Shown here: one piece after another, positions 1-64,000 of the stretch | Numbering within the stretch: the first letter of the stretch is position 1 | Layout of the letters: each line of letters begins with the position of its first letter | Origin: a virus | Lineage: Duplodnaviria > Caudoviricetes | IMG/VR virus record: IMGVR_UViG_3300037067_013742 | Coordinates: 128,001 to 192,000 of that record | DNA: 64,000 nucleotides | Reading direction: 5' to 3' (one strand) | Notes under the pieces: model-generated | The model's input: the letters and a program-made list of their open reading frames with translations, nothing else | The model's database searches: none | Told to the model about the DNA's origin: nothing | Made by a program: the position numbers and the translations under genes

Positions 1-2813
1 ACTCTAGTGGGTTTGGCAGTAGTCGTTATCACGGCGAAACCTTTTCTACTGAAGAGAATATCGACCGCGGATCTTCTTTTCTAATAAAGAAGGAATGTTC
101 TATTAGCCTAGCAGACGGAACTGCTTCTCTTCCGAGGAAGGCCACAACTGATCAGTGGAAGGTTCAGAAGATAGAGATTGGCTCTCTATCTAATGGAGTT
201 CTTGGCAATAATACAGAAGCAGGAGCTCCAATTAGGGGAACAATATCCTCTATGTATGACGGTAACGTTGATACATGGACGGAATATGAGAAGGTTGTAA
301 ATGCTGAAGACGAGGAGACTCTTCGGTTAGAGCTAAAGATTTCTCTTGATGACATCCGTGTTGTTAATGGGATTAAGCTACACCCCATTTTCCTTGGGGC
401 TAGAACGCCTCCAGTTATAGACGTAATAAAGGTTTCCGAAGATGGTCGCGTCTGGACTTCTCTAAAAGATGAGGTCTCTGTCGCTGAATTTATGGGAGAG
501 AGACTAGAAGATAGATTCCACCTATCTCCCGGATCATCAAGATTTGCTGGAGAGTTTAATATTGTCTTTGCGCCTAGGTTTACAAAATTCATTAGTATTC
601 TGATAAGGCAATCTTCTTCGTTCCCCATAACTGACGTTTATGGAAGCCGAAAACTTAGATATGCGATTGGTATAAAAGAGATTGCAGTCTATGGCTTCCA
701 GTATGAGACAGCTGGAGAGCTGATCTCTAAGCCAATTCAGTTTACAGATGACTTTACAGCAGCCTCTATTATCTCCTTGGTAGATCCTCCTTTTGTTCCA
801 AGGACAGTTGGTGGAGCTGAATACTATCTTTCATTTAATGATGGAGCTTCATGGGATCAGCTTACTTCTCAAGAAGATGCTGACTCTCAGCTTCCAGAGG
901 TCCTGAGCCCCGAGGCTGCGACTAAGGCTCTTCGGTGGAAGGTTAGACTTTTTAAGGATGAGGCAGCTTTTGAGAAGAGTATCCCGCGGCCCTCTATCTC
1001 TACAAGAGAGATATATAACTATCCAGACAGAAGTCCCAAATCAATTAAGCTAGAGCATAAGCCAAAGGATGGAACTGTATCTGTTTGTGATCCCAATATT
1101 GGGAGTCGCGGGAAACTGTACCCAAAGATGGTTCTTGGCAAAGGTGTCTTCTCGGAGCTAAAAGTAGATCCGGGTGGTGGCGGAAACTGGGAGAGGCACG
1201 GCAATACAGAACTTAAGCTGCAAATCCCAATTAGTGAGATCGATAATCCCGATGAAGTTTATGTATATGTAAACAATGTTCAGTTTGCAAAGGGGATAGA
1301 TTGGTCTGGGGCTGATCGGTTTACGAGGAGGTGTATCGTAAGACGGAGCACAGATGCTTCTACTGATGGGACAGACTCATCTCTTGAAGTTGTATTTGGT
1401 AATGGGGATGGTCTTGCTCCTGTCGGGATGATACCGGCGGCCACTGACACCATCTCTGTCTGCCTAAGTCAGGAATATGTATCGCTAGATGGGATAGCGG
1501 CCCCATATAAATTAAAGTTGGCCTATTCTTCTAATGGCAACAAGAAGGATACTCAGATCAAGTTTGCTGGCCAGCCATTCATGATTGCGGCAAATGAGAC
1601 TCTCCCAACTGGGATAACTAAGTATAAGCTTGTAAATTCTGATAGGGTTAGGCTTGACGAGACCTCTTCTCCACCAAAGCGACTTGTTATAAGGGGTTCT
1701 GATAGTGGACCGTCCTGGGTGGCCGCTTTGGGAAGCACGGCTTCTTATATCGGGGCCCCGGCAATTCCGTCAAGTACAACTTTTATAAGATACCGAGAGT
1801 TTATAGATGGCAGTACAGAATTAGATGCTTCTGGCGATTGGACCCTAGACCCGGTTCGTGGCTATCTTTATATGAAAACGCCCGTAGATGATTATACGTA
1901 TTCAATTTCATATTATCCAGATAGCAGTATTTATCTTGAAGAGACTGATTGGGATTTCGTTTCGGGTAAGCTAGACGAGATAGACGTTTATGAGACTGGA
2001 TATCATACGATTTCTGGATCGCAATCGCTTTCTTCTGGTGTTAAGTCGGCTGATCTTACTGGATCAACTGGGATTGTTCCAAAGAGCGTTCGTATAAATG
2101 GAGACGTTTTTGGGGCTGGAATATCTCCATTTGAAGTCCCCTATATTAATGGGGCTGACGAATTTGAAGTTATGGGAAAGATTCAGGACGAGATAATTCC
2201 GCAAGCTGTTTCTGCTGGTGTTCCAGCAATAGCAAAGTTTCAAATAACTCATCACGAAAACCTTATTCCCACGTCTGGATTTTCCTTTACAAATCAGACT
2301 GGCCCATCTCCTACTTTTACTAATATGGTGATAAATTACGCGTCTTTGGCAAATGTTGGAGATTACTATATAGACGTGGATGGTAGTGGCGTTGATGGCT
2401 TGGGCTATGTCTATGTTGTCTTGACAACTGCGGGGAGTACGATCCCTGCCAATGAGACAATTGCTTATTATTATAGAGATGCATACTCTTCTGAGCGGAT
2501 GAAAGGTTCTTACTCAGTAGATCAGGTAAATGGCAGGGTGTTCTTTTCAGAAGCTTTGTCAGCTACTGGAACAGCTAAATTTAAGTATACTTCTTATACA
2601 GTTAGCTACAATATTTCTAGAGAGTTTGAATCTGGTAGTGAGTGGAAGCTTAAGGAAGATGGACAAACGATAGTCTTAGATTTGTCTTCTAATTCTTCCC
2701 AGAGTGGTAAGGTATCGGTCCGATATGAGTACGAAGTAGAGAGCTTAAACGTTGCCGACTTAGCTCCTTATTATTCTCCTCTTCTTCGGGCTCTTGCCGT
2801 GAAGGTGGCTTAA
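1..2813 (+). CDS. Large probable virion structural protein (baseplate/tail-associated), 5' end lies upstream of the window
   Basis: Frame is open from position 3 to the ATG at 252; beta-rich S/T/G composition; shares motifs with the next ORF (YAIGIKEI vs YDFGISQV; YSPLL vs LTPTL). Confidence 0.55.
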   Translation, partial: SSGFGSSRYHGETFSTEENIDRGSSFLIKKECSISLADGTASLPRKATTDQWKVQKIEIGSLSNGVLGNNTEAGAPIRGTISSMYDGNVDTWTEYEKVVNAEDEETLRLELKISLDDIRVVNGIKLHPIFLGARTPPVIDVIKVSEDGRVWTSLKDEVSVAEFMGERLEDRFHLSPGSSRFAGEFNIVFAPRFTKFISILIRQSSSFPITDVYGSRKLRYAIGIKEIAVYGFQYETAGELISKPIQFTDDFTAASIISLVDPPFVPRTVGGAEYYLSFNDGASWDQLTSQEDADSQLPEVLSPEAATKALRWKVRLFKDEAAFEKSIPRPSISTREIYNYPDRSPKSIKLEHKPKDGTVSVCDPNIGSRGKLYPKMVLGKGVFSELKVDPGGGGNWERHGNTELKLQIPISEIDNPDEVYVYVNNVQFAKGIDWSGADRFTRRCIVRRSTDASTDGTDSSLEVVFGNGDGLAPVGMIPAATDTISVCLSQEYVSLDGIAAPYKLKLAYSSNGNKKDTQIKFAGQPFMIAANETLPTGITKYKLVNSDRVRLDETSSPPKRLVIRGSDSGPSWVAALGSTASYIGAPAIPSSTTFIRYREFIDGSTELDASGDWTLDPVRGYLYMKTPVDDYTYSISYYPDSSIYLEETDWDFVSGKLDEIDVYETGYHTISGSQSLSSGVKSADLTGSTGIVPKSVRINGDVFGAGISPFEVPYINGADEFEVMGKIQDEIIPQAVSAGVPAIAKFQITHHENLIPTSGFSFTNQTGPSPTFTNMVINYASLANVGDYYIDVDGSGVDGLGYVYVVLTTAGSTIPANETIAYYYRDAYSSERMKGSYSVDQVNGRVFFSEALSATGTAKFKYTSYTVSYNISREFESGSEWKLKEDGQTIVLDLSSNSSQSGKVSVRYEYEVESLNVADLAPYYSPLLRALAVKVA

Positions 2814-4946
2814 GTGGGATATGTTTCTGAAAATAGAACTATCAGGATATTAGAGGACGCTCTAAAGGCTTATCTACTTGAGGGCCGTGTTCCGTCTACT
2901 GGTGAGTTACAAAATGCTTTGTCAGAAGAGGAAGCTGCATTCGGTGCCCTTACCAGGAGTGGGCTTCGGGCGGTCCCCTTGCCAGAGCGTTTTACCGAGT
3001 CTTCTGCTTCCGCCTTTCAAGATGCCTTAGAGGCTATAGACAATGACAGAGAAGTTCTTCTTACCTCTTTGGCTGACGTAAACGAACTGTCTCTTGCAAA
3101 GCTTGCCGAGTGGAACAGCCGCGCTAAAGGTTTAAAGGTTCGTCTTGACAAGCTTCTTGGCAGAGTTGAGTCGCTGGTTCTTCTTGAGTCTGATATTGCT
3201 GGTTATGCTGGATTTGTTGAAGAGGGCTTTCGATCTCTAGAGAATATCGCTTCTACGACAACTGCAAATATAGATACCTCTACCGGCGAGGTTACTCTTA
3301 ACGTCGATAGGGCAGAGGCAGATCCTGGCTCGGGCGGAACCTTAATAGATGTTAGAGAAGCTTCTGTAAGTATAGGTCTTATAGAGAGTGGAAATTCAAG
3401 GAATATACTTAAGGTTGCTGGTGCCTCTCCTAGAAACATACTTTCTGATTCGCTTAATAGATGGGGAGCTGAAGTAGTATCTCGTAATCCAGAAGACTTT
3501 AGAACTTCGAGTATGTCTGGAAAACCAGTTGTCTTAGAAGTGAAGATTGGTCTTGTCCGAAAAGAAGAAGTTTCTAAAGTAGTTCTACTTATGTCCGATG
3601 CTACAGCAGGAGCAAAGAACGTTATAAATCTTCAATATAGCCTTGATGGATATACCTGGGCGAACGTTCCGTCTGAGTCTCCAGTACAGTCTGGTACTGG
3701 GAACTTTATATTCAGATTTCCCAAAACTGAAATGCAGTGGCTAAAGGTTATCGTCTCTAAGGTTTCTCCAGACGAATATAGAGATGGTAGTCCTGTTTAT
3801 GATTTTGGCATTTCTCAGGTAAAGCTATACTCTGAGAGTTTTGAGGTTGGTTCTGATGGTGTAGATCTCTATACCGAAACTCTCATTCCAAAAATGGCGG
3901 GTCAGCTTGTTCTCTTTGGCAGAGCCTCTCTCGAGGTTTGTGAGGAAATTCCGCCCGCAACTTCTATAAGATACTTTCTTAGAGCCTATGATGGGTCGTC
4001 TTATACTGATTGGGTACAGGTTGCTCCCCTTTCTAGAGAAGCAGATTCTTCCAAATCTGTAGTCGACTTCTCAACGCCATCTACAATTTCGTCCGAAGAT
4101 CTAACGACCAGATTCAATTCTTCTATAGATTATGAGGCGTTAGATATTATGCGAGTTGATGGAACTGGTTCGCTCGCTTACCGATTCAATGGGCCTAACG
4201 ACACAATAGCTAACTTCTACCTATCTCATAATGACAACCTGTTGTCTAATCTTGTCTTTCTGAGAAACATTGGTTATTCAGATGGTAAGTACCCAACAGT
4301 AGATGTCGATCTAAAAGTTGGTGATACGGAATGCGGTTGGGGTCTTGATGGAGAAAATATCTATTACTGTGAGTTTCAAGTTAAGAACCCGGCTGGGATG
4401 GAAATTGATTTTGGGACAACCCAGGCTAATCTAGATTCAAAAGTTGTTTCTGGTGTTGTTGAGGGGATCAAGCCTGGTTGGCATAAGTTTAGGACAACTA
4501 GGTCGAACTGGGCGTCTTTAGATAGCACTCTCTTTGTGGCTGCGCCTACTACAGAAGCTCTTTTAAAGGCGGGTGATCCGCTATATCCTTATAACCATAA
4601 GTATCTTATCGAAGGATATAACTATCCTACTTCTTTCATTGGTAAGAAAGTCTATAAGGGAGTTGATCTTTATACTCAACTAAGAGCGACAAGAGTTGGG
4701 ATTAATACAATTTTAGAGTCTGTAGTAGATGCCTCTATTTATGCTATTGATGTCATAGATGGTCCAAAGACGATAGTTCTTCTTAAGTTTGACTCAAGCC
4801 GGCCAAACTTCCAGAATGAGAGAGTTAGGCTTTTATATGACAGGCGGTTTGAAGCGTTTACTGGTTTAGAGTTGAGAGCCTCATTAAAGTCTGATGATGC
4901 AATGCTAACACCAACTCTTTCATACTTTAGAGTTAGGGTTCAATAA
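2814..4946 (+). CDS. Probable virion structural protein, paralog of the upstream gene
   Basis: 710 aa, N-terminal helical/coiled-coil region then beta-rich domains (LQYSLDGYTW); abuts both neighbours. Confidence 0.55.
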   Translation: MGYVSENRTIRILEDALKAYLLEGRVPSTGELQNALSEEEAAFGALTRSGLRAVPLPERFTESSASAFQDALEAIDNDREVLLTSLADVNELSLAKLAEWNSRAKGLKVRLDKLLGRVESLVLLESDIAGYAGFVEEGFRSLENIASTTTANIDTSTGEVTLNVDRAEADPGSGGTLIDVREASVSIGLIESGNSRNILKVAGASPRNILSDSLNRWGAEVVSRNPEDFRTSSMSGKPVVLEVKIGLVRKEEVSKVVLLMSDATAGAKNVINLQYSLDGYTWANVPSESPVQSGTGNFIFRFPKTEMQWLKVIVSKVSPDEYRDGSPVYDFGISQVKLYSESFEVGSDGVDLYTETLIPKMAGQLVLFGRASLEVCEEIPPATSIRYFLRAYDGSSYTDWVQVAPLSREADSSKSVVDFSTPSTISSEDLTTRFNSSIDYEALDIMRVDGTGSLAYRFNGPNDTIANFYLSHNDNLLSNLVFLRNIGYSDGKYPTVDVDLKVGDTECGWGLDGENIYYCEFQVKNPAGMEIDFGTTQANLDSKVVSGVVEGIKPGWHKFRTTRSNWASLDSTLFVAAPTTEALLKAGDPLYPYNHKYLIEGYNYPTSFIGKKVYKGVDLYTQLRATRVGINTILESVVDASIYAIDVIDGPKTIVLLKFDSSRPNFQNERVRLLYDRRFEAFTGLELRASLKSDDAMLTPTLSYFRVRVQ

Positions 4947-6058
4947 TGAGAAGACTTAGTACATCTGGTACTGTTCCAACAATTGTCCCGTCTGGATCTA
5001 CGGATGTTCTCAGGCAGATTGAGGACATTATTAGGGGCATCCAAAGCGATGTTGGGCAAGTTATTATTGGTTATAACGAAGATGTCTACCCAATAATTTC
5101 TTCTTTCTCACAAGGGCGGAGCGAGACTAGATGGTCTCTCTCTGATGATATCTACCCGAAGAAAAATGGAATAGATGGCTCTCAGGTTTTTCTAGATAAT
5201 GACGCCTCTCTTTCTCTAGAGGATGGACGTTACTGGCGATCTGACTTGTCTCGGCCAAAGACTATAAAGGAATCTGTAGAGGATTTATATACTAGTCTCT
5301 CAAATAGTATAGATTCCATAAGGGGAGATTTTGCTTCTGTCTCTAGCTATGGAGTTCCAGCTAGAGCGGTTGGTATGATTGGGGATAACATCTTTGATGC
5401 ATCTAAAAGTTCAGACTCTTCTTCTTTAGATTCTATAGCTAATGGGAACGTCCTTCATGTTCTTCAGGTAGCAAGAGATCTTTATGGTGATGCTTATGAC
5501 AGCTGGACCTCTGATGGCTCTATTCTTCTGACTGGCGGGTCGTTAAGAACTATGGTAGAGGGGCTCCTCTCCATCCATAACAGCACTTGGGATTCTAGTA
5601 CGATTCCTCTCCATTCGGCTCTTCCGATTTATAGCACCTATACGGGGACTCCCTATAATGAGGTTACGGCTCTTGCCGATGACGTAATTGGCGGTCTAAT
5701 TTTTGATCCCTCCCAAAATGCCTCAGTTGAAGTCCAGTATACTTTTGAAGCAGCTATTGGATATATGGGAGCTGCTGCGGTAGATGGGGAGCTATATCTC
5801 TATGACATGGGAACTAGTGGAGCTATAGGTGCGGGTACTTTAGTAACAACTTTGTCTACGGCGAGTGTGGCTCAGGGCGCTGGATTTGTAGATAAGGTTT
5901 CTAGTATTCTTACTATTAGTGCTGCTCCAATTGCTGGAGCAAGCCAGATTCTTAATAGCGAGCGGGTCTATGAGATAAGAACTAAATTGACTGGAGCTCC
6001 TGGTCCTGGTGAATATTGCCAGGTCTCTTGGGCTGGCATTGTAGCAAGGCCAACATAA
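4946..6058 (+). CDS. Putative tail fibre/appendage protein, paralog A
   Basis: First ~220 aa align with the next ORF (DGRYWRSDLSRPKTIKES vs DGRYWRTDLLRPRTIKES). Confidence 0.5.
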   Translation: MRRLSTSGTVPTIVPSGSTDVLRQIEDIIRGIQSDVGQVIIGYNEDVYPIISSFSQGRSETRWSLSDDIYPKKNGIDGSQVFLDNDASLSLEDGRYWRSDLSRPKTIKESVEDLYTSLSNSIDSIRGDFASVSSYGVPARAVGMIGDNIFDASKSSDSSSLDSIANGNVLHVLQVARDLYGDAYDSWTSDGSILLTGGSLRTMVEGLLSIHNSTWDSSTIPLHSALPIYSTYTGTPYNEVTALADDVIGGLIFDPSQNASVEVQYTFEAAIGYMGAAAVDGELYLYDMGTSGAIGAGTLVTTLSTASVAQGAGFVDKVSSILTISAAPIAGASQILNSERVYEIRTKLTGAPGPGEYCQVSWAGIVARPT

Positions 6059-6060
6059 CC

Positions 6061-7440
6061 ATGAGAAGGTTACAAGACATAGGGACTACTGCTTCTATTT
6101 CCACTTCTGGCGCAACTCCTATTGTAAGTCAGATAGAGGATGTTCTTGCCGGAATACAAAGTACTCTCTCTCAAATAATTACTGAGTATAACGCTGAAGT
6201 TTATCCTGTGATCTCTTCTCTTCCACAAGGTCGGGATGACACTCGCTGGAAGATGGCTAATAATGCTATCTATCCAAAGAGGAATTATCTAGACGGCAAT
6301 AACATTTTTGTTGACTCTACTGCTTCGGCCAGGGTGGATGATGGCCGTTATTGGAGAACAGACTTACTGCGGCCCCGGACAATTAAAGAATCCTTTTCTC
6401 AGCTCTATACAGAGATCCAAGATCAGATTGATGGGTTAAGAACCTCTATTTCTAGCTATACGAACGAGGGCCTGACTGCTGCTCAGAAGGCCAGGATCGG
6501 GATGAACATATTCGACCCAATCCTTCCATCTTCTGCGTCTTCGTTAGATGGCTTAACCCAAACCCATGAGCTTAACTTTACTCAAGTGGGAAAAGACCTT
6601 TATGGTGCATCTTGGTCGTTAGATGGAGATGGTCTAGAGAATCTTTACTACTCAGTTAAAGAGATGGTTGATGCTCTGCTACAAATTCATGGCGGGGCAT
6701 GGGATACTGACGTTTCTGTTTTTCATAGCTCTTGGGGAACGCCTCTTTCTATTTCGGAGGAAGGCGTTTCCGTTGAGCCCGGTGTTGCAAATATAGACTT
6801 CGTTGGAGCTAGCGTAACAGCAACTCAAACAGCTCCAGGATCAGTTGAGATTGAAGTTACAACTTCTTATTGGGGAGCAGTTGCAGATACTTCTGAGCTT
6901 CCGAACGTTGTCGGGGCATCGGTTCAAGATGCAGCTTTAGCTGCTGGCGATACAGCTTATGTTACAGCTGACTCTGCGTTATATCTTTGTATTGTCGATA
7001 CCGTTGGATCAGCTCTATGGGTAAGCCTTTTAACTGGAGGACGGGTTTTGGAAACGCCGCTTGTTGATACTACAGATCATGCTACTTCTGCTGGAATTAG
7101 TTATCCAGATGATAGCGGTCTAGAGATGGAAGGCTATAGAGACTTGTCCTTTACTGGTAAGTTTATCTGTGGCGCAAATAACACAATCTCTTTTACTGTT
7201 GAGGGTACAAATGACGAGGATGCTACTCCAGCCAATCGTGACTGGATATCAATCTATGCTTATCGGTCAGATGCAAACACGGTGGTTAACAGTATTGCTT
7301 GTGGTTCTGCTGCAACCGTAACCTTTGGATGGGATTTTGACAACTGCAACTACAAGTATGTACGTGTCCGACTTGTTATTACAAACACTGGTGTTCTGTC
7401 GAATACGGTTGTCATCATAGCTCGGCAAAAGTCGTTATAG
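6061..7440 (+). CDS. Putative tail fibre/appendage protein, paralog B
   Basis: Start moved to ATG 6061 (MRRL, matching paralog A); C-terminal half differs from paralog A. Confidence 0.5.
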   Translation: MRRLQDIGTTASISTSGATPIVSQIEDVLAGIQSTLSQIITEYNAEVYPVISSLPQGRDDTRWKMANNAIYPKRNYLDGNNIFVDSTASARVDDGRYWRTDLLRPRTIKESFSQLYTEIQDQIDGLRTSISSYTNEGLTAAQKARIGMNIFDPILPSSASSLDGLTQTHELNFTQVGKDLYGASWSLDGDGLENLYYSVKEMVDALLQIHGGAWDTDVSVFHSSWGTPLSISEEGVSVEPGVANIDFVGASVTATQTAPGSVEIEVTTSYWGAVADTSELPNVVGASVQDAALAAGDTAYVTADSALYLCIVDTVGSALWVSLLTGGRVLETPLVDTTDHATSAGISYPDDSGLEMEGYRDLSFTGKFICGANNTISFTVEGTNDEDATPANRDWISIYAYRSDANTVVNSIACGSAATVTFGWDFDNCNYKYVRVRLVITNTGVLSNTVVIIARQKSL

Positions 7441-7475
7441 TTATAGTAGTTAGCTTAATTCGATAGGTTTGAAGA

Positions 7476-9455
7476 GTGCTCCATATCAACAGATACCCGG
7501 TTTGGCCCGACGGACGCTGCAAGAAACAGTCGGGCTTTGGTCCGTTGTCTGGCACGTTGATCGAGAAGTATGACGCGCGTGCTTGCTTCGATCCCATGAC
7601 GTTGACCAGTGTTGGGGCAGAGAATCCCTGGGGCGTGCCTTACATGCTCTGGACGTCTCTGGACGGCGACACACCGACGATCAACCCCGCCGGAATGACG
7701 CTGGCCGCGACGGGAGCGGGAGTCGTACCGGGGGCGCCCACGCCGTATCAGTACCCATCTGGGGTGGACGCGACAACAGAACGCTATGACGGAGTGGACT
7801 ACAGAAGGGACACGACACATCCTCCGTCTTGGCTGATTACTGATGATCTCGTTATTCTGGTGAAGTACAAGACGTACGACGACTACGGCACTGCGCGAAA
7901 GGTGTTGCTAACAAACCAACCCAGCATCTACACAAATGGATTTAGCATTTACCATATAAATGCGCCAGGCAACACCTTCTTTAGATTTTACTACCTACCG
8001 TTAGCGCATCAAGCCGCTGTCCCCATGGGGAACTCTTGGAGAAGAACACACAATTTTGCTGTTTGCATATTGGACAGATCTGCCGAGAATCTGTATGGGT
8101 GGTTGAATGGCACTCCTGGCGGGCCGTACCATGATGCAGTATTGAATAATGCTACGTATGTGGGCACCGGCTTCGCTGTTGGAGCCTTTACTGATGGCAC
8201 TTACCCGGCAGGGGCTGGTACTGGCGTAGAGTGGTTCGCCATTTATGCTGGCGCCGATCTATACGAATTCTGGACGGCGGATAGCAGCAGGCTAATAAAC
8301 CGTATAACCTGGGAGTCTCTTGGGTTGAGAGAGACTCTTACGAACAGCAAATACTGGGCCTATTCACACCCTGACGGGACTATTCAACCTCCAGCAGATG
8401 CAGGTGATGGGGGAACATCGTACAAGGATCATAATGGTAGGTGGTGGCTAGCTACGCATGACGCCCCGGCCGCAGGAAATCCTAACGGCGCGCTCATGGT
8501 AGGATATGCCCATAATGTCGCATGCAGCGGTACCTATAACATAAACCCCACAGTCACTACTGGGTGGACCGTTTCCGGTGGTGTGTTCTCTGTTGTCAAT
8601 GACGCTGCTGCCCTGCTCGCGGCCAAGGCCGAGGTGTGGGGGCCTGCCGTTTTCAGCTTTGCGAACACTTCAGGCGTTAGTCAGACCGCTTACTGCGGCG
8701 CATCGCCCGCTGTTGTGCCTTGCCACTTCCATTTGCTCGCCAGGTACACTGTAGGTGGTGCTGGCGATGCAGAGATTGGGTGGCGGGATGTCAGTGCCGG
8801 AACATTTACCGCAGTTGGAACTATCAGCGACAACTACGATCTCAACGAGTTTTATTCGCAGACACCGCCTGATTCAGACTGTCGATTCTGTATCCGTGTT
8901 CCAGATCAATGCACGTTGCTGTTCATAGCCCAAAGTCTGAATGGATATAGCGTTGCCGATACTGTGGGCCGCAACAAGTACCCAGTGCCATATACAGCTC
9001 TGGGCGCGTATATGGCTACCATGGGTCGACGCGGGCGAGACTTCTGTACAACAGAGCACACGCCAGCAGCAGCTTCGGATTCCATCACAGTGCATGTTGC
9101 TCCGCTAGGCTGGAGCGGCACGGAGTGTGCTGACGATAACTCGATACTTCAGTGCGTGACGACTGCTGGAGACATACTCCATGCTGAAAAGGCCGCTGCG
9201 GGCTGGGCCACATCTGACGGCACAACGCAGATTCAGACTGTCGCTCCGGACGTGCCCACAAACGGCGTGTACGTGGATGTCTGGACAGCTTGGAAGGGCG
9301 CGCTGCAGTACGTGCAACAGGGGTTGCTGGGTGTAGCCGTGACTGGGGCGTACGATGGAGACAAAGGCACTGCCGGCCCGTTGGTGCTCCAGATACCTAC
9401 CGAAGGCAGCGGTGACTGCCTCGTGAAGTACATCGAGATCCGGGACGTTTCGTAG
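7476..9455 (+). CDS. Putative receptor-binding / lectin(LamG)-like virion protein
   Basis: 659 aa, G/T/A/aromatic-rich beta protein (LYGWLNG, FAVGA, FAIY resemble LamG strands); markedly higher GC than flanks. Confidence 0.45.
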   Translation: MLHINRYPVWPDGRCKKQSGFGPLSGTLIEKYDARACFDPMTLTSVGAENPWGVPYMLWTSLDGDTPTINPAGMTLAATGAGVVPGAPTPYQYPSGVDATTERYDGVDYRRDTTHPPSWLITDDLVILVKYKTYDDYGTARKVLLTNQPSIYTNGFSIYHINAPGNTFFRFYYLPLAHQAAVPMGNSWRRTHNFAVCILDRSAENLYGWLNGTPGGPYHDAVLNNATYVGTGFAVGAFTDGTYPAGAGTGVEWFAIYAGADLYEFWTADSSRLINRITWESLGLRETLTNSKYWAYSHPDGTIQPPADAGDGGTSYKDHNGRWWLATHDAPAAGNPNGALMVGYAHNVACSGTYNINPTVTTGWTVSGGVFSVVNDAAALLAAKAEVWGPAVFSFANTSGVSQTAYCGASPAVVPCHFHLLARYTVGGAGDAEIGWRDVSAGTFTAVGTISDNYDLNEFYSQTPPDSDCRFCIRVPDQCTLLFIAQSLNGYSVADTVGRNKYPVPYTALGAYMATMGRRGRDFCTTEHTPAAASDSITVHVAPLGWSGTECADDNSILQCVTTAGDILHAEKAAAGWATSDGTTQIQTVAPDVPTNGVYVDVWTAWKGALQYVQQGLLGVAVTGAYDGDKGTAGPLVLQIPTEGSGDCLVKYIEIRDVS

Positions 9456-9512
9456 AAAAAATCACGCTACACATAAATTATTAGATAGGCTACACTATCT
9501 TTGGAGGGTCTA

Positions 9513-9905
9513 ATGACTCTAAGAACTAAAAAAGTAGACATGTCTTCTCTTCCATTTGGGCGGTCTGTTACCTGGAGCTCGGGGACTGGAGACTTTGTTA
9601 ATACTGATATCTTAGATATTCAGGGGTCTCTTATGAAGGGCAGCTCTTATCTATCAGTCCAAGTAGAGGCCGCTTCAAGTTGTACTTTTCGTGTAAACGC
9701 ACGAACTATTAGGTATCCTCTTTATGAGGCCGCATTGATTAATGGAATCAACGCTCCAGATCTTCAGAATGGGGTAGAAGTAATAGACCAGAATGCTCTT
9801 ACTTATACTCTTACAGCCGGTGAGCTTCTAGAGCTTACTGATCTGCCAGTTGCCAACCTTCAGTTTACCGCCCTTGCTGGTACTGTAGTCGTTACTGCCC
9901 GATAA
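9513..9905 (+). CDS. Hypothetical small beta-rich protein
   Basis: GGAGG upstream of ATG 9513. Confidence 0.55.
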   Translation: MTLRTKKVDMSSLPFGRSVTWSSGTGDFVNTDILDIQGSLMKGSSYLSVQVEAASSCTFRVNARTIRYPLYEAALINGINAPDLQNGVEVIDQNALTYTLTAGELLELTDLPVANLQFTALAGTVVVTAR

Positions 9906-9954
9906 ATCTCCCTTTTATAGTAAACTTACAATTAGTTTAAACACGAGGTAAGCT

Positions 9955-11082
9955 TTGTACCTTAAGAATGGCGTGTGGGTTAAAGGTCCTCCTCCAAAGA
10001 GTGTATCTACTAGTGGCCCAAAGGTTACTACTCATCAGGCGCAAAGAACAGCTGTTGTTTCGTCTCCTAGAAGGCTAGATGCTCTTTTAAGGGGCAGAGC
10101 TCGGATTTGTATTAATCGTTCGCTCGGCGGATTGGGAGACATAATTATGGCCACCCCTATTGCGAGGGGCATTAAGAGGAAGCATCCAGAGAGCCACGTA
10201 ACTTATGCAGTGCCTACTGACTATGCTGGTGGGGATCTCTTAGATCTACTTCTTTATAACCCATATATAGATGAGATCATAGATTATAAGATTGTTAGTC
10301 GTGATGACTATGATGCCTTTGCAGATATAACCAGAGCTGGTCTGGCCGAAGAAGTTCGCGCGGCAAAAAATAGAGTTGTTCCTAAGAATAGGATTGATCT
10401 CTTCTCTGAAGAGTCTGGCTTTCCTCTTTACGGAATGACTCGTCCTATTTACGTTATGCTCGAAGAAGAGAGAGCCTGGGGCAAAGATTTTGCAGCAAAA
10501 CAAGTTGCTGGCAAAAAACCAAGGGGACTAATTGCAGTCCATCTTCGGTCTAACGACCCCAAGAGGACTTGGCCAAAAGATCGTGTCAGAGAATTTCTGA
10601 CACTATGTGCAAAGCACAACTACCATACATTTCTATTTGGCTGGGGTGATAATGCCGATGAATGGAGAATAAGTGGAACCACGCTTGTCTTCAACTATAA
10701 GATTAGGCAGGCCGCTGCTATTTTAGATGCTTGTGATCTTCTTGTTTGTCCCGACAGCTCGATGCTCCATCTCGCTGGAGCGTTAAATAAAAGAATAGTT
10801 TCTCTGTTTGGGTCAATGCCACCAGCCTGTAGAATCAATCATTACCCCAACGCCATTGCGGTAGTAAACCAAAAGCTATCTTGTCTTGGCTGTCTCTATG
10901 AACCTTGTCACCAAAATTTCTACTGTATGTCTAGTCTCTTACCAGAGGCCGTTCTTTCTGCCGTAGAGATGCAGCTGAAGCAAGACATAAGACAGCCTAA
11001 TTTGCCAGAGAGTATAGTTGTAAACTCTTCTAGCTTCGAGCAGGATATCTTAGGCACAGAAATAAAGTCTTTCGAAATCTAG
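9955..11082 (+). CDS. Glycosyltransferase family 9 (heptosyltransferase-like)
   Basis: GLGDIIMATP, KRTWP and DSSMLHLAGAL motifs typical of WaaC/WaaF-like GT9. Confidence 0.8.
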   Translation: MYLKNGVWVKGPPPKSVSTSGPKVTTHQAQRTAVVSSPRRLDALLRGRARICINRSLGGLGDIIMATPIARGIKRKHPESHVTYAVPTDYAGGDLLDLLLYNPYIDEIIDYKIVSRDDYDAFADITRAGLAEEVRAAKNRVVPKNRIDLFSEESGFPLYGMTRPIYVMLEEERAWGKDFAAKQVAGKKPRGLIAVHLRSNDPKRTWPKDRVREFLTLCAKHNYHTFLFGWGDNADEWRISGTTLVFNYKIRQAAAILDACDLLVCPDSSMLHLAGALNKRIVSLFGSMPPACRINHYPNAIAVVNQKLSCLGCLYEPCHQNFYCMSSLLPEAVLSAVEMQLKQDIRQPNLPESIVVNSSSFEQDILGTEIKSFEI

Positions 11083-11101
11083 AAAGTGTTATTATTTTCA
11101 C

Positions 11102-13603
11102 ATGCAAAATAGCGCTCTCTTTCCATTAAAAGTTTTGTGGACTGGAGCGGTTCCAGATCTTAGTGGGTATGGTTCGGCTTCTAGGGAATATGTTCGGTCT
11201 TTAGATGCTGTTGGCGTTGATGTTGCGGTAGACGCAAAAAGTTTTGAGCCATGGAAATCTAACCTATTAGTTGAACAGATTTTAGATCGCAGGATGTACT
11301 CTCTTATGGCAAAGGATAAGGGAGCCCCCATCCATGTAATACATCTTACTCCCGAGAACTATCCTCCTTATGCTTCTAACAATAAAGCTCGGATTGGTTA
11401 TTATGCTTGGGAAACATCTAAACTTCCAAAGAGTTGGGTTGCTGCAATAGCCAAAACCGTACAGGAAGTCTGGGTTCCCTGCCAATACTTGGCCGACGTT
11501 TCTATTAACTCTGGCGTTACCTGTCCAGTTGTTGTAGTTCCTCACGCAATCCCTCTTCCACCAGAGGGCTGGGTACCCAAGAGTAAGATTAAGGTTCCCG
11601 AGGAAAAGTTTAAGTTTTACTCAATCTTCCAGTGGAGTGAGAGAAAATGTCCTCAAGCTATACTAAGAGCTTACTATGAGGAGTTCTCCCGAGAGGAAAA
11701 TGTTTGTCTTGTCCTAAAGACCTATAGACGCGGTGGAGATGTACGGGAAAGAGATATCGTTCGAAATGAGATTGCCAAGATTAAGAGGGAGATAAAGGGC
11801 CCGGCCTGTCCTCCAGTCGTGCTGATTGAAGAGATGCTTGGTATGTCTGAAGTTTACTCTATCCATTATCACTGTGACTGTTACGTAAGTATGGCTCGCT
11901 CAGAAGGCTTTTGCTGGGTGCCAGATACCCTTGTTGATACATTTGTCGGAATGAAACCTATCAAGAACGTGGAAAAGGGGGATACCGTCCTCTCCCATAC
12001 CGGAGTTCCGAGAGAAGTTTCTGGCTTGACTACTCGTGAGTATTCTGGTGACCTTATACAGTTTAGGGCCTATGGAAATAACATTCCGTATCTTGGGACT
12101 CCCAATCATTTGCATTTCTTTGCTAAGAGGAATGGTCGTAGATGGGATAGCCTTAATGCTAAGAATGTCCTTCCTTCTTGGAGGCCTCTATCAGAGTTAG
12201 AGAGCGGCGATTTTGTTGCTATCCCTCGGCTGAGGTCTACTAGTTTCCCGGCTACCAATGAGATAGATGTTCTTTCTAAAATTACCTCTACTGAATGTAG
12301 AGAAATTCAATTTCATAGTGATGGTCGGTTTTCGCTTAAGGGAAGCTATAAGCAAGAAGAAGGGGCTGTTACTTTACAAGTTGTTGCCAATCATTGTGGT
12401 TGTAGTTTCCAGACTGTTTCTCGGGCATTGCAAGAGACCGAGTCTAGTTGCCCGACTTATGAAGGGGCAAGAAATATGGCCAAAGAGCTGAGCTATATTT
12501 GCGGTCAACCAATGTCAGCTTCTCAGAAAATTTGGTTGGACGATGAGGTCGGTGAATTCTTTGGCCTTTATTTAGCCGAGGGTTGTAGATGTAACGGTTT
12601 TATAGAGTTTGCATCTCACGAAGAAGAGGGTTGGGCAAGAGAGTTAGAGGCGAGGCTTTCTACTAAACTCTTCGGTTCGACAGTTAAAAGTACGAGGCGT
12701 AGTAGGTCGGGCTGGCAGACGACAGCAACCGGAAAAATTATATCCGAGTTCTTTGGTAATTATTTCGGTGGGAAGTGTCAAGAGAAGCATATTCCGATTG
12801 AGCTATGGACCTCACCATGTATTAAGGGGTTAATCCGCGGCCTGTTTTATGGAGATGGACACCAGTGTAAAAAGTCGGGGCGATTCTCTTTTAACTCATC
12901 TTCATCTCGTCTTGCTCTAGATATACGTCTTATTCTTCTAATGAATGGGATCGTGACTCGTCTCGATGTAAGAAGGGCTGATGTAAAGAGGCCAAGTGAT
13001 AACTACACAATTCAGATCGCGGCTGAGCATTCCCGACGTTTTTGGGATCTCTTTGCTCCGAAGAAGTACTATGTTCTTACTGAGCCGTTAGGCACTAATC
13101 GGTGTTCTAATATTCTAGAGTCTCCAGAATATTTTTTGGTTCCTGTTAGGGAAGTATCCAGGACTTTTTATAGGGGCCCAGTCTATAACCTTCATGTCGA
13201 TACTGATGAAAGTTATACCGTTTCCGGTATCGCCACTCATAACTGTATCCCTGTTTTTGAAGCAGCCGCTATGGGGAAGCCAGTTATAGTACCTAACTAC
13301 TCTGCTTTTCCAGAACACTTTAATGATTGGAATAGCTATCTAGTCGATGTGCCCAACGAAATATCTGTTGGTAATATGTCTCATATATCTCCCTTATATA
13401 CTGGAGATATGCTTTGGGGCGACCCATCTATTCCTTCTTGCCGGCAAAAGATGCGAGAAGTATTTGGCAATCAAGAAGCTGCCAAAGAAAAGGGTAGACT
13501 AGCTAAAGAGTACGTTAAAGAATATCTAAACTATGAGGCGATTGGGAGGATAATGAAAGGTCGTCTCGAGAGTATTTATCGTGGAATGATTGGAGAGAAG
13601 TAA
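11102..13603 (+). CDS. GT4-like glycosyltransferase interrupted by an intein
   Basis: SGYG N-terminal motif; spliced junction restores SEGF-CIPVFEA (EX7E); extein 389 aa. Confidence 0.85.
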   Translation: MQNSALFPLKVLWTGAVPDLSGYGSASREYVRSLDAVGVDVAVDAKSFEPWKSNLLVEQILDRRMYSLMAKDKGAPIHVIHLTPENYPPYASNNKARIGYYAWETSKLPKSWVAAIAKTVQEVWVPCQYLADVSINSGVTCPVVVVPHAIPLPPEGWVPKSKIKVPEEKFKFYSIFQWSERKCPQAILRAYYEEFSREENVCLVLKTYRRGGDVRERDIVRNEIAKIKREIKGPACPPVVLIEEMLGMSEVYSIHYHCDCYVSMARSEGFCWVPDTLVDTFVGMKPIKNVEKGDTVLSHTGVPREVSGLTTREYSGDLIQFRAYGNNIPYLGTPNHLHFFAKRNGRRWDSLNAKNVLPSWRPLSELESGDFVAIPRLRSTSFPATNEIDVLSKITSTECREIQFHSDGRFSLKGSYKQEEGAVTLQVVANHCGCSFQTVSRALQETESSCPTYEGARNMAKELSYICGQPMSASQKIWLDDEVGEFFGLYLAEGCRCNGFIEFASHEEEGWARELEARLSTKLFGSTVKSTRRSRSGWQTTATGKIISEFFGNYFGGKCQEKHIPIELWTSPCIKGLIRGLFYGDGHQCKKSGRFSFNSSSSRLALDIRLILLMNGIVTRLDVRRADVKRPSDNYTIQIAAEHSRRFWDLFAPKKYYVLTEPLGTNRCSNILESPEYFLVPVREVSRTFYRGPVYNLHVDTDESYTVSGIATHNCIPVFEAAAMGKPVIVPNYSAFPEHFNDWNSYLVDVPNEISVGNMSHISPLYTGDMLWGDPSIPSCRQKMREVFGNQEAAKEKGRLAKEYVKEYLNYEAIGRIMKGRLESIYRGMIGEK
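11912..13243 (+). mobile_element. Intein (444 aa) with LAGLIDADG homing endonuclease
   Basis: Starts CWVPDTLV, block B TPNH, LAGLIDADG motifs FFGLYLAEG and IRGLFYGDG, ends VYNLHV...ATHN followed by Cys. Confidence 0.92.
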
Positions 13604-13604
13604 T

Positions 13605-14261
13605 ATGGCATATAGCCTAGATACTAAACAAGTAGAAGAGATAAAAGCCCTAAGAATATCTGGAGAGACTTATGCTTCTATAGCCAAAAAGTTTGGCGTT
13701 ACTTTTCAGCATATAGAGGCAATCTGTTCTGGCCGGAGAAAGAAGCTAAGTGTATCAGTAGATCTTCCTGGCGAAGACTGGAGACTAATTAGTTCAATTC
13801 CAGTTTTGCTTGCTAGTAACCTAGGTCGAATAAAGAGGATTGAGACTGGAAGGGTGCTTAAGATTAGAGTAGATCCTCATGGGTATAATACTGTTAGTTT
13901 CTCTTTTGAGTCTAAGAAAAGATTAAAGCTTGTTCACCGACTAATAGCCGAAGCCTGGTTAGGTTCTTGTCCCAGTGAGAAACAAGTTAATCATAAGGAT
14001 GGAAACAAGAGTAATAACACACCACAAAACCTTGAGTACCTCTTTCCAGGAGAGAATGATCTTCATGCTTATAGAACTGGCCTTAAAGATGCCAAAGGCG
14101 AAAAGAATGGTAGAGCAAAACTAACTGAGGAGGTTATTAAGAAGATCAGGGCTCTTGCTTCTAATGGGGATCACTATAGCCAGATTGCTGGGTCTTTTGG
14201 GATTACACCATCCCACTGTCATGCAATCATTACTAAGAAGTGCTGGCGTCATGTGGTATAA
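13605..14261 (+). CDS. Free-standing HNH homing endonuclease (NUMOD4-type) with HTH domains
   Basis: EDWRLI...SNLGRIK, VHRLIAEAW, VNHKDGNKSNN..NLEY. Confidence 0.85.
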   Translation: MAYSLDTKQVEEIKALRISGETYASIAKKFGVTFQHIEAICSGRRKKLSVSVDLPGEDWRLISSIPVLLASNLGRIKRIETGRVLKIRVDPHGYNTVSFSFESKKRLKLVHRLIAEAWLGSCPSEKQVNHKDGNKSNNTPQNLEYLFPGENDLHAYRTGLKDAKGEKNGRAKLTEEVIKKIRALASNGDHYSQIAGSFGITPSHCHAIITKKCWRHVV

Positions 14262-14262
14262 T
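14252..14262 (+). promoter_or_regulatory. Extended -10 element (TGTGGTATAAT) upstream of 14284
   Basis: TGn-TATAAT overlapping the HNH stop codon, 21 nt before the next ATG. Confidence 0.45.
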
Positions 14263-14283
14263 GTCATCAACGGTTAAAAGACA

Positions 14284-15321
14284 ATGAAAATCCTATACTT
14301 GAGCGCACATTCTATTTTGGAGTATGATGAGGTTAAATTACTTCACGAATTGGGTCACCAGGTCTTCTCTCCCGGTGCTTATGTAGAGCCTGCTAACCCT
14401 GGTGATGCTTCTCTTCGACCCTCCATCTCTGGTCTTGTATATGATCCAGAGATTCTTCGGCAGTATCATTTACTTGGAGCTGCCTTTCCCGGACAGGATG
14501 GAAAGGACCATCTCTCTAAATCTTTTGTAGATAACTTTGACGTTGTTGTTGTTATGCATATGCCTCGATGGATTGAGAATAACTGGGAGGCGATGAAACA
14601 CAAAAAAGTCATCTGGAGAACTATCGGTCAGTCGGTTGCTTCTGTAGAGCAGAATATGAAGAAGTATGTAGACCAGGGACTCGTTGTTCTTCGCTATTCT
14701 CCTAACGAGGCAAACATTCCTCACTTCTGTGGGCAGCATGGCCTTATCAGATTCGGTAAAGATCCAGAGGTTTATAAGGGCTGGACTGGCGAGAAACAGT
14801 TTGTAATTAACTTTACCCAAAGTATGCAACAGCGAGGTACTGCTTGTGGGTATAAGATCTTTGATGAGGTAACTAAAATCTTTCCGAGGAAGTTGTTCGG
14901 ACCAGAAAACAATCAGCCTGGTTTTGGTATGGGTAAAGTTAGCTTTGAACAACAGGTGGAAGAGCTACAGAAGAACAGATGTTATTTTTATACTGGGACT
15001 CATCCAGCTTCTTATACTCTTAATTATATAGAAGCGGCAATGACTGGAATTCCAGTGGTAGCTATTGGTCCCCAAAATGGAAATGCCGAGTATTGGCGAA
15101 ATCACAATTTATATGAGGTACATAATCTTATCCAAGATGGAGTGAATGGCTTTGTATCTGATGATCCTAATATTCTAAGAAAGAGAGTAAGGGACCTACT
15201 AGCCGACAAGGCTTTGGCCGACAGGGTATCAGAGGCGGGTCGAAAAGAGGCGATAAAGCATTTTGGAGTAGATATGATCCGTGCTGCTTGGGGAGACTTC
15301 CTAAAGAGGGTAGTAGGATGA
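14284..15321 (+). CDS. GT-B (GT4-like) glycosyltransferase
   Basis: IEAAMTGIPVV and IQDGVNGF C-terminal motifs. Confidence 0.75.
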   Translation: MKILYLSAHSILEYDEVKLLHELGHQVFSPGAYVEPANPGDASLRPSISGLVYDPEILRQYHLLGAAFPGQDGKDHLSKSFVDNFDVVVVMHMPRWIENNWEAMKHKKVIWRTIGQSVASVEQNMKKYVDQGLVVLRYSPNEANIPHFCGQHGLIRFGKDPEVYKGWTGEKQFVINFTQSMQQRGTACGYKIFDEVTKIFPRKLFGPENNQPGFGMGKVSFEQQVEELQKNRCYFYTGTHPASYTLNYIEAAMTGIPVVAIGPQNGNAEYWRNHNLYEVHNLIQDGVNGFVSDDPNILRKRVRDLLADKALADRVSEAGRKEAIKHFGVDMIRAAWGDFLKRVVG

Positions 15322-16025
15322 AAGATTTAGTCTATACAGATAAGGGCTCTAAGAATTGGCTATTTGAGAAGTATTACTTTGGTGGACAGAACTATAGATA
15401 CTTTACATTTCAATTAGCCCTAAACCTTCTAAAGCAGAGGCATCCAAATCCAATAATCATCGAGACTGGCTGTCAGCGAATGAAGGATGATCTTGGGGCA
15501 GGGATGTCTACCTCGATCTGGGGAGAATACTGTCAACGATATGGGGGTCATCTGACTTCAGTAGATATCTCTGGACAGAACCTAACGGTATGTAAGGAAT
15601 GCACCGCACAATACGCTGGTCTTATTACATATATCCAAAGTGACTCTATTGCTTTTCTCTCTGGCAAGAGAGGAGCTGCCGATCTCCTATATCTAGATAG
15701 TCTAGATTATGACTATGGTGGTCTTCTGAATATCTATGGTGGGGCAGCCGATATAAATGCGGCCATCAAAGCTGTTGACGCAATTCCTCAAGACGAGCTT
15801 CTAAAGAAGCACTCCAATATTATCCTTCCTGCTCAGCAGCATTGTCTCAGTGAACTAAAAGCAGCTGAGAAGTCAGGGATTATAAAGGCAGATACAATCC
15901 TAATGATTGATGATAATCAGCTTCCTGGAGGTGGAAAGTCTAGATTAGTTAAGGACTATCTAGCAAGTACGGGGTGGACTTGTCTGCTTGATCACCAGCA
16001 GACCTTGTGGGTTAGGAAGCTATAG
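15318..16025 (+). CDS. Class I SAM-dependent methyltransferase
   Basis: IIETG, SVDI, DS, LLYLDS, IDD motifs; ATGA overlap with upstream gene. Confidence 0.7.
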   Translation: MKDLVYTDKGSKNWLFEKYYFGGQNYRYFTFQLALNLLKQRHPNPIIIETGCQRMKDDLGAGMSTSIWGEYCQRYGGHLTSVDISGQNLTVCKECTAQYAGLITYIQSDSIAFLSGKRGAADLLYLDSLDYDYGGLLNIYGGAADINAAIKAVDAIPQDELLKKHSNIILPAQQHCLSELKAAEKSGIIKADTILMIDDNQLPGGGKSRLVKDYLASTGWTCLLDHQQTLWVRKL

Positions 16026-16046
16026 AGTTTAGGAGTGGAGTTAATA

Positions 16047-17045
16047 ATGAGTAGGACCGTGTTAGTTACTGGCGGCGCTGGCTTTATTGGCCATCATCTG
16101 ATTCAGCACTTGCTAGAGAAGACAGACTACAATGTTATCTCTCTAGATCGGCTGGATACCTCCGGGAACTTGTCTCGGCTTGCTGATATTTTGGAGGGAA
16201 ACCCACAATGGGTTTCTAGGCTAAGAATCGTATGGCACGATCTAAAGGCTGAGATTAATGACCTTATTGCAAAAGATATTGGTCCGGTTGACTTCGTTCT
16301 ACATCTGGCCGCTGGATCTCACGTTGATAGAAGCATTGATGACCCAATGTCCTTTGTAATGGATAACGTTGTTGGTACCTGTAACATCCTTAACTATGCG
16401 AGACTAAAGCTTAAGGACCTTAGACTCTTTCTATACTTTAGTACAGACGAAGTGTTTGGCCCTGCCGCAGAAGGGGTCTTCTTTAAAGAGGACGATAGGT
16501 ACAATTGTGGAAATCCTTATGCGGCATGTAAGGCTGGTGGAGAGCAGCTTGCTGTTGCTTTTGAGAATACCTATAGGATGCCTATCATTATTACGCATGC
16601 AATGAATCTTTTTGGGATTCGCCAGCATCCAGAGAAATTTATCCCTATGGTAATTAGGAAGGTTCTTAATAACGAGACCGTTATGATTCATGCGAACAAG
16701 GACTGTTCTCAAGCTGGGAGGAGACACTACTTAAACACAACTGACCTTTGCGAGGGCGTTCTTTTCCTTATGGAAAAGGGAATATCAGGTCAGAAGTATA
16801 ATCTAGTCGGAGAGAGAGAAGTTGATAACTTACAACTAGCCCAGATGATTGCTGGGATTCTAGGTAGAGAGCTCTCATATAAAATGATTGACTTCCATTC
16901 ATCTCGTCCTGGTCATGATCTTCGTTATGCTTTAGATGGAACAAAGATGGCTATGCTTGGATGGACGCCACAGAAGAAAGTAGAAGAAAGACTTAAAGAG
17001 GTAGTAGAATGGACCGTTACGCATACAAAGTGGCTTGATATTTAG
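16047..17045 (+). CDS. rmlB: NDP-sugar 4,6-dehydratase (RmlB-like extended SDR)
   Basis: GGAGFIG, AAGSHVDRSI, STDEV, YAACK, RPGHDLRY. Confidence 0.85.
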   Translation: MSRTVLVTGGAGFIGHHLIQHLLEKTDYNVISLDRLDTSGNLSRLADILEGNPQWVSRLRIVWHDLKAEINDLIAKDIGPVDFVLHLAAGSHVDRSIDDPMSFVMDNVVGTCNILNYARLKLKDLRLFLYFSTDEVFGPAAEGVFFKEDDRYNCGNPYAACKAGGEQLAVAFENTYRMPIIITHAMNLFGIRQHPEKFIPMVIRKVLNNETVMIHANKDCSQAGRRHYLNTTDLCEGVLFLMEKGISGQKYNLVGEREVDNLQLAQMIAGILGRELSYKMIDFHSSRPGHDLRYALDGTKMAMLGWTPQKKVEERLKEVVEWTVTHTKWLDI

Positions 17046-17052
17046 GAGCAGA

Positions 17053-18177
17053 ATGATGCAGATAGAACTTTTTAAGCCCTTCTATGGAGTAGAAGAGATC
17101 CTTGCTCTCGAAGAAGCAATTAAGAGCGACTGGTGGACCCTCGGTCCTCGAACTGCCAAGTTTGAAAGCGAATTTGGTTCCTTCTTGGGCTGCGAGCATG
17201 TTGTTGCTCTAAACTCCTGTACTGCTGCCCTAGACCTAGCTTTAAAGCTTCTAGATATAAAAGACGGTGACGAAGTTCTTATTCCCGCTCTTACTTTTAT
17301 TTCTACCGCACATGCAGCTATGTATAATCGGGCAACCCCAGTCTTCTGTGATATTGACCCAGATACACTTCTTCTTAGTCTCTCTGATGTTAAGAAGAAG
17401 ATTACACACAAGACCAAGGTCGTTATGGCGGTCCATTATGGGGGAAGATGTGTTGACATTAGTGAGCTTCGGAAGGTAGTTGGGCCAGACATCTTTATTG
17501 TTGAAGACTGTGCTCACGCTGCCGGTAGTAAGCTGAATGGTCTTTATGCTGGAACGATGGGAGATATTGGTTGCTTCTCTTTTCACGCCGTGAAGAACCT
17601 AGCTACAGGAGATGGAGGGGCTTTAACTACTAAGGATCGTTCTATCGCAACTAGAGCCAAGCGGTTAAGATGGCTTGGTATAGATAAAGGTACTTGGGAT
17701 CGAACTGGGGTAGATCGATCTTATTGGTGGGAATATCAAGTAGATGAGGTTGGCTATAAATATCATATGAATGACCTTACCGCGTCTCTAGCTTCTGTCC
17801 AATTAGGAAGGCTAGCTAAAGCTAATGAACGTCGAGCAGAGATAGCTTCCGTTTACTTCTCAGAGCTAGAAGGCATTAATGAGATTCGTTTTCCTGTTAT
17901 GTCGCAGAATACAAAAGATTCCATTAACAGTTGGCACCTTTATCCAATTAGGGCTTGTCGACGAGATGACCTTAGCTCCTATCTTAAAGGAAGAGGTGTT
18001 ACTACCGGAGTCCACTACAAGCCTATTCATTTGTATAAGTGTTATGGTGATCAGCCCTCTCTTCCAATTGTAGAAGCAGAGTGGAAAGAGTTGCTGAGTC
18101 TTCCAATGCATCCAAGTCTTAGTAATGAAGAAGTTGTATTCGTATGCGCTGAGATTAAACGGTTTTATGGCTTATAG
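17053..18177 (+). CDS. DegT/DnrJ/EryC1/StrS PLP sugar aminotransferase
   Basis: NSCTAAL, EDCAHA, FSFHAVKNL, GDGG motifs. Confidence 0.9.
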   Translation: MMQIELFKPFYGVEEILALEEAIKSDWWTLGPRTAKFESEFGSFLGCEHVVALNSCTAALDLALKLLDIKDGDEVLIPALTFISTAHAAMYNRATPVFCDIDPDTLLLSLSDVKKKITHKTKVVMAVHYGGRCVDISELRKVVGPDIFIVEDCAHAAGSKLNGLYAGTMGDIGCFSFHAVKNLATGDGGALTTKDRSIATRAKRLRWLGIDKGTWDRTGVDRSYWWEYQVDEVGYKYHMNDLTASLASVQLGRLAKANERRAEIASVYFSELEGINEIRFPVMSQNTKDSINSWHLYPIRACRRDDLSSYLKGRGVTTGVHYKPIHLYKCYGDQPSLPIVEAEWKELLSLPMHPSLSNEEVVFVCAEIKRFYGL

Positions 18178-18186
18178 GAGTTTTAT

Positions 18187-18891
18187 ATGCAGCAATTTAC
18201 AATTCACCCAATGATACATAGAGCTGGCTTGGGTGGAATGGATCAGTATGCGGGTGGGACAGATAAGACAATTAGTGGTCAGGGATATGTTGCTCATTAT
18301 GATGCGTACTTCAATCACCTAAGATCTCAAAAAGTTAGGCTATTAGAGCTTGGGATTGGATGCTCTCACGAATGTCCCTCCCTCCGGATGTGGGAGAAGT
18401 ACTTTCCTAATGGCGATATCTTTGGCGTGGATATTACTCCAGCCGTAGCGAGCTACCAAGGTAGAGCTAAGACTATTGTTGGTAATTTAGAGGATCCTCT
18501 AGTTGTCGCTAATATCAAAGCAGCCGTAGGCATTTGCGATATTATTATAGATGACGCATCTCACCATGTTATACAACAACAAAAACTTTTCAAAGAGTTT
18601 TGGCCAATGGTTAAGAACAATGGCCTCTATGTTATAGAGGATCTTTGTGGTTCATATATGAAAGCCTTTGGTGGTGGGTATAAGCAAAAAGATACAACGA
18701 TGGAAATGCTAAAGAGTCTCATAGACTGTGTGAACCATGCGTTTTATAAGGTAACATCCTTTTGGCCTCATATGGCTCAGTATGGAGAGGCCCCAGTATC
18801 CGATTCCGTGACAGCATATGATAAAGAGATTGCTTCAATGCATTTCTATCGTAATATAGCCTTTATATTCAAAGGAGTTCCTAGTGAGTAG
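18187..18891 (+). CDS. SAM-dependent sugar O-methyltransferase-like
   Basis: TDK, LLELGIG, SLRMW, DIIIDDASH, GLYVIEDL. Confidence 0.75.
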   Translation: MQQFTIHPMIHRAGLGGMDQYAGGTDKTISGQGYVAHYDAYFNHLRSQKVRLLELGIGCSHECPSLRMWEKYFPNGDIFGVDITPAVASYQGRAKTIVGNLEDPLVVANIKAAVGICDIIIDDASHHVIQQQKLFKEFWPMVKNNGLYVIEDLCGSYMKAFGGGYKQKDTTMEMLKSLIDCVNHAFYKVTSFWPHMAQYGEAPVSDSVTAYDKEIASMHFYRNIAFIFKGVPSE

Positions 18892-20077
18892 CACTTGTAT
18901 GACGGTCTGTTTTTCCGGAGATCGGAATGACCTACCTCTTGTTTTTGTTGCCGCTTGGAGAAAGTTTATTGAGCGGCATAAAAAAGAGCTACCATTTGAC
19001 GTTGTCTTTATCCACGGAGGCTTTGATGAGACAAAGTTTAATGCCGCTGTAGGTGGGGTCGTTCCGACCTATTCCCTCCCTGGATGGGACAAAAGCTTTG
19101 GTGTTGTATATCCGTCTATGGTCTACGCTTCTGGGTATAAGTACGTTCTTCATATAGATCATGATGCCTTTCCCTCTATTGCAATGCTGAGAGCAGTTAA
19201 CGATCTTCTTGATGAGCATGGGGAGATCGACTTTATGGGCCCGACTAATTTTCCGAGAAGCGTTAATATTCAAGGGTCCGACTTAACAAGAACAAAGTAT
19301 TGTTCAAAAAAGATAATTAACGGAAAGCTTACGATTAGTCACTTTCCATTTGGGATTCCATCAGATGATGGAGACTTTTGGGTAATGAAAAGGGATCTAT
19401 TTTTTGATGCTCAGGCATTAATGTTAGCAAATCTGAAGAGTAAGTATGGAGATGTTCGGCAGGTAAACCAGATAATAAACCATACTCTTACCTATGGAGA
19501 GACCTGTAATATACTTGGCGCCTCTTCTGAGGAGATTCCAACGGGTGTTAGTCAGGATCGTCTTTGGCTTGATGGCGCCTTTCAGGGAGATCTTTGGGTA
19601 TGGATATGTTCTCAGAGACCTCAGGGGGCTGGAATTCTCTCTCCTAGCGGAATTTCCTTTCGGAAGAAGAACCATCTTCGGGATGCCTTTAGTACTATCC
19701 ATCCTGTTAAATGGAGTGAATTAGTAGATACAGATGACGCCTCTTTTCCTTATAAACTAAACGCCTATAATGATGAGTTATTTCATCTGCAGTCTGGATA
19801 CATATCCTGGTGGTATTTACAACCGATGATTGGTAATCAGCCAGACCCATACTGCAGCTTGTTCCAGCACTTCCGTCCTCCTTTCGAATTTTTCTATTGT
19901 CAACACTTTGCGGCAGTATACCTATTGGCCCAACATAATATGCCAGATCTTGCACGTCAGATGGAGGTCTCAATGGGAAAATTGCTTGAGCATAAAGGAG
20001 TTGATCAGCAGGAATTCTGGAGGAAGATTGCGTTAGTACAAGCGTATAGTGCCGAACCCTTGAAGGAGTACATATGA
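18884..20077 (+). CDS. Putative GT-A glycosyltransferase
   Basis: YVLHIDHDAF DxD motif after a beta strand; context. Confidence 0.45.
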   Translation: MSSTCMTVCFSGDRNDLPLVFVAAWRKFIERHKKELPFDVVFIHGGFDETKFNAAVGGVVPTYSLPGWDKSFGVVYPSMVYASGYKYVLHIDHDAFPSIAMLRAVNDLLDEHGEIDFMGPTNFPRSVNIQGSDLTRTKYCSKKIINGKLTISHFPFGIPSDDGDFWVMKRDLFFDAQALMLANLKSKYGDVRQVNQIINHTLTYGETCNILGASSEEIPTGVSQDRLWLDGAFQGDLWVWICSQRPQGAGILSPSGISFRKKNHLRDAFSTIHPVKWSELVDTDDASFPYKLNAYNDELFHLQSGYISWWYLQPMIGNQPDPYCSLFQHFRPPFEFFYCQHFAAVYLLAQHNMPDLARQMEVSMGKLLEHKGVDQQEFWRKIALVQAYSAEPLKEYI

Positions 20078-21099
20078 CAATAGCCGCAATTTTACCAACA
20101 ACTGGTGATCCCTATATTACAGGACTTTGGCTTAATTCCTTTAAGAAGACGTGGGGCAAAGAGGTAGATTCACTTTATGTCTGTATGAACTCGGGAGTAG
20201 ATCAGCCAGTTGCTGATTATGTAGCTCAAGAGTTTGAGAAGCTAGGGGCGCATGTTATTAAGTATAGAGGCTTTACAGATCACGGACAGGCAATAAGGTA
20301 CTGCCTAGAAGCTTGTACTGATGATATGGTCTTTCTTTCCGAAGATGACTTTTATGTTTTGCGTACTGGCGAAATAGCTCGGCTTATCAGAAGAGTCTCT
20401 TCTAATCTCGTTGACTGTATTGTATCTCCTCGCTCTTCTTGCTCTAGTGGAATACACGGTGCTATCGTTTCTCGATTTAACCTTATTGGCTTAGAAGCCA
20501 ACGAGCCTAATTTCTGGCCTTGTCTAGCAATTATCAAAAGATCTTTGTTGATGGAAACCGACCTATGGTTTAATTCAAAGAACTTTGTACGAGGCGTTTT
20601 AATTCCAGAGCTTCAGTGGACACCTGGTGGATCTGAAGAGTGTGGAGATACTTTTGTTTGGACCTCTATTCAGCTTAGGTGTAAACGGCTTCGTTTTCAA
20701 CTAGAGCCACAGTACCGACTTACGACAGAGGATATAAAACAGCAGAAGTCTGACTTTCCCTGGGTCCATTTTGGATCCACCTCAACAACCTTTAACGGAT
20801 CTCTCCTAGATGCCGATGGTACGATGTTAGGAGTTAGAGGAACTTCAAAGGGGCCAAAGATGTCGTTGCCATATATTCCCGACGAACATCTAAGGGAAGA
20901 TTATGAGCGACGTGTAAGTCTTTGGAAGTTATGTTTACATCGCTTTCCAATTCCGCCAGATTCTCCGGCCTCATATTTTAATAAAGATTATTCCGAGGCG
21001 ATAGATAGGCTTATTACTGGTTGTTCCTTAAGTCCGCAGAAGATACAGAGCTTCATGAATATCTACACGAGGATTTTGGCTCCCGTATTAGTAAAGTAA
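20074..21099 (+). CDS. Putative GT2-like glycosyltransferase
   Basis: AAILPT start, HGQAI, VFLSEDDF. Confidence 0.55.
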   Translation: MTIAAILPTTGDPYITGLWLNSFKKTWGKEVDSLYVCMNSGVDQPVADYVAQEFEKLGAHVIKYRGFTDHGQAIRYCLEACTDDMVFLSEDDFYVLRTGEIARLIRRVSSNLVDCIVSPRSSCSSGIHGAIVSRFNLIGLEANEPNFWPCLAIIKRSLLMETDLWFNSKNFVRGVLIPELQWTPGGSEECGDTFVWTSIQLRCKRLRFQLEPQYRLTTEDIKQQKSDFPWVHFGSTSTTFNGSLLDADGTMLGVRGTSKGPKMSLPYIPDEHLREDYERRVSLWKLCLHRFPIPPDSPASYFNKDYSEAIDRLITGCSLSPQKIQSFMNIYTRILAPVLVK

Positions 21100-21113
21100 A
21101 GAGCTAAGGTAAT

Positions 21114-22163
21114 ATGAGGGTACTAGCCGATTTACATCATGCAGACCTTTATTATTCTCTACAACTTCTTTTTGAGAGGAGGCTAGGAGCGGAGCTTTAT
21201 CGTCCGATTGGGCTAGAGTGGTATACAGAAGGTTTCTGGAATGTTTTTCCTCATCCGGATACAGCGGGTCAGTATCTGGGGCTCAATCAGGCAATCGACA
21301 TCCCGAAGGATGTTCGTGGGGATCCTCTTCCTAAAGGGGCTAGAGTAAATGAAGAGTATCGTTTTGAGGATGGTATTTACTACGTAACAGACGTTACTAA
21401 AGGAAAGATACAAAGAGCCATAACTCTAGAAAAGTTTAGGAGTATGGAATTTGATATCGTTCTGTCCTCGATGCCTGTACATATAGAGCCCTTTAATCGT
21501 TTAATTGCACAGTCTCAGCCTAAAGCAAAGCACATATTTCAGGTTGGTAACGCCTGGGGTCATCAGCCAGGAGTAAAGAATATTTTGGCATCTACTGCGC
21601 CCTTTGTCGTTCCAAATGGGGTAAATGTTTGTTTCTATCATCAGGAGTTTGATCTAGACGTTTGGAGGTACGACCCTCCAACTAATCATAATGTTGTATA
21701 TAGCTGGGTTCACTGGATGCAAAGAAAGGATCTAATGAGTTCCTTTGCCTCCAAACTTCCCGGGTGGACCTTTCGGTCTTTTGGTGCTGGACTAGAAGAT
21801 CACGTTATGGAGACCCATAAGCAGGCGGAAAAGATGAGGGAGTCTGGTTGGACTTGGCATTACAAACCAGAAGGTGATGGTTACGGATATGCTCCTCATC
21901 GGGCCTGTGCGACCGGTCGTCCTCTTGTCGTCTGGGGAGATTTCTACAAAGGAAAATTGGCTGGTCGGCTAATGGAAGACCTCGTTACTTGTATTGATAT
22001 AAGCCGTCGTACAACCGATGAGAGCATTAAAATTCTTGGAAGGCTTTCTAATCCAGAAGAACATATCAGAATAGCAGAGGCAGCATACAAGAAGTTTAGG
22101 CAGGTAGTCGACTTCGATAAAGAATTTGTGGACATCAAAAGGTTTTTAGAAAATTTAAGGTAG
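21114..22163 (+). CDS. Putative GT-B glycosyltransferase
   Basis: DGYG...ACATGRPLV donor-binding-like segment; context. Confidence 0.55.
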   Translation: MRVLADLHHADLYYSLQLLFERRLGAELYRPIGLEWYTEGFWNVFPHPDTAGQYLGLNQAIDIPKDVRGDPLPKGARVNEEYRFEDGIYYVTDVTKGKIQRAITLEKFRSMEFDIVLSSMPVHIEPFNRLIAQSQPKAKHIFQVGNAWGHQPGVKNILASTAPFVVPNGVNVCFYHQEFDLDVWRYDPPTNHNVVYSWVHWMQRKDLMSSFASKLPGWTFRSFGAGLEDHVMETHKQAEKMRESGWTWHYKPEGDGYGYAPHRACATGRPLVVWGDFYKGKLAGRLMEDLVTCIDISRRTTDESIKILGRLSNPEEHIRIAEAAYKKFRQVVDFDKEFVDIKRFLENLR

Positions 22164-22165
22164 CT

Positions 22166-22939
22166 ATGTCCGATCGGTTCAAGCAAGTACTAGAGGCTTA
22201 TAATAAGAAGCAAGTCTTCTGTGACTATGCTCCTCTTCACGTTTATATAGAACCAACCAATAAGTGTAACTTAAACTGTTTTCATTGTACTAATGGCCAG
22301 CCTAATGGTCGCCTAAAGGGATTTATGGACCTTGATCTCTACGAGAATATTGTTCGGCAATGTAGGGATCTTAACATTGAGTGGGTATACCTTTTCTTTA
22401 TCGGGGAGTCGCTTTTACATCCTAAGATAAACGAAATGATCTCTTTTGCGCGCGGGCATGGGATAAAAGTTAGGCTTCATACAAATGGGACAATACCAAA
22501 GGTAACGGGTGTTCTTGTCGACGACCTTCATATTTCTATAAATAGTACTGACTTCAGTTATATTCAGAGGAATGTTGATCGTTTAATAGAGTTAGACAAA
22601 CCCTTTGTCTTAGAGTCGATTGATGGTATTTCGCCACCCGTAGAGAGCAGGTATGCTGGATATATTAGTCATAAGGAATATCTGAACTTTTACTTGCCGG
22701 AAAACAACAGGAATGGCTCTACTTCTTTTAGTATGGTTTGTAGTCACCCATATAAATCTCTTGCTATTGGATGGGATGGAGCCTGTGCGCCCTGTTGTGT
22801 CGATGCAGATATAAAGTTTTCTATTGGGAGGCTTCCAGAAGAATCACTTCTTGATATCTGGAATAGTCCACACATGCAAGAAATTAGAAGTCATCCCGTT
22901 GGTATCTGTAATGGCTGTAATATCAAGCGGCTGCCTTAG
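22166..22939 (+). CDS. Radical SAM protein with SPASM/Twitch domain
   Basis: CNLNCFHC, GESLLHP, TNG, C-terminal C..P...GWDG..PCC...C..C. Confidence 0.85.
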   Translation: MSDRFKQVLEAYNKKQVFCDYAPLHVYIEPTNKCNLNCFHCTNGQPNGRLKGFMDLDLYENIVRQCRDLNIEWVYLFFIGESLLHPKINEMISFARGHGIKVRLHTNGTIPKVTGVLVDDLHISINSTDFSYIQRNVDRLIELDKPFVLESIDGISPPVESRYAGYISHKEYLNFYLPENNRNGSTSFSMVCSHPYKSLAIGWDGACAPCCVDADIKFSIGRLPEESLLDIWNSPHMQEIRSHPVGICNGCNIKRLP

Positions 22940-22968
22940 TCTGCTATCGTTCTCTCAAGGAGCTTATT

Positions 22969-23700
22969 ATGTCTATCGAGGAACAACATCTCGAGAAGAT
23001 TGCTAAAAGGTTTAGTTCTAAAGATGGGTACAATGCCCATATGTCCGATTTTGCCTATAGGACAATCAGACCATTTTTCCAAGGTAGGACTTGCCTGGAA
23101 CTTGGGTCTAGTGATGGACAGATGACCCCAAAGCTACTACTAGACTTTGAAACAGTTGTTGCTGTTGATGGGAGTAATACCCAGATTAAAAGACTAAGAG
23201 AATTTCATCAAGAGGAGATATCTCTAGAGCGCTTAGTGACTTATGTATCTCTAATCGAAAACCTACCGGATGTTCTTCCCACTCAAAGTAGGTTTGATAC
23301 TATTGTTGCTACTTATCTTCTAGAGCACGTTGATAATCCAGTTCAAACTCTTTCTACTGCAAGAAAGTTTCTGGAGAGGAATGGGGTTCTTATTGTTGTA
23401 GTCCCTAATGCTAATTCTATTCATCGGATAGTTGGTCAATATATGGGTGTTCTGGAAAGCAGGACAGACCTGTCAGAACAAGATCATCACGATGGTCATC
23501 GTCGAACATATACAACCGAATCTTTGATGGCTGATTTTCACCGAGCTGGACTAGTCGTTATTCGTACTGGTGGTATTTTGCTTAAGCCGCTACCAGCTTC
23601 TCAGATGGAAGTGCTTCCTCGTAATGTTGAAGAGGGCTTCTTTAAAGCCGGTCAAGAATTTCCTAGCTTCTGTTCTTCTATTTTTGTGGTAGGCCAATGA
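22969..23700 (+). CDS. Class I SAM-dependent methyltransferase
   Basis: LELGSSDG, LLEHV, GVLIVVVPN. Confidence 0.85.
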   Translation: MSIEEQHLEKIAKRFSSKDGYNAHMSDFAYRTIRPFFQGRTCLELGSSDGQMTPKLLLDFETVVAVDGSNTQIKRLREFHQEEISLERLVTYVSLIENLPDVLPTQSRFDTIVATYLLEHVDNPVQTLSTARKFLERNGVLIVVVPNANSIHRIVGQYMGVLESRTDLSEQDHHDGHRRTYTTESLMADFHRAGLVVIRTGGILLKPLPASQMEVLPRNVEEGFFKAGQEFPSFCSSIFVVGQ

Positions 23701-25025
23701 AGAGAATTCTTATCGTTCCTGCTGGGACAGATAATGGATACGAGGTTTGGGAGTCTTTGAAGGGACGATATGAAGTCTTCTGTGCTGATGCTCTAGAAGA
23801 TAATCCAACTTCCATCGTCTCCGGACGACACGTTCAGATGCCAATGGGGTTTGGTTCAGACTTCTGGCAAGAGTTATCTTCTGCCTGTAGTCGTCTTGAT
23901 ATAGACCTAGTAATTCCTACTCACGATGGCTTACTAGTTCCGTTAGCTGAGATGGGAAAGGTTGGAGGAGCCAAGGTTTTAACCTCTCCTCCAGAAGCTT
24001 GTCGCGTAACCTTTAGGAAAGACACAACATATTCTTTTCTTCAGGCGAATGGGTTATGGGATATATGTCCATTTCTTGCGGATAGGTTTCCCGCCTTTCT
24101 TCGGCCGAATAATGGTCGGGGCTCTAGGAGTGCCTTTAAAGTAGATGATAAGAAAACCTTAGATCTTTTAGAACAGTTAGTACCAGATAGTATTGTTACA
24201 GAATATCTACCCGGTAAGGAATATACGGTAGATTGTCTCTCTGACCTTAACGGAGAGCTTCTTGGTCACTGCATAAGGGAGAGAGTCTATATTTCTAATG
24301 GCGTTACAAAGATTGGCGTGACGGTAGATAACCAGTCTATTTCTAGTATGGCTGAGAAGATATCGAGTTGCCTCAAGACTTCTGGTCCCTGGTTCTTCCA
24401 GGCTAAGGAAGATAGTGGTGGAATTCCTAAGCTAACAGAGATCAATCTTCGCGTTGGAGGTACCTCTGGGCTATCTAGGATCGCTGGATTTAATCATATG
24501 CTTCTTGCTACTAGGATGTATCTTGGAGAGCCTATAAGCGCAATAGAGCCACCACAAATAGGTGTCGTGGTAAGTCGTGGTCCTATACTTCATACTCACT
24601 TTGATGCTAGGTATATAAGGTTGGTTCTATGGGATCTTGACGACACTATATGGACTGGTGAGCTATCTAAGAATTATCGTACTCCACAAATTATCTCGGA
24701 GGTTGCAGCAACTATAGCTATCCTTGCAACTAAGGGAGTTTTTATGGGGATAGTTACTAGTAACAAGTTGCTTAGAGAAAGTGGTACTTACTCTGTCACA
24801 TCTTTTCTTAGACAGTCCGGAATCCACTTTCCATTTAGCCCAATTCTCTTTTCTCCTGATGGTAAGGCTTCTGCCATTAGTTCCTTTCTGGAAAACTCTA
24901 GCTTTGTTCCTGGTGAGGTGGTGCTAGTAGATGATTCTTTTAAAGAAAGGGAGTGTGTTACTAAGGACTTGAGAATTAGAGTTTTAGACCCAACTCTCCA
25001 TTACCTGCTAAGAGATATAAAATGA
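23697..25025 (+). CDS. ATP-grasp ligase fused to a C-terminal HAD-like domain
   Basis: GRGSR, EYLPGKEYTVD, EINLR (ATP-grasp); WDLDDTIW and LVDD (HAD/FkbH-like). Confidence 0.75.
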   Translation: MKRILIVPAGTDNGYEVWESLKGRYEVFCADALEDNPTSIVSGRHVQMPMGFGSDFWQELSSACSRLDIDLVIPTHDGLLVPLAEMGKVGGAKVLTSPPEACRVTFRKDTTYSFLQANGLWDICPFLADRFPAFLRPNNGRGSRSAFKVDDKKTLDLLEQLVPDSIVTEYLPGKEYTVDCLSDLNGELLGHCIRERVYISNGVTKIGVTVDNQSISSMAEKISSCLKTSGPWFFQAKEDSGGIPKLTEINLRVGGTSGLSRIAGFNHMLLATRMYLGEPISAIEPPQIGVVVSRGPILHTHFDARYIRLVLWDLDDTIWTGELSKNYRTPQIISEVAATIAILATKGVFMGIVTSNKLLRESGTYSVTSFLRQSGIHFPFSPILFSPDGKASAISSFLENSSFVPGEVVLVDDSFKERECVTKDLRIRVLDPTLHYLLRDIK

Positions 25026-25684
25026 TATTAGATCTTTCTGAAATAGAATATGTTAACTTTAACGAGAGAGACGTTGAGGTTCCTGCTCTCCTATCATTTT
25101 TATCTAAGGTTGGAGAGATTTCATCTATCTTAGATGTTGGCGGAAACTATTCATGGTACACATATGCTTCAAAGGTTAGGCACTTTCTACCTAAAACGGA
25201 GTATACAGTCGTTGATCTTCTACCCGACACAGAGACCGAGAAGCTTGTTGATAGATTTGTGGTTGGAGAAGCAGAGCCACTTCTAGAAGTAAACAAGTTT
25301 GACGTAGTCTTTTCTATTTCTGTTCTTGAACACGTTGGTATAAAACCTTTACGAAGTGAGAATCCTGTACAAGATAGAATGAACTTAGTTACTTCTATTT
25401 GTCTTGCTTCAGAGAAAGGTGTCTTTCTTAGTTTCCCATTTGGAGAAGAGGGGGAATATCCTGGTCAGTATGCGAATGTTACATATGAAGAACTGCTAGA
25501 TATTGGTCAGTTCGCGAACAGAGCAGAGTTCCTCTTCTCTACCCAATTCTTTTTTAATCCATTTCCTCAGGGCCGGGAGCTTTGGTCTGAGATAAAAGTA
25601 GATGAGGCCTCAAGGATCAAACTTAATGAGAAACTTGGTGTTCAATGTGTGTGTCTCGCCACACTTGTAAGACCTGGAAAGTAG
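25022..25684 (+). CDS. Methyltransferase-like protein
   Basis: ILDVGG, SISVLEHVG. Confidence 0.65.
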   Translation: MILDLSEIEYVNFNERDVEVPALLSFLSKVGEISSILDVGGNYSWYTYASKVRHFLPKTEYTVVDLLPDTETEKLVDRFVVGEAEPLLEVNKFDVVFSISVLEHVGIKPLRSENPVQDRMNLVTSICLASEKGVFLSFPFGEEGEYPGQYANVTYEELLDIGQFANRAEFLFSTQFFFNPFPQGRELWSEIKVDEASRIKLNEKLGVQCVCLATLVRPGK

Positions 25685-25699
25685 GGTATAATTAACGGC

Positions 25700-26071
25700 A
25701 TGGCACGACTAAAAAAGAACTATCAGGCTAATGTTTCTAGAGATTACGCCCCCCTCTACTGTATCTGTATTGGTGGTAGGTGTGATCTAGTTCAGAATGG
25801 GCTCGGAGTCGATCTGAGCAAGTTATCGAAGGATAAAATTCCTCTCTTAGAGGGCACCGAACCTAACGTCGTATTTTTGACAGATATTCCAAAGCAAGTC
25901 CCAAACTTAATGTTTGTTAAGGTTGTCGTTTTCTATACTTCTAGGTCTCCTGAAGATCTTGTTAAGTTTTGTCGGGAGAATCTGAACGGTATTTTTGTAG
26001 ACTCTGCTAGGCTTTCCACTGAACCAGAACTCGTTGCTACTGAGATTCGAGAATACCTGGAACAGAAGTAA
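25700..26071 (+). CDS. Hypothetical protein
   Basis: ORF fills the gap; TATAAT 7 nt upstream of ATG. Confidence 0.55.
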   Translation: MARLKKNYQANVSRDYAPLYCICIGGRCDLVQNGLGVDLSKLSKDKIPLLEGTEPNVVFLTDIPKQVPNLMFVKVVVFYTSRSPEDLVKFCRENLNGIFVDSARLSTEPELVATEIREYLEQK

Positions 26072-26862
26072 TGCCTACCTCTGGTCTTCTTTTCATCCTC
26101 TATTATAGGGCGGGGTCTCATCTTCTTCTAAAATGTTTGGCTGGAAGACCTGGTAACGAACTTATTGATGGAATCAGTGGGGTATATGCTCCCTCCAACC
26201 TTTTAGTGACCGGGCCAAAGATTACAATTCAACATCTTATAGGAGATGTCCGAGATCTAGACCCCAAACCAAATCCCTCCCAATGTAGATATGTTTACGT
26301 GGCTGATTGGTGGGGTGGAGTATCAACTCATCATCAAGTTCCAGACCCTTATGATGGGGAGACGCTTTCGAGATGGGGATACGAGGAGCTAAGGCCACTC
26401 TTAGATAATTGGAAGGTTGTCTATCTTCTCAGAGATCCTAGAAGTCATATCGAGTCTCTTAGATGTACCACTGGTGAGAAAAAGAATCCCTACCAGGTTA
26501 GAGATTCGTTGGACTATTTCACTTACCAGTGTAAGGCTGCAAGAAATCGAATGCGGGTTGCTCTCGACTCAGTAGCTTCTTCAAGTAACGTCATTACGCT
26601 TAAGTCCGAAGAGCTGATCTCTTGCCCTTCTCGCTTCTTCTCTCAGTTAGTAGCTTTTTCTGGGATGTCTTTGGATGTAAAGGCTATCTTAGAAACCCAT
26701 AAAGCAGATACTCTTACCGCTGCCGGAGACTTTCATAGCACATTTAAGTCTGTTTCTGGATATGAGAATCGTTGGAGTAATTGGACATCTGAAGAGATTT
26801 CAATCTTTAACGATACTGCAGGAGCAGAGGCTAGAGAGCTCGGGTACTCCCGCCTCGCCTGA
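26071..26862 (+). CDS. Sulfotransferase-like protein
   Basis: YRAGSHLL (PSB-loop-like), YLLRDPRS, KSEEL, C-terminal LGY. Confidence 0.55.
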   Translation: MPTSGLLFILYYRAGSHLLLKCLAGRPGNELIDGISGVYAPSNLLVTGPKITIQHLIGDVRDLDPKPNPSQCRYVYVADWWGGVSTHHQVPDPYDGETLSRWGYEELRPLLDNWKVVYLLRDPRSHIESLRCTTGEKKNPYQVRDSLDYFTYQCKAARNRMRVALDSVASSSNVITLKSEELISCPSRFFSQLVAFSGMSLDVKAILETHKADTLTAAGDFHSTFKSVSGYENRWSNWTSEEISIFNDTAGAEARELGYSRLA

Positions 26863-26874
26863 TATAATCCCAGT

Positions 26875-27855
26875 ATGAATCAAATAGCTATTGTTAGCGG
26901 CTTAACGGGGATGGATGGCAGCTATCTTGCCGATCTTCTTATTGAAAAAGGATATAAGGTCTATGGGATCGTAAGACGGTCGTCTCGTGGGAACGACCTC
27001 GGCTGTTCTAAACACTTGGCAAATAATCCCAATCTTGAAGTTGTAGAAGGCGATATCACCGATCTCTCTTCCTTAGCTCGGATAGTTGCTCTAGTGCATC
27101 CAGCTCTCTATTTTAATTGCGCGGCGCAATCTCACGTCCAAATCTCTTTTAACGAGCCCGTACATACGGCAATGGCTACTGGGATTGGGTGTCTTAATGG
27201 ACTAGAAGCTATTAGGCTTTCTGGCGTCCATACAAGATTCTTACAATGCTCATCATCTGAACTTTATGGTGGCGTCTCTCCGGAGCCAGCAAACGAGGAG
27301 ACTCCATTTCATCCGAGAAGTCCTTATGCTTGCGCAAAACTCTTTGCCCATTCTTCTGTAGTTCTATACCGAGAGGCCTATAACTTTTTCGCCTGTACTA
27401 CCATATGCTTTAATCATGAGGGTCCTCGACGTGGGCCTGCGTTCGTAACACGAAAGATTACTTTAGCCGTAGCCAGGATCAAACATGGCTTTCAGAAGGA
27501 GCTCTTCTTAGGAAATCTAGATGCTAAGCGTGACTGGGGCTCTTCGAAAGACTATACAGAGGGAATGTATTTAGCCCTTACTTATAAAGAGCCGACAGAC
27601 TTTGTTTTGGCGACTGGAGAGACTCATTCTGTTCGGGAGTTTTGTGAGGCTGCTTTCTCTCATGTTGGACTAGACTACAAAGATTACGTAAAGGTAGATC
27701 CAAAGTTCTATCGTCCGGCAGAAGTAAACGTTCTTCTCGGAGATGCTTCTAAAGCTAAGAAGCTACTTGGCTGGGAACCAAAGACTAAATTTGCTGAGCT
27801 TGCTAGAGAGATGGTAGATAATGATATGCAGTTGGTTGGCGAAAATAAGATCTAA
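26875..27855 (+). CDS. gmd: GDP-mannose 4,6-dehydratase
   Basis: GLTGMDGSYL, AAQSHV, PRSPYACAK, FVTRKIT, LGNLDAKRDWG, RPAEV. Confidence 0.93.
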   Translation: MNQIAIVSGLTGMDGSYLADLLIEKGYKVYGIVRRSSRGNDLGCSKHLANNPNLEVVEGDITDLSSLARIVALVHPALYFNCAAQSHVQISFNEPVHTAMATGIGCLNGLEAIRLSGVHTRFLQCSSSELYGGVSPEPANEETPFHPRSPYACAKLFAHSSVVLYREAYNFFACTTICFNHEGPRRGPAFVTRKITLAVARIKHGFQKELFLGNLDAKRDWGSSKDYTEGMYLALTYKEPTDFVLATGETHSVREFCEAAFSHVGLDYKDYVKVDPKFYRPAEVNVLLGDASKAKKLLGWEPKTKFAELAREMVDNDMQLVGENKI

Positions 27856-28076
27856 AGTAGCTGATCGTACATTTCTTGTAGCTGAGTAATCTGAGATTCT
27901 AACGTATCCATCCTAGTAATTAAGGCTGCTCTATTCTGCTGGTTGACTATGGTTAGCCTATTCATCTGTTCTTTGTTAATGGCATTCCTTAAAAGCTGAA
28001 GAATAGAGGTCATTGCCCTCTCTATCTTTAAGAGTCTAAGCTCAGTATTTGCAGTGAAGGTAGGATCGATTGCCAC
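27852..28076 (-). CDS. Small coiled-coil protein
   Basis: GTG start overlapping upstream TAG; its stop overlaps the gmd stop. Confidence 0.55.
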   Translation of the reverse strand: MAIDPTFTANTELRLLKIERAMTSILQLLRNAINKEQMNRLTIVNQQNRAALITRMDTLESQITQLQEMYDQLL

Positions 28077-28459
28077 TACTTGTCCTCTTCTTCGTCATCG
28101 TTTACTTCGTGGCCACTAATAGCTTCCGCTACCTTGTCTGCCGTCCTTCTTGCCGACGCCATCTCGGCAAGTTCTGCTCTCTGTATACTTCGGTCTACAA
28201 CCTTACTTCTATTAACGATATAGAGAGCTGAGAAGATCGACATCACCGCTACTGCTGCACCAATATTGAATTCTGGCACTAGCCACCACCCTAGTAGTGT
28301 GACCCCCACAAAGAGTCCTTGGAATATCCACATAGCCAGGAGTGTTAGACTAAATAAAGATAAGAAAATTGAAGTTTTAGAGAGCTTCCCATCCTTATAG
28401 AAGAAGGCGTTCCATAGGTTCTTAAACTTTTCCTTAAGCCATCTTATAAAGTTTTTCAT
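28076..28459 (-). CDS. Holin-like membrane protein
   Basis: Two hydrophobic segments, basic N-terminus, acidic C-terminal tail. Confidence 0.45.
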   Translation of the reverse strand: MKNFIRWLKEKFKNLWNAFFYKDGKLSKTSIFLSLFSLTLLAMWIFQGLFVGVTLLGWWLVPEFNIGAAVAVMSIFSALYIVNRSKVVDRSIQRAELAEMASARRTADKVAEAISGHEVNDDEEEDK

Positions 28460-28899
28460 CTAGACTTCTCCGTTATAGAATACCTATCGTCTGAAGCATT
28501 GGCTATAGAGCTTGAGTTACTACAAGAGTTGACAGTACCTACTGCTGCTGTGATGAAGGCAATTATGGTTGCCGAGAAGATAGCTTTCATCATCCAGTCT
28601 TGAGTTTTTACTTTAGCTATAGTCTCTTTGACTGCGATGTTTGGGCAATAGGTTGCCGATTCTTCATATCTTTCTCTCATAGAATCTACAACTGCTTTTG
28701 CGGCTGCTACGGTCTCGGCACTTTTGAGGCGACTGTCATTAAACTCATGATATCTATCGTCTTCAGTAGATATCATCCCGTCTACTTTTTTAGATAGTTG
28801 CTCTACTAAGGTATGCGTCCTTATTTGAGACTCAGATAGAAAGATCATCTTTTGGTGGAGTTCTAGGATCAAATCTTCTTGAGACATCATTAAACCCAA
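28456..28899 (-). CDS. Coiled-coil protein with C-terminal TM segment
   Basis: AIFSATIIAFITAAVGTV hydrophobic stretch. Confidence 0.5.
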   Translation of the reverse strand: MGLMMSQEDLILELHQKMIFLSESQIRTHTLVEQLSKKVDGMISTEDDRYHEFNDSRLKSAETVAAAKAVVDSMRERYEESATYCPNIAVKETIAKVKTQDWMMKAIFSATIIAFITAAVGTVNSCSNSSSIANASDDRYSITEKSR

Positions 28900-28955
28900 T
28901 ACTCCCCCAAGGGAAAGTATAGCCTAAGTTTATTCAGGGGGATAGGGTTTATCTA

Positions 28956-29477
28956 CTAGAAGTTTGTTCTCCAGCGAACCCAAATCTTTATGGGGACTAT
29001 TAGATTATTAAAATCTTCTGTTGTTTCGTAGACATACATTGAAAGGGAGGGTAGTACTCTTTCGCCGCCGGCAGTGGTTCCTCCTACGTTGTGCAGCTCA
29101 ATACGGAAGCCTTCCATATTTGGCCGGTGGTCAAACTCTTCAGATAGGAGAGTGGCCTTCTCCTCAAAAGTAGTTCTAAAAGCTTCTGGGCTTTGTATGA
29201 AGATAGGAACTTCCTTAAATGGAGCGTCTGGCTTGATGTCCCAGATATGAGCCGATGGTCTGTACTTAAGGAGATTCTTTATTGCAGTTCTAAAGATCTC
29301 TTGCGACATCCTCTCGTATTCATTTTCTTCGCGGGTTCTAAACCCAACCTCTGAGAGGAAGTGGTCAAGAACCTCTTCCTTAAATGGAGACTGGTTGGTA
29401 GCTATCTTTAGTAGCTCTTCCTGTGAACCAACTAGCCGGCCTCTAGCACTAGAGGCTATCTTTTGCATCTGACTCAT
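28956..29477 (-). CDS. Hypothetical protein
   Basis: ORF in the operon-like array. Confidence 0.55.
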   Translation of the reverse strand: MSQMQKIASSARGRLVGSQEELLKIATNQSPFKEEVLDHFLSEVGFRTREENEYERMSQEIFRTAIKNLLKYRPSAHIWDIKPDAPFKEVPIFIQSPEAFRTTFEEKATLLSEEFDHRPNMEGFRIELHNVGGTTAGGERVLPSLSMYVYETTEDFNNLIVPIKIWVRWRTNF

Positions 29478-29991
29478 TCCGTAACTCCTTTAAGTAGTAG
29501 TACCTATTTTGTCTTTTCAAACCTAGATCTGAACATATTATAGCAACTTTTCTTTTTGTTGCCTCTATACCTTCGAATTCAGTAAGGTTCTTTGGAATGG
29601 CAGATCTCTCACATGGTTCTATTGAGTGAATGGCTCTATAGGTTACTAACTTTGAACAGTGATAAGGGATTTTCCATGAGAGCCAATTGACTAGATCGGT
29701 TCCTTTTCCCGGCCGAAATTCAGCAAAGCTTTCTATTATAGAGAGGTTTAAAATTGAGGTAAGGTCTTCTGATTCTGTAAGTCTGATAATCTCGGAGGCG
29801 ACTATTTCCTTAAAGAATCTGGGGGCATAGGACCCGCCTTGTTTTCTTAATAAGTAAGAGGCTACTTGTCTCATGAACGGGCTCTGGGGTTTGGCGACTA
29901 GGGTTATCCAAGGGGAGAGGATAGATAGAATCTCTTCAAGGTTGTTTGTTCTGTAAAGTTGGCGCACAAACTTCCTTGGAAAGATTTTCAT
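29449..29991 (-). CDS. Compact sigma-70-like factor
   Basis: EDLTSILNLSIIESFAEFRPGKGTDLVNWLSWKI matches region 2.2-2.3 pattern (DL...N.G......FDP.KG..F..Y..W.I); C-terminal ICSDLGLKRQ resembles an HTH. Confidence 0.55.
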   Translation of the reverse strand: MKIFPRKFVRQLYRTNNLEEILSILSPWITLVAKPQSPFMRQVASYLLRKQGGSYAPRFFKEIVASEIIRLTESEDLTSILNLSIIESFAEFRPGKGTDLVNWLSWKIPYHCSKLVTYRAIHSIEPCERSAIPKNLTEFEGIEATKRKVAIICSDLGLKRQNRYYYLKELRNESDAKDSL

Positions 29992-30079
29992 AGTAGGAAT
30001 GTAGTAGTCATAAGCACTAGCATCCAGGTTAGGGCGTCTATAAATCCCGACCAGAATAAGTAAACATTAAAGAGAATGT

Positions 30080-30664
30080 CTACTCCCAAGCCGTAATCTT
30101 TTGCTTCCATTTATCCTTTATCTCCTCAAGGAGGGTAATCGGAATTCCCATTGATTCATAAAAGGCCTTAGCCTTCTTATTACTTTTAGATATTACGGCT
30201 CTAAGTCTTTTGAACTCCTCAGGATAATGAAACTTGAACCTTTTCATCTTTGATCTATCTTCTGATCTTAGATATCCTTTTATCTCCCAGAAGATATCGG
30301 TTCCAACCTCTTGGAAGTCTGGAATATACAGAAAGGGTTTCTTCCTGTAAGGCTCACCGTTCTTTGCAACTTTGAAAGTAAAGACTCGTTCTTCGTACTT
30401 CCACTCTTTGCCTATTGCACATAGGTATCGAGCAAAGTTTCTCTCCCATCCAGACCTAAAAGTAATTGTGTTATAGGGGGATGGGAGGTCAGGAGCATTA
30501 CCCTTTTTGGTACGGGCAAACGCCTCTGCAGCTGTCTTTATTGGCTTTGCCTTGGGTTTACCCGAACAAGTAGAGCATGCTTCTATGACTGATATAGCCG
30601 GGTCTAAACCTACATCTTTTCCGCATTTAGAACATTTGACGTGGAGTAGTTTCTTCTTAGCCAT
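30080..30664 (-). CDS. PD-(D/E)xK endonuclease (resolvase-like) with N-terminal Zn ribbon
   Basis: FRSGWE, YE, YIPDF, EIKG; two CxxC. Confidence 0.7.
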   Translation of the reverse strand: MAKKKLLHVKCSKCGKDVGLDPAISVIEACSTCSGKPKAKPIKTAAEAFARTKKGNAPDLPSPYNTITFRSGWERNFARYLCAIGKEWKYEERVFTFKVAKNGEPYRKKPFLYIPDFQEVGTDIFWEIKGYLRSEDRSKMKRFKFHYPEEFKRLRAVISKSNKKAKAFYESMGIPITLLEEIKDKWKQKITAWE

Positions 30665-30678
30665 GTAAGGCTAATCTA

Positions 30679-31065
30679 TCATATTTGTTTACTTGCTCTG
30701 CGAGGGGTAATTACTTTGATAGCTCTGATGGAGTTGTCTATTCTGATACAGCCCTTTAGCTCATCTAAGAACTCAGATGGCTCACAGTTGCTAATGCTTT
30801 TGTCTGATAGAACAAGAAAGGTTGGATTTTCTACCTTACGTAGAAAGTGTGATTGAATCTTTTTTATTACTTGAATCGCCATCTCTTCTGTTACTACATA
30901 AAGATCTGGGGTAGGCGATCCATCATACTGAATGGAAAGGAATGCTTTTCCATTTAGGGTGTCTATATAACTCTCTTCCTCTGACTCATCCTGTTCTTGC
31001 TCCTCTACGTCTTTTGGTTCCAGCTGGAGCTTTAACTGTCTTAGGATTTCTCGTCGGCCCATCAA
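30679..31065 (-). CDS. Hypothetical protein
   Basis: ORF in array. Confidence 0.5.
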   Translation of the reverse strand: MMGRREILRQLKLQLEPKDVEEQEQDESEEESYIDTLNGKAFLSIQYDGSPTPDLYVVTEEMAIQVIKKIQSHFLRKVENPTFLVLSDKSISNCEPSEFLDELKGCIRIDNSIRAIKVITPRRASKQI

Positions 31066-31066
31066 A

Positions 31067-31465
31067 CTACCTGTCCTTCATTTCTGAAATAGATTTTAAG
31101 ACTTTTGATTTTAGTAAGATGATAGCTTCCTCGTCCGACCTAGGAAGCTCATTATGCCACACAATTAGGTAGCCCCATCCGTTTTCTCTCGCTACCTCTT
31201 CTTTCAATCGGTCCCTTCTCTTTTGATTAGCAAATCTAGAGGAGGCGTCTAGAATACTTCCTCCAAAAGTAACCGGCTTACCGTGTTGTTGGCCGTGACA
31301 CTCTACGATTAGTTTAAACATAGGAACTACAAAGTCGTAGTGATGGTCGTGTGGCCCATAGCTTGGGAATAGTTTTCTTACGTTTACTTCTTCTTTTATT
31401 GGGGTGAGAGAAAGGATTTCTTTTAGAAGGTTCTTTATACGATCTGAAAAGTCTGACATTAGCAA
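31067..31465 (-). CDS. Vsr/DUF559-like endonuclease
   Basis: YDF...LIVECHGQQH, RDRLK. Confidence 0.7.
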   Translation of the reverse strand: MLMSDFSDRIKNLLKEILSLTPIKEEVNVRKLFPSYGPHDHHYDFVVPMFKLIVECHGQQHGKPVTFGGSILDASSRFANQKRRDRLKEEVARENGWGYLIVWHNELPRSDEEAIILLKSKVLKSISEMKDR

Positions 31466-32139
31466 TCTACTTTACAGTTATTACAGTGTTCGCAAATTGT
31501 TGGAATTGATATCTTTCTTCTGGCTATATTACATAACTGCATTATAGCCATTTCGTTTCCAGCTTCTGCTCCAGTACTGGCGATCATTGCGTAGCCTGGA
31601 GATAGTCCCCTCATTGTTGCTTTATAGACTACTAGGAAGAATGGGCGGTTCTGTGCGGCTCGTACTTTCTTCTGGATGAGTAAATGTTCTGCGGCGGGGA
31701 GGATACTACGTCTAATATCCTTCGGCTGTATGGATGTATATATCCAAGTTTCTATTCTATCTGGATGAACTATCACAAAGTCTCCAGAAGAGAATATTTC
31801 TATGGATGAATCTATTGAGGAGGTAAGCTCTGCTGTAGAGAAGATTTCTACATTTTCCTTTGGTAGGTGTCGGTAGAGTTTTCTCGCGGCAAGAATCCCC
31901 TTGATCGAGAGATCCATGTTCTCTCTATTAACTTCTCTTCCGGCCCAAAAGATACTATCCCAGTAGTTAGCTATACTAGAAAAGTCCCACCCCTCTTGTT
32001 TACCAGCTCCCTTAAGTAGGATCATTTGTTTAATTAATTCTCTTACGGGAGAGGTCTGATCTTTTTGTAAGGGTGGGTCTTCTAGCCAACGCTTAGAACA
32101 TTTTGCTATTTCGTAGAGGTCTATAGTAGTTAGTCTCAT
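31459..32139 (-). CDS. Degenerate Cas4/PD-(D/E)xK-like protein
   Basis: N-terminal CSKR and C-terminal CEHCNNC; no clear ExK. Confidence 0.35.
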   Translation of the reverse strand: MRLTTIDLYEIAKCSKRWLEDPPLQKDQTSPVRELIKQMILLKGAGKQEGWDFSSIANYWDSIFWAGREVNRENMDLSIKGILAARKLYRHLPKENVEIFSTAELTSSIDSSIEIFSSGDFVIVHPDRIETWIYTSIQPKDIRRSILPAAEHLLIQKKVRAAQNRPFFLVVYKATMRGLSPGYAMIASTGAEAGNEMAIMQLCNIARRKISIPTICEHCNNCKVDC

Positions 32140-32306
32140 GAGTCATCGGGGTTTACGATAAAGAGAGTCTTTGACTCTTCATAGGTTCTTGACTTTCCAT
32201 CTAGTAGATTAGCCGATAGCGAATCTATTTGTCTCGCCGACCGTAAAAGGTCCGCAACCATTTCTGGAATCCCTTTAAGCCAAGTCTCAAACTCTACATT
32301 GATCAT
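32136..32306 (-). CDS. Small hypothetical protein (56 aa, not in ORF track)
   Basis: GGAG upstream, ATGA overlap with downstream gene; MINVEFETWLKGIPE... Confidence 0.5.
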   Translation of the reverse strand: MINVEFETWLKGIPEMVADLLRSARQIDSLSANLLDGKSRTYEESKTLFIVNPDDS

Positions 32307-32316
32307 AGTAAATCTC

Positions 32317-32583
32317 CTACGCTAGTTCGTTCTCTTCTTCTAAGTTAAGAGCAATATAGGTCTCTCTTCTTACGGCAGAAGAGTAGTGGTGCAGTAAATC
32401 TCTAAGCCAGAATTCCAGTTTTTCTTTCTCTAGGACACCCCTCTCTAAAGCTTGTATCGCACATACAAGTTGTGGCGGCGGAAGAAAATTCTCGTTGATT
32501 ATTACAGCGAGAATATCTGGCCGCTCTTTAGCTAGGGTGTCTATGCCTACAGTCTCCAGAAGAAGTGATGTTTCTAGAGCCAT
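32317..32583 (-). CDS. Hypothetical protein
   Basis: ORF in array. Confidence 0.5.
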   Translation of the reverse strand: MALETSLLLETVGIDTLAKERPDILAVIINENFLPPPQLVCAIQALERGVLEKEKLEFWLRDLLHHYSSAVRRETYIALNLEEENELA

Positions 32584-32587
32584 CTTC

Positions 32588-32953
32588 TTACTCGGCTGAT
32601 GGTCCTAGGTCTTCTTTTCCATCGGTTCCAATGACCTGGATGGTGCTGCCCTTATCAAAGACTGCTGACATCTCGGTCGTTTCTACGACCGTTGTCTTTT
32701 GTGTAGTCTTTAGCCGTTCTTCTGCCTCTTTAGTCCTCTCTTGAATTTCTTTATCTGCTGTGATCAAGAGCATTTCAAGAAAATATCCAAGCCTCTTAGC
32801 TTCGGATAAAGTGAAAAGGATTGTAGTTCTCTCACCTCCTAGAGTGATCTTGAATCCATTACGAGGGTCTTCTTCGCGTTCGGCGACAATAGAACCCTTG
32901 TCAGCTGGGTCTAGCTCTAGCTTTTTAACGTCCTGATAAGCTCTGTCCTTCAT
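32588..32953 (-). CDS. Hypothetical protein
   Basis: ORF in array. Confidence 0.5.
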   Translation of the reverse strand: MKDRAYQDVKKLELDPADKGSIVAEREEDPRNGFKITLGGERTTILFTLSEAKRLGYFLEMLLITADKEIQERTKEAEERLKTTQKTTVVETTEMSAVFDKGSTIQVIGTDGKEDLGPSAE

Positions 32954-32954
32954 C

Positions 32955-33152
32955 CTAATCTCCTGCGTTGTGTACTGACCAAGAAACGTTGCTATACTTC
33001 CAGCCCTGGTTATGGAGCTGCTTTACGAAATCGTCAAGTAGAGCTGCTTCTGCTCCACACTCACAAGTGGTTACGATCTCTTCCTTAGCAACAAGGTCTT
33101 CGAATTCCTTGTCGCACTTCGGACACTTGAACCACTTCATCCTTCGAATCAT
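32955..33152 (-). CDS. Zinc-ribbon (FmdB-like) small protein
   Basis: FKCPKCDKEFE...CECG; GGAGG upstream. Confidence 0.6.
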   Translation of the reverse strand: MIRRMKWFKCPKCDKEFEDLVAKEEIVTTCECGAEAALLDDFVKQLHNQGWKYSNVSWSVHNAGD

Positions 33153-33230
33153 TCTCTCCTCCGTAGGTAATTATACTATTAGTACTCTGTGTCTACTTCG
33201 CCGCCAAACTCGCAGGACTGGCAAATGAAG

Positions 33231-33425
33231 TTAGAAGACGCCCTCCCCGTCTACTTCTCGGAGCTCTATCTCTCCCTCGTCATTGTCTTCTACTTCGTCC
33301 TAATCATCAGCCGAGTCGTTATCTAAGAACTTCTCGAAGATCGAGTCCGCCTCCTTTTCTGATTCGGCTTCGATTGTTTTCCAGCGGCGGATTTCTCTAC
33401 AATGGCAGTAGGTATAGGTATGCAT
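33231..33425 (-). pseudogene. Small acidic protein gene with in-frame TAG at 33300-33302
   Basis: GAGGAG SD, MHTYTYC...IEAESEKEA...DSADD*DEVEDNDEGEIELREVDGEGVF-TAA. Confidence 0.45.
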
Positions 33426-33507
33426 TCTTTACTCCTCATTATTACAATAAGCGGAAGTAGAACTAGTAAGGCTGTTATTAGAAAGAAGGTTGCCCCATTT
33501 TAATCTC

Positions 33508-34503
33508 CTATATGGTTGTAGCTATTCCAAAGCCTACTGATACTTGTTCCACAGGAGACCAGCCCAGGTCAAGAAAAACCCACAAATCAGATAGGAAGGG
33601 AATTGGAGAGCCAAGGTTATAAAGTACTGGAATTAAACTAGCTCTAAGGTTATTTTGATAGGCGTCATATCCAGCTGTAATTCCTACAAACCGCCAGTCT
33701 CCATAAGACATAATAGAAAATCCTAATGCAAATGAGGCTGTTAGATCTACTTCGGGCCGCACCTCAACTCCGATATTGGCTATGAGATATAGGAAGGGAT
33801 CCCACCAGTCAAACGCTGTTCTTGGAGCTGGTAGCTCTAGCATTTCTGATGAGATACCCTTGATCCTAAATGTCTCGCCAGGCTGGGCTTCAGGATTCTC
33901 GGCGGTCAATTCTGTGTGGAGGATAAGTCGCCCATTGCGTTGCCTCCCGACAGAGTTAAGAACCTTGTACCTGATTCCATATACCTTGGATGACCATGGA
34001 GTTTCTTTTGCGGCCTCGAAGGATGTCTTCGCAATCTTCATCCCATTAGAATCTTCTAGATCTATACTCTGAACCTTCTGAGTATGGCCCCAGACATCTA
34101 TTGGACGACCATCTTCTTTACACTTTGGGACTTCGGTATCTGATGGAGTACTATCTGTAGATTTGTAATAATTTTTAACTATAGTAGTAGTACCACCCTC
34201 AGTAACAGCTACAGCTGCTAATGTTGCATCTAGGGTATGAAGGTCGGCTCTGATAGCTTCAATATCCAGCTCATTTTTTTCGGCGAAGAGAGAGAGATCT
34301 TCCTGAGTTGTAACTATCTTTGACTCTGCTCTCTGTAGTGAATCTGTTAAAGATTTTTGTCCGATGATTAAATCATCTACAAGGTGAGAATTCTGGTCTT
34401 TGAGCTGGCAGTTTTGGATAGAGAGGAGGGCTATTGGGATTCCGCATCCTATTAAACACGCCGCTCCAACTATAAGAATGTTTCTAAGGTTTTTGCTGAT
34501 CAT
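33508..34503 (-). CDS. Envelope protein: N-terminal TM/lipobox-like, coiled coil, amphipathic beta C-terminus
   Basis: ILIVGAACLIGCGIPIALL; alternating hydrophobic strands at the C-terminus. Confidence 0.5.
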   Translation of the reverse strand: MISKNLRNILIVGAACLIGCGIPIALLSIQNCQLKDQNSHLVDDLIIGQKSLTDSLQRAESKIVTTQEDLSLFAEKNELDIEAIRADLHTLDATLAAVAVTEGGTTTIVKNYYKSTDSTPSDTEVPKCKEDGRPIDVWGHTQKVQSIDLEDSNGMKIAKTSFEAAKETPWSSKVYGIRYKVLNSVGRQRNGRLILHTELTAENPEAQPGETFRIKGISSEMLELPAPRTAFDWWDPFLYLIANIGVEVRPEVDLTASFALGFSIMSYGDWRFVGITAGYDAYQNNLRASLIPVLYNLGSPIPFLSDLWVFLDLGWSPVEQVSVGFGIATTI

Positions 34504-34825
34504 CGTTAATAGTCTCTAAGGGTTTTGCCCCCGCTAGTAGATATGTCATTGTATGAGTTATATCGTCTGGTATGGCTTTTAGCTTTGCTCTTAGTAGCTC
34601 GGCAGAATCAGAAGACAAGGCAAGCGCTAACGTTTGGATGGCAAGTCCTCGATGCAACTCAGCCTGTGTCTTCTGGAAGAGAAAGACCTCTTCGTCAACC
34701 TGAATCTTAGTGAGTTTGGAGAAGGCTAATGCTAGAAGCTTTAGGCACTCTTCATGAAGCATTGCCGCTTCTTCGACTTGAGTTCGGATTGTTTTGAGGT
34801 CAATAAGCGCTTGATCTATTTCCAA
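34484..34825 (-). CDS. Hypothetical helical protein
   Basis: ORF in array with AGGAG upstream. Confidence 0.5.
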   Translation of the reverse strand: MEIDQALIDLKTIRTQVEEAAMLHEECLKLLALAFSKLTKIQVDEEVFLFQKTQAELHRGLAIQTLALALSSDSAELLRAKLKAIPDDITHTMTYLLAGAKPLETINDDQQKP

Positions 34826-34840
34826 CTTGGTAGACTCTCC

Positions 34841-35047
34841 TTAATTGGATTGTACCCCTCGTTGGTCAAGAGCCTCAAGCGCAACTCTCTTTATTTCTTC
34901 GAGGCCAATAATCTCTTCTAGTTCTAAGAGTTCTGGTAGGTCAAATCTCTCGGCTAGAAGGGAGAGGAGCTTCTTTCCTCCGGCCTTTACTAACGCGGCG
35001 CCAAGTCGTAATGCTAGTTCTGCGGCTAAAGCCGTTCCGTCTTTCAA
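34841..35047 (-). CDS. Hypothetical protein
   Basis: GGAGG upstream of TTG. Confidence 0.5.
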   Translation of the reverse strand: MKDGTALAAELALRLGAALVKAGGKKLLSLLAERFDLPELLELEEIIGLEEIKRVALEALDQRGVQSN

Positions 35048-35062
35048 TCAACCTCCGTTAAT

Positions 35063-37516
35063 CTATTCCTCTTCGTCAGACTCTTCTTGTGCTGCGTTGT
35101 CGTGCTTCTTATTTGCCACTTCCTCCTTTCTCTGCTTCAATTCTTTAATGGCCTGCTCCTTTGGTACCCCAAAGAATAAAGACGAGGCGGGGAAGAAGTT
35201 AAACGCTAGTTGGTTCTCTCTTCCCTTTACCTCGGTAATCTTATTCTTTCCTATAGTAGCTATTACTCGGGGGAGTACCTTGCCGTTATGACGATGGATT
35301 AGCAGAGCTTTCTCGTCGCCCTTAACGTCCTTATCTGAAAATAGGTGGACTGTTAGGTGAGGCGCATACATTAGTTTTCTTGATTCAGCTAAGTCCGAAT
35401 CGGTTCCAGGGATAGACTGGTCACCCTTCTTATACTCAGCGGTAGCTATGATCGTACATCTTTGAAGTCGGGCAATTCTCTTTACGTAGAGAATGATACG
35501 AGTCATTCGCTCTCTCATATCCATTCCCTCGAAGTCACCACAATCGTAGATATTATCTAACCCTACGATGATATTCTTCTCTGGGTTGTCTCGCCTAAGC
35601 TGGGAGACCCTCCGCTCTAGGTGTGCTACCGTCCGACCATCTCGCTCATCTTCCATCAAGAGCTGGTTAGAGGCTACTAGCTCCGTTATCTTTGCGTATA
35701 CGGTTTCTCTCTTTTCGTAGACGTCCTTCTTTCCAAGCGTCTCAACGAAGTATCTTGGGTCGGCGATCATGTTCTGGGTAAAGTCTACATCTCCGATGAT
35801 GTTGCATCCTATACGTCGGATTCTGGCTTCAAGTGGGTCGTCTATAGTTAGGATATATCCAATGGCGTTGTTCTGTTGGACAGAGATAATTTCCCATATC
35901 ATAGAATCTAGGAATGAGCTCTTGCCCATGTTTTGAACTGCACCAATAAGGATTACTCTTCCACTCATCCATTCGCCGCCAGTAAGGATGTCTCCAAATT
36001 GTCCTAATCGTTCTGGCAATAACTGAAAGGATCCTGCACGGCTAATCTCTTCTGTGCTCTTTGCACTTTGAATGCGAGCCATACAAGAGCCTCTGGCGCT
36101 TTGGCCAAGAAGACTCTTCTTATCTATCTCGTCCAACTTCTCTACGGCATCTCTTAGAATCTCTTTAGACTCAAGGGGGTTCTCTCCAGCTTGTCTAGTC
36201 GCGGCCTTTACAATGGCCTTTTGCTGCTCCATGACAGCAGAGACAACTAGAGAGTCGGCTCTCCTCACGTCTGTCATAATGGCGCCTAGAGAGATCCTTC
36301 CGCTAAAGAAGTCGACTAGTTCTCTGGCCATCCTCTCTCTACTTACTTCGTTCTTAGAACTGGCGATATAGGGGATTAGGTCACTACATATCTGTTCGAT
36401 ATCTCCATTGGGATCTTGCTTTCCTAAGAGATATTCAAAAGCAGTTATTCTTTGAGAGAGTAGGTAGCTGAGTCGATCTACTCCTTTTTCGCGGAGGAAT
36501 TGATCTGGGTCAGCTGTTCCTGGAAGCTGGGTCACGAAGTACTGGAGGCTACCACCCTTTACGAAATCTTTAGATTGAAGGAGTCCGTCTAGTGATTTCT
36601 TCCCGGCCTCATCAGGATCAAAGAGGAGAGTTACCTTGCTTATTCCGAGAAGAGAGAGCCCATCTGCATGAGCCTCTGAGAGCATTCCTACTCCGCAGAG
36701 AGCTACGACATTCTTTATTCCGGCCTGCCATAAAGTAACAGCATCAGCCTGACCTTCTACTACTATGACTTCAGTAGAGCTTCTATCAATTAGATGTCCC
36801 AGATAGAGACGTCCTCTATCTCTCCAGAGATCAACTAGAAGGTTGGTCGTACTAGTTGACTTATATTTCGGTTTTTCGCCGAGGGGGACTCTTGCATAAA
36901 ATCTGATGGGCCTATTAAACTGGTCTTTTACCAGGAAGATTAAATTCTCTTTAGAGAATAAGTCTTCTCTATCAAGCCCAAATTTTCCTAGTTCTTCGTC
37001 TGACAGGATATTAGATAGAGAGCTATAGTTTAGAGTACCTATATCTAGCGCGGTTAGTGTTTCTTCGGTCCACTGCCTGGACTCTACATAGCTCCTTGGG
37101 GAGTCTCCCATCTTGGTAACATCATGATTAAGCAGGGATGCTACTTTAGCGTAGGCGTTATAGAGGTCATGGCAGAACTGTTCTTCCGGAGAAATTTCTG
37201 TCATCGGGACGGGAATGTTAAACATTGCGGCTAGTGGTAGAACTACTTCTGGCAGCCAGCTTGGGCCCCTATCTGGCTTATTTTCCAGGATGGAGTACAG
37301 GTTAAAAATGTCGGCGTTGAAGCCACAGGCGAGACAATGGACAGTATGTCCAAATTCTCCAGCAGAAGAACAGAGCATTGATGGGTGAGTATCTTTGTGT
37401 GCGGGATTTAAACACTTCATTGGCTTAGAAGTGTCATGTCCCTTCATGGATAGATAATCTAAGATGTGCGGGCGAATCTTATCTAGGAAAAGATCAAATT
37501 GAGTTTTTACTTGCAT
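35063..37516 (-). CDS. DnaG-type primase fused to a DnaB/SF4 helicase
   Basis: Zn finger CLNPAH...CLAC; TOPRIM VVEGQAD, DPDEAG, DPD; Walker A GAVQNMGKSS; KNK. Confidence 0.85.
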   Translation of the reverse strand: MQVKTQFDLFLDKIRPHILDYLSMKGHDTSKPMKCLNPAHKDTHPSMLCSSAGEFGHTVHCLACGFNADIFNLYSILENKPDRGPSWLPEVVLPLAAMFNIPVPMTEISPEEQFCHDLYNAYAKVASLLNHDVTKMGDSPRSYVESRQWTEETLTALDIGTLNYSSLSNILSDEELGKFGLDREDLFSKENLIFLVKDQFNRPIRFYARVPLGEKPKYKSTSTTNLLVDLWRDRGRLYLGHLIDRSSTEVIVVEGQADAVTLWQAGIKNVVALCGVGMLSEAHADGLSLLGISKVTLLFDPDEAGKKSLDGLLQSKDFVKGGSLQYFVTQLPGTADPDQFLREKGVDRLSYLLSQRITAFEYLLGKQDPNGDIEQICSDLIPYIASSKNEVSRERMARELVDFFSGRISLGAIMTDVRRADSLVVSAVMEQQKAIVKAATRQAGENPLESKEILRDAVEKLDEIDKKSLLGQSARGSCMARIQSAKSTEEISRAGSFQLLPERLGQFGDILTGGEWMSGRVILIGAVQNMGKSSFLDSMIWEIISVQQNNAIGYILTIDDPLEARIRRIGCNIIGDVDFTQNMIADPRYFVETLGKKDVYEKRETVYAKITELVASNQLLMEDERDGRTVAHLERRVSQLRRDNPEKNIIVGLDNIYDCGDFEGMDMRERMTRIILYVKRIARLQRCTIIATAEYKKGDQSIPGTDSDLAESRKLMYAPHLTVHLFSDKDVKGDEKALLIHRHNGKVLPRVIATIGKNKITEVKGRENQLAFNFFPASSLFFGVPKEQAIKELKQRKEEVANKKHDNAAQEESDEEE

Positions 37517-37692
37517 ATTTTATCCTCTGGGAAAAGGTCCCAGCAGACAATAGTTGTAGAGTCTGAATAATCTTCGGCCGTCCAAATGTCATCCCAGTAA
37601 TAATCCAATTTACAAGTTGGACAGACTCCGTCGTCCCATTCGTCCGCCTCAAACTCCTTGAGGCAGCGAGGACATATTATTTCTCTTCTCAT
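37507..37692 (-). CDS. Small Zn-ribbon protein
   Basis: Start moved to MRREIICPRC; CPTC. Confidence 0.5.
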   Translation of the reverse strand: MRREIICPRCLKEFEADEWDDGVCPTCKLDYYWDDIWTAEDYSDSTTIVCWDLFPEDKICK

Positions 37693-37694
37693 TA

Positions 37695-38276
37695 CTATCT
37701 CCTGAGATCTAGAACCTTTGAACAAAGGTCTGGAAGCTCTTCCCAGTTTTCGGCGCGGGGACGTCCGAAGAGATGTCTGTTCCATGGAGCGCTAAAGATA
37801 ATAGCTTTTCCAGGATAGACAGCAACGTTATGTGGCGCGTCGTCGATTAAAACATCTCCAGTAACGAGTTCCTTTCGTTTCGTAAAGATTATATCTTTCT
37901 CGGTGAACCTGCTCGGGAAGTTTGCTTCTAGCCACAGGAACTTATCGGTGAAGGCGTTCGCGCCAGTTAGAGCTATAGGGGTTGAGGTAACAATTACAAC
38001 CTCTCCCAACTTAGAGAGTTGTTCTACTCCTTCTTGCGCCCCGTCCATAATATCTAGATTCCTAAAGAAGTCCGGCTCTCTTAGTGGTGCACATATTTCT
38101 TGCCAAGTAAGCTCTGGACGAATACGTTGTACTTCTTTCTCTAGATAGAAATCTCTAACTTCTTCTTTCTTAATGGATAGAGAGAATCTCTTGTTTACGA
38201 GCTCAATCAGTCTTTGCATGCACTGAGCTAATACATCATCCATATCTAGTAGGATGATGGGCTTCGAACCCTTCAT
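37695..38276 (-). CDS. 5'(3')-deoxyribonucleotidase (NT5C-like HAD)
   Basis: LLDMDDVL, LIDDAPHN, APWN. Confidence 0.85.
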   Translation of the reverse strand: MKGSKPIILLDMDDVLAQCMQRLIELVNKRFSLSIKKEEVRDFYLEKEVQRIRPELTWQEICAPLREPDFFRNLDIMDGAQEGVEQLSKLGEVVIVTSTPIALTGANAFTDKFLWLEANFPSRFTEKDIIFTKRKELVTGDVLIDDAPHNVAVYPGKAIIFSAPWNRHLFGRPRAENWEELPDLCSKVLDLRR

Positions 38277-38285
38277 ATATGTCTC

Positions 38286-39257
38286 CTAGAATTTCTTAGG
38301 CATTATCGCATTTGGCCCGGTAAAGAATTCTGGTGGCCAAATCTCTTGGGCGGTTGATCTAGTTCTCTGGTACCGCCCGCCAGGAATTTCTGCATTCCAG
38401 CGAGCAAACTGAGCAGTACCTAAGACCCTTATCAAACGTGCTGCGAAGCGTAATCTTTCTACTGGCTTGGTTAGGTCTAGTGGATGACCAAGAGAGATCC
38501 TGTGCGCGTCTAAGGCCTGTGTAAAGCGTCTGTATGCAGCAGCTGGTGCATTGACTGAATTAGAGAAGAAGACTGCCATTGCTAGGTCTAGGGGCGTACC
38601 AATTATAAAGTCATCTACCTGATCGGGGTTGTCTTTATAAATTGTCTCGCTGATAGGAACTCCATGTAGGAGTGGAGTCTTTCTCCTTGCCGTCTCTTTT
38701 GCATGCTCAATAGAGAAGGAAACTTGTGTCTCAAAAGTATTCGGGTTAGAGAACAGGTTGTGAAAAACCATTCCCCAACATTTTGCTTGTTCCCAGTCTG
38801 GTCCTTTACGTGGAACTCTACCCTGGTTTGGAGTTAGTTCTTCTCTAAGAACTCTTCCATTTAAAGTCTTCCCGTCCTGGCCAACAACCTTTCCATTAAC
38901 TAGATCCCAGCCCTTCCCATTTTTTAGTGAGGTGAGAAGTTCTGTGACAGTGGATGGGTCGGCTTTTCTTATTCTTTCTATCTGACGCCAGAGAGATCCC
39001 TGATCATTCTCTGGGTTACCATCTTCATCAGCAAGCTCTTTTGGATACACGGCTATCATCTGGCATAAACCAGCCGTCGCGCCAGTGCCATCATAAGAGA
39101 TTACAGTTCCAAACTTACCACCACTTTCGACTATAGAGGTTAGCCAGACGACACGATCCCAGTGGTTAGCGTAGGCTGGGAGGTTAAAGGGCGTAGTCCC
39201 TTTTATGGAAACCCCAGAGTAGTTCTTAAATTGAACCCACTTTACTTTGTCGAACAT
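38286..39257 (-). CDS. Putative lysozyme-fold protein (possible endolysin)
   Basis: IVESGG...GATAGLCQ resembles the ES...G..Q muramidase pattern; start moved to ATG 39257 (TAATG overlap). Confidence 0.4.
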   Translation of the reverse strand: MFDKVKWVQFKNYSGVSIKGTTPFNLPAYANHWDRVVWLTSIVESGGKFGTVISYDGTGATAGLCQMIAVYPKELADEDGNPENDQGSLWRQIERIRKADPSTVTELLTSLKNGKGWDLVNGKVVGQDGKTLNGRVLREELTPNQGRVPRKGPDWEQAKCWGMVFHNLFSNPNTFETQVSFSIEHAKETARRKTPLLHGVPISETIYKDNPDQVDDFIIGTPLDLAMAVFFSNSVNAPAAAYRRFTQALDAHRISLGHPLDLTKPVERLRFAARLIRVLGTAQFARWNAEIPGGRYQRTRSTAQEIWPPEFFTGPNAIMPKKF

Positions 39258-39658
39258 TACTCCTCCAACTCTATATCTTCCCCAACCTGCCGAAGTACCC
39301 AAGAGAGGGTTCGTACAACTACTTTTTCAAGTAAGGCGTAGTTCTTCTCATCATCTATCTCTTCTATAAGGTCTCCGATAATTGGGGCAAGCATTGGAGC
39401 TGGATATTCTCTAAGCCCACTAATCCACTCTAAGATTATGGTCTTAAGGTTCTGCAGCTCTTCTATGCTTCGTCTGCTAGGTACCGCAGTTATGCCAGAC
39501 GTTGTTGTGGTTAATGTAACATAGGGCTGTGGGATAGATGGATATAAAGGTTCGGTCCAAACTCCGTATGTGGCAACGGTATACAGACTGTCTGAGATAT
39601 CGGCTGTAGAACTGTTGGCTGCTAACTGGCAAGCCTTGAGTGCTTCTTCTCCGGTCAT
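39257..39658 (-). CDS. Hypothetical protein
   Basis: GAGGT upstream. Confidence 0.5.
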   Translation of the reverse strand: MTGEEALKACQLAANSSTADISDSLYTVATYGVWTEPLYPSIPQPYVTLTTTTSGITAVPSRRSIEELQNLKTIILEWISGLREYPAPMLAPIIGDLIEEIDDEKNYALLEKVVVRTLSWVLRQVGEDIELEE

Positions 39659-39706
39659 GATTCAAATACCTCGTGGCAAAGTTTACTAAATGGGCAATAG
39701 TATATC

Positions 39707-40468
39707 TTATTCATATTTCAATCTAATTCCGTTTTTGGATTTACGGGAAATATAGGTGCCAAGTCCAGCTCTATTCCACTCAGAGATAGAGATAGTATAT
39801 CCTGATAGATATTCAGTCTCTTCTCCTCTTTTTCTATTGCACCATCTTTGTTGGGAGATTCCCTTAAATCTTCCCCCGTGCTTGATACTAAGGGCAGTAC
39901 ATATAGTATCAATTGGCGTTAAATCTCCATACATTCGGATAGAAAGAGAATACTGCTGTGCGGTTCCTTCTGAATCGAATAGGCCCTCTAACATCCCCTT
40001 GTTTGCTTCGATGGATGGAAGAACCTTTATAATCTTTCCATTAGCTGGCCCAAAACTACCCACCATCCATCTAGCAAAGTCTACGTTACAAAATGACATT
40101 ACCCACTGGGCTCTTGAATCATAATATTTAACGGAAGCTTCGTATCCTGTTAGTCGTTTTACTTTGGAAGCAGTAGTTCTTGCGAAATCCTCGTCAATTG
40201 TGAATAGCCTAAAGTTGGCCTTGTTCCATACGTTTCCATCACCAAGATATACACCAACTAGATATCCGAGATGATAGTCCCATTCATCGAATGTCCAGTG
40301 GTTTTTTCTTTCGGAGCTAGATTTACTAGCCCCTCTAAAAAGACCTAGTCTTCTTGCTTTTCTGGAGATTACTTTCATAGAACGCCCAAGTCTTTCCCCA
40401 ACTTTTTTGGGGCCGTCGCGCTCAAAATTCTCGAGAATATAGGCGACTTCTTCTACCGTATAATTCAT
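39707..40468 (-). CDS. Free-standing LAGLIDADG homing endonuclease
   Basis: YLVGVYLGDG and MLEGLFDSEG; N-terminal HTH-like region. Confidence 0.8.
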   Translation of the reverse strand: MNYTVEEVAYILENFERDGPKKVGERLGRSMKVISRKARRLGLFRGASKSSSERKNHWTFDEWDYHLGYLVGVYLGDGNVWNKANFRLFTIDEDFARTTASKVKRLTGYEASVKYYDSRAQWVMSFCNVDFARWMVGSFGPANGKIIKVLPSIEANKGMLEGLFDSEGTAQQYSLSIRMYGDLTPIDTICTALSIKHGGRFKGISQQRWCNRKRGEETEYLSGYTISISEWNRAGLGTYISRKSKNGIRLKYE

Positions 40469-40501
40469 ATAGGGAGTATAGCACAGTTCTAATCTACGCT
40501 G

Positions 40502-41500
40502 CTAATCTTCGTAAGTGTCCCAACATAAAGAGGAATGCGGACAATAACTACATTGAAAGTCGCCGAGTGTTTCTTTTCCTTTGCCCCGCGGTCCATGAGA
40601 CGATTGCCATTTCTCATAGGCTGATTTAGAGACTAGCCCTTGGGCATATCTTATTTCAATTGTCTCTTTATCGTACTCTCTAGAGAACTCTCTTTTCGGC
40701 GGGGTCCCACCGGGAAGAAGACCATCTACCATCCTATATCTAGCTAAAATATCTTCTACTGAATATGGAAGTACGGTTGTTGGAACTCTCATTCTTGGAG
40801 AACGGTAGGATATCTTGCTGATATTTATAGTTTCGTCTTCTCCGATAACCTGCATCTCTTCAGATAGCCAAACATCAAATACGCCGAAGTGACCATCGCC
40901 TCTATCACATACGAAGATTGCGCCAAATGGAAGATACATTGGGTGATCTTTAGGAAGCTTAGAAAAATAATTTAGATAGAGGGCAACCTGCATTACGTAA
41001 GTATCTCTGGGCTTACCTGGATCTCCACCCTGATTTAGGAACCTCCCAAATATTTCTTTTTGAGCATAGTACCCGTAGATCGATTTAATCTCTAGGAGAT
41101 ATTTAACTTGATCAGATCTTCTCTTTAGAACGGCGTCTAGCTCGCCAGCTATTTGAATGCCCCCCATCACAGCTTTGAACTGGATATTATTTCCGGCCCA
41201 TAGACCAGCTACCTTACACTTCTCAATGATCTCTTTCTCTACTTCTTTGCCAACCTCCATTCTCTGGATTTGGTGTGGCATATCTAAAGCTTCTTCAGGT
41301 GGGTAGCCCTTTAGTCTGAACCAGGTAGCTCTAGAACAATGTCCTACAACTAACGGTCCGTACTTAGTTGAAATAACTGCTGATGCTTCTGATGGACGGA
41401 ACATTCCAGTGCTTGGTCGGGGGAAGATATCTGGGTGGACTAGAACTTTTTCAAATTCTTCGTGTAGGTGGGATTCTGGTTCACTTCCTGGTAAGTACAT
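40502..41500 (-). CDS. Cas4/AddB-like PD-(D/E)xK exonuclease
   Basis: CSR, GELD, LEIKS, QVALY, C-terminal CSYC.....C. Confidence 0.75.
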   Translation of the reverse strand: MYLPGSEPESHLHEEFEKVLVHPDIFPRPSTGMFRPSEASAVISTKYGPLVVGHCSRATWFRLKGYPPEEALDMPHQIQRMEVGKEVEKEIIEKCKVAGLWAGNNIQFKAVMGGIQIAGELDAVLKRRSDQVKYLLEIKSIYGYYAQKEIFGRFLNQGGDPGKPRDTYVMQVALYLNYFSKLPKDHPMYLPFGAIFVCDRGDGHFGVFDVWLSEEMQVIGEDETINISKISYRSPRMRVPTTVLPYSVEDILARYRMVDGLLPGGTPPKREFSREYDKETIEIRYAQGLVSKSAYEKWQSSHGPRGKGKETLGDFQCSYCPHSSLCWDTYED

Positions 41501-41730
41501 TATTCACCAAAGTCTAATTCCTCGTCTGGTGCTGGCTCCAAACCGATTATTTCCCAGCCCTCTATCTGTAGATTCTTAAGCATAGATTCTACCACGAGGG
41601 TATGAAGCCAAGGAGGTGGGTCTCCTCTCTCTAACATCTCCATTAGGCTTTCTGCAAATTCCTCTTCTCCATCATCCAGCCTAAACTTAACAGAGCAAGA
41701 ACAGGAGATGTCAAAGATGCATCGTTTCAT
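41500..41730 (-). CDS. Hypothetical acidic protein
   Basis: Coupled stop/start overlaps. Confidence 0.5.
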   Translation of the reverse strand: MKRCIFDISCSCSVKFRLDDGEEEFAESLMEMLERGDPPPWLHTLVVESMLKNLQIEGWEIIGLEPAPDEELDFGE

Positions 41731-42119
41731 CAGAAGTTTTCTCCAAGGTAATCTGGAACATTCTTTAAAGTAAATACCTTATCACAGGACTTGCAAAAGA
41801 TTCTACCAGGAAGATCTTCTTTGTATAGCGTAATAATGGTTTGACTTTCTGAGTCCGAAAACCTCATGAAGACGCCAGGCGTTGGGACTAGTTCTCCATG
41901 CTCTAATCCGTCGTCTTCAAATGGGAATGATAGCTGCCGCTCGTCTGCGCTTTCTATAAACTGATAGGAGAGGCTGGGAGGGTTTAAGGTCAGCTCCTGT
42001 GAGGGAGTTACTTCCCCATTTTCAACTGGTATTCTGAGAACATATTCTCCATAAACATACATAGCTAACCTATGTTGCTTACCACAATTGGGGCAAGCAA
42101 GAGATCGATCTGTCTGCAT
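41730..42119 (-). CDS. Hypothetical Zn-binding protein
   Basis: CPNC and CKSC. Confidence 0.5.
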   Translation of the reverse strand: MQTDRSLACPNCGKQHRLAMYVYGEYVLRIPVENGEVTPSQELTLNPPSLSYQFIESADERQLSFPFEDDGLEHGELVPTPGVFMRFSDSESQTIITLYKEDLPGRIFCKSCDKVFTLKNVPDYLGENF

Positions 42120-42991
42120 TAGCGCTCCTGATAGGTTCCGAGGTAAACGTGCCTTGTTTGGGTAGGATCAACATTCCCCTGAGCGTCCATCTCGACTATG
42201 GCATAGCCCAGATCGATAGGGCTATAGTTACAGCCACCATCTTCTTCATAATCCATCGGATAACATAAGGCGCCTTCATCAATTAAAAGGCTTCCGTTAC
42301 GGTATGGGATTGTTCCGACCCTGTGGCTGTGGCCAGAGACGAGACACTGAAACTGAGTCCCTCTGTTAAGGAACCAGTTTGCAACATGGATAGCGTTAGA
42401 CATTGGCGCCTTACTAAAACCACGAAGTCTATGGGCGAAGATTGTCTTTCCGATTCTAATCCACCAGCCTCCAGTCTCGTCTCCGGCATACATAACGTTT
42501 GGGAGGTCAATAGTTGGTAATTGCTCTCCCTTCTCGTTAAATCTTTCCCCGTTAGCCAGATGACGGAGAGGGCTACCTTTAATAAGAAATTGTATTGTTG
42601 GGTTTAGCTTTCCAAGTTCTCGTGAGAATCTTCCGGCGTCGTGATTGCCATCGACTAAGATGACTCTGCCAAAGTGCTGGGCAGCTAGTCTAACGATGTC
42701 GCTGTTTGCCGAGTACTCTACGGCAAAGGGGATCTCTTTGCTCTTTGGAAATTGAGATATGAGGTTGCAATCAAACATATCTCCATTAATTACGAGGTAC
42801 TCCGCGCCAGAATACCTCTCGATTATGTCTTGTACCAAATCCTCTCTAACGAATGGTGTATGCAAATCTGAGATTGAGATTACTCTAATTCGCTTGCGGC
42901 CGATTGGGTGAAGCCTTGCTTCTTCTAAGTTTTGTAGCTTCTGTCTGTAGGCGTCACAATAGCGTTGTACTTTCTCTAACTTAGACATCAT
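42119..42991 (-). CDS. Calcineurin-like metallophosphoesterase
   Basis: SDLH, NGD, GNHD, H, GHSH. Confidence 0.85.
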   Translation of the reverse strand: MMSKLEKVQRYCDAYRQKLQNLEEARLHPIGRKRIRVISISDLHTPFVREDLVQDIIERYSGAEYLVINGDMFDCNLISQFPKSKEIPFAVEYSANSDIVRLAAQHFGRVILVDGNHDAGRFSRELGKLNPTIQFLIKGSPLRHLANGERFNEKGEQLPTIDLPNVMYAGDETGGWWIRIGKTIFAHRLRGFSKAPMSNAIHVANWFLNRGTQFQCLVSGHSHRVGTIPYRNGSLLIDEGALCYPMDYEEDGGCNYSPIDLGYAIVEMDAQGNVDPTQTRHVYLGTYQER

Positions 42992-44013
42992 CCCTCAGTT
43001 CTCAAAAGACTTCTTTTAATGATGGCCGATGCAAAATCTCTAGATTTCCCCTTTCGGCCAGGTAGGACTCGGAGGGCACCCATAAATAAAGGATATTTCA
43101 AATCCCACTCGCTGTCACTACCGATGTTCACAAGGTCAAACTTTTGGCCAACGATGACTGCGTATTGAACTTCCGCTTGTCCGGTTTCGTCATCTTCAGC
43201 TTCTCCGCCTCCAGACTTAGTAATATCTACCTTACCCGATATAGCATAAATGTTACCTACCTGTAGTTGGTCCTGAAGCTTCTCCCACATCTTTGGGAAG
43301 ATGACGACTTCGATACTAGCTGTCTTATCCTCTACCCTAACCTTTGCCATAAGTGTCTTCTTGCGAGTATTTATAATCTTTAGGGATGAAAGGATCCCGG
43401 TTATAAGAACCTTAGCATCTTGGTCTTCTCGCTTAACTAAATAGATCGGGACACTACTCTCTGGGACTTTTATCTCGTCAAGTGGGTGGCCAGAAATATA
43501 AGCATTTAAAAGCTCTCTTTGGTTTCGTAATCGTTCTCTTGGAGATAACGCGATTCTCTGTCGTGGTGGCTCCTGGGGTGGCTTGGGCTCGTCCTCCTCA
43601 TAGGAGGGAGGAGGCGGGGTTTCCTTTAGTATGAGTACTGGCTTACCGGGTTCCTTAGAAGTACTACTCGGATTTTTCGCCAGTCGGTCTTCCCATCTAC
43701 GATGCTTTTCTTGATACTCAAGAAGCTTCTCTTCATATCGTATCGTCTTCTCTTTATTTTTCTCGGCGATACTAGTGACTAGGTCAGAATACTTTCGCTG
43801 GGAGGATTCCTTCTGGTGAGTAAACCGTTCTAGTTTGTCTTTATAGGAGGCTAGGCCTCTCCTATATGTAACAAACTCCTTTGCATATTCAGCGGCCTCA
43901 AGCTCATTCATATCTTCTATAGAAGAGAAAGCACCAGCCTTACCTAAAACCTCTGCTGCCTTGGAGTTTATGTCTGTTTTTTCTAAGAGATCCTTTATAG
44001 AGTCAAATCTCAA
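42988..44013 (-). CDS. dnaE: DNA polymerase III alpha piece 4 (end of HhH region plus OB fold)
   Basis: FDSIKDL...KAGAF, YISGHPLD, MAKVRVEDKT..IEVVIFP. Confidence 0.85.
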   Translation of the reverse strand: MRFDSIKDLLEKTDINSKAAEVLGKAGAFSSIEDMNELEAAEYAKEFVTYRRGLASYKDKLERFTHQKESSQRKYSDLVTSIAEKNKEKTIRYEEKLLEYQEKHRRWEDRLAKNPSSTSKEPGKPVLILKETPPPPSYEEDEPKPPQEPPRQRIALSPRERLRNQRELLNAYISGHPLDEIKVPESSVPIYLVKREDQDAKVLITGILSSLKIINTRKKTLMAKVRVEDKTASIEVVIFPKMWEKLQDQLQVGNIYAISGKVDITKSGGGEAEDDETGQAEVQYAVIVGQKFDLVNIGSDSEWDLKYPLFMGALRVLPGRKGKSRDFASAIIKRSLLRTEG

Positions 44014-44423
44014 GTTTCCTCCGCATCTCTAAACTCTACTATCTTTTCCGCCATTGCTCGTGGCATTCCTTTGATATGACCTAACCCAAATCTTATAGCT
44101 TTGCCCTCTGGCTGATGGTCGACTCCAGATAGATTTATGTCTGGGGGTAGTATCTTTATTCCCATCCCCTTTGCGGACATTACGTACTGGATTATTTTGT
44201 CGTCGTCAGTTTCGTGAGTTAGCATTGCCGCATGGTAATGAACAGGGTGGTTAGCTTTTAGATAAGCGGTCCACATAGTTAAGTAGGCGTAAGCCACGCT
44301 ATGGGAGTTTCCGGAGATTACCCCATTGGCAAGAGCAAAGTTATGTTGCTCTCCTCTCATCCTGAGATTGAAAGTGTCTTCGATTCCCACCAGCTTAACT
44401 GAGCAAACTTTTAGCTTTTTCAT
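44010..44423 (-). CDS. dnaE: Split-intein C fragment fused to DnaE piece 3
   Basis: 39-aa IntC then SHSVAYAYL...YLKANHP, ILPPDINLS, IRFGLGHIKG. Confidence 0.9.
   Translation of the reverse strand: MKKLKVCSVKLVGIEDTFNLRMRGEQHNFALANGVISGNSHSVAYAYLTMWTAYLKANHPVHYHAAMLTHETDDDKIIQYVMSAKGMGIKILPPDINLSGVDHQPEGKAIRFGLGHIKGMPRAMAEKIVEFRDAEET
44307..44423 (-). mobile_element. Split intein C fragment (39 aa)
   Basis: MKKLKV...TFNL...HNFALANGVISGN followed by Ser. Confidence 0.9.
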
Positions 44424-45249
44424 ATTTCCTTACTAGTCTTAATCCATCTGAATCTTGATAGAGATACTGAATGATGAGGCGACAATCATCCTCACGGCTC
44501 CACTCTACATATGATAAGAGGGGACTACTTTGTTTGGCTGTCGGAAATTCGTAGGAGACCCCAAGAACCAGATGGAGTAAAAGAGATACTTGAGCCGTAA
44601 GGTATCGACTGCCCAAAAATCGGACACAGACCTTAGTTCCTGTCGAGTGTATATAAATACTCCCATCTCCATCAAGGTTTCCTCGTAAGACATGCGACTG
44701 GAAGATGGGGCTAACTATTGGAAGAACTTCCCTTCCTGTTTTTGCTTGAATAACTCCAAGGTTTCCCAGATCGCGGACCATTCTCGACGAAGAAACAATA
44801 AGCTGCGCCTGCTCTTGAGCCACTGAATAGTGGCCTTGTGAGAATTGTTTTTCGCGTGATGGGATGAGGCAGATTGATGAATTAGTACAAGTTTCTGTCT
44901 TTAGAAGATCAACAACCCACTGGTCACATCGAGCTAGTCTTATCCCGACTTGTAGCGGAGGATGAACCCAACCATCAGCAACAAGGAATCCTAGCAAATA
45001 AGCCTTTTCCTTAGTATCAATACTGGAGAAGTATTCGTGCTTTGTGGGCGAGTAATCTGTAACTCCACTTTTTCGGGGGATCTCCCATCTCCTTAAGATA
45101 TCGTAGATGGTCTTTGTCGTTTTTACCTTATGGTTAAGCTGCTCTAAAATCTTGTTTGCGGAGCATCCACTTTTATAAAGGGTAACGACGAGCTCTTCAT
45201 CGGCCGGTGTAATTATTCGACTTGGATATAGTCTTCGTTCGTGTGACAT
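44395..45249 (-). CDS. Free-standing LAGLIDADG endonuclease between split-intein halves
   Basis: YLLGFLVADG and VLRGNLDGDG. Confidence 0.85.
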   Translation of the reverse strand: MSHERRLYPSRIITPADEELVVTLYKSGCSANKILEQLNHKVKTTKTIYDILRRWEIPRKSGVTDYSPTKHEYFSSIDTKEKAYLLGFLVADGWVHPPLQVGIRLARCDQWVVDLLKTETCTNSSICLIPSREKQFSQGHYSVAQEQAQLIVSSSRMVRDLGNLGVIQAKTGREVLPIVSPIFQSHVLRGNLDGDGSIYIHSTGTKVCVRFLGSRYLTAQVSLLLHLVLGVSYEFPTAKQSSPLLSYVEWSREDDCRLIIQYLYQDSDGLRLVRKYEKAKSLLS

Positions 45250-45263
45250 AGTCTGAACAGATA

Positions 45264-46964
45264 TTAATCGGCAATCGAAATGATGTCAAGGTCTAGATCA
45301 AGTATTTCTCTTAGTGGGCGTTTTATCATATCGCCACAAAGGAACTGATGGTCCATTGTACAGGTTACTAAAGACCCGTCTGATAGCTCTATCTCGTAAA
45401 CTTCTTGCTTTCCAGTAGGGATAACTTCGAGACATTGATCTTGAACAATCTCGCGCTGTGAGTTGTAGCTAAGAAGTTCTGGTAGTTCGGTCTTGCCTAA
45501 TACAGAAAGTTGACCAATAGTCTTAGGTAGCCAATGTACACGAGGCTCTTGCTTACCAGGAAGCCAGGGACTGTCATGTGTTTTGACTAAGACCTCCGTA
45601 TTGGCAGAGAGGCAGGCATTAAATAGGTATTGGCCATAGTCCTTTAGCTGATCAAAAAGCTTCTCGGCCTGTATCTTGGTAAGCCCACCCTCTATCGCGC
45701 CAGCTATAAACTTGGGGGCTTCTGCGGCTAGCTTGTCTTGTTGCTTTTTGCCGAGCATCTTCATCACGGCATACGACTCTGGTGAAGTATAGCCACATAA
45801 ATCAGTGCAGATCTTCATAACCTGCTCTTGAAATACGACTACATTATAAGTAGGGGATAAGATCTTTCGCATGGTGTCGTTTAAGTAGACTGGGTCTTCT
45901 TTCCCCGAACGCGCATTGGCATATTGGTCAACTTGTCCGCTCGAGAGGGGACCAGGACGAAAGAGGGCTGAGGCAACGGAAAGGTCGTGGATGTTTTTTG
46001 GCTGGATCGCGACACAAAGCTCTTTAATTCCCTCTGAGCCACCTAGTTGGAATATACCGTCTAGATCCCCACGACAAATTAGGTCGTAGGCGGCCGGGTC
46101 TCCATCAGAGAGCTGTTCTAGATCAATATCGATATCTTCTCTCTTGAGAAGGTCTACACAAGTCTGGATGACTTTTAGAGTGCTGAGACCAAGGATGTCA
46201 AACTTTATAAGACCCGTCCGTTCTAGGTCTCTATAGTCAAACTGAGACGTTGGGTTGTCATCTTTGCCACGGTACAAGGGAACAAAATTGGTTACTTCTT
46301 CTGGTGCTATAACGACACCGCCAGCGTGGGTACCGTGCGACCTAACAATACCCCAAAGTTTTCTGACTATCTCAATAACGTCGGCGTATTTACTATCTAG
46401 TAGCTTAGGCGAGACTTTAGCCTCGTCGTCAAAGGAGGTCCACAGACCGGCAACTGGAGGGGGGACTAACTTTGCTAGCTCATCAGTAAACTCTCTAGGC
46501 TTATCTAGTACGCGGCATATATCTCTTATTGCCGATTTGGTTCGCATGAAACCAAGGGTCCCAACCCTAGCGACCTTGTTTTTTCCGTAACGGCTCTCTA
46601 GGTATGAGATTATTAGATCTCTATCAGAGGTATCGTAATCAATATCTGGTGGCGAGGCCCTGTCCTTTGACATAAATCTCTCGAAGGGGAGATCAAACTT
46701 AATTGGATCTACTAGAGTGATACCAAGGACATAAGCTAGTAATGACCCAGCTACCGATCCTCTGCCCGGCGCGGGAACGAGTCCCTGTTTCCTAACAAAG
46801 GAAGCTATATCCCAAACGATAAGGAAATAGGATGAGAAACCCAGGTGCTCAATAGTTTCTAGTTCAAAGTTTAATCTGTTTAAATATTCTAGGTTATCGC
46901 CGAAGCCTAAATCGTTTAGTCCTTGGTAGGCTTTTTTCCTTAGTAGTACTGTATTACTATCCAT
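45264..46964 (-). CDS. dnaE: DnaE piece 2 (catalytic palm/fingers) fused to split-intein N fragment
   Basis: YFLIVWD, GRGSVAGS, FERF, PPDIDYD, HAGGVVI, KFDILGL, RPGP, FQEQVM; start moved to ATG 46964 (TAATG overlap). Confidence 0.92.
   Translation of the reverse strand: MDSNTVLLRKKAYQGLNDLGFGDNLEYLNRLNFELETIEHLGFSSYFLIVWDIASFVRKQGLVPAPGRGSVAGSLLAYVLGITLVDPIKFDLPFERFMSKDRASPPDIDYDTSDRDLIISYLESRYGKNKVARVGTLGFMRTKSAIRDICRVLDKPREFTDELAKLVPPPVAGLWTSFDDEAKVSPKLLDSKYADVIEIVRKLWGIVRSHGTHAGGVVIAPEEVTNFVPLYRGKDDNPTSQFDYRDLERTGLIKFDILGLSTLKVIQTCVDLLKREDIDIDLEQLSDGDPAAYDLICRGDLDGIFQLGGSEGIKELCVAIQPKNIHDLSVASALFRPGPLSSGQVDQYANARSGKEDPVYLNDTMRKILSPTYNVVVFQEQVMKICTDLCGYTSPESYAVMKMLGKKQQDKLAAEAPKFIAGAIEGGLTKIQAEKLFDQLKDYGQYLFNACLSANTEVLVKTHDSPWLPGKQEPRVHWLPKTIGQLSVLGKTELPELLSYNSQREIVQDQCLEVIPTGKQEVYEIELSDGSLVTCTMDHQFLCGDMIKRPLREILDLDLDIISIAD
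45267..45614 (-). mobile_element. Split intein N fragment (116 aa)
   Basis: CLSANTEV..., GKQEVYEIELSDGS, TMDHQF (block B TxxH), acidic C-terminus then stop. Confidence 0.9.
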
Positions 46965-47905
46965 TAATCCTCGTCTATTTCTCCCACTAAGAACTGTCCA
47001 CAAGCTGCCATAATCTCGCTACCTGGCGAGGCCTGAACTTTAACCTTTTTTAAATCTCTAGTGAGCCGCTTGGCGATTTTGTCAAACTTAGAAGACTCCT
47101 GAAAAGGAGAACCATTACAGTGGTTGTATCGAAGTAGTCTGAATTCGCAGTCTTCTAATCTCGTGGCCATTAGGTCTACTACGGCATCTATCTCTTTCTC
47201 AGAATCGTTCACGTCTTCGAGTAGTAGGTGATGCACGATCATCCCTGTCCCGTCCAAAAAGTGGTGCAACCTTGAAAGTTTTTCTATGACATCTCTACTA
47301 CCAGGTATCAAGAAGTTTCTAGTTTCTGGTACTGCGGACATCAGCGAGACAAAGAACCTAACCATTGGTCTATCAAGACTCGATAGCCGTTTTAGTTCTT
47401 TGTTGTATAGGTGATACCTTTGTAGATAGTCATTAAGACCTCTTATATCTGCTATAGAGATAGCAGAGGGGAGGCTGGTCCCGATGTCAATTGTATCTAG
47501 AGAAGAAGCTAGCCCCTCTTCTAAAACATGGGAGATTATAAGCTGGGAGATTACTCCAACCATCTCTCGATGGAGTAGTGGCTCTCCCATGCTCATCCAG
47601 GAGAGCTTCAGCGCCTTCTCTTTTGCGGCGGGTACCTCCGTCGTAAAGTTTTGAATAGCCTCATTTATGTTAGCGACGGTACTAACTCTGTCTACTGGTT
47701 TATAACTAGTCCCTTTTGTATGAAGCATACAGAACTTACAGTTCATCTGACATCCGTAGGATGACGAGACGAAGACTGTGTACTTATCTCTTGCTTGTTT
47801 ACTAACGCCTCTATCGCAATTTGATAGAAGTTTAATGGCTGTCTCTGTCCCGTTAGAGTGGATATACTTATAGACTTCTCTATTTTCCGTGTGCAGAACT
47901 TTCAA
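46964..47905 (-). CDS. RlmN/Cfr-like radical SAM protein
   Basis: VSSSYGCQMNCKFC, MSMGEP, DVNDS, AACGQ. Confidence 0.8.
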   Translation of the reverse strand: MKVLHTENREVYKYIHSNGTETAIKLLSNCDRGVSKQARDKYTVFVSSSYGCQMNCKFCMLHTKGTSYKPVDRVSTVANINEAIQNFTTEVPAAKEKALKLSWMSMGEPLLHREMVGVISQLIISHVLEEGLASSLDTIDIGTSLPSAISIADIRGLNDYLQRYHLYNKELKRLSSLDRPMVRFFVSLMSAVPETRNFLIPGSRDVIEKLSRLHHFLDGTGMIVHHLLLEDVNDSEKEIDAVVDLMATRLEDCEFRLLRYNHCNGSPFQESSKFDKIAKRLTRDLKKVKVQASPGSEIMAACGQFLVGEIDED

Positions 47906-47906
47906 A

Positions 47907-48743
47907 CTATAGCCTCCATTGCGAATCTCCTATTGTAAGACATTGGTGCGGACATCCAACTGGATCGTTCCCACTAGGGCCAGTAGCACAAGATGAAAAG
48001 CATGGCCATGCATTTGGGATAAGTAGTCCGGCTGTTCTCTGGTTGTCTAATCTACCAGAAATAGGAGATAGGTGTCGGTGGTACTGGCTTTGGTCTACTA
48101 GATTCCATAAAGGAGAAGTTCTAAAAAGTCTTATCGGGGTTTCGAGGATGGGGATTTGGGCTTCGGCCGCCAGGATAATAAGCTCTTCTTGTTTTGCGTC
48201 GAGAGTATTACCTTGGGGAAATTTGGCTGTATTTAGCCGAAGGGAGGTTCTAAGTCCGGCTGTATTAGCCTTAAATAGATTAATAAGCCTGCTTAGTTGT
48301 GGCTCATTGGAAGCTAGGGCCGAAGTAGAGACTTGAACTATGGCTTCACTTTTTAGGAGCTTTGTAAGGATTGTGTCCTGTAATTCCGTATAGATCTTCG
48401 TTACGATCACGGGAGTCTTTCCATGATCGTGAAGTATCTCGCAGACTCTTGCAGAGGTTTTCCAGTTTAGGGAGGGATCAGAAATGCATCCAACTCTGAT
48501 CCAGGGGAGGCTATAGTTCTTTAACTGCCGCGAAAGAAACTTCTCGTCTAGGGGTCTCTTTACTGGATGAAAGAAATTAATCCCAACGCGGGCAGCTCCC
48601 TTGGCTGCATAGCAAGGGGCATCCTTCAGTTCGCATCCTGGGCAGCCACGATGAACGTCTATCGTTCCTGCTTCGCCTGTCTTCTTGTTATGTTGGATTG
48701 CAATCTTGGTGGGGCAGTAGTACTTCGAATTGTTTTGAGCCAT
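47907..48743 (-). CDS. Radical-SAM-like protein with atypical Cys spacing
   Basis: RGCPGCELKDAPCYA, RVGCISDP, IVTK (SPL-like); extra C-terminal Cys cluster. Confidence 0.5.
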   Translation of the reverse strand: MAQNNSKYYCPTKIAIQHNKKTGEAGTIDVHRGCPGCELKDAPCYAAKGAARVGINFFHPVKRPLDEKFLSRQLKNYSLPWIRVGCISDPSLNWKTSARVCEILHDHGKTPVIVTKIYTELQDTILTKLLKSEAIVQVSTSALASNEPQLSRLINLFKANTAGLRTSLRLNTAKFPQGNTLDAKQEELIILAAEAQIPILETPIRLFRTSPLWNLVDQSQYHRHLSPISGRLDNQRTAGLLIPNAWPCFSSCATGPSGNDPVGCPHQCLTIGDSQWRL

Positions 48744-48845
48744 ATCACTCTTATGATCTTCATGGTTTCTCCAAATGAATAGTCATATGGTGACATCTTC
48801 TGGCTCTTCTTATCTCTTCTAAATCACTATTCTCTTACGGCCTTT

Positions 48846-49208
48846 TTAGCCGGTACCAACCTCTCCGTATAGGAGCTGGGGAGTGCGAGGATCTATCTCC
48901 ACTCCTAGTTTCTTTGCCTCTCTTATAAAGAGCTCTCGGAGCTGTGATAAGGTAAGGTTTTGTTCTAAAAGCTTCTCAATAGGAATGCCGATATAGGAGG
49001 GTTCGTCTCCACCAAGAACTTCTATAGTCGTTTCCACGGCTACATCAAAGACTCCATGGCCACTGTAGCATTCATTATCTTCCCAGTCGGGTATAAGAAC
49101 TTCCAGTAATTCTTGGAATTTTCTCCCCTCCCGGCTATATCCAGATAGTCCAACTATCATAAAGCTAGAGCTGCTTGAGTTACTTACCAACCCGTTTCTT
49201 ATCTTCAT
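48846..49208 (-). CDS. SNSSS-motif family protein 1
   Basis: MKIRNGLVSNSSSSSF. Confidence 0.75.
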   Translation of the reverse strand: MKIRNGLVSNSSSSSFMIVGLSGYSREGRKFQELLEVLIPDWEDNECYSGHGVFDVAVETTIEVLGGDEPSYIGIPIEKLLEQNLTLSQLRELFIREAKKLGVEIDPRTPQLLYGEVGTG

Positions 49209-50092
49209 TCTACTTTCCTCACTAACCTTGCTCGACCTCTTCTCTGGCCATCGAGACCAACATTTTTAGCCCTCATAGTTTCAAGAGCTTCTTTTTGGGC
49301 TGCGCCAATAAAGTTATCTATAAATGATATTGGAACAGACTTTCCAGAAACTAACTTATTGAGTAATGGCATTACAGTCTTTTCTTTCTTAATGAATGTC
49401 CAGTCTTCATGTAAACCCGTTACTCCGTTCCAAAGGAGTATCCTAATCGTTTCTGGGATAACTGAGGCAAGGTTAGCTGGTAGCGTGTTTCTCTTAAGGA
49501 TTTCACCTAAGATCCATGCCCTATAGATTCTAAAGCTGCCAAATAGAGATGTGCTGTTACCATCTAAACACTTAGATGTTCTTATCAATGCTTTTATAGC
49601 GCCTCTAGGAAGAGCAATAGCGTGCTCAAAGGCTTGAAGTTCTTCTTCCGTAAGGCTGGCGCAAACTTTTGGTGGTAGGTTTAGATCCCTTTTGCTATCT
49701 GTTGGAGTAGTCATTATGTCATATGCTTGTGATGGGTCTAGTACTATTGGTGCTTTGTCGAAGCCAAAAGTGCCTCTTGCGCATTTCCATCCGTAACTTT
49801 CGAGGGATTTTATTACATCGTTGTACTTTGTCTCGGCCACTTCTTTATTAAGGGGGATCCACCTTGTTGTCGTTTCGCCGTCAGAGAGGGTAACTTCATA
49901 GAGGGTCTTTCCGTCATATTCAAACCTTGATAAGGATACCCTCTTCTGCTGCGAAATAAGACTGTGGGTATAAGTAGCCTCCTTCTCGCAGAATGGTGCA
50001 TGGGATTGGTAGAAGGGGCTTCTGACTATCTTCTCTTTGGGCTCGATGACTCCCCAAGATACAGGGATAGTAGTATTCTTTGACTTTTCCAC
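49205..50092 (-). CDS. Hypothetical protein
   Basis: 295-aa ORF coupled to neighbours. Confidence 0.55.
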   Translation of the reverse strand: MEKSKNTTIPVSWGVIEPKEKIVRSPFYQSHAPFCEKEATYTHSLISQQKRVSLSRFEYDGKTLYEVTLSDGETTTRWIPLNKEVAETKYNDVIKSLESYGWKCARGTFGFDKAPIVLDPSQAYDIMTTPTDSKRDLNLPPKVCASLTEEELQAFEHAIALPRGAIKALIRTSKCLDGNSTSLFGSFRIYRAWILGEILKRNTLPANLASVIPETIRILLWNGVTGLHEDWTFIKKEKTVMPLLNKLVSGKSVPISFIDNFIGAAQKEALETMRAKNVGLDGQRRGRARLVRKVE

Positions 50093-50096
50093 CAGA

Positions 50097-50999
50097 TCAC
50101 ACCTGAACGATAGGTGCTCTTGCTGCTACCTCAGAGATGGTTGCCGCTACTTGCGTTGGCTTGTTCTGAGCTGCGGCTTTCTGATCTGCCTTGTAAGCGG
50201 CCATTACGAATGAAGCCCTAAGCTTCCTAATGCCGGAGATATCTACTTCAGAGAGAACCGTATCTATCGCCTGATTCTTCTTCTCTACCTTCTTACAAAG
50301 GTCTCTAGCAATCTTCCTAGCCTGCTTAACAACAGTCTTTACCTCGGAGGCTACTTCGTCAGTAACGATAGAGTCAAAGTGTCTTGCGTCGGCGATTGCT
50401 ACCCTAATGAGCTCGGCTCTTACCCTAGCTAGAATAGCGTTCTTTTCAGTGTCTGGGAGCTCGACAATTGCTTCTGGGGTCATGCTCTTTAGGAACCTAA
50501 CAGGGGCTCTCCTGAGCGCTTCTAGGTCACTTTGCGTTAGGGCCTTGTCTACAGAGTCGGCAATCTCTGCGATGTGGTCGGCGATAGCAGCAATAGCAGC
50601 CTGGTTGTTCTCGTCAATCTCGAAGAAGCCCCAGCGAGCGGCGATCTCACAGGTACTGGCCTTATTGTTAAAGGCATCTATATCGGTCCTAATCTCTGTG
50701 ATGATCTCCTTAAGTTCCTTCTCTCGACTGCGAGGACAGATCAGTCCGACTGATGTTGTTACACAAAGTCGACGAAGCTTTGCGTATGCAACGGAGATTA
50801 CGTTGGTACGCTCCTTGTACTCATCCTCGTTATCGATGATGGAGAAGGTCTTCCATTCACGAATGCGCTTCTTATCTTCTAGATAGTTTTCTAGAACCTC
50901 ACGCTTATAGTGAATACCACCCTGACGATGCAGCCATTCTGTAACCAAGATACCGGGCTTGATCTTCTGAATCTCAAACTGAACTTCTGCTTCACTCAT
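50097..50999 (-). CDS. Hypothetical helical protein downstream of AAA ATPase
   Basis: 300-aa ORF overlapping the AAA stop. Confidence 0.6.
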   Translation of the reverse strand: MSEAEVQFEIQKIKPGILVTEWLHRQGGIHYKREVLENYLEDKKRIREWKTFSIIDNEDEYKERTNVISVAYAKLRRLCVTTSVGLICPRSREKELKEIITEIRTDIDAFNNKASTCEIAARWGFFEIDENNQAAIAAIADHIAEIADSVDKALTQSDLEALRRAPVRFLKSMTPEAIVELPDTEKNAILARVRAELIRVAIADARHFDSIVTDEVASEVKTVVKQARKIARDLCKKVEKKNQAIDTVLSEVDISGIRKLRASFVMAAYKADQKAAAQNKPTQVAATISEVAARAPIVQV

Positions 51000-52680
51000 C
51001 TTTCTTCTCCTCTAGTTTATCCAATGAGATAGCCCTCCTCTTTTTAATCGGGGCAATCTCTCCCATCTGAGGGGGCACAGCCTTTAGCTTAACGAGGGTT
51101 GATTTCTCTGTAGAGATTACTTCCGATGCACTTCTGGCACTTCTACTTGCCCATTCCCTAAGGGCTTTAATTGGCTCTGCCATCATCTCACTGAGAGGAC
51201 AGCTAGCCTTTGCTCTTATAGCTATGTCTTCTCCAGTAACGTCTCTACCGTCATCAAATGCGGCCCACATTCCATCTAGGATGGAGCACTCTATCTCTGC
51301 TCCAGAAAATCCTTCTGTTGCGGAGACGATCTGGTTTACGGACTTTTCACTAAGGACTCGCCCTCTCTTCGAGAGGTGAATCTTTATTATCTCGACTCTC
51401 TCTTTCTCGGTTGGGAGATCGACGAAAAAGATTTCATCCCATCTACCCTTTCTAAGAAGCTCTGGCGGAAGGTCGGATACGTCATTACCAGTGGCAACTA
51501 AGAATGCGCCGCCAGGTCTTTCCTGGAACCAGTGGAGGAATCCACCTGTTAGGGCATCGCTGGTACCTCCGTCAGAGTTTCGCTCTCCCTGTTTTGCGAA
51601 GCTTCGGCCGATCTCGTCGAGCCATAGGCAACAGTGTCCAATACCTTCAATTGAGGCCTTAACAGTCCTGATATTTTTCTCTGTATCTCCGACGATTCCA
51701 CCCTTCATATCATGGGGACTAAATCGAATTAGCGGGAGGTTTAGAGATGAGGCAATGGCCTTAGCGCATAAAGATTTTCCGGTACCCTGCACGCCCAAAA
51801 GTAGGATTCCACGGGGAATTGGGAGGCCATACTCTCTTGCCTCCTTCTGAAACCCTCTCTTCCTCTGATTGATCCACTGCTTTATTCCGGCAAGACCGCC
51901 AACGCTGTCAATGTCTGGTCTACTTCGTTCGAATGTAAGTCCGGGAACAGAAGAAATTTGCTCTGTCTTTATCTCGTAGATAAAGGTAACGTCTATCTCC
52001 CCTAATGTCGCAACGCTTCTTGCAACAGCATCAGAAGCCTGCGTCATTGTAAGGCCGCGACAAGCTTCTATTAGCTCTTCTGTTTTTGGAAAGTCTTCTA
52101 GCCCGTAGGTTGGAAGAACATCCTTCTTTATAAGGTTTGTAAGAGCTTCCTTATCTGGGAGTCCAGGATGGATTATATGAACGTCTACCTCTAGTTCTGG
52201 AGGGAGCTTGTCCATTGGAGAGATGAAGACTATTGTTGTTACGCTATCTTTTAGTTCTCTGGCTGCATCTCTAATCATTCTAACGAATGACTTTTCAGAC
52301 TCGAAGAAGACGTGGGCATCTCGAAAGATTGCAATGGTCTTTAGAGCAACTTGCTCTTCGACCGCGGCATTCTCAAGATCGTTGTCTTCTCGGATAGATA
52401 GAGCGTGATCGATAACACTTCTAATCGCGGCGGCCGGATCGGTTTGCATCTCCTTATTAAAAGGGCATTCCCTATCTTCCTTTGGAACTCCAACTGGTAG
52501 TTCCCAACCTGGCCCGCCACCATTTGATGTGAGAGACCAGACCCATACTTGTCCTCCTAAGGGTAGAACCCAGTTGGCAATACCACTTTCTGCTCGTAAC
52601 TCTTCTTGTGTTACAAACCAGACGACTGGGATTCTTGCTCCGTCACAAATCTTTATCTCTCTAATGAACTCTGACGTCAT
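50992..52680 (-). CDS. Ycf46-like AAA+ ATPase
   Basis: TQEELR N-terminus, GVQGTGKS, LWLDEI, LPPELLRKGRWDEIFFVDLP, GFSGAEIE, LREWA. Confidence 0.85.
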   Translation of the reverse strand: MTSEFIREIKICDGARIPVVWFVTQEELRAESGIANWVLPLGGQVWVWSLTSNGGGPGWELPVGVPKEDRECPFNKEMQTDPAAAIRSVIDHALSIREDNDLENAAVEEQVALKTIAIFRDAHVFFESEKSFVRMIRDAARELKDSVTTIVFISPMDKLPPELEVDVHIIHPGLPDKEALTNLIKKDVLPTYGLEDFPKTEELIEACRGLTMTQASDAVARSVATLGEIDVTFIYEIKTEQISSVPGLTFERSRPDIDSVGGLAGIKQWINQRKRGFQKEAREYGLPIPRGILLLGVQGTGKSLCAKAIASSLNLPLIRFSPHDMKGGIVGDTEKNIRTVKASIEGIGHCCLWLDEIGRSFAKQGERNSDGGTSDALTGGFLHWFQERPGGAFLVATGNDVSDLPPELLRKGRWDEIFFVDLPTEKERVEIIKIHLSKRGRVLSEKSVNQIVSATEGFSGAEIECSILDGMWAAFDDGRDVTGEDIAIRAKASCPLSEMMAEPIKALREWASRSARSASEVISTEKSTLVKLKAVPPQMGEIAPIKKRRAISLDKLEEKKDE

Positions 52681-52692
52681 TACTCTTCTCTC

Positions 52693-53115
52693 CTAAAAGG
52701 CCTTGATTAGCTTTAGCTTGATGTTCTTCCCGTCAATTTTCTTCTCTACTCTATATCCCCGTCCTAACTTCTTTGCCTCTGCTTCATACTTTGCACAAGC
52801 TGCATGCTGGAGGAAGGTTTCGGATTTCTTCCGCCACCATTTCTGATCATAGTCAGAAACATGCACAGTTATCTTTCCATCCTTCTTCTCGAAGCCAATG
52901 TCATTCGAGGCTCCACCCGAAAGGAGCTTGTTAACATTAGCTCTACGGACTATCACATTGGCCTTTTGTCCACGCTTGCTTCCCTCGTAACCAACTAGGC
53001 TTTGGGGGATGTCGTGTATCTCTATCATTTCAGCGGGGATACCAATAGCAAGAAGTCCTTCGATTACATAGTCTATCTCTGTAATGTCTATTACAACTAT
53101 TTTGTAGGCGCTCAT
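52693..53115 (-). CDS. DUF1257/Ycf35-like protein
   Basis: GYEG..., SNDIGF, DY motifs; position upstream of Ycf46-like ATPase. Confidence 0.65.
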   Translation of the reverse strand: MSAYKIVVIDITEIDYVIEGLLAIGIPAEMIEIHDIPQSLVGYEGSKRGQKANVIVRRANVNKLLSGGASNDIGFEKKDGKITVHVSDYDQKWWRKKSETFLQHAACAKYEAEAKKLGRGYRVEKKIDGKNIKLKLIKAF

Positions 53116-53303
53116 TAGGCACCAACCTTTGTTGGGTTTTTTACCTTGGTCTTTGGCGTTTCTTTCTTGCGGCGATGCTCTATAACTTCTCCAAGTGAAT
53201 CAATCCACTTGGAAAGCATTTCGCAAGCATCTCCTTCAACACCAAATACTTCAGCCGTACTCTTGCCGCCAGGCTCAATGGTTATTTCTATTGTATGTTT
53301 CAT
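53115..53303 (-). CDS. DUF2997-like small protein
   Basis: IEITIEPGG...GVEGDAC....LG. Confidence 0.65.
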   Translation of the reverse strand: MKHTIEITIEPGGKSTAEVFGVEGDACEMLSKWIDSLGEVIEHRRKKETPKTKVKNPTKVGA

Positions 53304-53306
53304 TTA

Positions 53307-53660
53307 TCAGCCACCGTCAGATACACAAAAGCTAGAGCACTCATCGGGCTCGAATCCAGCAATGAAATCATTTATGCAAGATGACACGACGCCATAATGA
53401 TCGTCATCTTCTTCGTCGTCCTCTGGTTTTGGGAGCTCTATTTGGTCCCACAGAGAGTCACCACCAGCAGTAGAAAAATCTTTGATAACTACGCACTGGA
53501 TTCCAAAGACTATTGCGTCCTCTGTTGTAACCGCCTGATTTACAATAAATCTGGTCTTCGGATCTGTTTCGGAGAACTTCTTATCGAAGGCATCCTTTCG
53601 CATAATACATACGAAGGAGGATGAGCTGCTGTTACTAACTAGGCTTCGTCTAATCTTCAT
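53307..53660 (-). CDS. SNSSS-motif family protein 2
   Basis: MKIRRSLVSNSSSSSF. Confidence 0.75.
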   Translation of the reverse strand: MKIRRSLVSNSSSSSFVCIMRKDAFDKKFSETDPKTRFIVNQAVTTEDAIVFGIQCVVIKDFSTAGGDSLWDQIELPKPEDDEEDDDHYGVVSSCINDFIAGFEPDECSSFCVSDGG

Positions 53661-53662
53661 GC

Positions 53663-53818
53663 TTACCTCTTTTGTTCAATGATAGTCAGAAGTGCCTTAA
53701 GGGCAGTAACCGGTGAATCTCCAAGGCCTTCTTCTGGAACGATCCAATCTTCATCAACCCAGGCGGACCAGCATTGTCGGTCATAAGACCAAGCAATGTT
53801 AAATGTATAATCTGGCAT
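53663..53818 (-). CDS. Small HicB-like protein (51 aa, not in ORF track)
   Basis: GGAG SD; W.A.V...GLGDSPVTAL pattern. Confidence 0.4.
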   Translation of the reverse strand: MPDYTFNIAWSYDRQCWSAWVDEDWIVPEEGLGDSPVTALKALLTIIEQKR

Positions 53819-53826
53819 TCTATCTC

Positions 53827-54279
53827 CTAGAAACTATGGCCCAAGGGAAGGATCCTACTGTCTTCTCCAGTAAGGATAACGACATATGGGCCTTTAGACT
53901 CTGGGTTTAGTTCCATTATCTCGTTCATCCCACAGAGCGAGCAGATTCCATCCCAGGCAGATATGTTTCGTTCGTCATTTGGAATTAGGATTCTAGCAAA
54001 TCCAGATTCTGGGAATCTTATGTCCATCTGATGGAAGGTAAAGAACTCTGATGAGTTTTTATTCTCTACAATTAGGGTAACTGAGGCTGGAAAGTCGAGA
54101 AGGTCTTTCGGCGTCTGGTCTGGAAGACCCATAAATCCTCGAAGGAATTTATTAAACGTGGGCTGAAAGATAAAAGGTTCTGGCTCAGAAAAGACTGGGG
54201 CTTGTAGTAGTAGGAAGCTTGCTTTACAGATTAGATTAAACTTCTTTAGAACCTGGATCTCTATCTTGTTCGCCCGCAC
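53827..54279 (-). CDS. Hypothetical protein
   Basis: ORF in array. Confidence 0.5.
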   Translation of the reverse strand: MRANKIEIQVLKKFNLICKASFLLLQAPVFSEPEPFIFQPTFNKFLRGFMGLPDQTPKDLLDFPASVTLIVENKNSSEFFTFHQMDIRFPESGFARILIPNDERNISAWDGICSLCGMNEIMELNPESKGPYVVILTGEDSRILPLGHSF

Positions 54280-54448
54280 TTCCTACCTCCACTATCTGGA
54301 CACGAAGAGATCCTAGCTCTTCAAGTAAAAGATTCATAGACTCTCTCTCTTCGTAATGTCTTCGGCCTATTAACTCTTGCTTTCGTCTTTCGAGGATCAG
54401 GCACCTATCGTCTATGATTGCTAGGATTTGTTTGAATGATTTATTCAT
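54236..54448 (-). CDS. Hypothetical protein
   Basis: ATGA coupling to upstream gene. Confidence 0.45.
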   Translation of the reverse strand: MNKSFKQILAIIDDRCLILERRKQELIGRRHYEERESMNLLLEELGSLRVQIVEVGSAGEQDRDPGSKEV

Positions 54449-55197
54449 CGTATTGGTGTAACTACTTCCTTAATTGAGTCTTTCCACTGGATTCTAGGAG
54501 TATCTTTTAGCTCATTATAGATTCTAAAGATATGCTCGTCTCTCTGCCCCTCTTCTATTCTTTGAATTTCTTCCCTTGTAACGCCGCCAACCCTCTCGGC
54601 GATCTTATTCATCTTACCAATCCAGATATCTCCAGTACAGTAAGGATGGAGATACATGGCATCACTTACTACGTTAGGAGAATCTAGCATTGGCTCCATA
54701 GAGACAGAGGTTTTATATCCAAGGGTAAAAGCGGTTACCAGACAGGAGAACCTTTCTTCGAAAGGTGGAGCACCAGGTTCCCAGGTCTTTAGGATTTCAT
54801 TATTTCTACATCCAATAGTGAATCTAAAAACTACCTTATCTTTATAGTCTTCTAGACAATCATATAGCTGAAGCATACAGCTTAATCTTGGTTTGCTGGT
54901 AATGAGAACTTCATTCCCCGCGCCAAGAAGATTTAGTATTGCTCCCTTACATTCGGAGAAATTCTCTGGGAAAATATCATGCGCTGATGGGAACATTACG
55001 ATTCCGTCGTAGAGCTTACGTTCGTCCTTCTGATTTCTCTTTGAGCGGGGCATCTCAGTCCATTCGGCAAAAGTAGATATCTCTCGACGTAGAACGGCCA
55101 TCTTTCTTGAGTAACAGTATTGGCATCCGTTAGGACAATTGGTAGAACAGTTAATTCCCTTGCTTGCCCACTCATAAATTCCGGTTGTCTTCTTCAT
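54445..55197 (-). CDS. Radical SAM protein (DUF5131/Gp37-Gp68-like)
   Basis: W...NC..NCPNGCQYCY, SVSMEPML. Confidence 0.7.
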   Translation of the reverse strand: MKKTTGIYEWASKGINCSTNCPNGCQYCYSRKMAVLRREISTFAEWTEMPRSKRNQKDERKLYDGIVMFPSAHDIFPENFSECKGAILNLLGAGNEVLITSKPRLSCMLQLYDCLEDYKDKVVFRFTIGCRNNEILKTWEPGAPPFEERFSCLVTAFTLGYKTSVSMEPMLDSPNVVSDAMYLHPYCTGDIWIGKMNKIAERVGGVTREEIQRIEEGQRDEHIFRIYNELKDTPRIQWKDSIKEVVTPIR

Positions 55198-55212
55198 TTA
55201 TACTTTCCGATC

Positions 55213-55707
55213 TTAATGGTTATCGTTGTCTGTATGAATGTAGCTATCAGGAGAGAAGATAAATCTTTCTAGTTCCTCTGGGGAGTCAAACATCTTAATG
55301 TTTTGACCCTCTTCTGCGTTAGACTGATGATCTATATATCCGTAGGGTGATGAATTAAGTGGCTCATAATCATTAGTAAGATTCCACTCAATTTTCTTCA
55401 CTCCGAGGTTCTTCTTAAGAATAGCTTCTAGCATCTTTAGCCATTGATCAGCGATGTAATTAGTCTTCTTATCTTTCTTCCAGTCAGCTTGAGATCTTTT
55501 GCCGCAGATCTGTAGATAGGCAAAGTTGATTAGTGAGCCAAGATCTTTATGGTCTTCTGGCTCCCAACCAAACTCTGTCGTCCCGCCCAGGTCGTCCGGA
55601 ACCTGAAGAGTATCTTTCCCAAGTAGTACAACCTTGGGCCTCTTATTTCCAATGACTACAAAGGAACTGCTAGAGCTATTACTCACTAACCCGGTTCTAA
55701 TCTTCAT
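55213..55707 (-). CDS. SNSSS-motif family protein 3
   Basis: MKIRTGLVSNSSSSSF; EFGW, GYIDHQS, TDNDN. Confidence 0.75.
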   Translation of the reverse strand: MKIRTGLVSNSSSSSFVVIGNKRPKVVLLGKDTLQVPDDLGGTTEFGWEPEDHKDLGSLINFAYLQICGKRSQADWKKDKKTNYIADQWLKMLEAILKKNLGVKKIEWNLTNDYEPLNSSPYGYIDHQSNAEEGQNIKMFDSPEELERFIFSPDSYIHTDNDNH

Positions 55708-55719
55708 TAGCTTCCTCTA

Positions 55720-56190
55720 TCAGCCGTTATACCAAGCATCTTCATAGGTTCCAAACTTTATATCTGGACCAAGAGCCTCTTTTAGTGTGGCTTCTACCCT
55801 AGCCTTGAATTGGGCTCCAGTCTCATCATCCTTAACTGAGTCCCAGCTCTCTCCGAAGTAGAAGTAGTCTTCTCCCCTGCCCTTTTGATCCTGGCCTACG
55901 ACTTGGTTTAAGGTTTCTCCCAAGTCTTGACTTACATAAGTATCAATATCAGCATCAGTATATGGTTCTTCCCTAGGTGCGTCGTAGGGATAAGTCTTAC
56001 CTGGGTTATCCTTTAGCCACTGCTCTCGAAACTTTATGTTGCCTTGGACTTCATCGTTCATTGCCTGCAGAGTCTTAACTCGGTTGGCTACTGTTAGTAA
56101 CCTCAAAGCTTCCTTCTCGTTTAGACATACTCCATAAATTAAGAAGGAAGAGCTGCTGCTGTTACTGACCAAACCCTGTCTTATCTTCAT
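55720..56190 (-). CDS. SNSSS-motif family protein 4
   Basis: MKIRQGLVSNSSSSSF; KDDET..QFK.RV. Confidence 0.75.
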   Translation of the reverse strand: MKIRQGLVSNSSSSSFLIYGVCLNEKEALRLLTVANRVKTLQAMNDEVQGNIKFREQWLKDNPGKTYPYDAPREEPYTDADIDTYVSQDLGETLNQVVGQDQKGRGEDYFYFGESWDSVKDDETGAQFKARVEATLKEALGPDIKFGTYEDAWYNG

Positions 56191-56199
56191 TTGTATCTC

Positions 56200-56589
56200 C
56201 TATGAGTAAACCGTAAAGTCATGTAGCTCGCATTCGGTTCCCGGCCCAAAAAGCTCTACGGCTTCCTTATCCACCCGCTCCATAAACTCCGCCTTTGTCT
56301 CATCATCCTTCATGGAGTTAAAGGGGTGGTAGCCCCAATAGACATAGTCTTCATCGTCGGCAATAAAGCCTAGCTTGGCAAGAGCCTCTTCAGGAATGGC
56401 ATCAAGTAACTCCTCTGGGCTATACTCATAATAGCTCTTACCCAAAGCTACTCTTTGTATTGATAGAAGTTCTCGAAGCTTTCCTTCTTTTAGAACGGCG
56501 GCTATGGCCTCATTTAGATGCATCTCTACGCCATAAATTACATAGGATGAGGAGCTCGAGTTACTAACAAAAGAGTTTCTGATTTTCAT
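56200..56589 (-). CDS. SNSSS-motif family protein 5
   Basis: MKIRNSFVSNSSSSSY; KDDET..EFM.RV. Confidence 0.75.
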   Translation of the reverse strand: MKIRNSFVSNSSSSSYVIYGVEMHLNEAIAAVLKEGKLRELLSIQRVALGKSYYEYSPEELLDAIPEEALAKLGFIADDEDYVYWGYHPFNSMKDDETKAEFMERVDKEAVELFGPGTECELHDFTVYS

Positions 56590-56996
56590 TAGCGTGTTTT
56601 ATCCTTTACTAAAATTAGGTCTGGGGTTCTAATCTCTAAAGTCATCTTGCAGATGGCTTCTTCTATTCCCTCGCCATCATCTGATGCGGAGCCATACCAA
56701 ATCTTAAAGCCATTGTGGATTAGTGCTACGAACTCATCCAGAAGCTCATCTTCTTCACAACAGTAGTCTTCACCACAGAGGTCGGCTATTGTTGTATATG
56801 GCTGCTTGGCTTCTCCGTTCCATCTAGCTGTGACCTCTTGAAAGAAGAAGCTTGCCATCTCTTCTGCTAATGGTCTTAGTGGAGAGGTTTCTGGAACGTC
56901 AAAAGCCTCTAGAAGCTTTTCTTCTGATAGTTCTTTTGCGGCAATCCAAAAGGAGGAGCTACTACTATTGCTGACAAGACCATTTCTTATCTTCAT
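56589..56996 (-). CDS. SNSSS-motif family protein 6
   Basis: MKIRNGLVSNSSSSSF. Confidence 0.75.
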   Translation of the reverse strand: MKIRNGLVSNSSSSSFWIAAKELSEEKLLEAFDVPETSPLRPLAEEMASFFFQEVTARWNGEAKQPYTTIADLCGEDYCCEEDELLDEFVALIHNGFKIWYGSASDDGEGIEEAICKMTLEIRTPDLILVKDKTR

Positions 56997-57000
56997 ATTC

Positions 57001-57471
57001 TTATCCCTTTACGAACTTTAGGAAGTCTCTATAGGTCTTAAACCTGGTCTTTAGCTTTTCTATCTCATCAATAAGGTTTAGAGAAAATTTCTGGCATATA
57101 TGTGCTGTGTATTCGTGGTTATATAACTTCTTCCTTCTTCTATTGAGCTTCTTTACTTCTTCGAATACTTCCGCGCGGGGGATTTTGTATTCCTTTAGAA
57201 AGAAGGCCGAGAGGTCATTATGTGATGGAGCTTGCCACTGACAAACCGGGCAGTACCTTTCTGGAACGTCATCATTATCGAAATCGTATGATTCATTACT
57301 ATCATCGATCTCTTCTAGGAGATCCTCTTCGCAGATGTTGTGATCATTTATACAGCTGTAGGTCTTCTGATCTCCATAGTCTCCGTCCCAGCCTGTTAGG
57401 GTTTCGCCGCAAACGTCACAGGTGAAAGATGATGCACTGCTATTACTTACTAGTCCCCGACGTATCTTCAT
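57001..57471 (-). CDS. SNSSS-motif family protein 7 with Zn-finger-like Cys/His
   Basis: MKIRRGLVSNSSASSF; CDVC, C..DH..C, CPVC. Confidence 0.75.
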   Translation of the reverse strand: MKIRRGLVSNSSASSFTCDVCGETLTGWDGDYGDQKTYSCINDHNICEEDLLEEIDDSNESYDFDNDDVPERYCPVCQWQAPSHNDLSAFFLKEYKIPRAEVFEEVKKLNRRRKKLYNHEYTAHICQKFSLNLIDEIEKLKTRFKTYRDFLKFVKG

Positions 57472-57745
57472 CTTTAGTCTCCTCTATAGATTTTCTTGGA
57501 TCTCCTGACCGAAGAGCATCCCCTAACTGATTTCTCTGTTTGGCAAGTTCGGTCATCTCTGTTCCGAGAGTTTTCATCTTGGCCGAGATGGCGTCCTCTA
57601 TATCTGGCCACTCACAAAGTTGGAGCAATTTACTAGATAGAGAAAAGTCTATAACCCCACTGGTTATATAGACGGCCGCTTCCATGATATCGGGGGTGTT
57701 AATAAAGAATGGCCCACGGGTTTCTATATCTTTCTTACTGTTCAT
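57443..57745 (-). CDS. Hypothetical protein
   Basis: ORF in array. Confidence 0.45.
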   Translation of the reverse strand: MNSKKDIETRGPFFINTPDIMEAAVYITSGVIDFSLSSKLLQLCEWPDIEDAISAKMKTLGTEMTELAKQRNQLGDALRSGDPRKSIEETKDEDTSGTSK

Positions 57746-58043
57746 TTAACGCCCTAACTATCTTCATTCTTTTGGCTAGATACCAAACGGCTCCCTGATG
57801 CTCTGGTCTATCTAAGGATTCAAATTCTTCTATCTCTACTTCTGCCCAAATCCGTCCTCGTGTAGAGAGGTGCGGAGCTTTTGGAGTGGCTACGCAATGC
57901 CAACCTGGCCTAAGGGCAAACCCATTAGTCTTGTGGCACTCGGCTTCTAGCCACTTGCCGATAGGAAGTCTTTGCTTTTTGTTAATAAATAAAGAAGTTA
58001 TCTCGCCGCTCTTGAGCTGGCGAACAAGCTTGTAGGCTTTCAT
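57735..58043 (-). CDS. Hypothetical phage protein
   Basis: MKAYKL..., RPGWH. Confidence 0.55.
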   Translation of the reverse strand: MKAYKLVRQLKSGEITSLFINKKQRLPIGKWLEAECHKTNGFALRPGWHCVATPKAPHLSTRGRIWAEVEIEEFESLDRPEHQGAVWYLAKRMKIVRALNEQ

Positions 58044-58056
58044 AGAATCTTCCTAA

Positions 58057-58719
58057 TTAGTTCTCTATCTCTTCTTTATAGATACCATCAAACAATATTG
58101 GAGTTCTTGACATAAAGTCTTTAACTAGGGGAATCATAACTTCTCTCATACGAGGATGGGCTTTCTTTGAAGTCCTAAGCGATAGTATATGTCTCCACTC
58201 CCGAACATCAGCACCGATAACAATCTCTGCCTTTAATCCTATGCATAGAGCCTCTCTAGCAATTTCGGCTGGGCAGCCCGCGTCTACTAAAGCGAGATAA
58301 GATTCTTGTGATTGCGCCCAGCTATCTAGGAGCATCGATTTATATAGAGCCCTCTTCTCAGAGTCTGCTATCTTCATGGCTAGTATTCGATCGGGATCGA
58401 TACAAGTAATCTCTCTACCAAATTTATCTTTAGCATAGTTACAGTAGCGAGTGCTTTCTTGTGCGAAGCTGGCTAAACGCATTCTGACGAGCTCGTGCGT
58501 AAATCCGCGATTAGAATAGAACTTAACCACTATCCAACCACCAAACTCTATCATCGCGTGGTGACCACTCTTGATGAGTCTCGCAACTAGTGATTCCGCC
58601 GATCCTTGCGAAATTTTGTCTTCACTTTTGTAGCACACGCGTGACGCTCTTTCTATAGATAGGAGTGGGTTTTCTGGGAATTCGAGAATTTCATAACTAG
58701 CATCTATAATATTTGGCAT
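58057..58719 (-). CDS. thyX: Flavin-dependent thymidylate synthase
   Basis: RVCYKS, GHHAMIEF, THELVRMRLASFAQESTRY, EIAR, WRHILSLR, AHP. Confidence 0.88.
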   Translation of the reverse strand: MPNIIDASYEILEFPENPLLSIERASRVCYKSEDKISQGSAESLVARLIKSGHHAMIEFGGWIVVKFYSNRGFTHELVRMRLASFAQESTRYCNYAKDKFGREITCIDPDRILAMKIADSEKRALYKSMLLDSWAQSQESYLALVDAGCPAEIAREALCIGLKAEIVIGADVREWRHILSLRTSKKAHPRMREVMIPLVKDFMSRTPILFDGIYKEEIEN

Positions 58720-58726
58720 TTCTTAC

Positions 58727-59356
58727 CTATATATCTATTACTACAATAGGGTTAACTGGTTCATAAGCTTCATTACATACGGCGGCATTAACATACCAAG
58801 TCCTGTTATTTGGGTCTTGCCACTTGATACCGCCCTGAAGATGCAGATGACCAAAGACATGTAGCTTTAACTTCATACCATTTAAAATGGTCCGAAGTTC
58901 TTCACATCCCTGAGGCGTATAGGTTCTTGGTACTCTATCTAATACCCCGTTAGGCGGTCCATGGGTTATTAGGATGTCTGTATCTTTTGGAATTTTGTCC
59001 CATACCTCTTTAATCTCCTCGCCTCTATATTTGTTGAAAGCCCAATAGTGTCCGCCAAACCAAGGAGTCCAGGGCGAGCCGTAAATCTTATAGCCATTAA
59101 ATGTAGTTTCACTATCTAGGAGTAGAGTACAGTGAGTAAGAATTTCTCTAGCTGCTTGGTCTGGGAGTGATCTATCGTGATTGCCGGGGATACATATAAC
59201 TGGAACTGTTTGTTTTCGGCACCACTCATTAAAAGATTCTAGAGATTCTAGCTCGCCAGTATTAGTTATATCTCCGGCATGAAGAATAAGATCACACCAA
59301 GGAACATAAACCCTATTTTCGAGGGTATGTGTATCCGCCAGACAACAGACTTTCAA
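58727..59356 (-). CDS. Metallophosphoesterase
   Basis: ADTH, HAGD, GNHD, THGPP, FGHLH; start moved to TTG 59356 after GGAGG. Confidence 0.85.
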   Translation of the reverse strand: MKVCCLADTHTLENRVYVPWCDLILHAGDITNTGELESLESFNEWCRKQTVPVICIPGNHDRSLPDQAAREILTHCTLLLDSETTFNGYKIYGSPWTPWFGGHYWAFNKYRGEEIKEVWDKIPKDTDILITHGPPNGVLDRVPRTYTPQGCEELRTILNGMKLKLHVFGHLHLQGGIKWQDPNNRTWYVNAAVCNEAYEPVNPIVVIDI

Positions 59357-59357
59357 T

Positions 59358-60227
59358 TTATTCCTCCGAATATGCGGGGAAGTGAGGGACATCAAGCTCT
59401 AGTTGAATATCAACCATTGCTTCGACGTCTAGAGTTCTACGGCAAGCCTCTTCACCAAATAAGCTGGCCATCTCTTCCGGGCTTTTGAAGTAAGTCTCTT
59501 CTGAATAATTCATAGAGAGAGTTTCTAGAGTCTGCCCGTGTTGGAGAGCCATCATAATATTGTGAATATAGTGGTCTTCCCGCCGAAGAAAGTGAGCATC
59601 ATTGGTAGGAATCCATGGTACATCAAACTTCTTAGAGAGCTCTTCTTGAAGTACGTTTACTCTCTTCTGAACTTCCATCCCGTGGTCCATAAACTCTAGC
59701 CAGAATCTTCCCTTGAAGGATTCTTTTAGCCGGCCCAACCATTTCTCCGCAACCTCTCGATGGCCTTCGGCTAGATTCCATGCAACTGGTCCTTTTATAC
59801 AGGCGCTAGTTACTATAAGGTCTTTGCCGATTTCCTCAATTAGTTTTAGTGAGACTCTAGGCTTGTAGTAAAAGCCTTCTAGAAATCCTATGCTACTAAG
59901 CTTATAGAGTTGTTTTACGCCCTCAGCATTTATAGCTAATAGGACTAGGTGATAGTTCTGCTGGGCTGGAACATCCTCGATCTTTTCTTTTAGAGTGTGG
60001 TCGTCAGTCGGCGAGATATAAATTTCACAACCAATTAATGGCTTTATCTCTTGTTTCTTACATTCTTCATAGAGTCTTATCGCGCTCGCCATTAGGCCAT
60101 GATCTGTAACCGCAACGGCTTTCATCCCAAGTTCTTTACAGCGAGCAACCAGCTCGGGAATTTTGATTATAGAATCAAGGATACTGCGGTCTGAGTGGAC
60201 GTGAGTATGGACTAGCTCAACTGTCAT
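59358..60227 (-). CDS. dnaE: DnaE piece 1 (stand-alone PHP domain)
   Basis: HVHSDRSILD, AVTDHG, KPLIGCE, HLVLLA, FYYKPR, TNDAHF; ends in the PHP-to-palm linker (PHFP). Confidence 0.9.
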   Translation of the reverse strand: MTVELVHTHVHSDRSILDSIIKIPELVARCKELGMKAVAVTDHGLMASAIRLYEECKKQEIKPLIGCEIYISPTDDHTLKEKIEDVPAQQNYHLVLLAINAEGVKQLYKLSSIGFLEGFYYKPRVSLKLIEEIGKDLIVTSACIKGPVAWNLAEGHREVAEKWLGRLKESFKGRFWLEFMDHGMEVQKRVNVLQEELSKKFDVPWIPTNDAHFLRREDHYIHNIMMALQHGQTLETLSMNYSEETYFKSPEEMASLFGEEACRRTLDVEAMVDIQLELDVPHFPAYSEE

Positions 60228-60870
60228 TCTGATGTTCCTTTATCTTTAGGTCATTAGCGATCATATAGTCCCTTAGCTTGATTAACTGGTGCGCAAAGTC
60301 CTTCTCAGCCGTGGGATTCCTAAGGATATAGGAGGGATGATAGATTACATACAGATCCGCATCTATCCCAAAGACATTTTCGTCTGGCCCAAAGAATCTT
60401 CCAACAACGGAGCTGACTGTCCCTGGGTAGTTTCTCATTAGTGCGGCGGCAGCAATACCACCACCAGCCACTATAAGCTGAGGCTTGTGAGCTTTAATAA
60501 CGGTCGAGACATTGGAGCTACAAGCTTTAACCTCCGCCGAGGTGGGAGCTCTGTTTTCTCTCTTATCTCCAGCTGGCGGATGTGGACGACAAAGAGCTAC
60601 GTTATAAATAAGAAAATCTCTATCGAGATTAACGAGAGTTGTCTCGGCTACTTTCTCAAAGGTTGTCGCAGCAGGGCCATTCATAACGAGATCGCCAAGC
60701 TCTTCGTTCTTTCCGGCAGCCTCAAAGAGCATTGAGACTTTAGCCTTCCAGTTTCCTCTAGGATGAACTGGGTATGAAAGTTCTGAGAGTCCACAAGCTC
60801 GGCACTTGCTCCTAGTGTCTCCAAATAGAGCTTCTATTTCAGCGGGGAGATTGGCTCTAAGTCGTTCCAT
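60217..60870 (-). CDS. Uracil-DNA glycosylase family 4-like
   Basis: CRAC, EAAG, NVALCRP, NRAP, YHPSYILR. Confidence 0.8.
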   Translation of the reverse strand: MERLRANLPAEIEALFGDTRSKCRACGLSELSYPVHPRGNWKAKVSMLFEAAGKNEELGDLVMNGPAATTFEKVAETTLVNLDRDFLIYNVALCRPHPPAGDKRENRAPTSAEVKACSSNVSTVIKAHKPQLIVAGGGIAAAALMRNYPGTVSSVVGRFFGPDENVFGIDADLYVIYHPSYILRNPTAEKDFAHQLIKLRDYMIANDLKIKEHQNDS

Positions 60871-61087
60871 CTGAATGCCTACTCCTACTTACCATCTCTT
60901 GTATTTTCTCCAGTCCCTTTACTGCATGCTTTCCTTGCCAGAATAGGGTTGGAAGCGGCCAATTAATCTCTACCCAAACATCTCCCTTCTTTACCAGGAG
61001 TGGGTCAAATTCAATTCCTTCTGATAGGAGAATATCTATAGCTTCCTGTGACTCTTGCCCAGGGCCAAGGAGTAGTATATTTCTCAT
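60857..61087 (-). CDS. Glutaredoxin-fold-like small protein lacking CxxC
   Basis: GIEF, LPTL, KG...I pattern. Confidence 0.35.
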   Translation of the reverse strand: MRNILLLGPGQESQEAIDILLSEGIEFDPLLVKKGDVWVEINWPLPTLFWQGKHAVKGLEKIQEMVSRSRHSDGTT

Positions 61088-61095
61088 CTGAATTA

Positions 61096-61416
61096 CTACC
61101 TATTTGGATTAGAAGAATCTATTAGGCGGGCTAGCTTCTCTTCTTCTTGGGCGCTTGGAGTTAGAACAGAAGCTCTCTCAGCTCGTATCTGAGCCTCTCT
61201 AGCCATCCTCATCTGTTGTTCTCTGACCTGATCGACTAGTCTCCTGTAGTCGGCGGCGATATCGTCTCTAACCCAGAGCTTTGTGCCATTCTTCATTGGA
61301 ATAAATCCCATCTCGCAGCCGCGTTGCTTGTGCATTCTCTTTGCGTCAGCGGCTTCTTTCGAGTCTCGACACTCTTGGTGATAGCCACAATACTTGCAGT
61401 GAAACATATACATCAC
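61096..61416 (-). CDS. Hypothetical Zn-finger protein
   Basis: CKYC...H...C. Confidence 0.5.
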   Translation of the reverse strand: MMYMFHCKYCGYHQECRDSKEAADAKRMHKQRGCEMGFIPMKNGTKLWVRDDIAADYRRLVDQVREQQMRMAREAQIRAERASVLTPSAQEEEKLARLIDSSNPNR

Positions 61417-63767
61417 TTAACCTCTAGTACCTTTTCTGCTAGTTCGCCAGCTGGTTCTCCCTCTGGTTCTTCCTGTGTTTTCATTACAGTTCTAGAACTC
61501 ATCTTGGCAACCTTGAACTTCTCATAGATCTCGTTGAAGATAGTAGGGCTCATTGCCATTGCTGTGTTAACTCGACCCTGGCCCAAACGCTCTCCGTTAT
61601 ATGAGTACCAGGCTCCAGACTTGTCAACAATCCCCATCTCGGAGGCGATATCCAAGAGAGATAGCTCTTTCGAAAAGCCGGAGTTAAAGAACATTGAAAC
61701 GATAGCCGTGCGGTGTGGCGGAGCAACCTTATTCTTCTTTATGTCGGCCTCGACATCGATTCCGATTGGTAGTCCGTCTTCCGCTAGATCGCCACTCTTC
61801 CTAACCTTGATGATTTGGCTAGCGAAGAACTTTAGAGCATTACCACCTGGCCTTGTCTCGCCACCATAAGGACCTATCTTGGAGTTGTGAGTAAGAAACT
61901 GGTCGGCAATAAATAGGCCCGAGTCTGTTTCTATATCTATTGCCTGGAAGCTAGCCGTGGTTATTTTTTCGACCCTATTGAATCTATGGCTGCTTAAGAA
62001 CTTGGTAGCCTCCTGAAGCTTCTTGTTTTCTATTGGCTGGAGCATATCTATCAAACGGCTTCTAGATATATTAAGCCTTTTGAATAGGCACATTTTAAAA
62101 GAGGAATAGTATGGATGTTTATAAGTGCCCCTAATCTTCTCGTCTTTTAACGTGTTGAATATCTCAAGTCCATACTCATAAGGCACTACGTCATACTTTC
62201 CGCGAGCTCCATTGGAGCTAGTAAACTGGAGGGCCTTCTTCTGCTTTTCGGGCTCGGCAAATCCTATGTCTTCACGGAAGCGAATGGCATCTTCTCCTGT
62301 TAGATATAAATACTTGCCTCTAACGTCTGCAAAAATCCCCATATAGTATAGGACTTTAGAAAATTCGTAGGTTGCGTCTATGTTTTCATGGGTAGATATA
62401 AATCCATATCTGTTAAATTTATGAGTATCAAAGAAAGCACCTCTTATGAAGTGCTTAATAATAGAACGTCTGGATCTGAGGATTATCGCAGGAATAGTTT
62501 TTTCTTGTCCATGTGATTTACACCCAAGGGCAGAAAGGAAGTAATAAACTTGCTGGCCCCAGAGGGCAATTTTTGATTGCTTTTCTGATATGGAGTAGCA
62601 GCTCTCGGGAAATAATTTCTTTACAGAGTTAGATATGAGCTCAAATCGCTCACGGTTATGTTCTGTGAACTGCATCCGATAATCAGATTTCTCCTCATCT
62701 CTGAAAAGATTTCCGTCCGAATAGCAACAACCAAGGAAGAAGGCTAAATCATCGTCCAGGTTAGTTGGTAACTCTATGTCTTTACACGCTAAAGTAGCCA
62801 TACTCTTGGCATAGGAGACCTGGTCCATTAGAGATGGCTTCTCATTCTCATTCGAGATACTCTCTATTGAGAGAATTGGTTGGATTAGCCAATCTCCAAT
62901 AGAGATTTCGCTACCAGCTTTGTAAATATTCAAGCCATTAGAGATGACTGGCTGCTGATGGTTGTTGCTTAGTTTAAATGGAGGGCGGTGCTTTATGCTA
63001 AGCTCTCTTCCCTCTACCATTAGGGAGGCAGAAATCCCCTTTATCTTTGCGGCTATGCCCTTTCTCTCTAAAACTAGATCTCCTTCTTTAGATTCTGAGA
63101 GGTGACAAAGTCTGCCATTTCTTAGAACTATAGAAGTAAGGGGTAAGCAGCGAATTTGGTTTACGCAGATAAGGGTTGAGCTATGTCTCTTTAGCGGACC
63201 AACAACCTTGCGGCAGAACTGACCCATAAGCCTTGCTACCTTACCAATAGCTTGATCGCCAACCTCTCCATCAAGCTCATCCTGTGAGGCTAGGGCTGCT
63301 ACAGAGTCAAGGATAACCAAAGGTACCTGTCCGCTCTCAACGGCCTGCATGACAACGTTTAGAGCGTCCTCTGCCGAGTCTGGCTGGGCAACCCAGAGGT
63401 TAGTTCGGCTAACCCCATTCTTTTGCATCCATACCGGATCCAGGGCATGTTCTAGGTCTACATAGACTATTGGGCTATTGGGTTCAACTATTTGGAGCTG
63501 AGATACTACCCGCAATGCGAGAGTGCTCTTTCCCGTTGATTCTTGGCCGTATATTTCTATGATTCTTCCCCGCGGAAATCCAAATACGCCCAGGGCGTCA
63601 TCAAGAGCAGCCAGCCCAGTGGGGATAACTCGTACATCTAGAACCTGGACGCTATCATCTCCCATACAGAAGAACGAGGTCCCGCCTAGCTTCTTCTGTA
63701 GAGAGGCTGCCGTAATCTCCCAGCTAGAGATTGTCGGTTTTGTTCCGTCTTCCTTCTTCTTAGCCAA
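61413..63767 (-). CDS. recA: RecA recombinase interrupted by an intein
   Basis: GRIIEIYGQESTGKST, DLEHALD, DSVAAL, NQIR, GGNALKF, KNKVAPP; extein 362 aa. Confidence 0.93.
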   Translation of the reverse strand: MAKKKEDGTKPTISSWEITAASLQKKLGGTSFFCMGDDSVQVLDVRVIPTGLAALDDALGVFGFPRGRIIEIYGQESTGKSTLALRVVSQLQIVEPNSPIVYVDLEHALDPVWMQKNGVSRTNLWVAQPDSAEDALNVVMQAVESGQVPLVILDSVAALASQDELDGEVGDQAIGKVARLMGQFCRKVVGPLKRHSSTLICVNQIRCLPLTSIVLRNGRLCHLSESKEGDLVLERKGIAAKIKGISASLMVEGRELSIKHRPPFKLSNNHQQPVISNGLNIYKAGSEISIGDWLIQPILSIESISNENEKPSLMDQVSYAKSMATLACKDIELPTNLDDDLAFFLGCCYSDGNLFRDEEKSDYRMQFTEHNRERFELISNSVKKLFPESCYSISEKQSKIALWGQQVYYFLSALGCKSHGQEKTIPAIILRSRRSIIKHFIRGAFFDTHKFNRYGFISTHENIDATYEFSKVLYYMGIFADVRGKYLYLTGEDAIRFREDIGFAEPEKQKKALQFTSSNGARGKYDVVPYEYGLEIFNTLKDEKIRGTYKHPYYSSFKMCLFKRLNISRSRLIDMLQPIENKKLQEATKFLSSHRFNRVEKITTASFQAIDIETDSGLFIADQFLTHNSKIGPYGGETRPGGNALKFFASQIIKVRKSGDLAEDGLPIGIDVEADIKKNKVAPPHRTAIVSMFFNSGFSKELSLLDIASEMGIVDKSGAWYSYNGERLGQGRVNTAMAMSPTIFNEIYEKFKVAKMSSRTVMKTQEEPEGEPAGELAEKVLEVK
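61884..63149 (-). mobile_element. Intein (422 aa) with LAGLIDADG domain in RecA
   Basis: Starts CLPLTS, SNNH block B, FLGCCYSDG / FIRGAFFD, ends FLTHN followed by Ser. Confidence 0.9.
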
Positions 63768-63986
63768 TCAATCCTCCGTAATGCCTAGTTCTCTCGCCCT
63801 TAGCAAAAGGGCTACGTTATCTTCTTTGTAAAGCTGCCCTATCAGTTTGTTTAACTCTAAGTCTTGGCTCTCTAAATCTTCTGGTATATCTGACCAGCCA
63901 GATAAGAGGACGCTGGCAATGCCCTCAACCATTCCCCTTCGGGTATTCTCCCAGGTAAGCGCAACTAGAACTTCCTCTGATGTCAC
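63768..63986 (-). CDS. Hypothetical protein
   Basis: AGGAGG upstream of GTG; abuts recA. Confidence 0.5.
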   Translation of the reverse strand: MTSEEVLVALTWENTRRGMVEGIASVLLSGWSDIPEDLESQDLELNKLIGQLYKEDNVALLLRARELGITED

Positions 63987-64000
63987 TTACTGGCCTCCTT

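Follow-up and report, generated by a model that had tools for sequence, protein, structure and literature searches.

Introduction

DnaE is the textbook single-chain bacterial replicase, and a survey of about 2000 bacterial genomes found PHP-Pol3-(HhH)2 to be its shared core region, without mention of a natural intein-less DnaE split (PMC3919608). Fractured genes, in which a split intein has a free-standing homing endonuclease gene between its halves, are known from, among others, three ocean-metagenome DnaE loci (Dassa, London, Stoddard, Pietrokovski 2009, PMC2677866). Intein-less split polymerases cited in the same paper are gp43 of some T4-like phages and the PolB of Methanothermobacter, and group 2.2 jumbo phages carry a split 'minimal' DNA polymerase III alpha (Iyer et al. 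2021, PMC7824862). Here we describe an uncultured 229-kb phage, known from a metagenome assembly (IMG/VR record IMGVR_UViG_3300037067_013742), whose sole recognisable DNA polymerase is of the bacterial DnaE type and is spread over four genes. The window analysed is a stretch of 64,000 nucleotides, positions 128,001 to 192,000 of that record. In our reading, to which we give a probability of roughly 0.8, the phage replicative polymerase is a C-family enzyme whose four translation products would become three polypeptide chains after trans-splicing.

Results and Discussion

The DnaE domains are distributed over four open reading frames

The four DnaE ORFs, like the endonuclease and metallophosphoesterase genes described below, lie on the minus strand. 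They are colinear with DnaE and contribute 289, 450, 98 and 341 aa, or 1178 aa in total. The genes are arranged as PHP, a palm/fingers core ending in one intein half (IntN), a free-standing endonuclease gene, the other intein half (IntC) with 98 aa of polymerase, and a 341-aa tail. The first-pass annotation had read the four DnaE pieces in this way, without the endonuclease gene, and had placed an intein at the middle junction only; the coordinates, the Pfam and phrog_405 matches and the arithmetic all agreed with it, and the PHP and tail breaks were found to be intein-less. Elsewhere in the 229-kb genome there was no second PHP match or Pol3 core, and no match to PolA, PolB, RNase_T/DnaQ or DnaN was found in it. 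The domain order is that of the single-chain DnaE1 enzymes of T. aquaticus (2hpi/3e0d) and M. tuberculosis (5lew/7pu7), namely PHP, palm/thumb/fingers, (HhH)2 and OB, and the phage retains the nine PHP ligands and catalytic aspartates of DnaE1 enzymes with an active PHP. Unlike those enzymes, and unlike all bacterial DnaE proteins of the PMC3919608 survey, the phage does not carry all of its domains on one polypeptide, and no C-terminal tau-binding domain was detected in its DnaE pieces. Four ORFs giving three chains after presumed splicing is consistent with the evidence from sequence comparison.

The core gene is divided by a split intein and an endonuclease gene

The core N-extein (450 aa, 45615..46964) comprises the palm/NTPase, thumb and fingers regions. 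It matched PF07733 at 1.1e-76 and PF17657 at 5.4e-44, covered phrog_405 positions 340-793, and aligned with residues 320-774 of E. coli alpha (E 5e-94). The PDIDYD and KFDILGL motifs were kept, giving a Pol-beta-like palm with three catalytic aspartates, which we take to be the equivalents of E. coli D401, D403 and D555, followed by fingers. Although the ORF was listed as 45264-47003 (579 aa), its start was placed at ATG 46964 because of its homologs and of the TAATG overlap with the stop of the upstream radical-SAM gene. The resulting product of 566 aa (450 aa plus 116 aa of IntN) has the length called for P0278, a core homolog of 95% identity.

IntN (116 aa and a stop codon, 45264..45614) begins with CLS and was recognised from its translation and a weak PF14890 match. 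The 284-aa homing-endonuclease-like gene between the intein halves (44395..45249) matched phrog_4645 'endonuclease' at 4.4e-36 and LAGLIDADG_3 weakly (0.0056, under the Pfam cut-off), and its 3' end overlaps the next ORF by 29 nt. That ORF (44010-44423, 137 aa) opens with IntC (39 aa, 44307..44423), which was delimited by translation and by alignment with relatives, ends in GN and is followed by Ser. The remaining 98 aa and TGA stop (44010..44306) form the core C-extein, which holds the end of the fingers or beta-binding region and the first HhH, and ends in FRDAEET. It matched HHH_6 positions 1-48 of 90 and phrog_405 positions 793-889, and aligned with Taq alpha residues 816-910 and E. coli alpha residues 759-854.

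The N-extein ends in YLFNA, and intein-less relatives read contiguously as Y(L/S)FN(A/K)SH. Both exteins aligned without gaps to these relatives, which have one core gene of 544-550 aa with the same end point, and splicing would restore their sequence. Of the residues expected for splicing, Cys1, a block resembling TxxDH, a terminal Asn and a +1 Ser could be recognised (IntC ends in HNFALANGVISGN, followed by Ser). The penultimate IntC residue is Gly instead of the usual His, as it is in L006 and L016. We infer that the IntN and IntC products are joined by trans-splicing.

With two adjacent ORFs, one closing with IntN and the other opening with IntC, and an independent endonuclease ORF between them, this break is a known 'fractured gene'. 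It shares with those of PMC2677866 the one-strand order of N-part with IntN, endonuclease ORF and IntC with C-part, and also the host gene, dnaE. It differs in that the phage endonuclease is LAGLIDADG-like/phrog_4645 and not GIY-YIG or Vsr-like, and in that the phage dnaE has two more breaks without an intein, which are absent from that paper. The same arrangement of IntN, endonuclease and IntC was found in L006/L007 and in L016/L017. The clade shows several independent intein invasions of one gene and may serve as a source of split inteins.

In cyanobacteria, the split-DnaE intein is inserted between AEY and CFNKSH. The cyanobacterial proteins (Ssp/Npu; PMC2677866) resemble the phage system in having separate DnaE genes and trans-splicing near the FNKSH motif, whereas the phage insertion lies a few residues downstream, between FNA and SHS, with Ser at +1. 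The cyanobacterial halves are at distant loci, while those of the phage are adjacent with the endonuclease gene between them. Spliced cyanobacterial DnaE is one chain that includes PHP and the C-terminus; the phage enzyme would not be.

A stand-alone PHP protein is encoded apart from the core

The PHP gene (59358..60227, 289 aa) encodes a DnaE N-terminal domain and candidate 3'-5' proofreading exonuclease subunit. Its product matched PF02811 at 2.7e-45 and phrog_405 positions 41-328, and aligned with Taq DnaE residues 6-287 (2hpi, E 2e-41). In that alignment nine of nine metal ligands were kept (H9, H11, D18, H43, E68, H93, C143, D210 and H212), which is the complete HHDHEHCDH set used as a criterion in PMC12926913, here on a polypeptide of its own. 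Stand-alone PHP homologs formed about 35 clusters (45-98% identity, 255-321 aa). The gene lies 12.4 kb upstream of the core, and in the relatives examined it is also apart from the core, at a distance of 10-15 kb. The order RecA-UDG-PHP, AAA and core is conserved, with a PHP-core gap of about 14-15 kb in two relatives; a third has the same RecA-UDG-PHP neighbourhood, and its core gene falls outside the stretch fetched. The gene directly upstream of the core varies among relatives, and in none is it PHP. The PHP break is considered real because of the stand-alone clusters, the conserved synteny and this varying, non-PHP upstream gene.

The first-pass annotation had also pointed to a GGAGG Shine-Dalgarno sequence followed by TTG at both intein-less breaks. 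Both strings are present, but on the PHP side the reading did not hold: the TTG at 59356-59354 was rejected as the start of a DnaE piece, as it starts a 209-aa calcineurin-like phosphoesterase (MKVCCLADTH...). The motif there marks an ordinary gene boundary and is therefore uninformative on the split.

A distance of 10-15 kb would also suit a PHP protein that works independently, as a phosphoesterase or an exonuclease, or that acts in trans no more than transiently, the functional polymerase then being the PHP-less core with the tail. Core genes of about 870-916 aa that lack a PHP abound in related metagenomic phages, and the gene coupled to the 3' end of the polymerase is a conserved metallophosphoesterase rather than PHP. 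Against this, the PHP belongs to the DnaE kind, with DnaE N-termini as its best matches; its phrog_405 match ends at 328, nearly reaching the core start at 340, and the genome has no other PHP. The protein also keeps its C-terminal segment, the part that runs into the palm in DnaE, and residues 278-288 of this segment lie within the predicted interface with the core. We consider a free PHP improbable, though it is the strongest competitor of the three-chain enzyme.

Multimer prediction, which the first-pass annotation had proposed as a check, was run for PHP and the core, and the model reached an ipSAE of 0.88, against 0.09 for the best control. Of 80 solved complexes, 58 reach the mark that it passed, and of 110 mismatched pairs, 2 do. 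Three runs shared at least 97% of contacts, and partner pLDDT was at least 92. The result speaks against a free PHP, but since single-chain DnaE structures have been solved, it may simply reproduce the contact known from within one chain, and the model shows likeness, not binding. A proofreading role for the separate PHP chain would recall the E. coli Pol III core (alpha-epsilon-theta), in which the proofreader is likewise a separate polypeptide that binds the polymerase. There, however, it is the DnaQ-fold epsilon, seated on an inactive PHP domain, whereas in the phage the separate chain is PHP itself and no DnaQ was found.

A second intein-less break lies within the (HhH)2 module

The C-terminal piece (42988..44013, 341 aa) comprises the second HhH, a helix, a Pro-rich linker, the OB fold and a short conserved tail. 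It matched HHH_6 positions 50-84, PF01336 and phrog_405 positions 893-1055, and its family profile matched the OB domains of Mtb DnaE1 (971-1087) and E. coli alpha (952-1057). A (HhH)2 duplex-binding module followed by an OB fold is present, with the module shared out over two chains. In an AlphaFold model (mean pLDDT 79), residues 37-113 are predicted to form a single helix of 77 residues and the OB fold spans about 158-295; this predicted helix and the Pro-rich linker between HhH and OB are a difference from single-chain DnaE1.

The start codon of the tail gene is a TTG that overlaps the preceding stop codon TGA (as TTGA), and a GGAGG lies 4 nt before it. Seven homologs, 337-346 aa long, match 97-98% of the tail. 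When the search was made exhaustive, the alignments of the seven best representatives (313-350 aa) each began at query residue 1-4. Across thirteen tail clusters at 33-48% identity, the N-termini fall at the identical alignment column, which precedes the F-x-S motif of the fused relatives P0135-P0137 (after RxxG in P0135 and P0137). Junction geometry varies: the window has the TTGA overlap (-1), L002 a 1-nt gap (+1) and L006 an 11-nt overlap (+1), while in L005 an 86-aa ORF is inserted between the core and tail pieces. Two further contigs, from a strain of about 89% DNA identity, carry the identical GGAGGAAACTTGAGA junction, and 7 of 8 substitutions flanking it in that strain are silent in the reading frame in which they lie. 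Relative to the L016 strain (about 89% identical), pN/pS was 0.07 for the core, 0.04 for the endonuclease gene, 0.06 for the IntC piece with its 98 aa and 0.16 for the tail; these genes are under purifying selection.

The 4-nt overlap, with the downstream frame at -1 and GGAGG close upstream, could be taken for a programmed -1 ribosomal frameshift at TTGA that fuses the 137-aa and 341-aa ORFs, leaving two chains, not three. Elements of the SD type enhance the well-known frameshifting of prfB and dnaX. The overlap, however, reads G GAA ACT TGA and holds no X XXY YYZ slippery heptamer, L002 and L006 would require the opposite shift (+1), an ORF intervenes in L005, and the relatives' tail genes begin with an ATG of their own at the corresponding position. 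Offsets of -1, +1 and +1 and an inserted ORF are unlike a gene of the dnaX/prfB type, and such fusion is quite unlikely. That the 44010-44013 break is an assembly or sequencing error or a decaying pseudogene is hardly credible. One base added to a homopolymer (e.g. an A lost from the AAA run at 44015-44017) would join the frames as a plausible EENLRFDS and the record is a metagenome assembly, but two other contigs from a diverged strain have the identical junction, 13 clusters at 33-48% identity break at this position, and the pieces before and after the break have a pN/pS of 0.06 and 0.16, respectively.

We regard the mid-HhH break as real because it recurs at the same column in 13 relatives and identically in independent contigs, its junction geometry varies between relatives, and the pieces on either side are under purifying selection. 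That both intein-less breaks evolved and are not errors, as the first-pass annotation had claimed, is strongly supported by sequence comparison; related phages break at the same places (13 tail clusters and about 35 stand-alone PHP clusters). It is this comparative evidence, together with pN/pS and the PHP synteny, and not the SD motifs, that places the breaks beyond chance or error. In the core tree, the fused form P0295 (886 aa) sits within the clade of split forms, which implies that the split is reversible or arose more than once and is not strictly required. A tree built from the tail piece alone did not resolve the branching.

No published description of the PHP and mid-HhH breaks was found. 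The polymerase of PMC7824862 is also a jumbo-phage C-family enzyme with separate, distant genes and presumed reassembly. It consists of the catalytic module only, cut inside and without PHP, HhH or OB, and accompanies a family B polymerase, whereas the present phage has all DnaE domains, breaks at the PHP-palm boundary and within (HhH)2, and no PolB. Phage gp43 and Methanothermobacter PolB are likewise replicative polymerases split over two genes whose products must assemble non-covalently, but they are family B enzymes with other break points. The phage DnaE appears to be a natural, selected version of the bacterial replicase with detachable PHP and (HhH)2/OB chains. It may offer a ready-made system for the contribution of PHP, structural and exonuclease, and for that of the tail to processivity. 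Because the same break recurs throughout a clade, fragmented dnaE genes in metagenomic phages should not be 'repaired' or written off as frameshift errors.

Proposed assembly of the enzyme

Trans-splicing between YLFNA and SHSVAY would join the N-part and C-part of the core into a 548-aa product (palm, thumb, fingers and first HhH) like that of the intein-less relatives' 544-550-aa gene. The chains would then probably assemble non-covalently, for which the structure model of PHP and core is the one direct support. PHP would dock on the palm/thumb, at the PHP site of single-chain DnaE, and could supply metal-dependent 3'-5' proofreading. The tail would be made by translational coupling from the TTGA overlap, and its second HhH may complete the (HhH)2 duplex-DNA-binding module by fragment complementation, with the long helix and Pro-rich linker tethering the OB fold.

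A conserved metallophosphoesterase gene follows the polymerase

A 290-aa calcineurin-like metallophosphoesterase (42119..42991, PF00149) is encoded directly after the DnaE 3' end, in an ATGA overlap with the end of the C-terminal piece. It occupies this position in seven of seven contexts seen, next to split and fused genes alike, and is possibly an accessory nuclease. Tentatively, and with considerable doubt, the clade may have turned a single-chain replicase into a multi-subunit C-family polymerase, with a dissociable PHP, a separate HhH/OB bridging or DNA-binding subunit and the metallophosphoesterase as a fourth, nuclease-type subunit. If true, the architecture would be convergent on archaeal PolD and eukaryotic B-family holoenzymes. 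The catalytic motifs SDLH, GDxxD, GNHD and GHSH of the metallophosphoesterase are invariant in six relatives, and the structures that it resembles best, those of PolD DP1, the Pol delta B-subunit and Mre11, score in a statistical tie.

The divided DnaE polymerase

The source IMG/VR virus record is 229,064 bp long and complete by CheckV, and the window covers its bases 128001-192000. All DnaE pieces lie on the minus strand, within a long block of replication and nucleotide-metabolism genes. The pieces were defined by ORF listing and profile searches, which gave five ORFs in transcription order. The first encodes a PHP protein of 289 aa (59358-60227, minus strand; PF02811, 2.7e-45), which matches positions 41-328 of the 'DNA polymerase' profile phrog_405. 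Separated from it by 12.4 kb and about twenty genes is the polymerase core with a 116-aa IntN at its end (45264-46964, minus strand; PF07733 and PF17657; phrog_405 positions 340-793). It is followed on the same strand by a 284-aa endonuclease gene (44395-45249; phrog_4645 at 4.4e-36), by an ORF in which a 39-aa IntC precedes 98 aa of DnaE (44010-44423; HHH_6 positions 1-48, phrog_405 positions 793-889), and by a tail of 341 aa (42988-44013) that carries HHH_6 positions 50-84 and the OB fold (phrog_405 positions 893-1055). Profile positions put the four pieces in strict DnaE order, and their lengths add up to 1178 aa, as the first-pass annotation had stated, and the junction motifs that it quoted are present where it placed them.

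The core starts at ATG 46964, which overlaps the upstream stop (TAATG), and a 95%-identical homolog has been called from the same start. The TTG at 47003 given by the ORF listing was rejected as too early on the basis of this overlap and the homolog gene calls. A scan of 41.5-61 kb for promoters and terminators found fewer sites than in shuffles, and so gave no argument for independent transcription of the pieces. One promoter-like sequence, TTGACA-17-TAATAT (45261-45289, minus strand; 10/12 matches), lies just 5' of the endonuclease start; such sites were no commoner than in shuffles.

The break inside the HhH module

The frames of the IntC-bearing ORF and the tail would be joined if the AAA run at 44015-44017 were one A longer, so sequence error had to be excluded for the break between them (44010-44013). 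A word-indexed search with the tail returned seven homologs of 337-346 aa, 39-48% identical over 97-98% of its length. In an exhaustive search of 1.84 billion representatives, the top matches were seven stand-alone proteins of 313-350 aa, all starting at query residue 1-4, and fused forms (916-1057 aa, 33-38% identity) ranked only below them. It had been proposed that related phages be checked for a break at the same place, and this was found: the N-termini of all 13 tail homologs fell on one alignment column, the residue before an F-x-S motif. In P0135 and P0137, two homologs in which core and tail are fused, the F-x-S motif at the break column comes after ...RxxG.

The DNA at this junction differs among the loci compared. 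The window has a TTGA overlap (offset -1), one relative's contig has a 1-nt gap (L002, offset +1), and another has an 11-nt overlap (L006/L007, offset +1), the tail starting with ATG in the latter two. In a fourth locus (L005) an 86-aa ORF (L005:9744-10004) lies exactly at the break, between the two DnaE pieces, and has ATGA-type overlaps with both. No single frameshift mechanism fits all of these geometries. In the window a +1 frameshift reaches TGA after two codons, and recoding of the TGA as sense adds just five further codons before TAA, leaving the frames unfused.

The junction GGAGGAAACTTGAGA was identical in L016 and L017, two further contigs of a diverged strain whose core DNA is about 89% identical to that of the window, and seven of eight nearby substitutions were silent when read in the frame of the ORF that holds them. 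Values of pN/pS against L016 (Nei-Gojobori counts) were 0.07 for the core with IntN, 0.04 for the endonuclease, 0.06 for the IntC-bearing ORF and 0.16 for the tail. The shared column in 13 homologs, the varied junction DNA and the identical junction in a diverged strain indicated that the break evolved, as first proposed, and these sequence comparisons exclude an assembly or sequencing error as its cause. Alignment to solved structures placed the break after about residue 854 of E. coli alpha (Taq 910), and the second HhH motif, in the tail, matched E. coli alpha 871-891; the duplex-binding module is therefore cut in the loop between its two HhH motifs.

A stand-alone PHP gene

In the whole genome PHP and the Pol3 core are each matched once. 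The nearest neighbours of the PHP protein were about 35 stand-alone clusters of 255-321 aa (45-98% identity, PF02811 only), and PHP domains joined to a core appeared only below about 45% identity. The neighbourhood of the window, in which genes for RNR, PfkB, a dGTP-diphosphohydrolase-like protein, RecA and UDG are followed by PHP, was found in the contigs of three relatives. In two of these the core follows about 14-15 kb after PHP, overlapping loci of the same contigs having been joined. The gene directly 5' of the core varies among relatives and is PHP in none. The stand-alone clusters, the shared synteny and the lack of a PHP gene adjoining the core in relatives bear out the claim that this break, too, is evolved rather than erroneous.

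The Shine-Dalgarno sequence and TTG after the PHP stop had been read as the start of a DnaE piece. That TTG, 2 nt past the stop, begins a small calcineurin-like phosphoesterase of 209 aa (58727-59356, minus strand), whose homolog immediately follows the PHP gene in relatives or comes two to four genes later. One relative's stand-alone PHP (P0031, L011:5837-7042) is 401 aa long; its PHP match begins only at residue 137 (profile position 19), so that an N-terminal extension of about 100-130 aa precedes PHP.

Proposed association of the chains, and functional state

PHP and the 450-aa N-extein of the core, each entered as an alignment, were modelled as two chains and scored 0.88, compared to 0.09 for the best control. 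Of 80 solved complexes, 58 attain this mark, as do 2 of 110 mismatched pairs. Contacts agreed in at least 97% among runs, and partner pLDDT was at least 92. The model shows a predicted PHP-core interface that is still DnaE-like, binding of the chains being a separate matter, and its pass may reflect memory of solved single-chain DnaE. From translational coupling, and from an (HhH)2 module split over two chains, we infer that the tail would associate with the core. The first-pass reading as a whole was supported; its Shine-Dalgarno/TTG argument was misattributed, and chain assembly and a proofreading role for PHP are what we infer.

PHP keeps all nine ligands of the HHDHEHCDH signature, taken as the criterion for an 'active' PHP (PMC12926913), and the catalytic aspartate motifs are kept in the core. 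Searches of the 229 kb that did detect their positive controls found no polymerase of family A or B, no DnaQ-type exonuclease and no beta clamp. The split DnaE is therefore the sole polymerase that could be recognised, and PHP the sole recognisable canonical proofreader.

The predicted fold of the tail consists of two short helices (HhH), a 77-residue helix, a Pro-rich linker, the OB fold and a small conserved C-terminal element. The long helix (tail residues 37-113; 43675-43905, minus strand) lies between HhH and OB fold with pLDDT above 90, and its charge pattern is conserved across the clade. The helix might form a coiled coil or mediate dimerisation.

Distribution, inteins and ancestral state

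In many close relatives (48-61% identity) the core is an intein-less gene of 544-550 aa. It breaks off in the first HhH motif, no more than a few residues from where the window's piece ends (...FRDAEET), and reads an uninterrupted Y(L/S)FN(A/K)SH at the window's intein site. Three genes are therefore the normal state of the clade, the window's fourth being due to its intein and endonuclease. A split intein in the palm of DnaE was found in L002/L003 (L002:2766-5856) and a contiguous one in the fingers in L005 (L005:7319-9751). Inteins and fractured genes abound in the clade.

In more distant relatives, at about 40% identity, the gene lacks PHP but is otherwise fused, encoding 865-916 aa. In a tree of core domains, all forms split within the HhH module and two fused ones made up one clade with 100% SH-aLRT support. 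The fused P0136 was basal in it; the fused P0295 (886 aa; contigs up to 4.7 kb), whose junction reads through, fell within an unresolved fork among split forms, and may either have re-fused or have kept the ancestral state. A tail-only tree had no resolution in the interior of the group and says nothing on a single origin of the split. Of the two breaks, the separation of PHP appears to be the older and more widespread, and the HhH split the more recent. Judged from sequence, the split arrangement is conserved across a clade of large uncultured phages.

Other genes of these loci were also interrupted. An AAA ATPase in L005 carries an intein (L005:1159-2493), and RecA in L009 (L009:6470-8760) is cut into pieces of 79 and 288 aa with a 345-aa ORF between them. 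At 784 aa, the RecA/UvsX ORF of the window (61413-63767) is far longer than the roughly 350 aa of its counterparts in relatives, and so probably contains an intein.

Comparison with deposited phages and the literature

The relatives were drawn from protein databases; blastn of the locus against deposited phages gave no match, and viral contigs, searched by pattern with the tail, yielded no confirmed relative. The closest deposited phage was about 39% identical to PHP or core, and the deposited-phage matches inspected were single ORFs. Two core matches were rejected as split forms: Pseudomonas phage Y1 (an unverified record) has a full-length ORF of 1185 aa, and Pbunavirus ORF74 is a single gene of 1035 aa.

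The intein/endonuclease junction of the window is a textbook fractured gene, and fractured DnaE loci of this type are known from ocean metagenomes (PMC2677866). Viral C-family polymerases have been described with an N-terminal PHP on the same chain (PMC3201878), and a survey of about 2000 bacterial genomes took PHP-Pol3-(HhH)2 as the common core and regarded fragmented forms as likely errors (PMC3919608). Other jumbo phages have been described with a split Pol III of a different, 'minimal' kind (PMC7824862). Full-text literature searches turned up no paper on a stand-alone PHP subunit or a break within (HhH)2. The arrangement is a variant that combines known kinds, a fractured gene and an intein-less split polymerase.

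A phosphoesterase coupled to dnaE

Directly 3' of dnaE lies a gene for a calcineurin-like phosphoesterase of about 290 aa (42119-42991, minus strand), with copies in relatives at L002:6875-7747, L005:11022-11888, L006:11025-11891, L013:12711-13586 and L014:3597-4475. It directly follows the 3' end of dnaE, split or fused, in all seven contexts, one of them a contig at about 40% identity, and usually overlaps it. Its catalytic motifs are invariant among the relatives compared. Sequence comparison with the PDB gave no meaningful match. By fold, the top match was PolD DP1 (Z 15.2, rmsd 3.8, 215 aligned), effectively tied with the Pol delta B-subunit (Z 14.9) and Mre11 (Z 14.2), with LpxH-type proteins within 2 Z. 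The protein may be a polymerase-associated nuclease.

What the first reader, a model, noticed from the sequence alone, without database searches (positions are those of the whole stretch)
48846..57471. Seven small proteins share one N-terminal tag, MKIRx(G/S)(L/F)VSNSS(S/A)SS(F/Y), on mostly unrelated bodies
Seen: ORFs starting at 49208, 53660, 55707, 56190, 56589, 56996 and 57471 all begin with this 16-residue motif at residue 1; five of them are tandem (55213-57471). The DNA is not a repeat. The serine run is encoded TCA AGC AGC TCT AGC, AGC AGC TCA TCC TCC, TCG AGC TCC TCA TCC, AGT AGT AGC TCC TCC etc., switching between TCN and AGY codons, so selection acts on the peptide. Downstream bodies (117-164 aa total, mostly acidic) diverge; two share KDDET..F..RV and one has Zn-finger-like ligands. 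Inference: the tag is a shared recognition, modification or self-processing element. The three radical-SAM-type enzymes and the AAA+ module interleaved in the same block are candidate partners, giving a leader-peptide-like protein modification or sorting system. I recall similar (T/S)NSSS N-termini in uncharacterised proteins but know no assigned function.
Basis: partly seen in the sequence, partly recalled or inferred. Interest (0 to 1): 0.9.

Follow-up and report, generated by a model that had tools for sequence, protein, structure and literature searches.

The report
Phage protein tag for radical-SAM enzyme
Seven small acidic proteins of a 229-kb phage start with the same 16-residue serine-rich tag, and this tag travels across phages and bacteria with one divergent radical-SAM enzyme (here encoded 22 kb away, outside the window) that probably grips and chemically alters it.

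Summary
Seven minus-strand ORFs begin MKIRx(G/S)(L/F)VSNSS(S/A)SS(F/Y). The DNA is only 67% identical where the peptide is 87% identical. Two further copies lie outside the window.

The bodies are unrelated by BLAST and by profile comparison, apart from one pair. In a confident model of one paralog (pLDDT 90), residues 1-11 are unplaced, so the tag is not an ordinary core strand.

Outside one close relative, the three local radical-SAM-like genes and the AAA+ ATPase recur beside tagged genes in 0 of 48 other phage loci.

The conserved partner is a fourth, very divergent radical-SAM/SPASM-like enzyme ("E", 373 aa). It lies about 22 kb beyond the array, next to the two extra tagged genes.
- E lies within 10 kb of tags in 33 of 49 other loci.
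- E lies elsewhere in the genome in all five near-complete records that lacked it nearby.
- 76 of 80 loci chosen by E carry tags.
- A controlled complex model docks tag residues 1-20 into E (ipSAE 0.75, best control 0.00).

The chemistry is unknown. I found no paper describing the system. This scan has already noted the same tag-enzyme pair on other DNA. Cultured T4-like phages (the RB16/KP15/GAP161 group) carry it, so it can be tested.

The parts
48846..49208 (-). Tagged protein, 120 aa, MKIRNGLVSNSSSSSF + acidic body (pI 4.4). Its body cluster has 3 members in the phage loci examined.
53307..53660 (-). Tagged protein, 117 aa, MKIRRSLVSNSSSSSF + very acidic body (pI 4.05, 5 Cys). Its orthologue in the relative L008 is 71% identical, and L008 has one extra paralog beside it.
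55213..55707 (-). Tagged protein, 164 aa (P0001). This is the most widespread body family: conserved EFGW, NFAYLQ, YIDHQS and DNDN motifs, found in 40 of 50 loci, with 3229 representative clusters at E<=1e-3. No PDB fold match was found.
55720..56190 (-). Tagged protein, 156 aa. Its body is related to 56200-56589 (shared KDDET..F..RV stretch). The body cluster has 36 members.
56200..56589 (-). Tagged protein, 129 aa, MKIRNSFVSNSSSSSY. Paralog of 55720-56190.
56589..56996 (-). Tagged protein, 135 aa, acidic body (pI 4.2). The body cluster has 11 members.
57001..57471 (-). Tagged protein, 156 aa, MKIRRGLVSNSSASSF followed by CxxC pairs (Zn-ribbon-like, 7 Cys). The body cluster has 35 members.

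Best explanation
The seven genes belong to a widespread class of phage and bacterial proteins. Their first 16 residues, consensus MKIRxGFVSNSSSSSF (here mostly GLV), form a detachable recognition tag for one dedicated, very divergent radical-SAM enzyme with a SPASM/twitch-like C-terminal Fe-S domain, here called E.

In this phage E is not in the window. It is a 373-aa gene at genome 207,491-208,610 (L068 4489-5610, minus strand), about 22 kb beyond the array. It lies directly downstream of two more tagged genes (131 and 209 aa).

Inferred mechanism:
- The free N-terminal segment (residues 1-8, KIRxGFV) lies as an added beta-strand against the conserved 'G-x-F-x-R-W-G' hairpin in E's N-terminal extension.
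- This feeds the invariant N10-S11-S12 and the rest of the Ser run into the radical-SAM barrel.
- There E makes a covalent change of unknown chemistry on the tag.
- One enzyme thereby matures nine unrelated, mostly acidic small proteins, which are probably early host-directed effectors.

Shown: the tag, its selection at peptide level, the unrelatedness of the bodies, the two-way genomic linkage with E, and the lack of linkage with the local radical-SAM-like and AAA+ genes.

Inferred: the binding (model only), catalysis on the tag, and the role of the bodies.
For: 1. Tag and selection.

2. The tag is not part of a common fold.
- 451 unique tagged proteins from about 135 phage loci fall into 167 BLAST clusters, 129 of them singletons.
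- hhalign between the 14 largest body clusters gives at most 11.9% probability.
- AlphaFold2 of 55213-55707 with 149 sequences gives pLDDT 90 and pTM 0.87. Yet the most conserved residues, 1-11, average about 41, and the body starts at strand 16-18.

3. Linkage with E.
- A roughly 360-aa family is the only untagged family common in tag loci (35 of 50).
- E's homologue is within 10 kb in 33 of 49 other distinct loci.
- Of 10 records lacking it nearby, 7 have it elsewhere, including all 5 that are at least 90% complete.
- Two more of the loci that lacked it nearby (L041/L042 and L047/L048) lie on records whose other locus carries E.
- In reverse, 76 of 80 loci chosen by E carry tagged ORFs: 323 tags, 322 on E's strand, 0 in the reversed-translation control.
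- In this genome, tblastn places E at 207.5-208.6 kb next to tagged genes 8 and 9.

4. E is radical-SAM/SPASM-like.
- It has C76-x7-C84-x2-C87, with C84 and C87 invariant, plus four invariant C-terminal Cys.
- Its Pfam Radical_SAM match is weak.
- Relatives carry precomputed PF04055 and PF13186 hits.

5. Docking.
- ESMFold2 complex of E, two 4Fe-4S clusters, SAM and tag residues 1-45 scored ipSAE 0.75 (runs 0.72-0.77); the best of 3 controls scored 0.00.
- In the tool's calibration, 58 of 80 solved complexes and 2 of 110 mismatched pairs reached the mark.
- The runs share at least 81% of contacts; partner pLDDT is at least 53.
- Partner residues 1-20 touch E 42-49, 53-57 and the barrel.
- 22 of E's 37 invariant columns lie in the 60-residue interface, against 6 expected (p 1e-10).

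6. The same pair occurs in bacteria. MKIRxDFVTNSSSSSF sits beside E homologues; 53 of 80 genome loci hold an E homologue. The bodies include BspA-type LRR, HIRAN and BRCT domains.

7. Cultured T4-like phages also split the tags from E by 20-24 kb (GAP161_155 versus GAP161_106 and GAP161_111).
Against: - No chemistry is known, and no experiment exists.
- The complex score is a model's confidence. Solved RiPP maturase-peptide complexes may help it place any leader-like strand, and invariant residues of any radical-SAM enzyme line the barrel, so the enrichment is not independent evidence.
- In known leader-dependent maturases the conserved piece is usually the handle, not the site altered.
- This copy of E scores below Pfam's Radical_SAM cut-off (17 against 29.5 bits), and its first cluster Cys has unusual spacing.
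- In this genome seven of the nine tagged genes lie 22-32 kb from E.
- Three incomplete records showed no E.
- A later check quoted in the scan's own notes found an enzyme near only 10 of 129 phage-form tags. That differs from my 33 of 49. The windows and samples differ, and my loci were picked with one body family and the pattern FVSNSSSS.
Confidence: 0.65

Rival explanations
1. Handle only. E binds the tag as a docking strand but modifies a residue in each body, or a small molecule, or acts as a non-catalytic hub or chaperone for tagged proteins. The Ser run would then be only a small, flexible linker that fits the tunnel.
For: The genomic linkage and the docking model fit this reading equally well. 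In established RiPP systems the conserved leader is the grip and the variable core is modified (general knowledge). Positions 13 and 14 of the tag tolerate T or A.
Against: The bodies share no motif that could be a common modification site. N10, S11 and S12 were at or near 100% in 451 tags (N10 was fixed by the search pattern, while S11 and S12 were free to be T), which is unusual for a mere linker. The model puts residues 9-20 against the invariant barrel and auxiliary-cluster residues.
Confidence: 0.2
2. One reading: the radical-SAM-like genes at 46964-47905, 47907-48743 and 54445-55197 and the AAA+ ATPase at 50992-52680, interleaved with the array, are the enzymes that recognise or process the tag.
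For: They are physically interleaved in this genome and in the close relative L008.
Against: Outside L008 none of them has a homologue in the other 48 distinct tag loci (the AAA+ gene and 54445-55197 hit L008 only), against 33 of 49 for E. 46964-47905 is RlmN/Cfr-like, and 54445-55197 resembles spore-photoproduct-lyase and 'mobile pair B' proteins. 47907-48743 has no radical-SAM match. The AAA+ gene is a separate phage family (phrog_8638; IetA/IteA-like).
Confidence: 0.03
3. Sorting or turnover signal. The tag sends proteins into the capsid (like the capsid targeting sequence of T4 internal proteins), out of the cell, or to a protease. This phage has a ClpP-like gene next to tagged genes 8 and 9, and an AAA+ unfoldase in the window.
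For: The logic is the same as T4 internal-protein loci: tandem, fast-evolving small genes with one constant N-terminus (general knowledge). The ClpP-like gene L068 6655-7284 lies directly upstream of two tagged genes.
Against: ClpP and AAA+ homologues occur in 0 and 1 of 49 other tag loci. The tag also heads bacterial LRR, HIRAN and BRCT proteins of up to more than 1800 aa beside E, with no capsid in sight. The tag has no Sec, Tat or lipobox features (read from the sequence). None of this explains the tight linkage to a radical-SAM enzyme.
Confidence: 0.05
4. Ordinary paralog family. All copies are diverged members of one small domain in which the motif is simply the first core strand plus a ligand-binding loop.
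For: Residues 16-18 do form the first strand of the body in the model. The P0001 body family conserves polar motifs (YIDHQS, DNDN) that could make a site together with the Ser loop.
Against: Profile-profile comparison finds no relation between body families (at most 11.9% probability). Bodies range from 45 to more than 1800 aa and include known unrelated domains. Residues 1-11 are not packed in a model that is otherwise at pLDDT 90.
Confidence: 0.03

Closest known systems
RiPP radical-SAM SPASM/twitch maturases with leader-bearing precursors (SkfB, SuiB/StrB, CteB, PqqE, MftC), and the one-enzyme/many-precursors logic of prochlorosins
   Same: A radical-SAM enzyme with a C-terminal auxiliary Fe-S domain is encoded with several substrates that share a conserved N-terminal recognition sequence and differ afterwards. 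The predicted recognition is by beta-strand addition to an N-terminal extension of the enzyme. SkfB is the only solved radical-SAM chain a profile of E touches, and only at E 0.27.
   Different: The substrates are folded proteins of 117-209 aa (up to more than 1800 aa in bacteria), not short peptides. The constant part is only 16 residues at the very N-terminus. No RRE/PqqD domain, leader protease or exporter was detected. E does not reach any curated family cut-off.
Anaerobic sulfatase-maturating enzymes (anSME/AtsB) with sulfatases
   Same: A radical-SAM/SPASM enzyme acts on a Ser or Cys in a short motif near the N-terminus of whole proteins. The tag is Ser-rich.
   Different: The tag has no (C/S)xPxR motif. 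E has four, not seven or eight, invariant C-terminal Cys. The bodies are not sulfatases. No sequence match to anSME was found.
Capsid targeting sequence of T4 internal proteins (IPI-III, Alt)
   Same: A constant N-terminal peptide of about 10-16 residues heads tandem, rapidly diverging small phage genes.
   Different: There is no sequence likeness, and the partner is a radical-SAM enzyme rather than the prohead and its protease. The tag also occurs on bacterial proteins.
FxSxx-type peptides with radical-SAM-SPASM genes in VMAP ternary conflict systems (Kaur, Burroughs, Iyer, Aravind 2020, PMC7159879)
   Same: Radical-SAM-SPASM genes lie beside variable effector genes in conflict systems, with a predicted peptide modification.
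   Different: That paper describes a different motif and context: peptides processed by a metallopeptidase in vWA-MoxR systems. The MKIRxGFVSNSSSSSF tag is not described there.

Membership tests
MKIRxGFVSNSSSSSF-tagged proteins (undescribed class; the N-terminus of phrog_7397 matches it) | The motif starts at residue 1 of the protein | tested here: met
   All 7 window copies and both extra copies start with M at motif position 1. Six of the seven match phrog_7397 positions 1-18 to 1-26 only.
MKIRxGFVSNSSSSSF-tagged proteins (undescribed class; the N-terminus of phrog_7397 matches it) | K2, S11-S12, S15 and an aromatic residue at 16 are kept | tested here: met
   Invariant in the seven. Frequencies in 451 unique tags: K2 98%, S11 100%, S12 100%, S15 99%, F16 96%. 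R4 and N10 were fixed by the search pattern, and positions 8-16 were confined to small residue classes by it. This lineage has L, not F, at position 7 in six copies.
MKIRxGFVSNSSSSSF-tagged proteins (undescribed class; the N-terminus of phrog_7397 matches it) | A homologue of enzyme E is present in the same genome | tested here: met
   E lies at L068 4489-5610 (genome 207.5-208.6 kb). tblastn gives E down to 3e-89.
Radical SAM superfamily (enzyme E) | A three-Cys motif (CX3CX2C or variant) binds the SAM-cleaving 4Fe-4S cluster | tested here: met
   This copy has C76-x7-C84-x2-C87. C84 and C87 are invariant in 30 sequences, and the first Cys lies 3 to 13 residues upstream.
Radical SAM superfamily (enzyme E) | A score above Pfam PF04055's gathering threshold | tested here: not met
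   17.0 bits against 29.5 for this copy. It was also missed by the genome scan at E<=0.01. Many relatives carry precomputed PF04055 and/or PF13186 hits.
SPASM domain (two auxiliary clusters) | The seven-Cys motif CX9-15GX4C...CX2CX5CX3C...C | tested here: not met
   Only four C-terminal Cys are invariant (C274, C303, C321, C366). This fits one auxiliary cluster (twitch-like). Cluster content is not testable here.
RiPP precursor/maturase systems | A short precursor peptide whose leader is removed, and an RRE (PqqD-like) domain in or beside the maturase | tested here: not met
   The substrates are 117-209 aa, and one models as a folded domain. No RRE, protease or exporter family was found in E or its neighbours. 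Cleavage is not testable here.
anSME/AtsB-sulfatase pair | The substrate motif (C/S)-x-(P/A)-x-R | tested here: not met
   The tag sequence lacks it.
T4-type capsid targeting sequence | A CTS-like N-terminus ending in a prohead-protease site, on genes in an internal-protein locus | tested here: not met
   There is no such sequence. The genes lie among replication genes, and the tag also occurs on bacterial proteins. Packaging is not testable here.

The most novel reading that the evidence does not exclude
Large phages, including cultured T4-like phages of E. coli, Klebsiella and Cronobacter, and many Bacillota carry an undescribed whole-protein maturation system. One radical-SAM/twitch enzyme installs a radical-derived covalent change on the invariant N-S-S of a 16-residue N-terminal tag. 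This arms or stabilises a fast-turning-over set of unrelated proteins: small acidic phage effectors, and bacterial LRR, HIRAN and BRCT sensors that act in phage-host conflict.
Probability: 0.4. Interest if true: 0.85.

Novelty: new variant of a known kind. Interest (0 to 1): 0.75.

Why it matters
If E really modifies the tag, this is a new post-translational chemistry. It would apply to whole proteins, not peptides. It is used by hundreds of large phages: the 55213-55707 body family alone has 3229 representative clusters at E<=1e-3. A sister form is widespread in gut Bacillota.

It would explain a large block of 'hypothetical' early genes. It would give a sequence rule for finding phage effector candidates: any ORF starting MKIRxGFVSNSSSSSF. 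It would add a portable enzyme-plus-16-mer pair of possible use for protein engineering.

The pair is present in cultured phages with laboratory hosts (the RB16/KP15/GAP161 group), so the question can be tested directly.

For this scan, the result also shows that tag arrays can lie tens of kilobases from their enzyme. Neighbourhood-only tests therefore under-count the linkage.

Tried and rejected
- Pfam on the seven paralogs gave nothing above threshold. PHROGs matched only the tag end of phrog_7397. NCBIfam was run on 55213-55707 and PADLOC on 55213-55707 and 57001-57471, with no hit.
- megablast of the region and tblastn of 55213-55707 against GenBank phages found no match; the low-complexity filter and exclusion of the window's own record probably contribute.
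- Fold searches of the pLDDT-90 model found nothing. Foldseek against the PDB gave no hit at E<=0.001. VIA-align against 48,161 chains gave a best Z of 4.2, on helical hairpins only. The fold of the 55213-55707 body stays unassigned, which is not proof of a new fold.
- The first AlphaFold2 run, with 12 sequences, was poor (pLDDT 70) and was superseded.
- A profile of E against PDB sequences gave spurious designer-PPR repeat hits, and SkfB only at E 0.27.
A first DNA pattern had too few fixed bases and was corrected.
- Literature searches for the motif strings, for radical SAM with jumbo phage and SPASM, and for radical SAM with anti-phage and STAND found nothing relevant.
- Covariation between tag form (G6/S9 against D6/T9) and E columns: five columns discriminate, and three of them lie in the predicted interface. 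The two forms are two clades, so I do not count this as evidence.
- The ClpP/AAA+ degron idea was rejected on comparative grounds.
- I did not test the claim in earlier notes that bacterial forms sit in STAND/Avs-like operons.


Full report
**What is there.** The window is bases 128,001-192,000 of a 229,064-bp IMG/VR virus record that CheckV rates as complete. Seven minus-strand ORFs begin MKIRx(G/S)(L/F)VSNSS(S/A)SS(F/Y) at residue 1: 48846-49208, 53307-53660, 55213-55707, 55720-56190, 56200-56589, 56589-56996 and 57001-57471. Eleven positions are invariant among the seven. A degenerate DNA pattern finds exactly these seven in the genome and none in the backwards control.

The first 16 codons are 67% identical as DNA and 87% identical as protein. 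Identical residues share the same codon in only 40% of pairs, and the Ser run switches between TCN and AGY. So the peptide, not the DNA, is conserved. The bodies are acidic (pI 4.05-5.06). Only 55720 and 56200 are related to each other (E 4e-7). The close relative L008 keeps the array at 71-99% identity and has one extra paralog, which shows real genes with some turnover.

**Two more copies, and the enzyme, lie outside the window.** A peptide scan of the whole genome found an eighth copy at genome 208,988. ORF listing of genome 203,000-213,000 (L068) showed, on the minus strand, in order:
- a ClpP-like gene (6655-7284);
- a 209-aa tagged gene (6010-6639, MKVRTGLVSNSSSASF);
- a 131-aa tagged gene (5618-6013, MKTRTSLVSNSSSTSF);
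- a 373-aa Cys-rich gene (4489-5610), here called E.

**Is the tag part of a common fold?** No.
- 55213-55707 (P0001) has a large family of full-length relatives with conserved EFGW, NFAYLQ, YIDHQS and DNDN motifs. The family has 3229 representative clusters at E<=1e-3 and 300 at 1e-30.
- With 149 sequences AlphaFold2 gives pLDDT 90 and pTM 0.87. Yet the most conserved residues, 1-11, average about 41, and the body begins with strand 16-18.
- The model has no clear match in the PDB.
- Across about 135 phage loci I collected 451 unique tagged proteins. With the tag removed they fall into 167 BLAST clusters, 129 of them singletons.
- hhalign between the 14 largest clusters gives at most 11.9% probability.
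- The window's seven bodies belong to six different clusters.

**Which genes travel with the tag?** A scan of IMG/VR for the tag returned 56 loci from phage contigs, most of them 50-350 kb, each with 1-9 tagged ORFs. I clustered all ORFs in these loci with the tags masked. The only common untagged family is a roughly 360-aa protein, found in 35 of 50 distinct loci and absent from the window slice. tblastn places its homologue in this genome at 207.5-208.6 kb, which is gene E.

- By BLAST, E has a homologue within 10 kb in 33 of 49 other distinct loci.
- Outside the near-identical relative L008, the window's 46964-47905, 47907-48743, 54445-55197, the AAA+ gene 50992-52680 and the ClpP-like gene have none.
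- Two loci that lacked a nearby E lie on contigs whose other locus has it.
- Of ten further records, seven have E elsewhere, including all five that are at least 90% complete. The three without E are 21-79% complete.
- In reverse, 80 loci chosen by an alignment of E contain tagged ORFs in 76 cases. That is 323 tags, 322 of them on E's strand, and none in a reversed-translation control.

The linkage therefore runs both ways. At whole-genome level it is close to complete in this sample. This sample was drawn with the pattern FVSNSSSS and one body family.

**What E is.** This copy matches Pfam Radical_SAM only weakly (17 bits, E 0.007) and reaches no NCBIfam cut-off. Many relatives carry precomputed PF04055 and PF13186 (SPASM) hits, and sources name them 'MoaA/NifB/PqqE/SkfB family radical SAM enzyme'.

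An alignment of 30 copies has invariant C84 and C87, with a first Cys 3-13 residues upstream (here C76-x7-C84-x2-C87). It also has four invariant C-terminal Cys (C274 in FDSCS, C303 in EPCES, C321 in FPCSF, C366) and a conserved N-terminal extension, YNYxFxxxxGFFARWGKxxxDDP. Four rather than seven C-terminal Cys suggests one auxiliary cluster (twitch-like). That is an inference.

**Does the tag dock into E?** I ran a complex prediction of E (30-row alignment), two 4Fe-4S clusters, SAM and residues 1-45 of P0001 (149-row alignment).
- ipSAE was 0.75 (runs 0.72, 0.75, 0.77). All three controls scored 0.00.
- The runs share at least 81% of contacts, and partner pLDDT is at least 53.
- In the tool's calibration, 58 of 80 solved complexes and 2 of 110 mismatched pairs reached the mark. 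The calibration held no ligands and did not use my own alignments, so its counts apply only roughly.
- The touching residues are partner 1-20. On E they are 42-49 and 53-57 (the 'RWG...DDP' hairpin, paired with tag residues 1-6) and barrel residues including Y88, Q120, A122, G124, N149, T151, Q198, H202, K238, G270-C274, C303-E304 and C321-F323.
- 22 of E's 37 invariant columns lie in this 60-residue interface, against 6 expected (p 1e-10).

This supports binding but does not show it. Invariant residues of any radical-SAM enzyme line the barrel.

**Wider occurrence.**
- A DNA pattern for the tag hit at least 119 stretches in bacterial and archaeal assemblies. Most are Bacillota MAGs, and a few are isolates such as Acetatifactor muris, Sporomusa and Veillonella parvula.
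- There the tag is mostly the sister form MKIRxDFVTNSSSSSF. An E homologue (E about 1e-50) lies in 53 of the 80 8-kb loci.
- Bodies there range from about 120 to more than 1800 aa and include BspA-type LRR arrays, HIRAN and BRCT.
- In GenBank phages, E has homologues in 172 records. Nearly all are T4-like phages of Klebsiella, Enterobacter, Cronobacter, Citrobacter and Escherichia.
- In Cronobacter phage GAP161, E is GAP161_155, annotated as similar to a radical SAM protein of phage RB16. Two tagged genes, GAP161_106 and GAP161_111, lie 20-24 kb away. This is the same split layout as here.

**Interpretation.** The best reading is a one-enzyme/many-substrates protein maturation system. The tag's first half is a docking strand. 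The invariant N-S-S and the Ser run are presented to the radical-SAM active site. The bodies are interchangeable cargo.

The genes lie in the minus-strand block with DnaE, a metallophosphoesterase and other replication-type genes. This fits early, host-directed small acidic proteins, but that role is a guess.

Its named partners are not: the three local radical-SAM-like genes (RlmN/Cfr-like, spore-photoproduct-lyase-like, and one with no match) and the AAA+ ATPase (phrog_8638, IetA/IteA-like).

The sorting or degron reading and the common-fold reading fit the data poorly.

**Prior knowledge.** Four full-text searches found no paper on the motif or the pair. Kaur et al. 2020 (PMC7159879) describe a different FxSxx peptide with a radical-SAM-SPASM gene.

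This scan has noted the same tag-enzyme pair several times on other DNA, and once on this stretch as 'nine' proteins. I treated those notes as leads and re-derived the linkage here. A later check quoted in those notes found an enzyme near only 10 of 129 phage-form tags. In my sample the nearby rate is 33 of 49. The split layout seen here and in GAP161 shows how neighbourhood counts can miss the enzyme.

Noticed in passing
L068 6655-7284 (genome about 209.65-210.28 kb, outside the window): A ClpP-family protease gene (Pfam CLP_protease, 82.7 bits) lies directly upstream of tagged genes 8 and 9 and of enzyme E. It has no counterpart in the 49 other tag loci.
   Followed up: partly
window 50992-52680 (-): A 562-aa AAA+ ATPase with a long N-terminal extension. 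It is a strong member of phrog_8638 (374 bits) and resembles the anti-phage ATPase IetA/IteA (PADLOC IetA 69 bits; NCBIfam IteA_antiphage 60 bits). Its role in a phage is unknown.
   Followed up: partly
window 46964-47905, 47907-48743, 54445-55197 (-): Three Cys-rich genes. One is RlmN/Cfr-like (TIGR00048 74 bits, far below cut-off). One resembles spore-photoproduct lyase and 'radical SAM mobile pair B'. One, with C-x2-C-x7-C, matches no family. Together with two more Radical_SAM hits (genome 17.4 kb; window about 22.2 kb, in a glycan cluster) and E, the phage has at least five radical-SAM-type genes.
   Followed up: partly
window 42988-47003 (-): The DNA polymerase III alpha (DnaE-like) reading frame appears split into pieces (45264-47003, 44010-44423, 42988-44013). 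A 284-aa insert-like ORF (44395-45249) lies between them, suggesting an intein or homing-endonuclease insertion.
   Followed up: no
L008 12048-12377 versus window 53663-53818: The close relative has an extra 109-aa tagged paralog where this phage has only a 51-aa untagged ORF. That is a recent gain or loss within the array.
   Followed up: partly
L011, L029, L037, L049 (E genes): In four phage loci the E gene is split into two ORFs with an inserted ORF between them (for example L029 6189-6689 and 7508-8500). These look like intein or homing-endonuclease insertions in the enzyme.
   Followed up: no
L028 6579-8333: A 584-aa ORF clustered with the E family. It begins with a PP-loop-like motif (SGGLDS), and it sits beside tags of the D6 form (MKIRxDFVSNSSSSSF) in a phage contig. 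It may be a fusion or a neighbouring-gene artefact.
   Followed up: no
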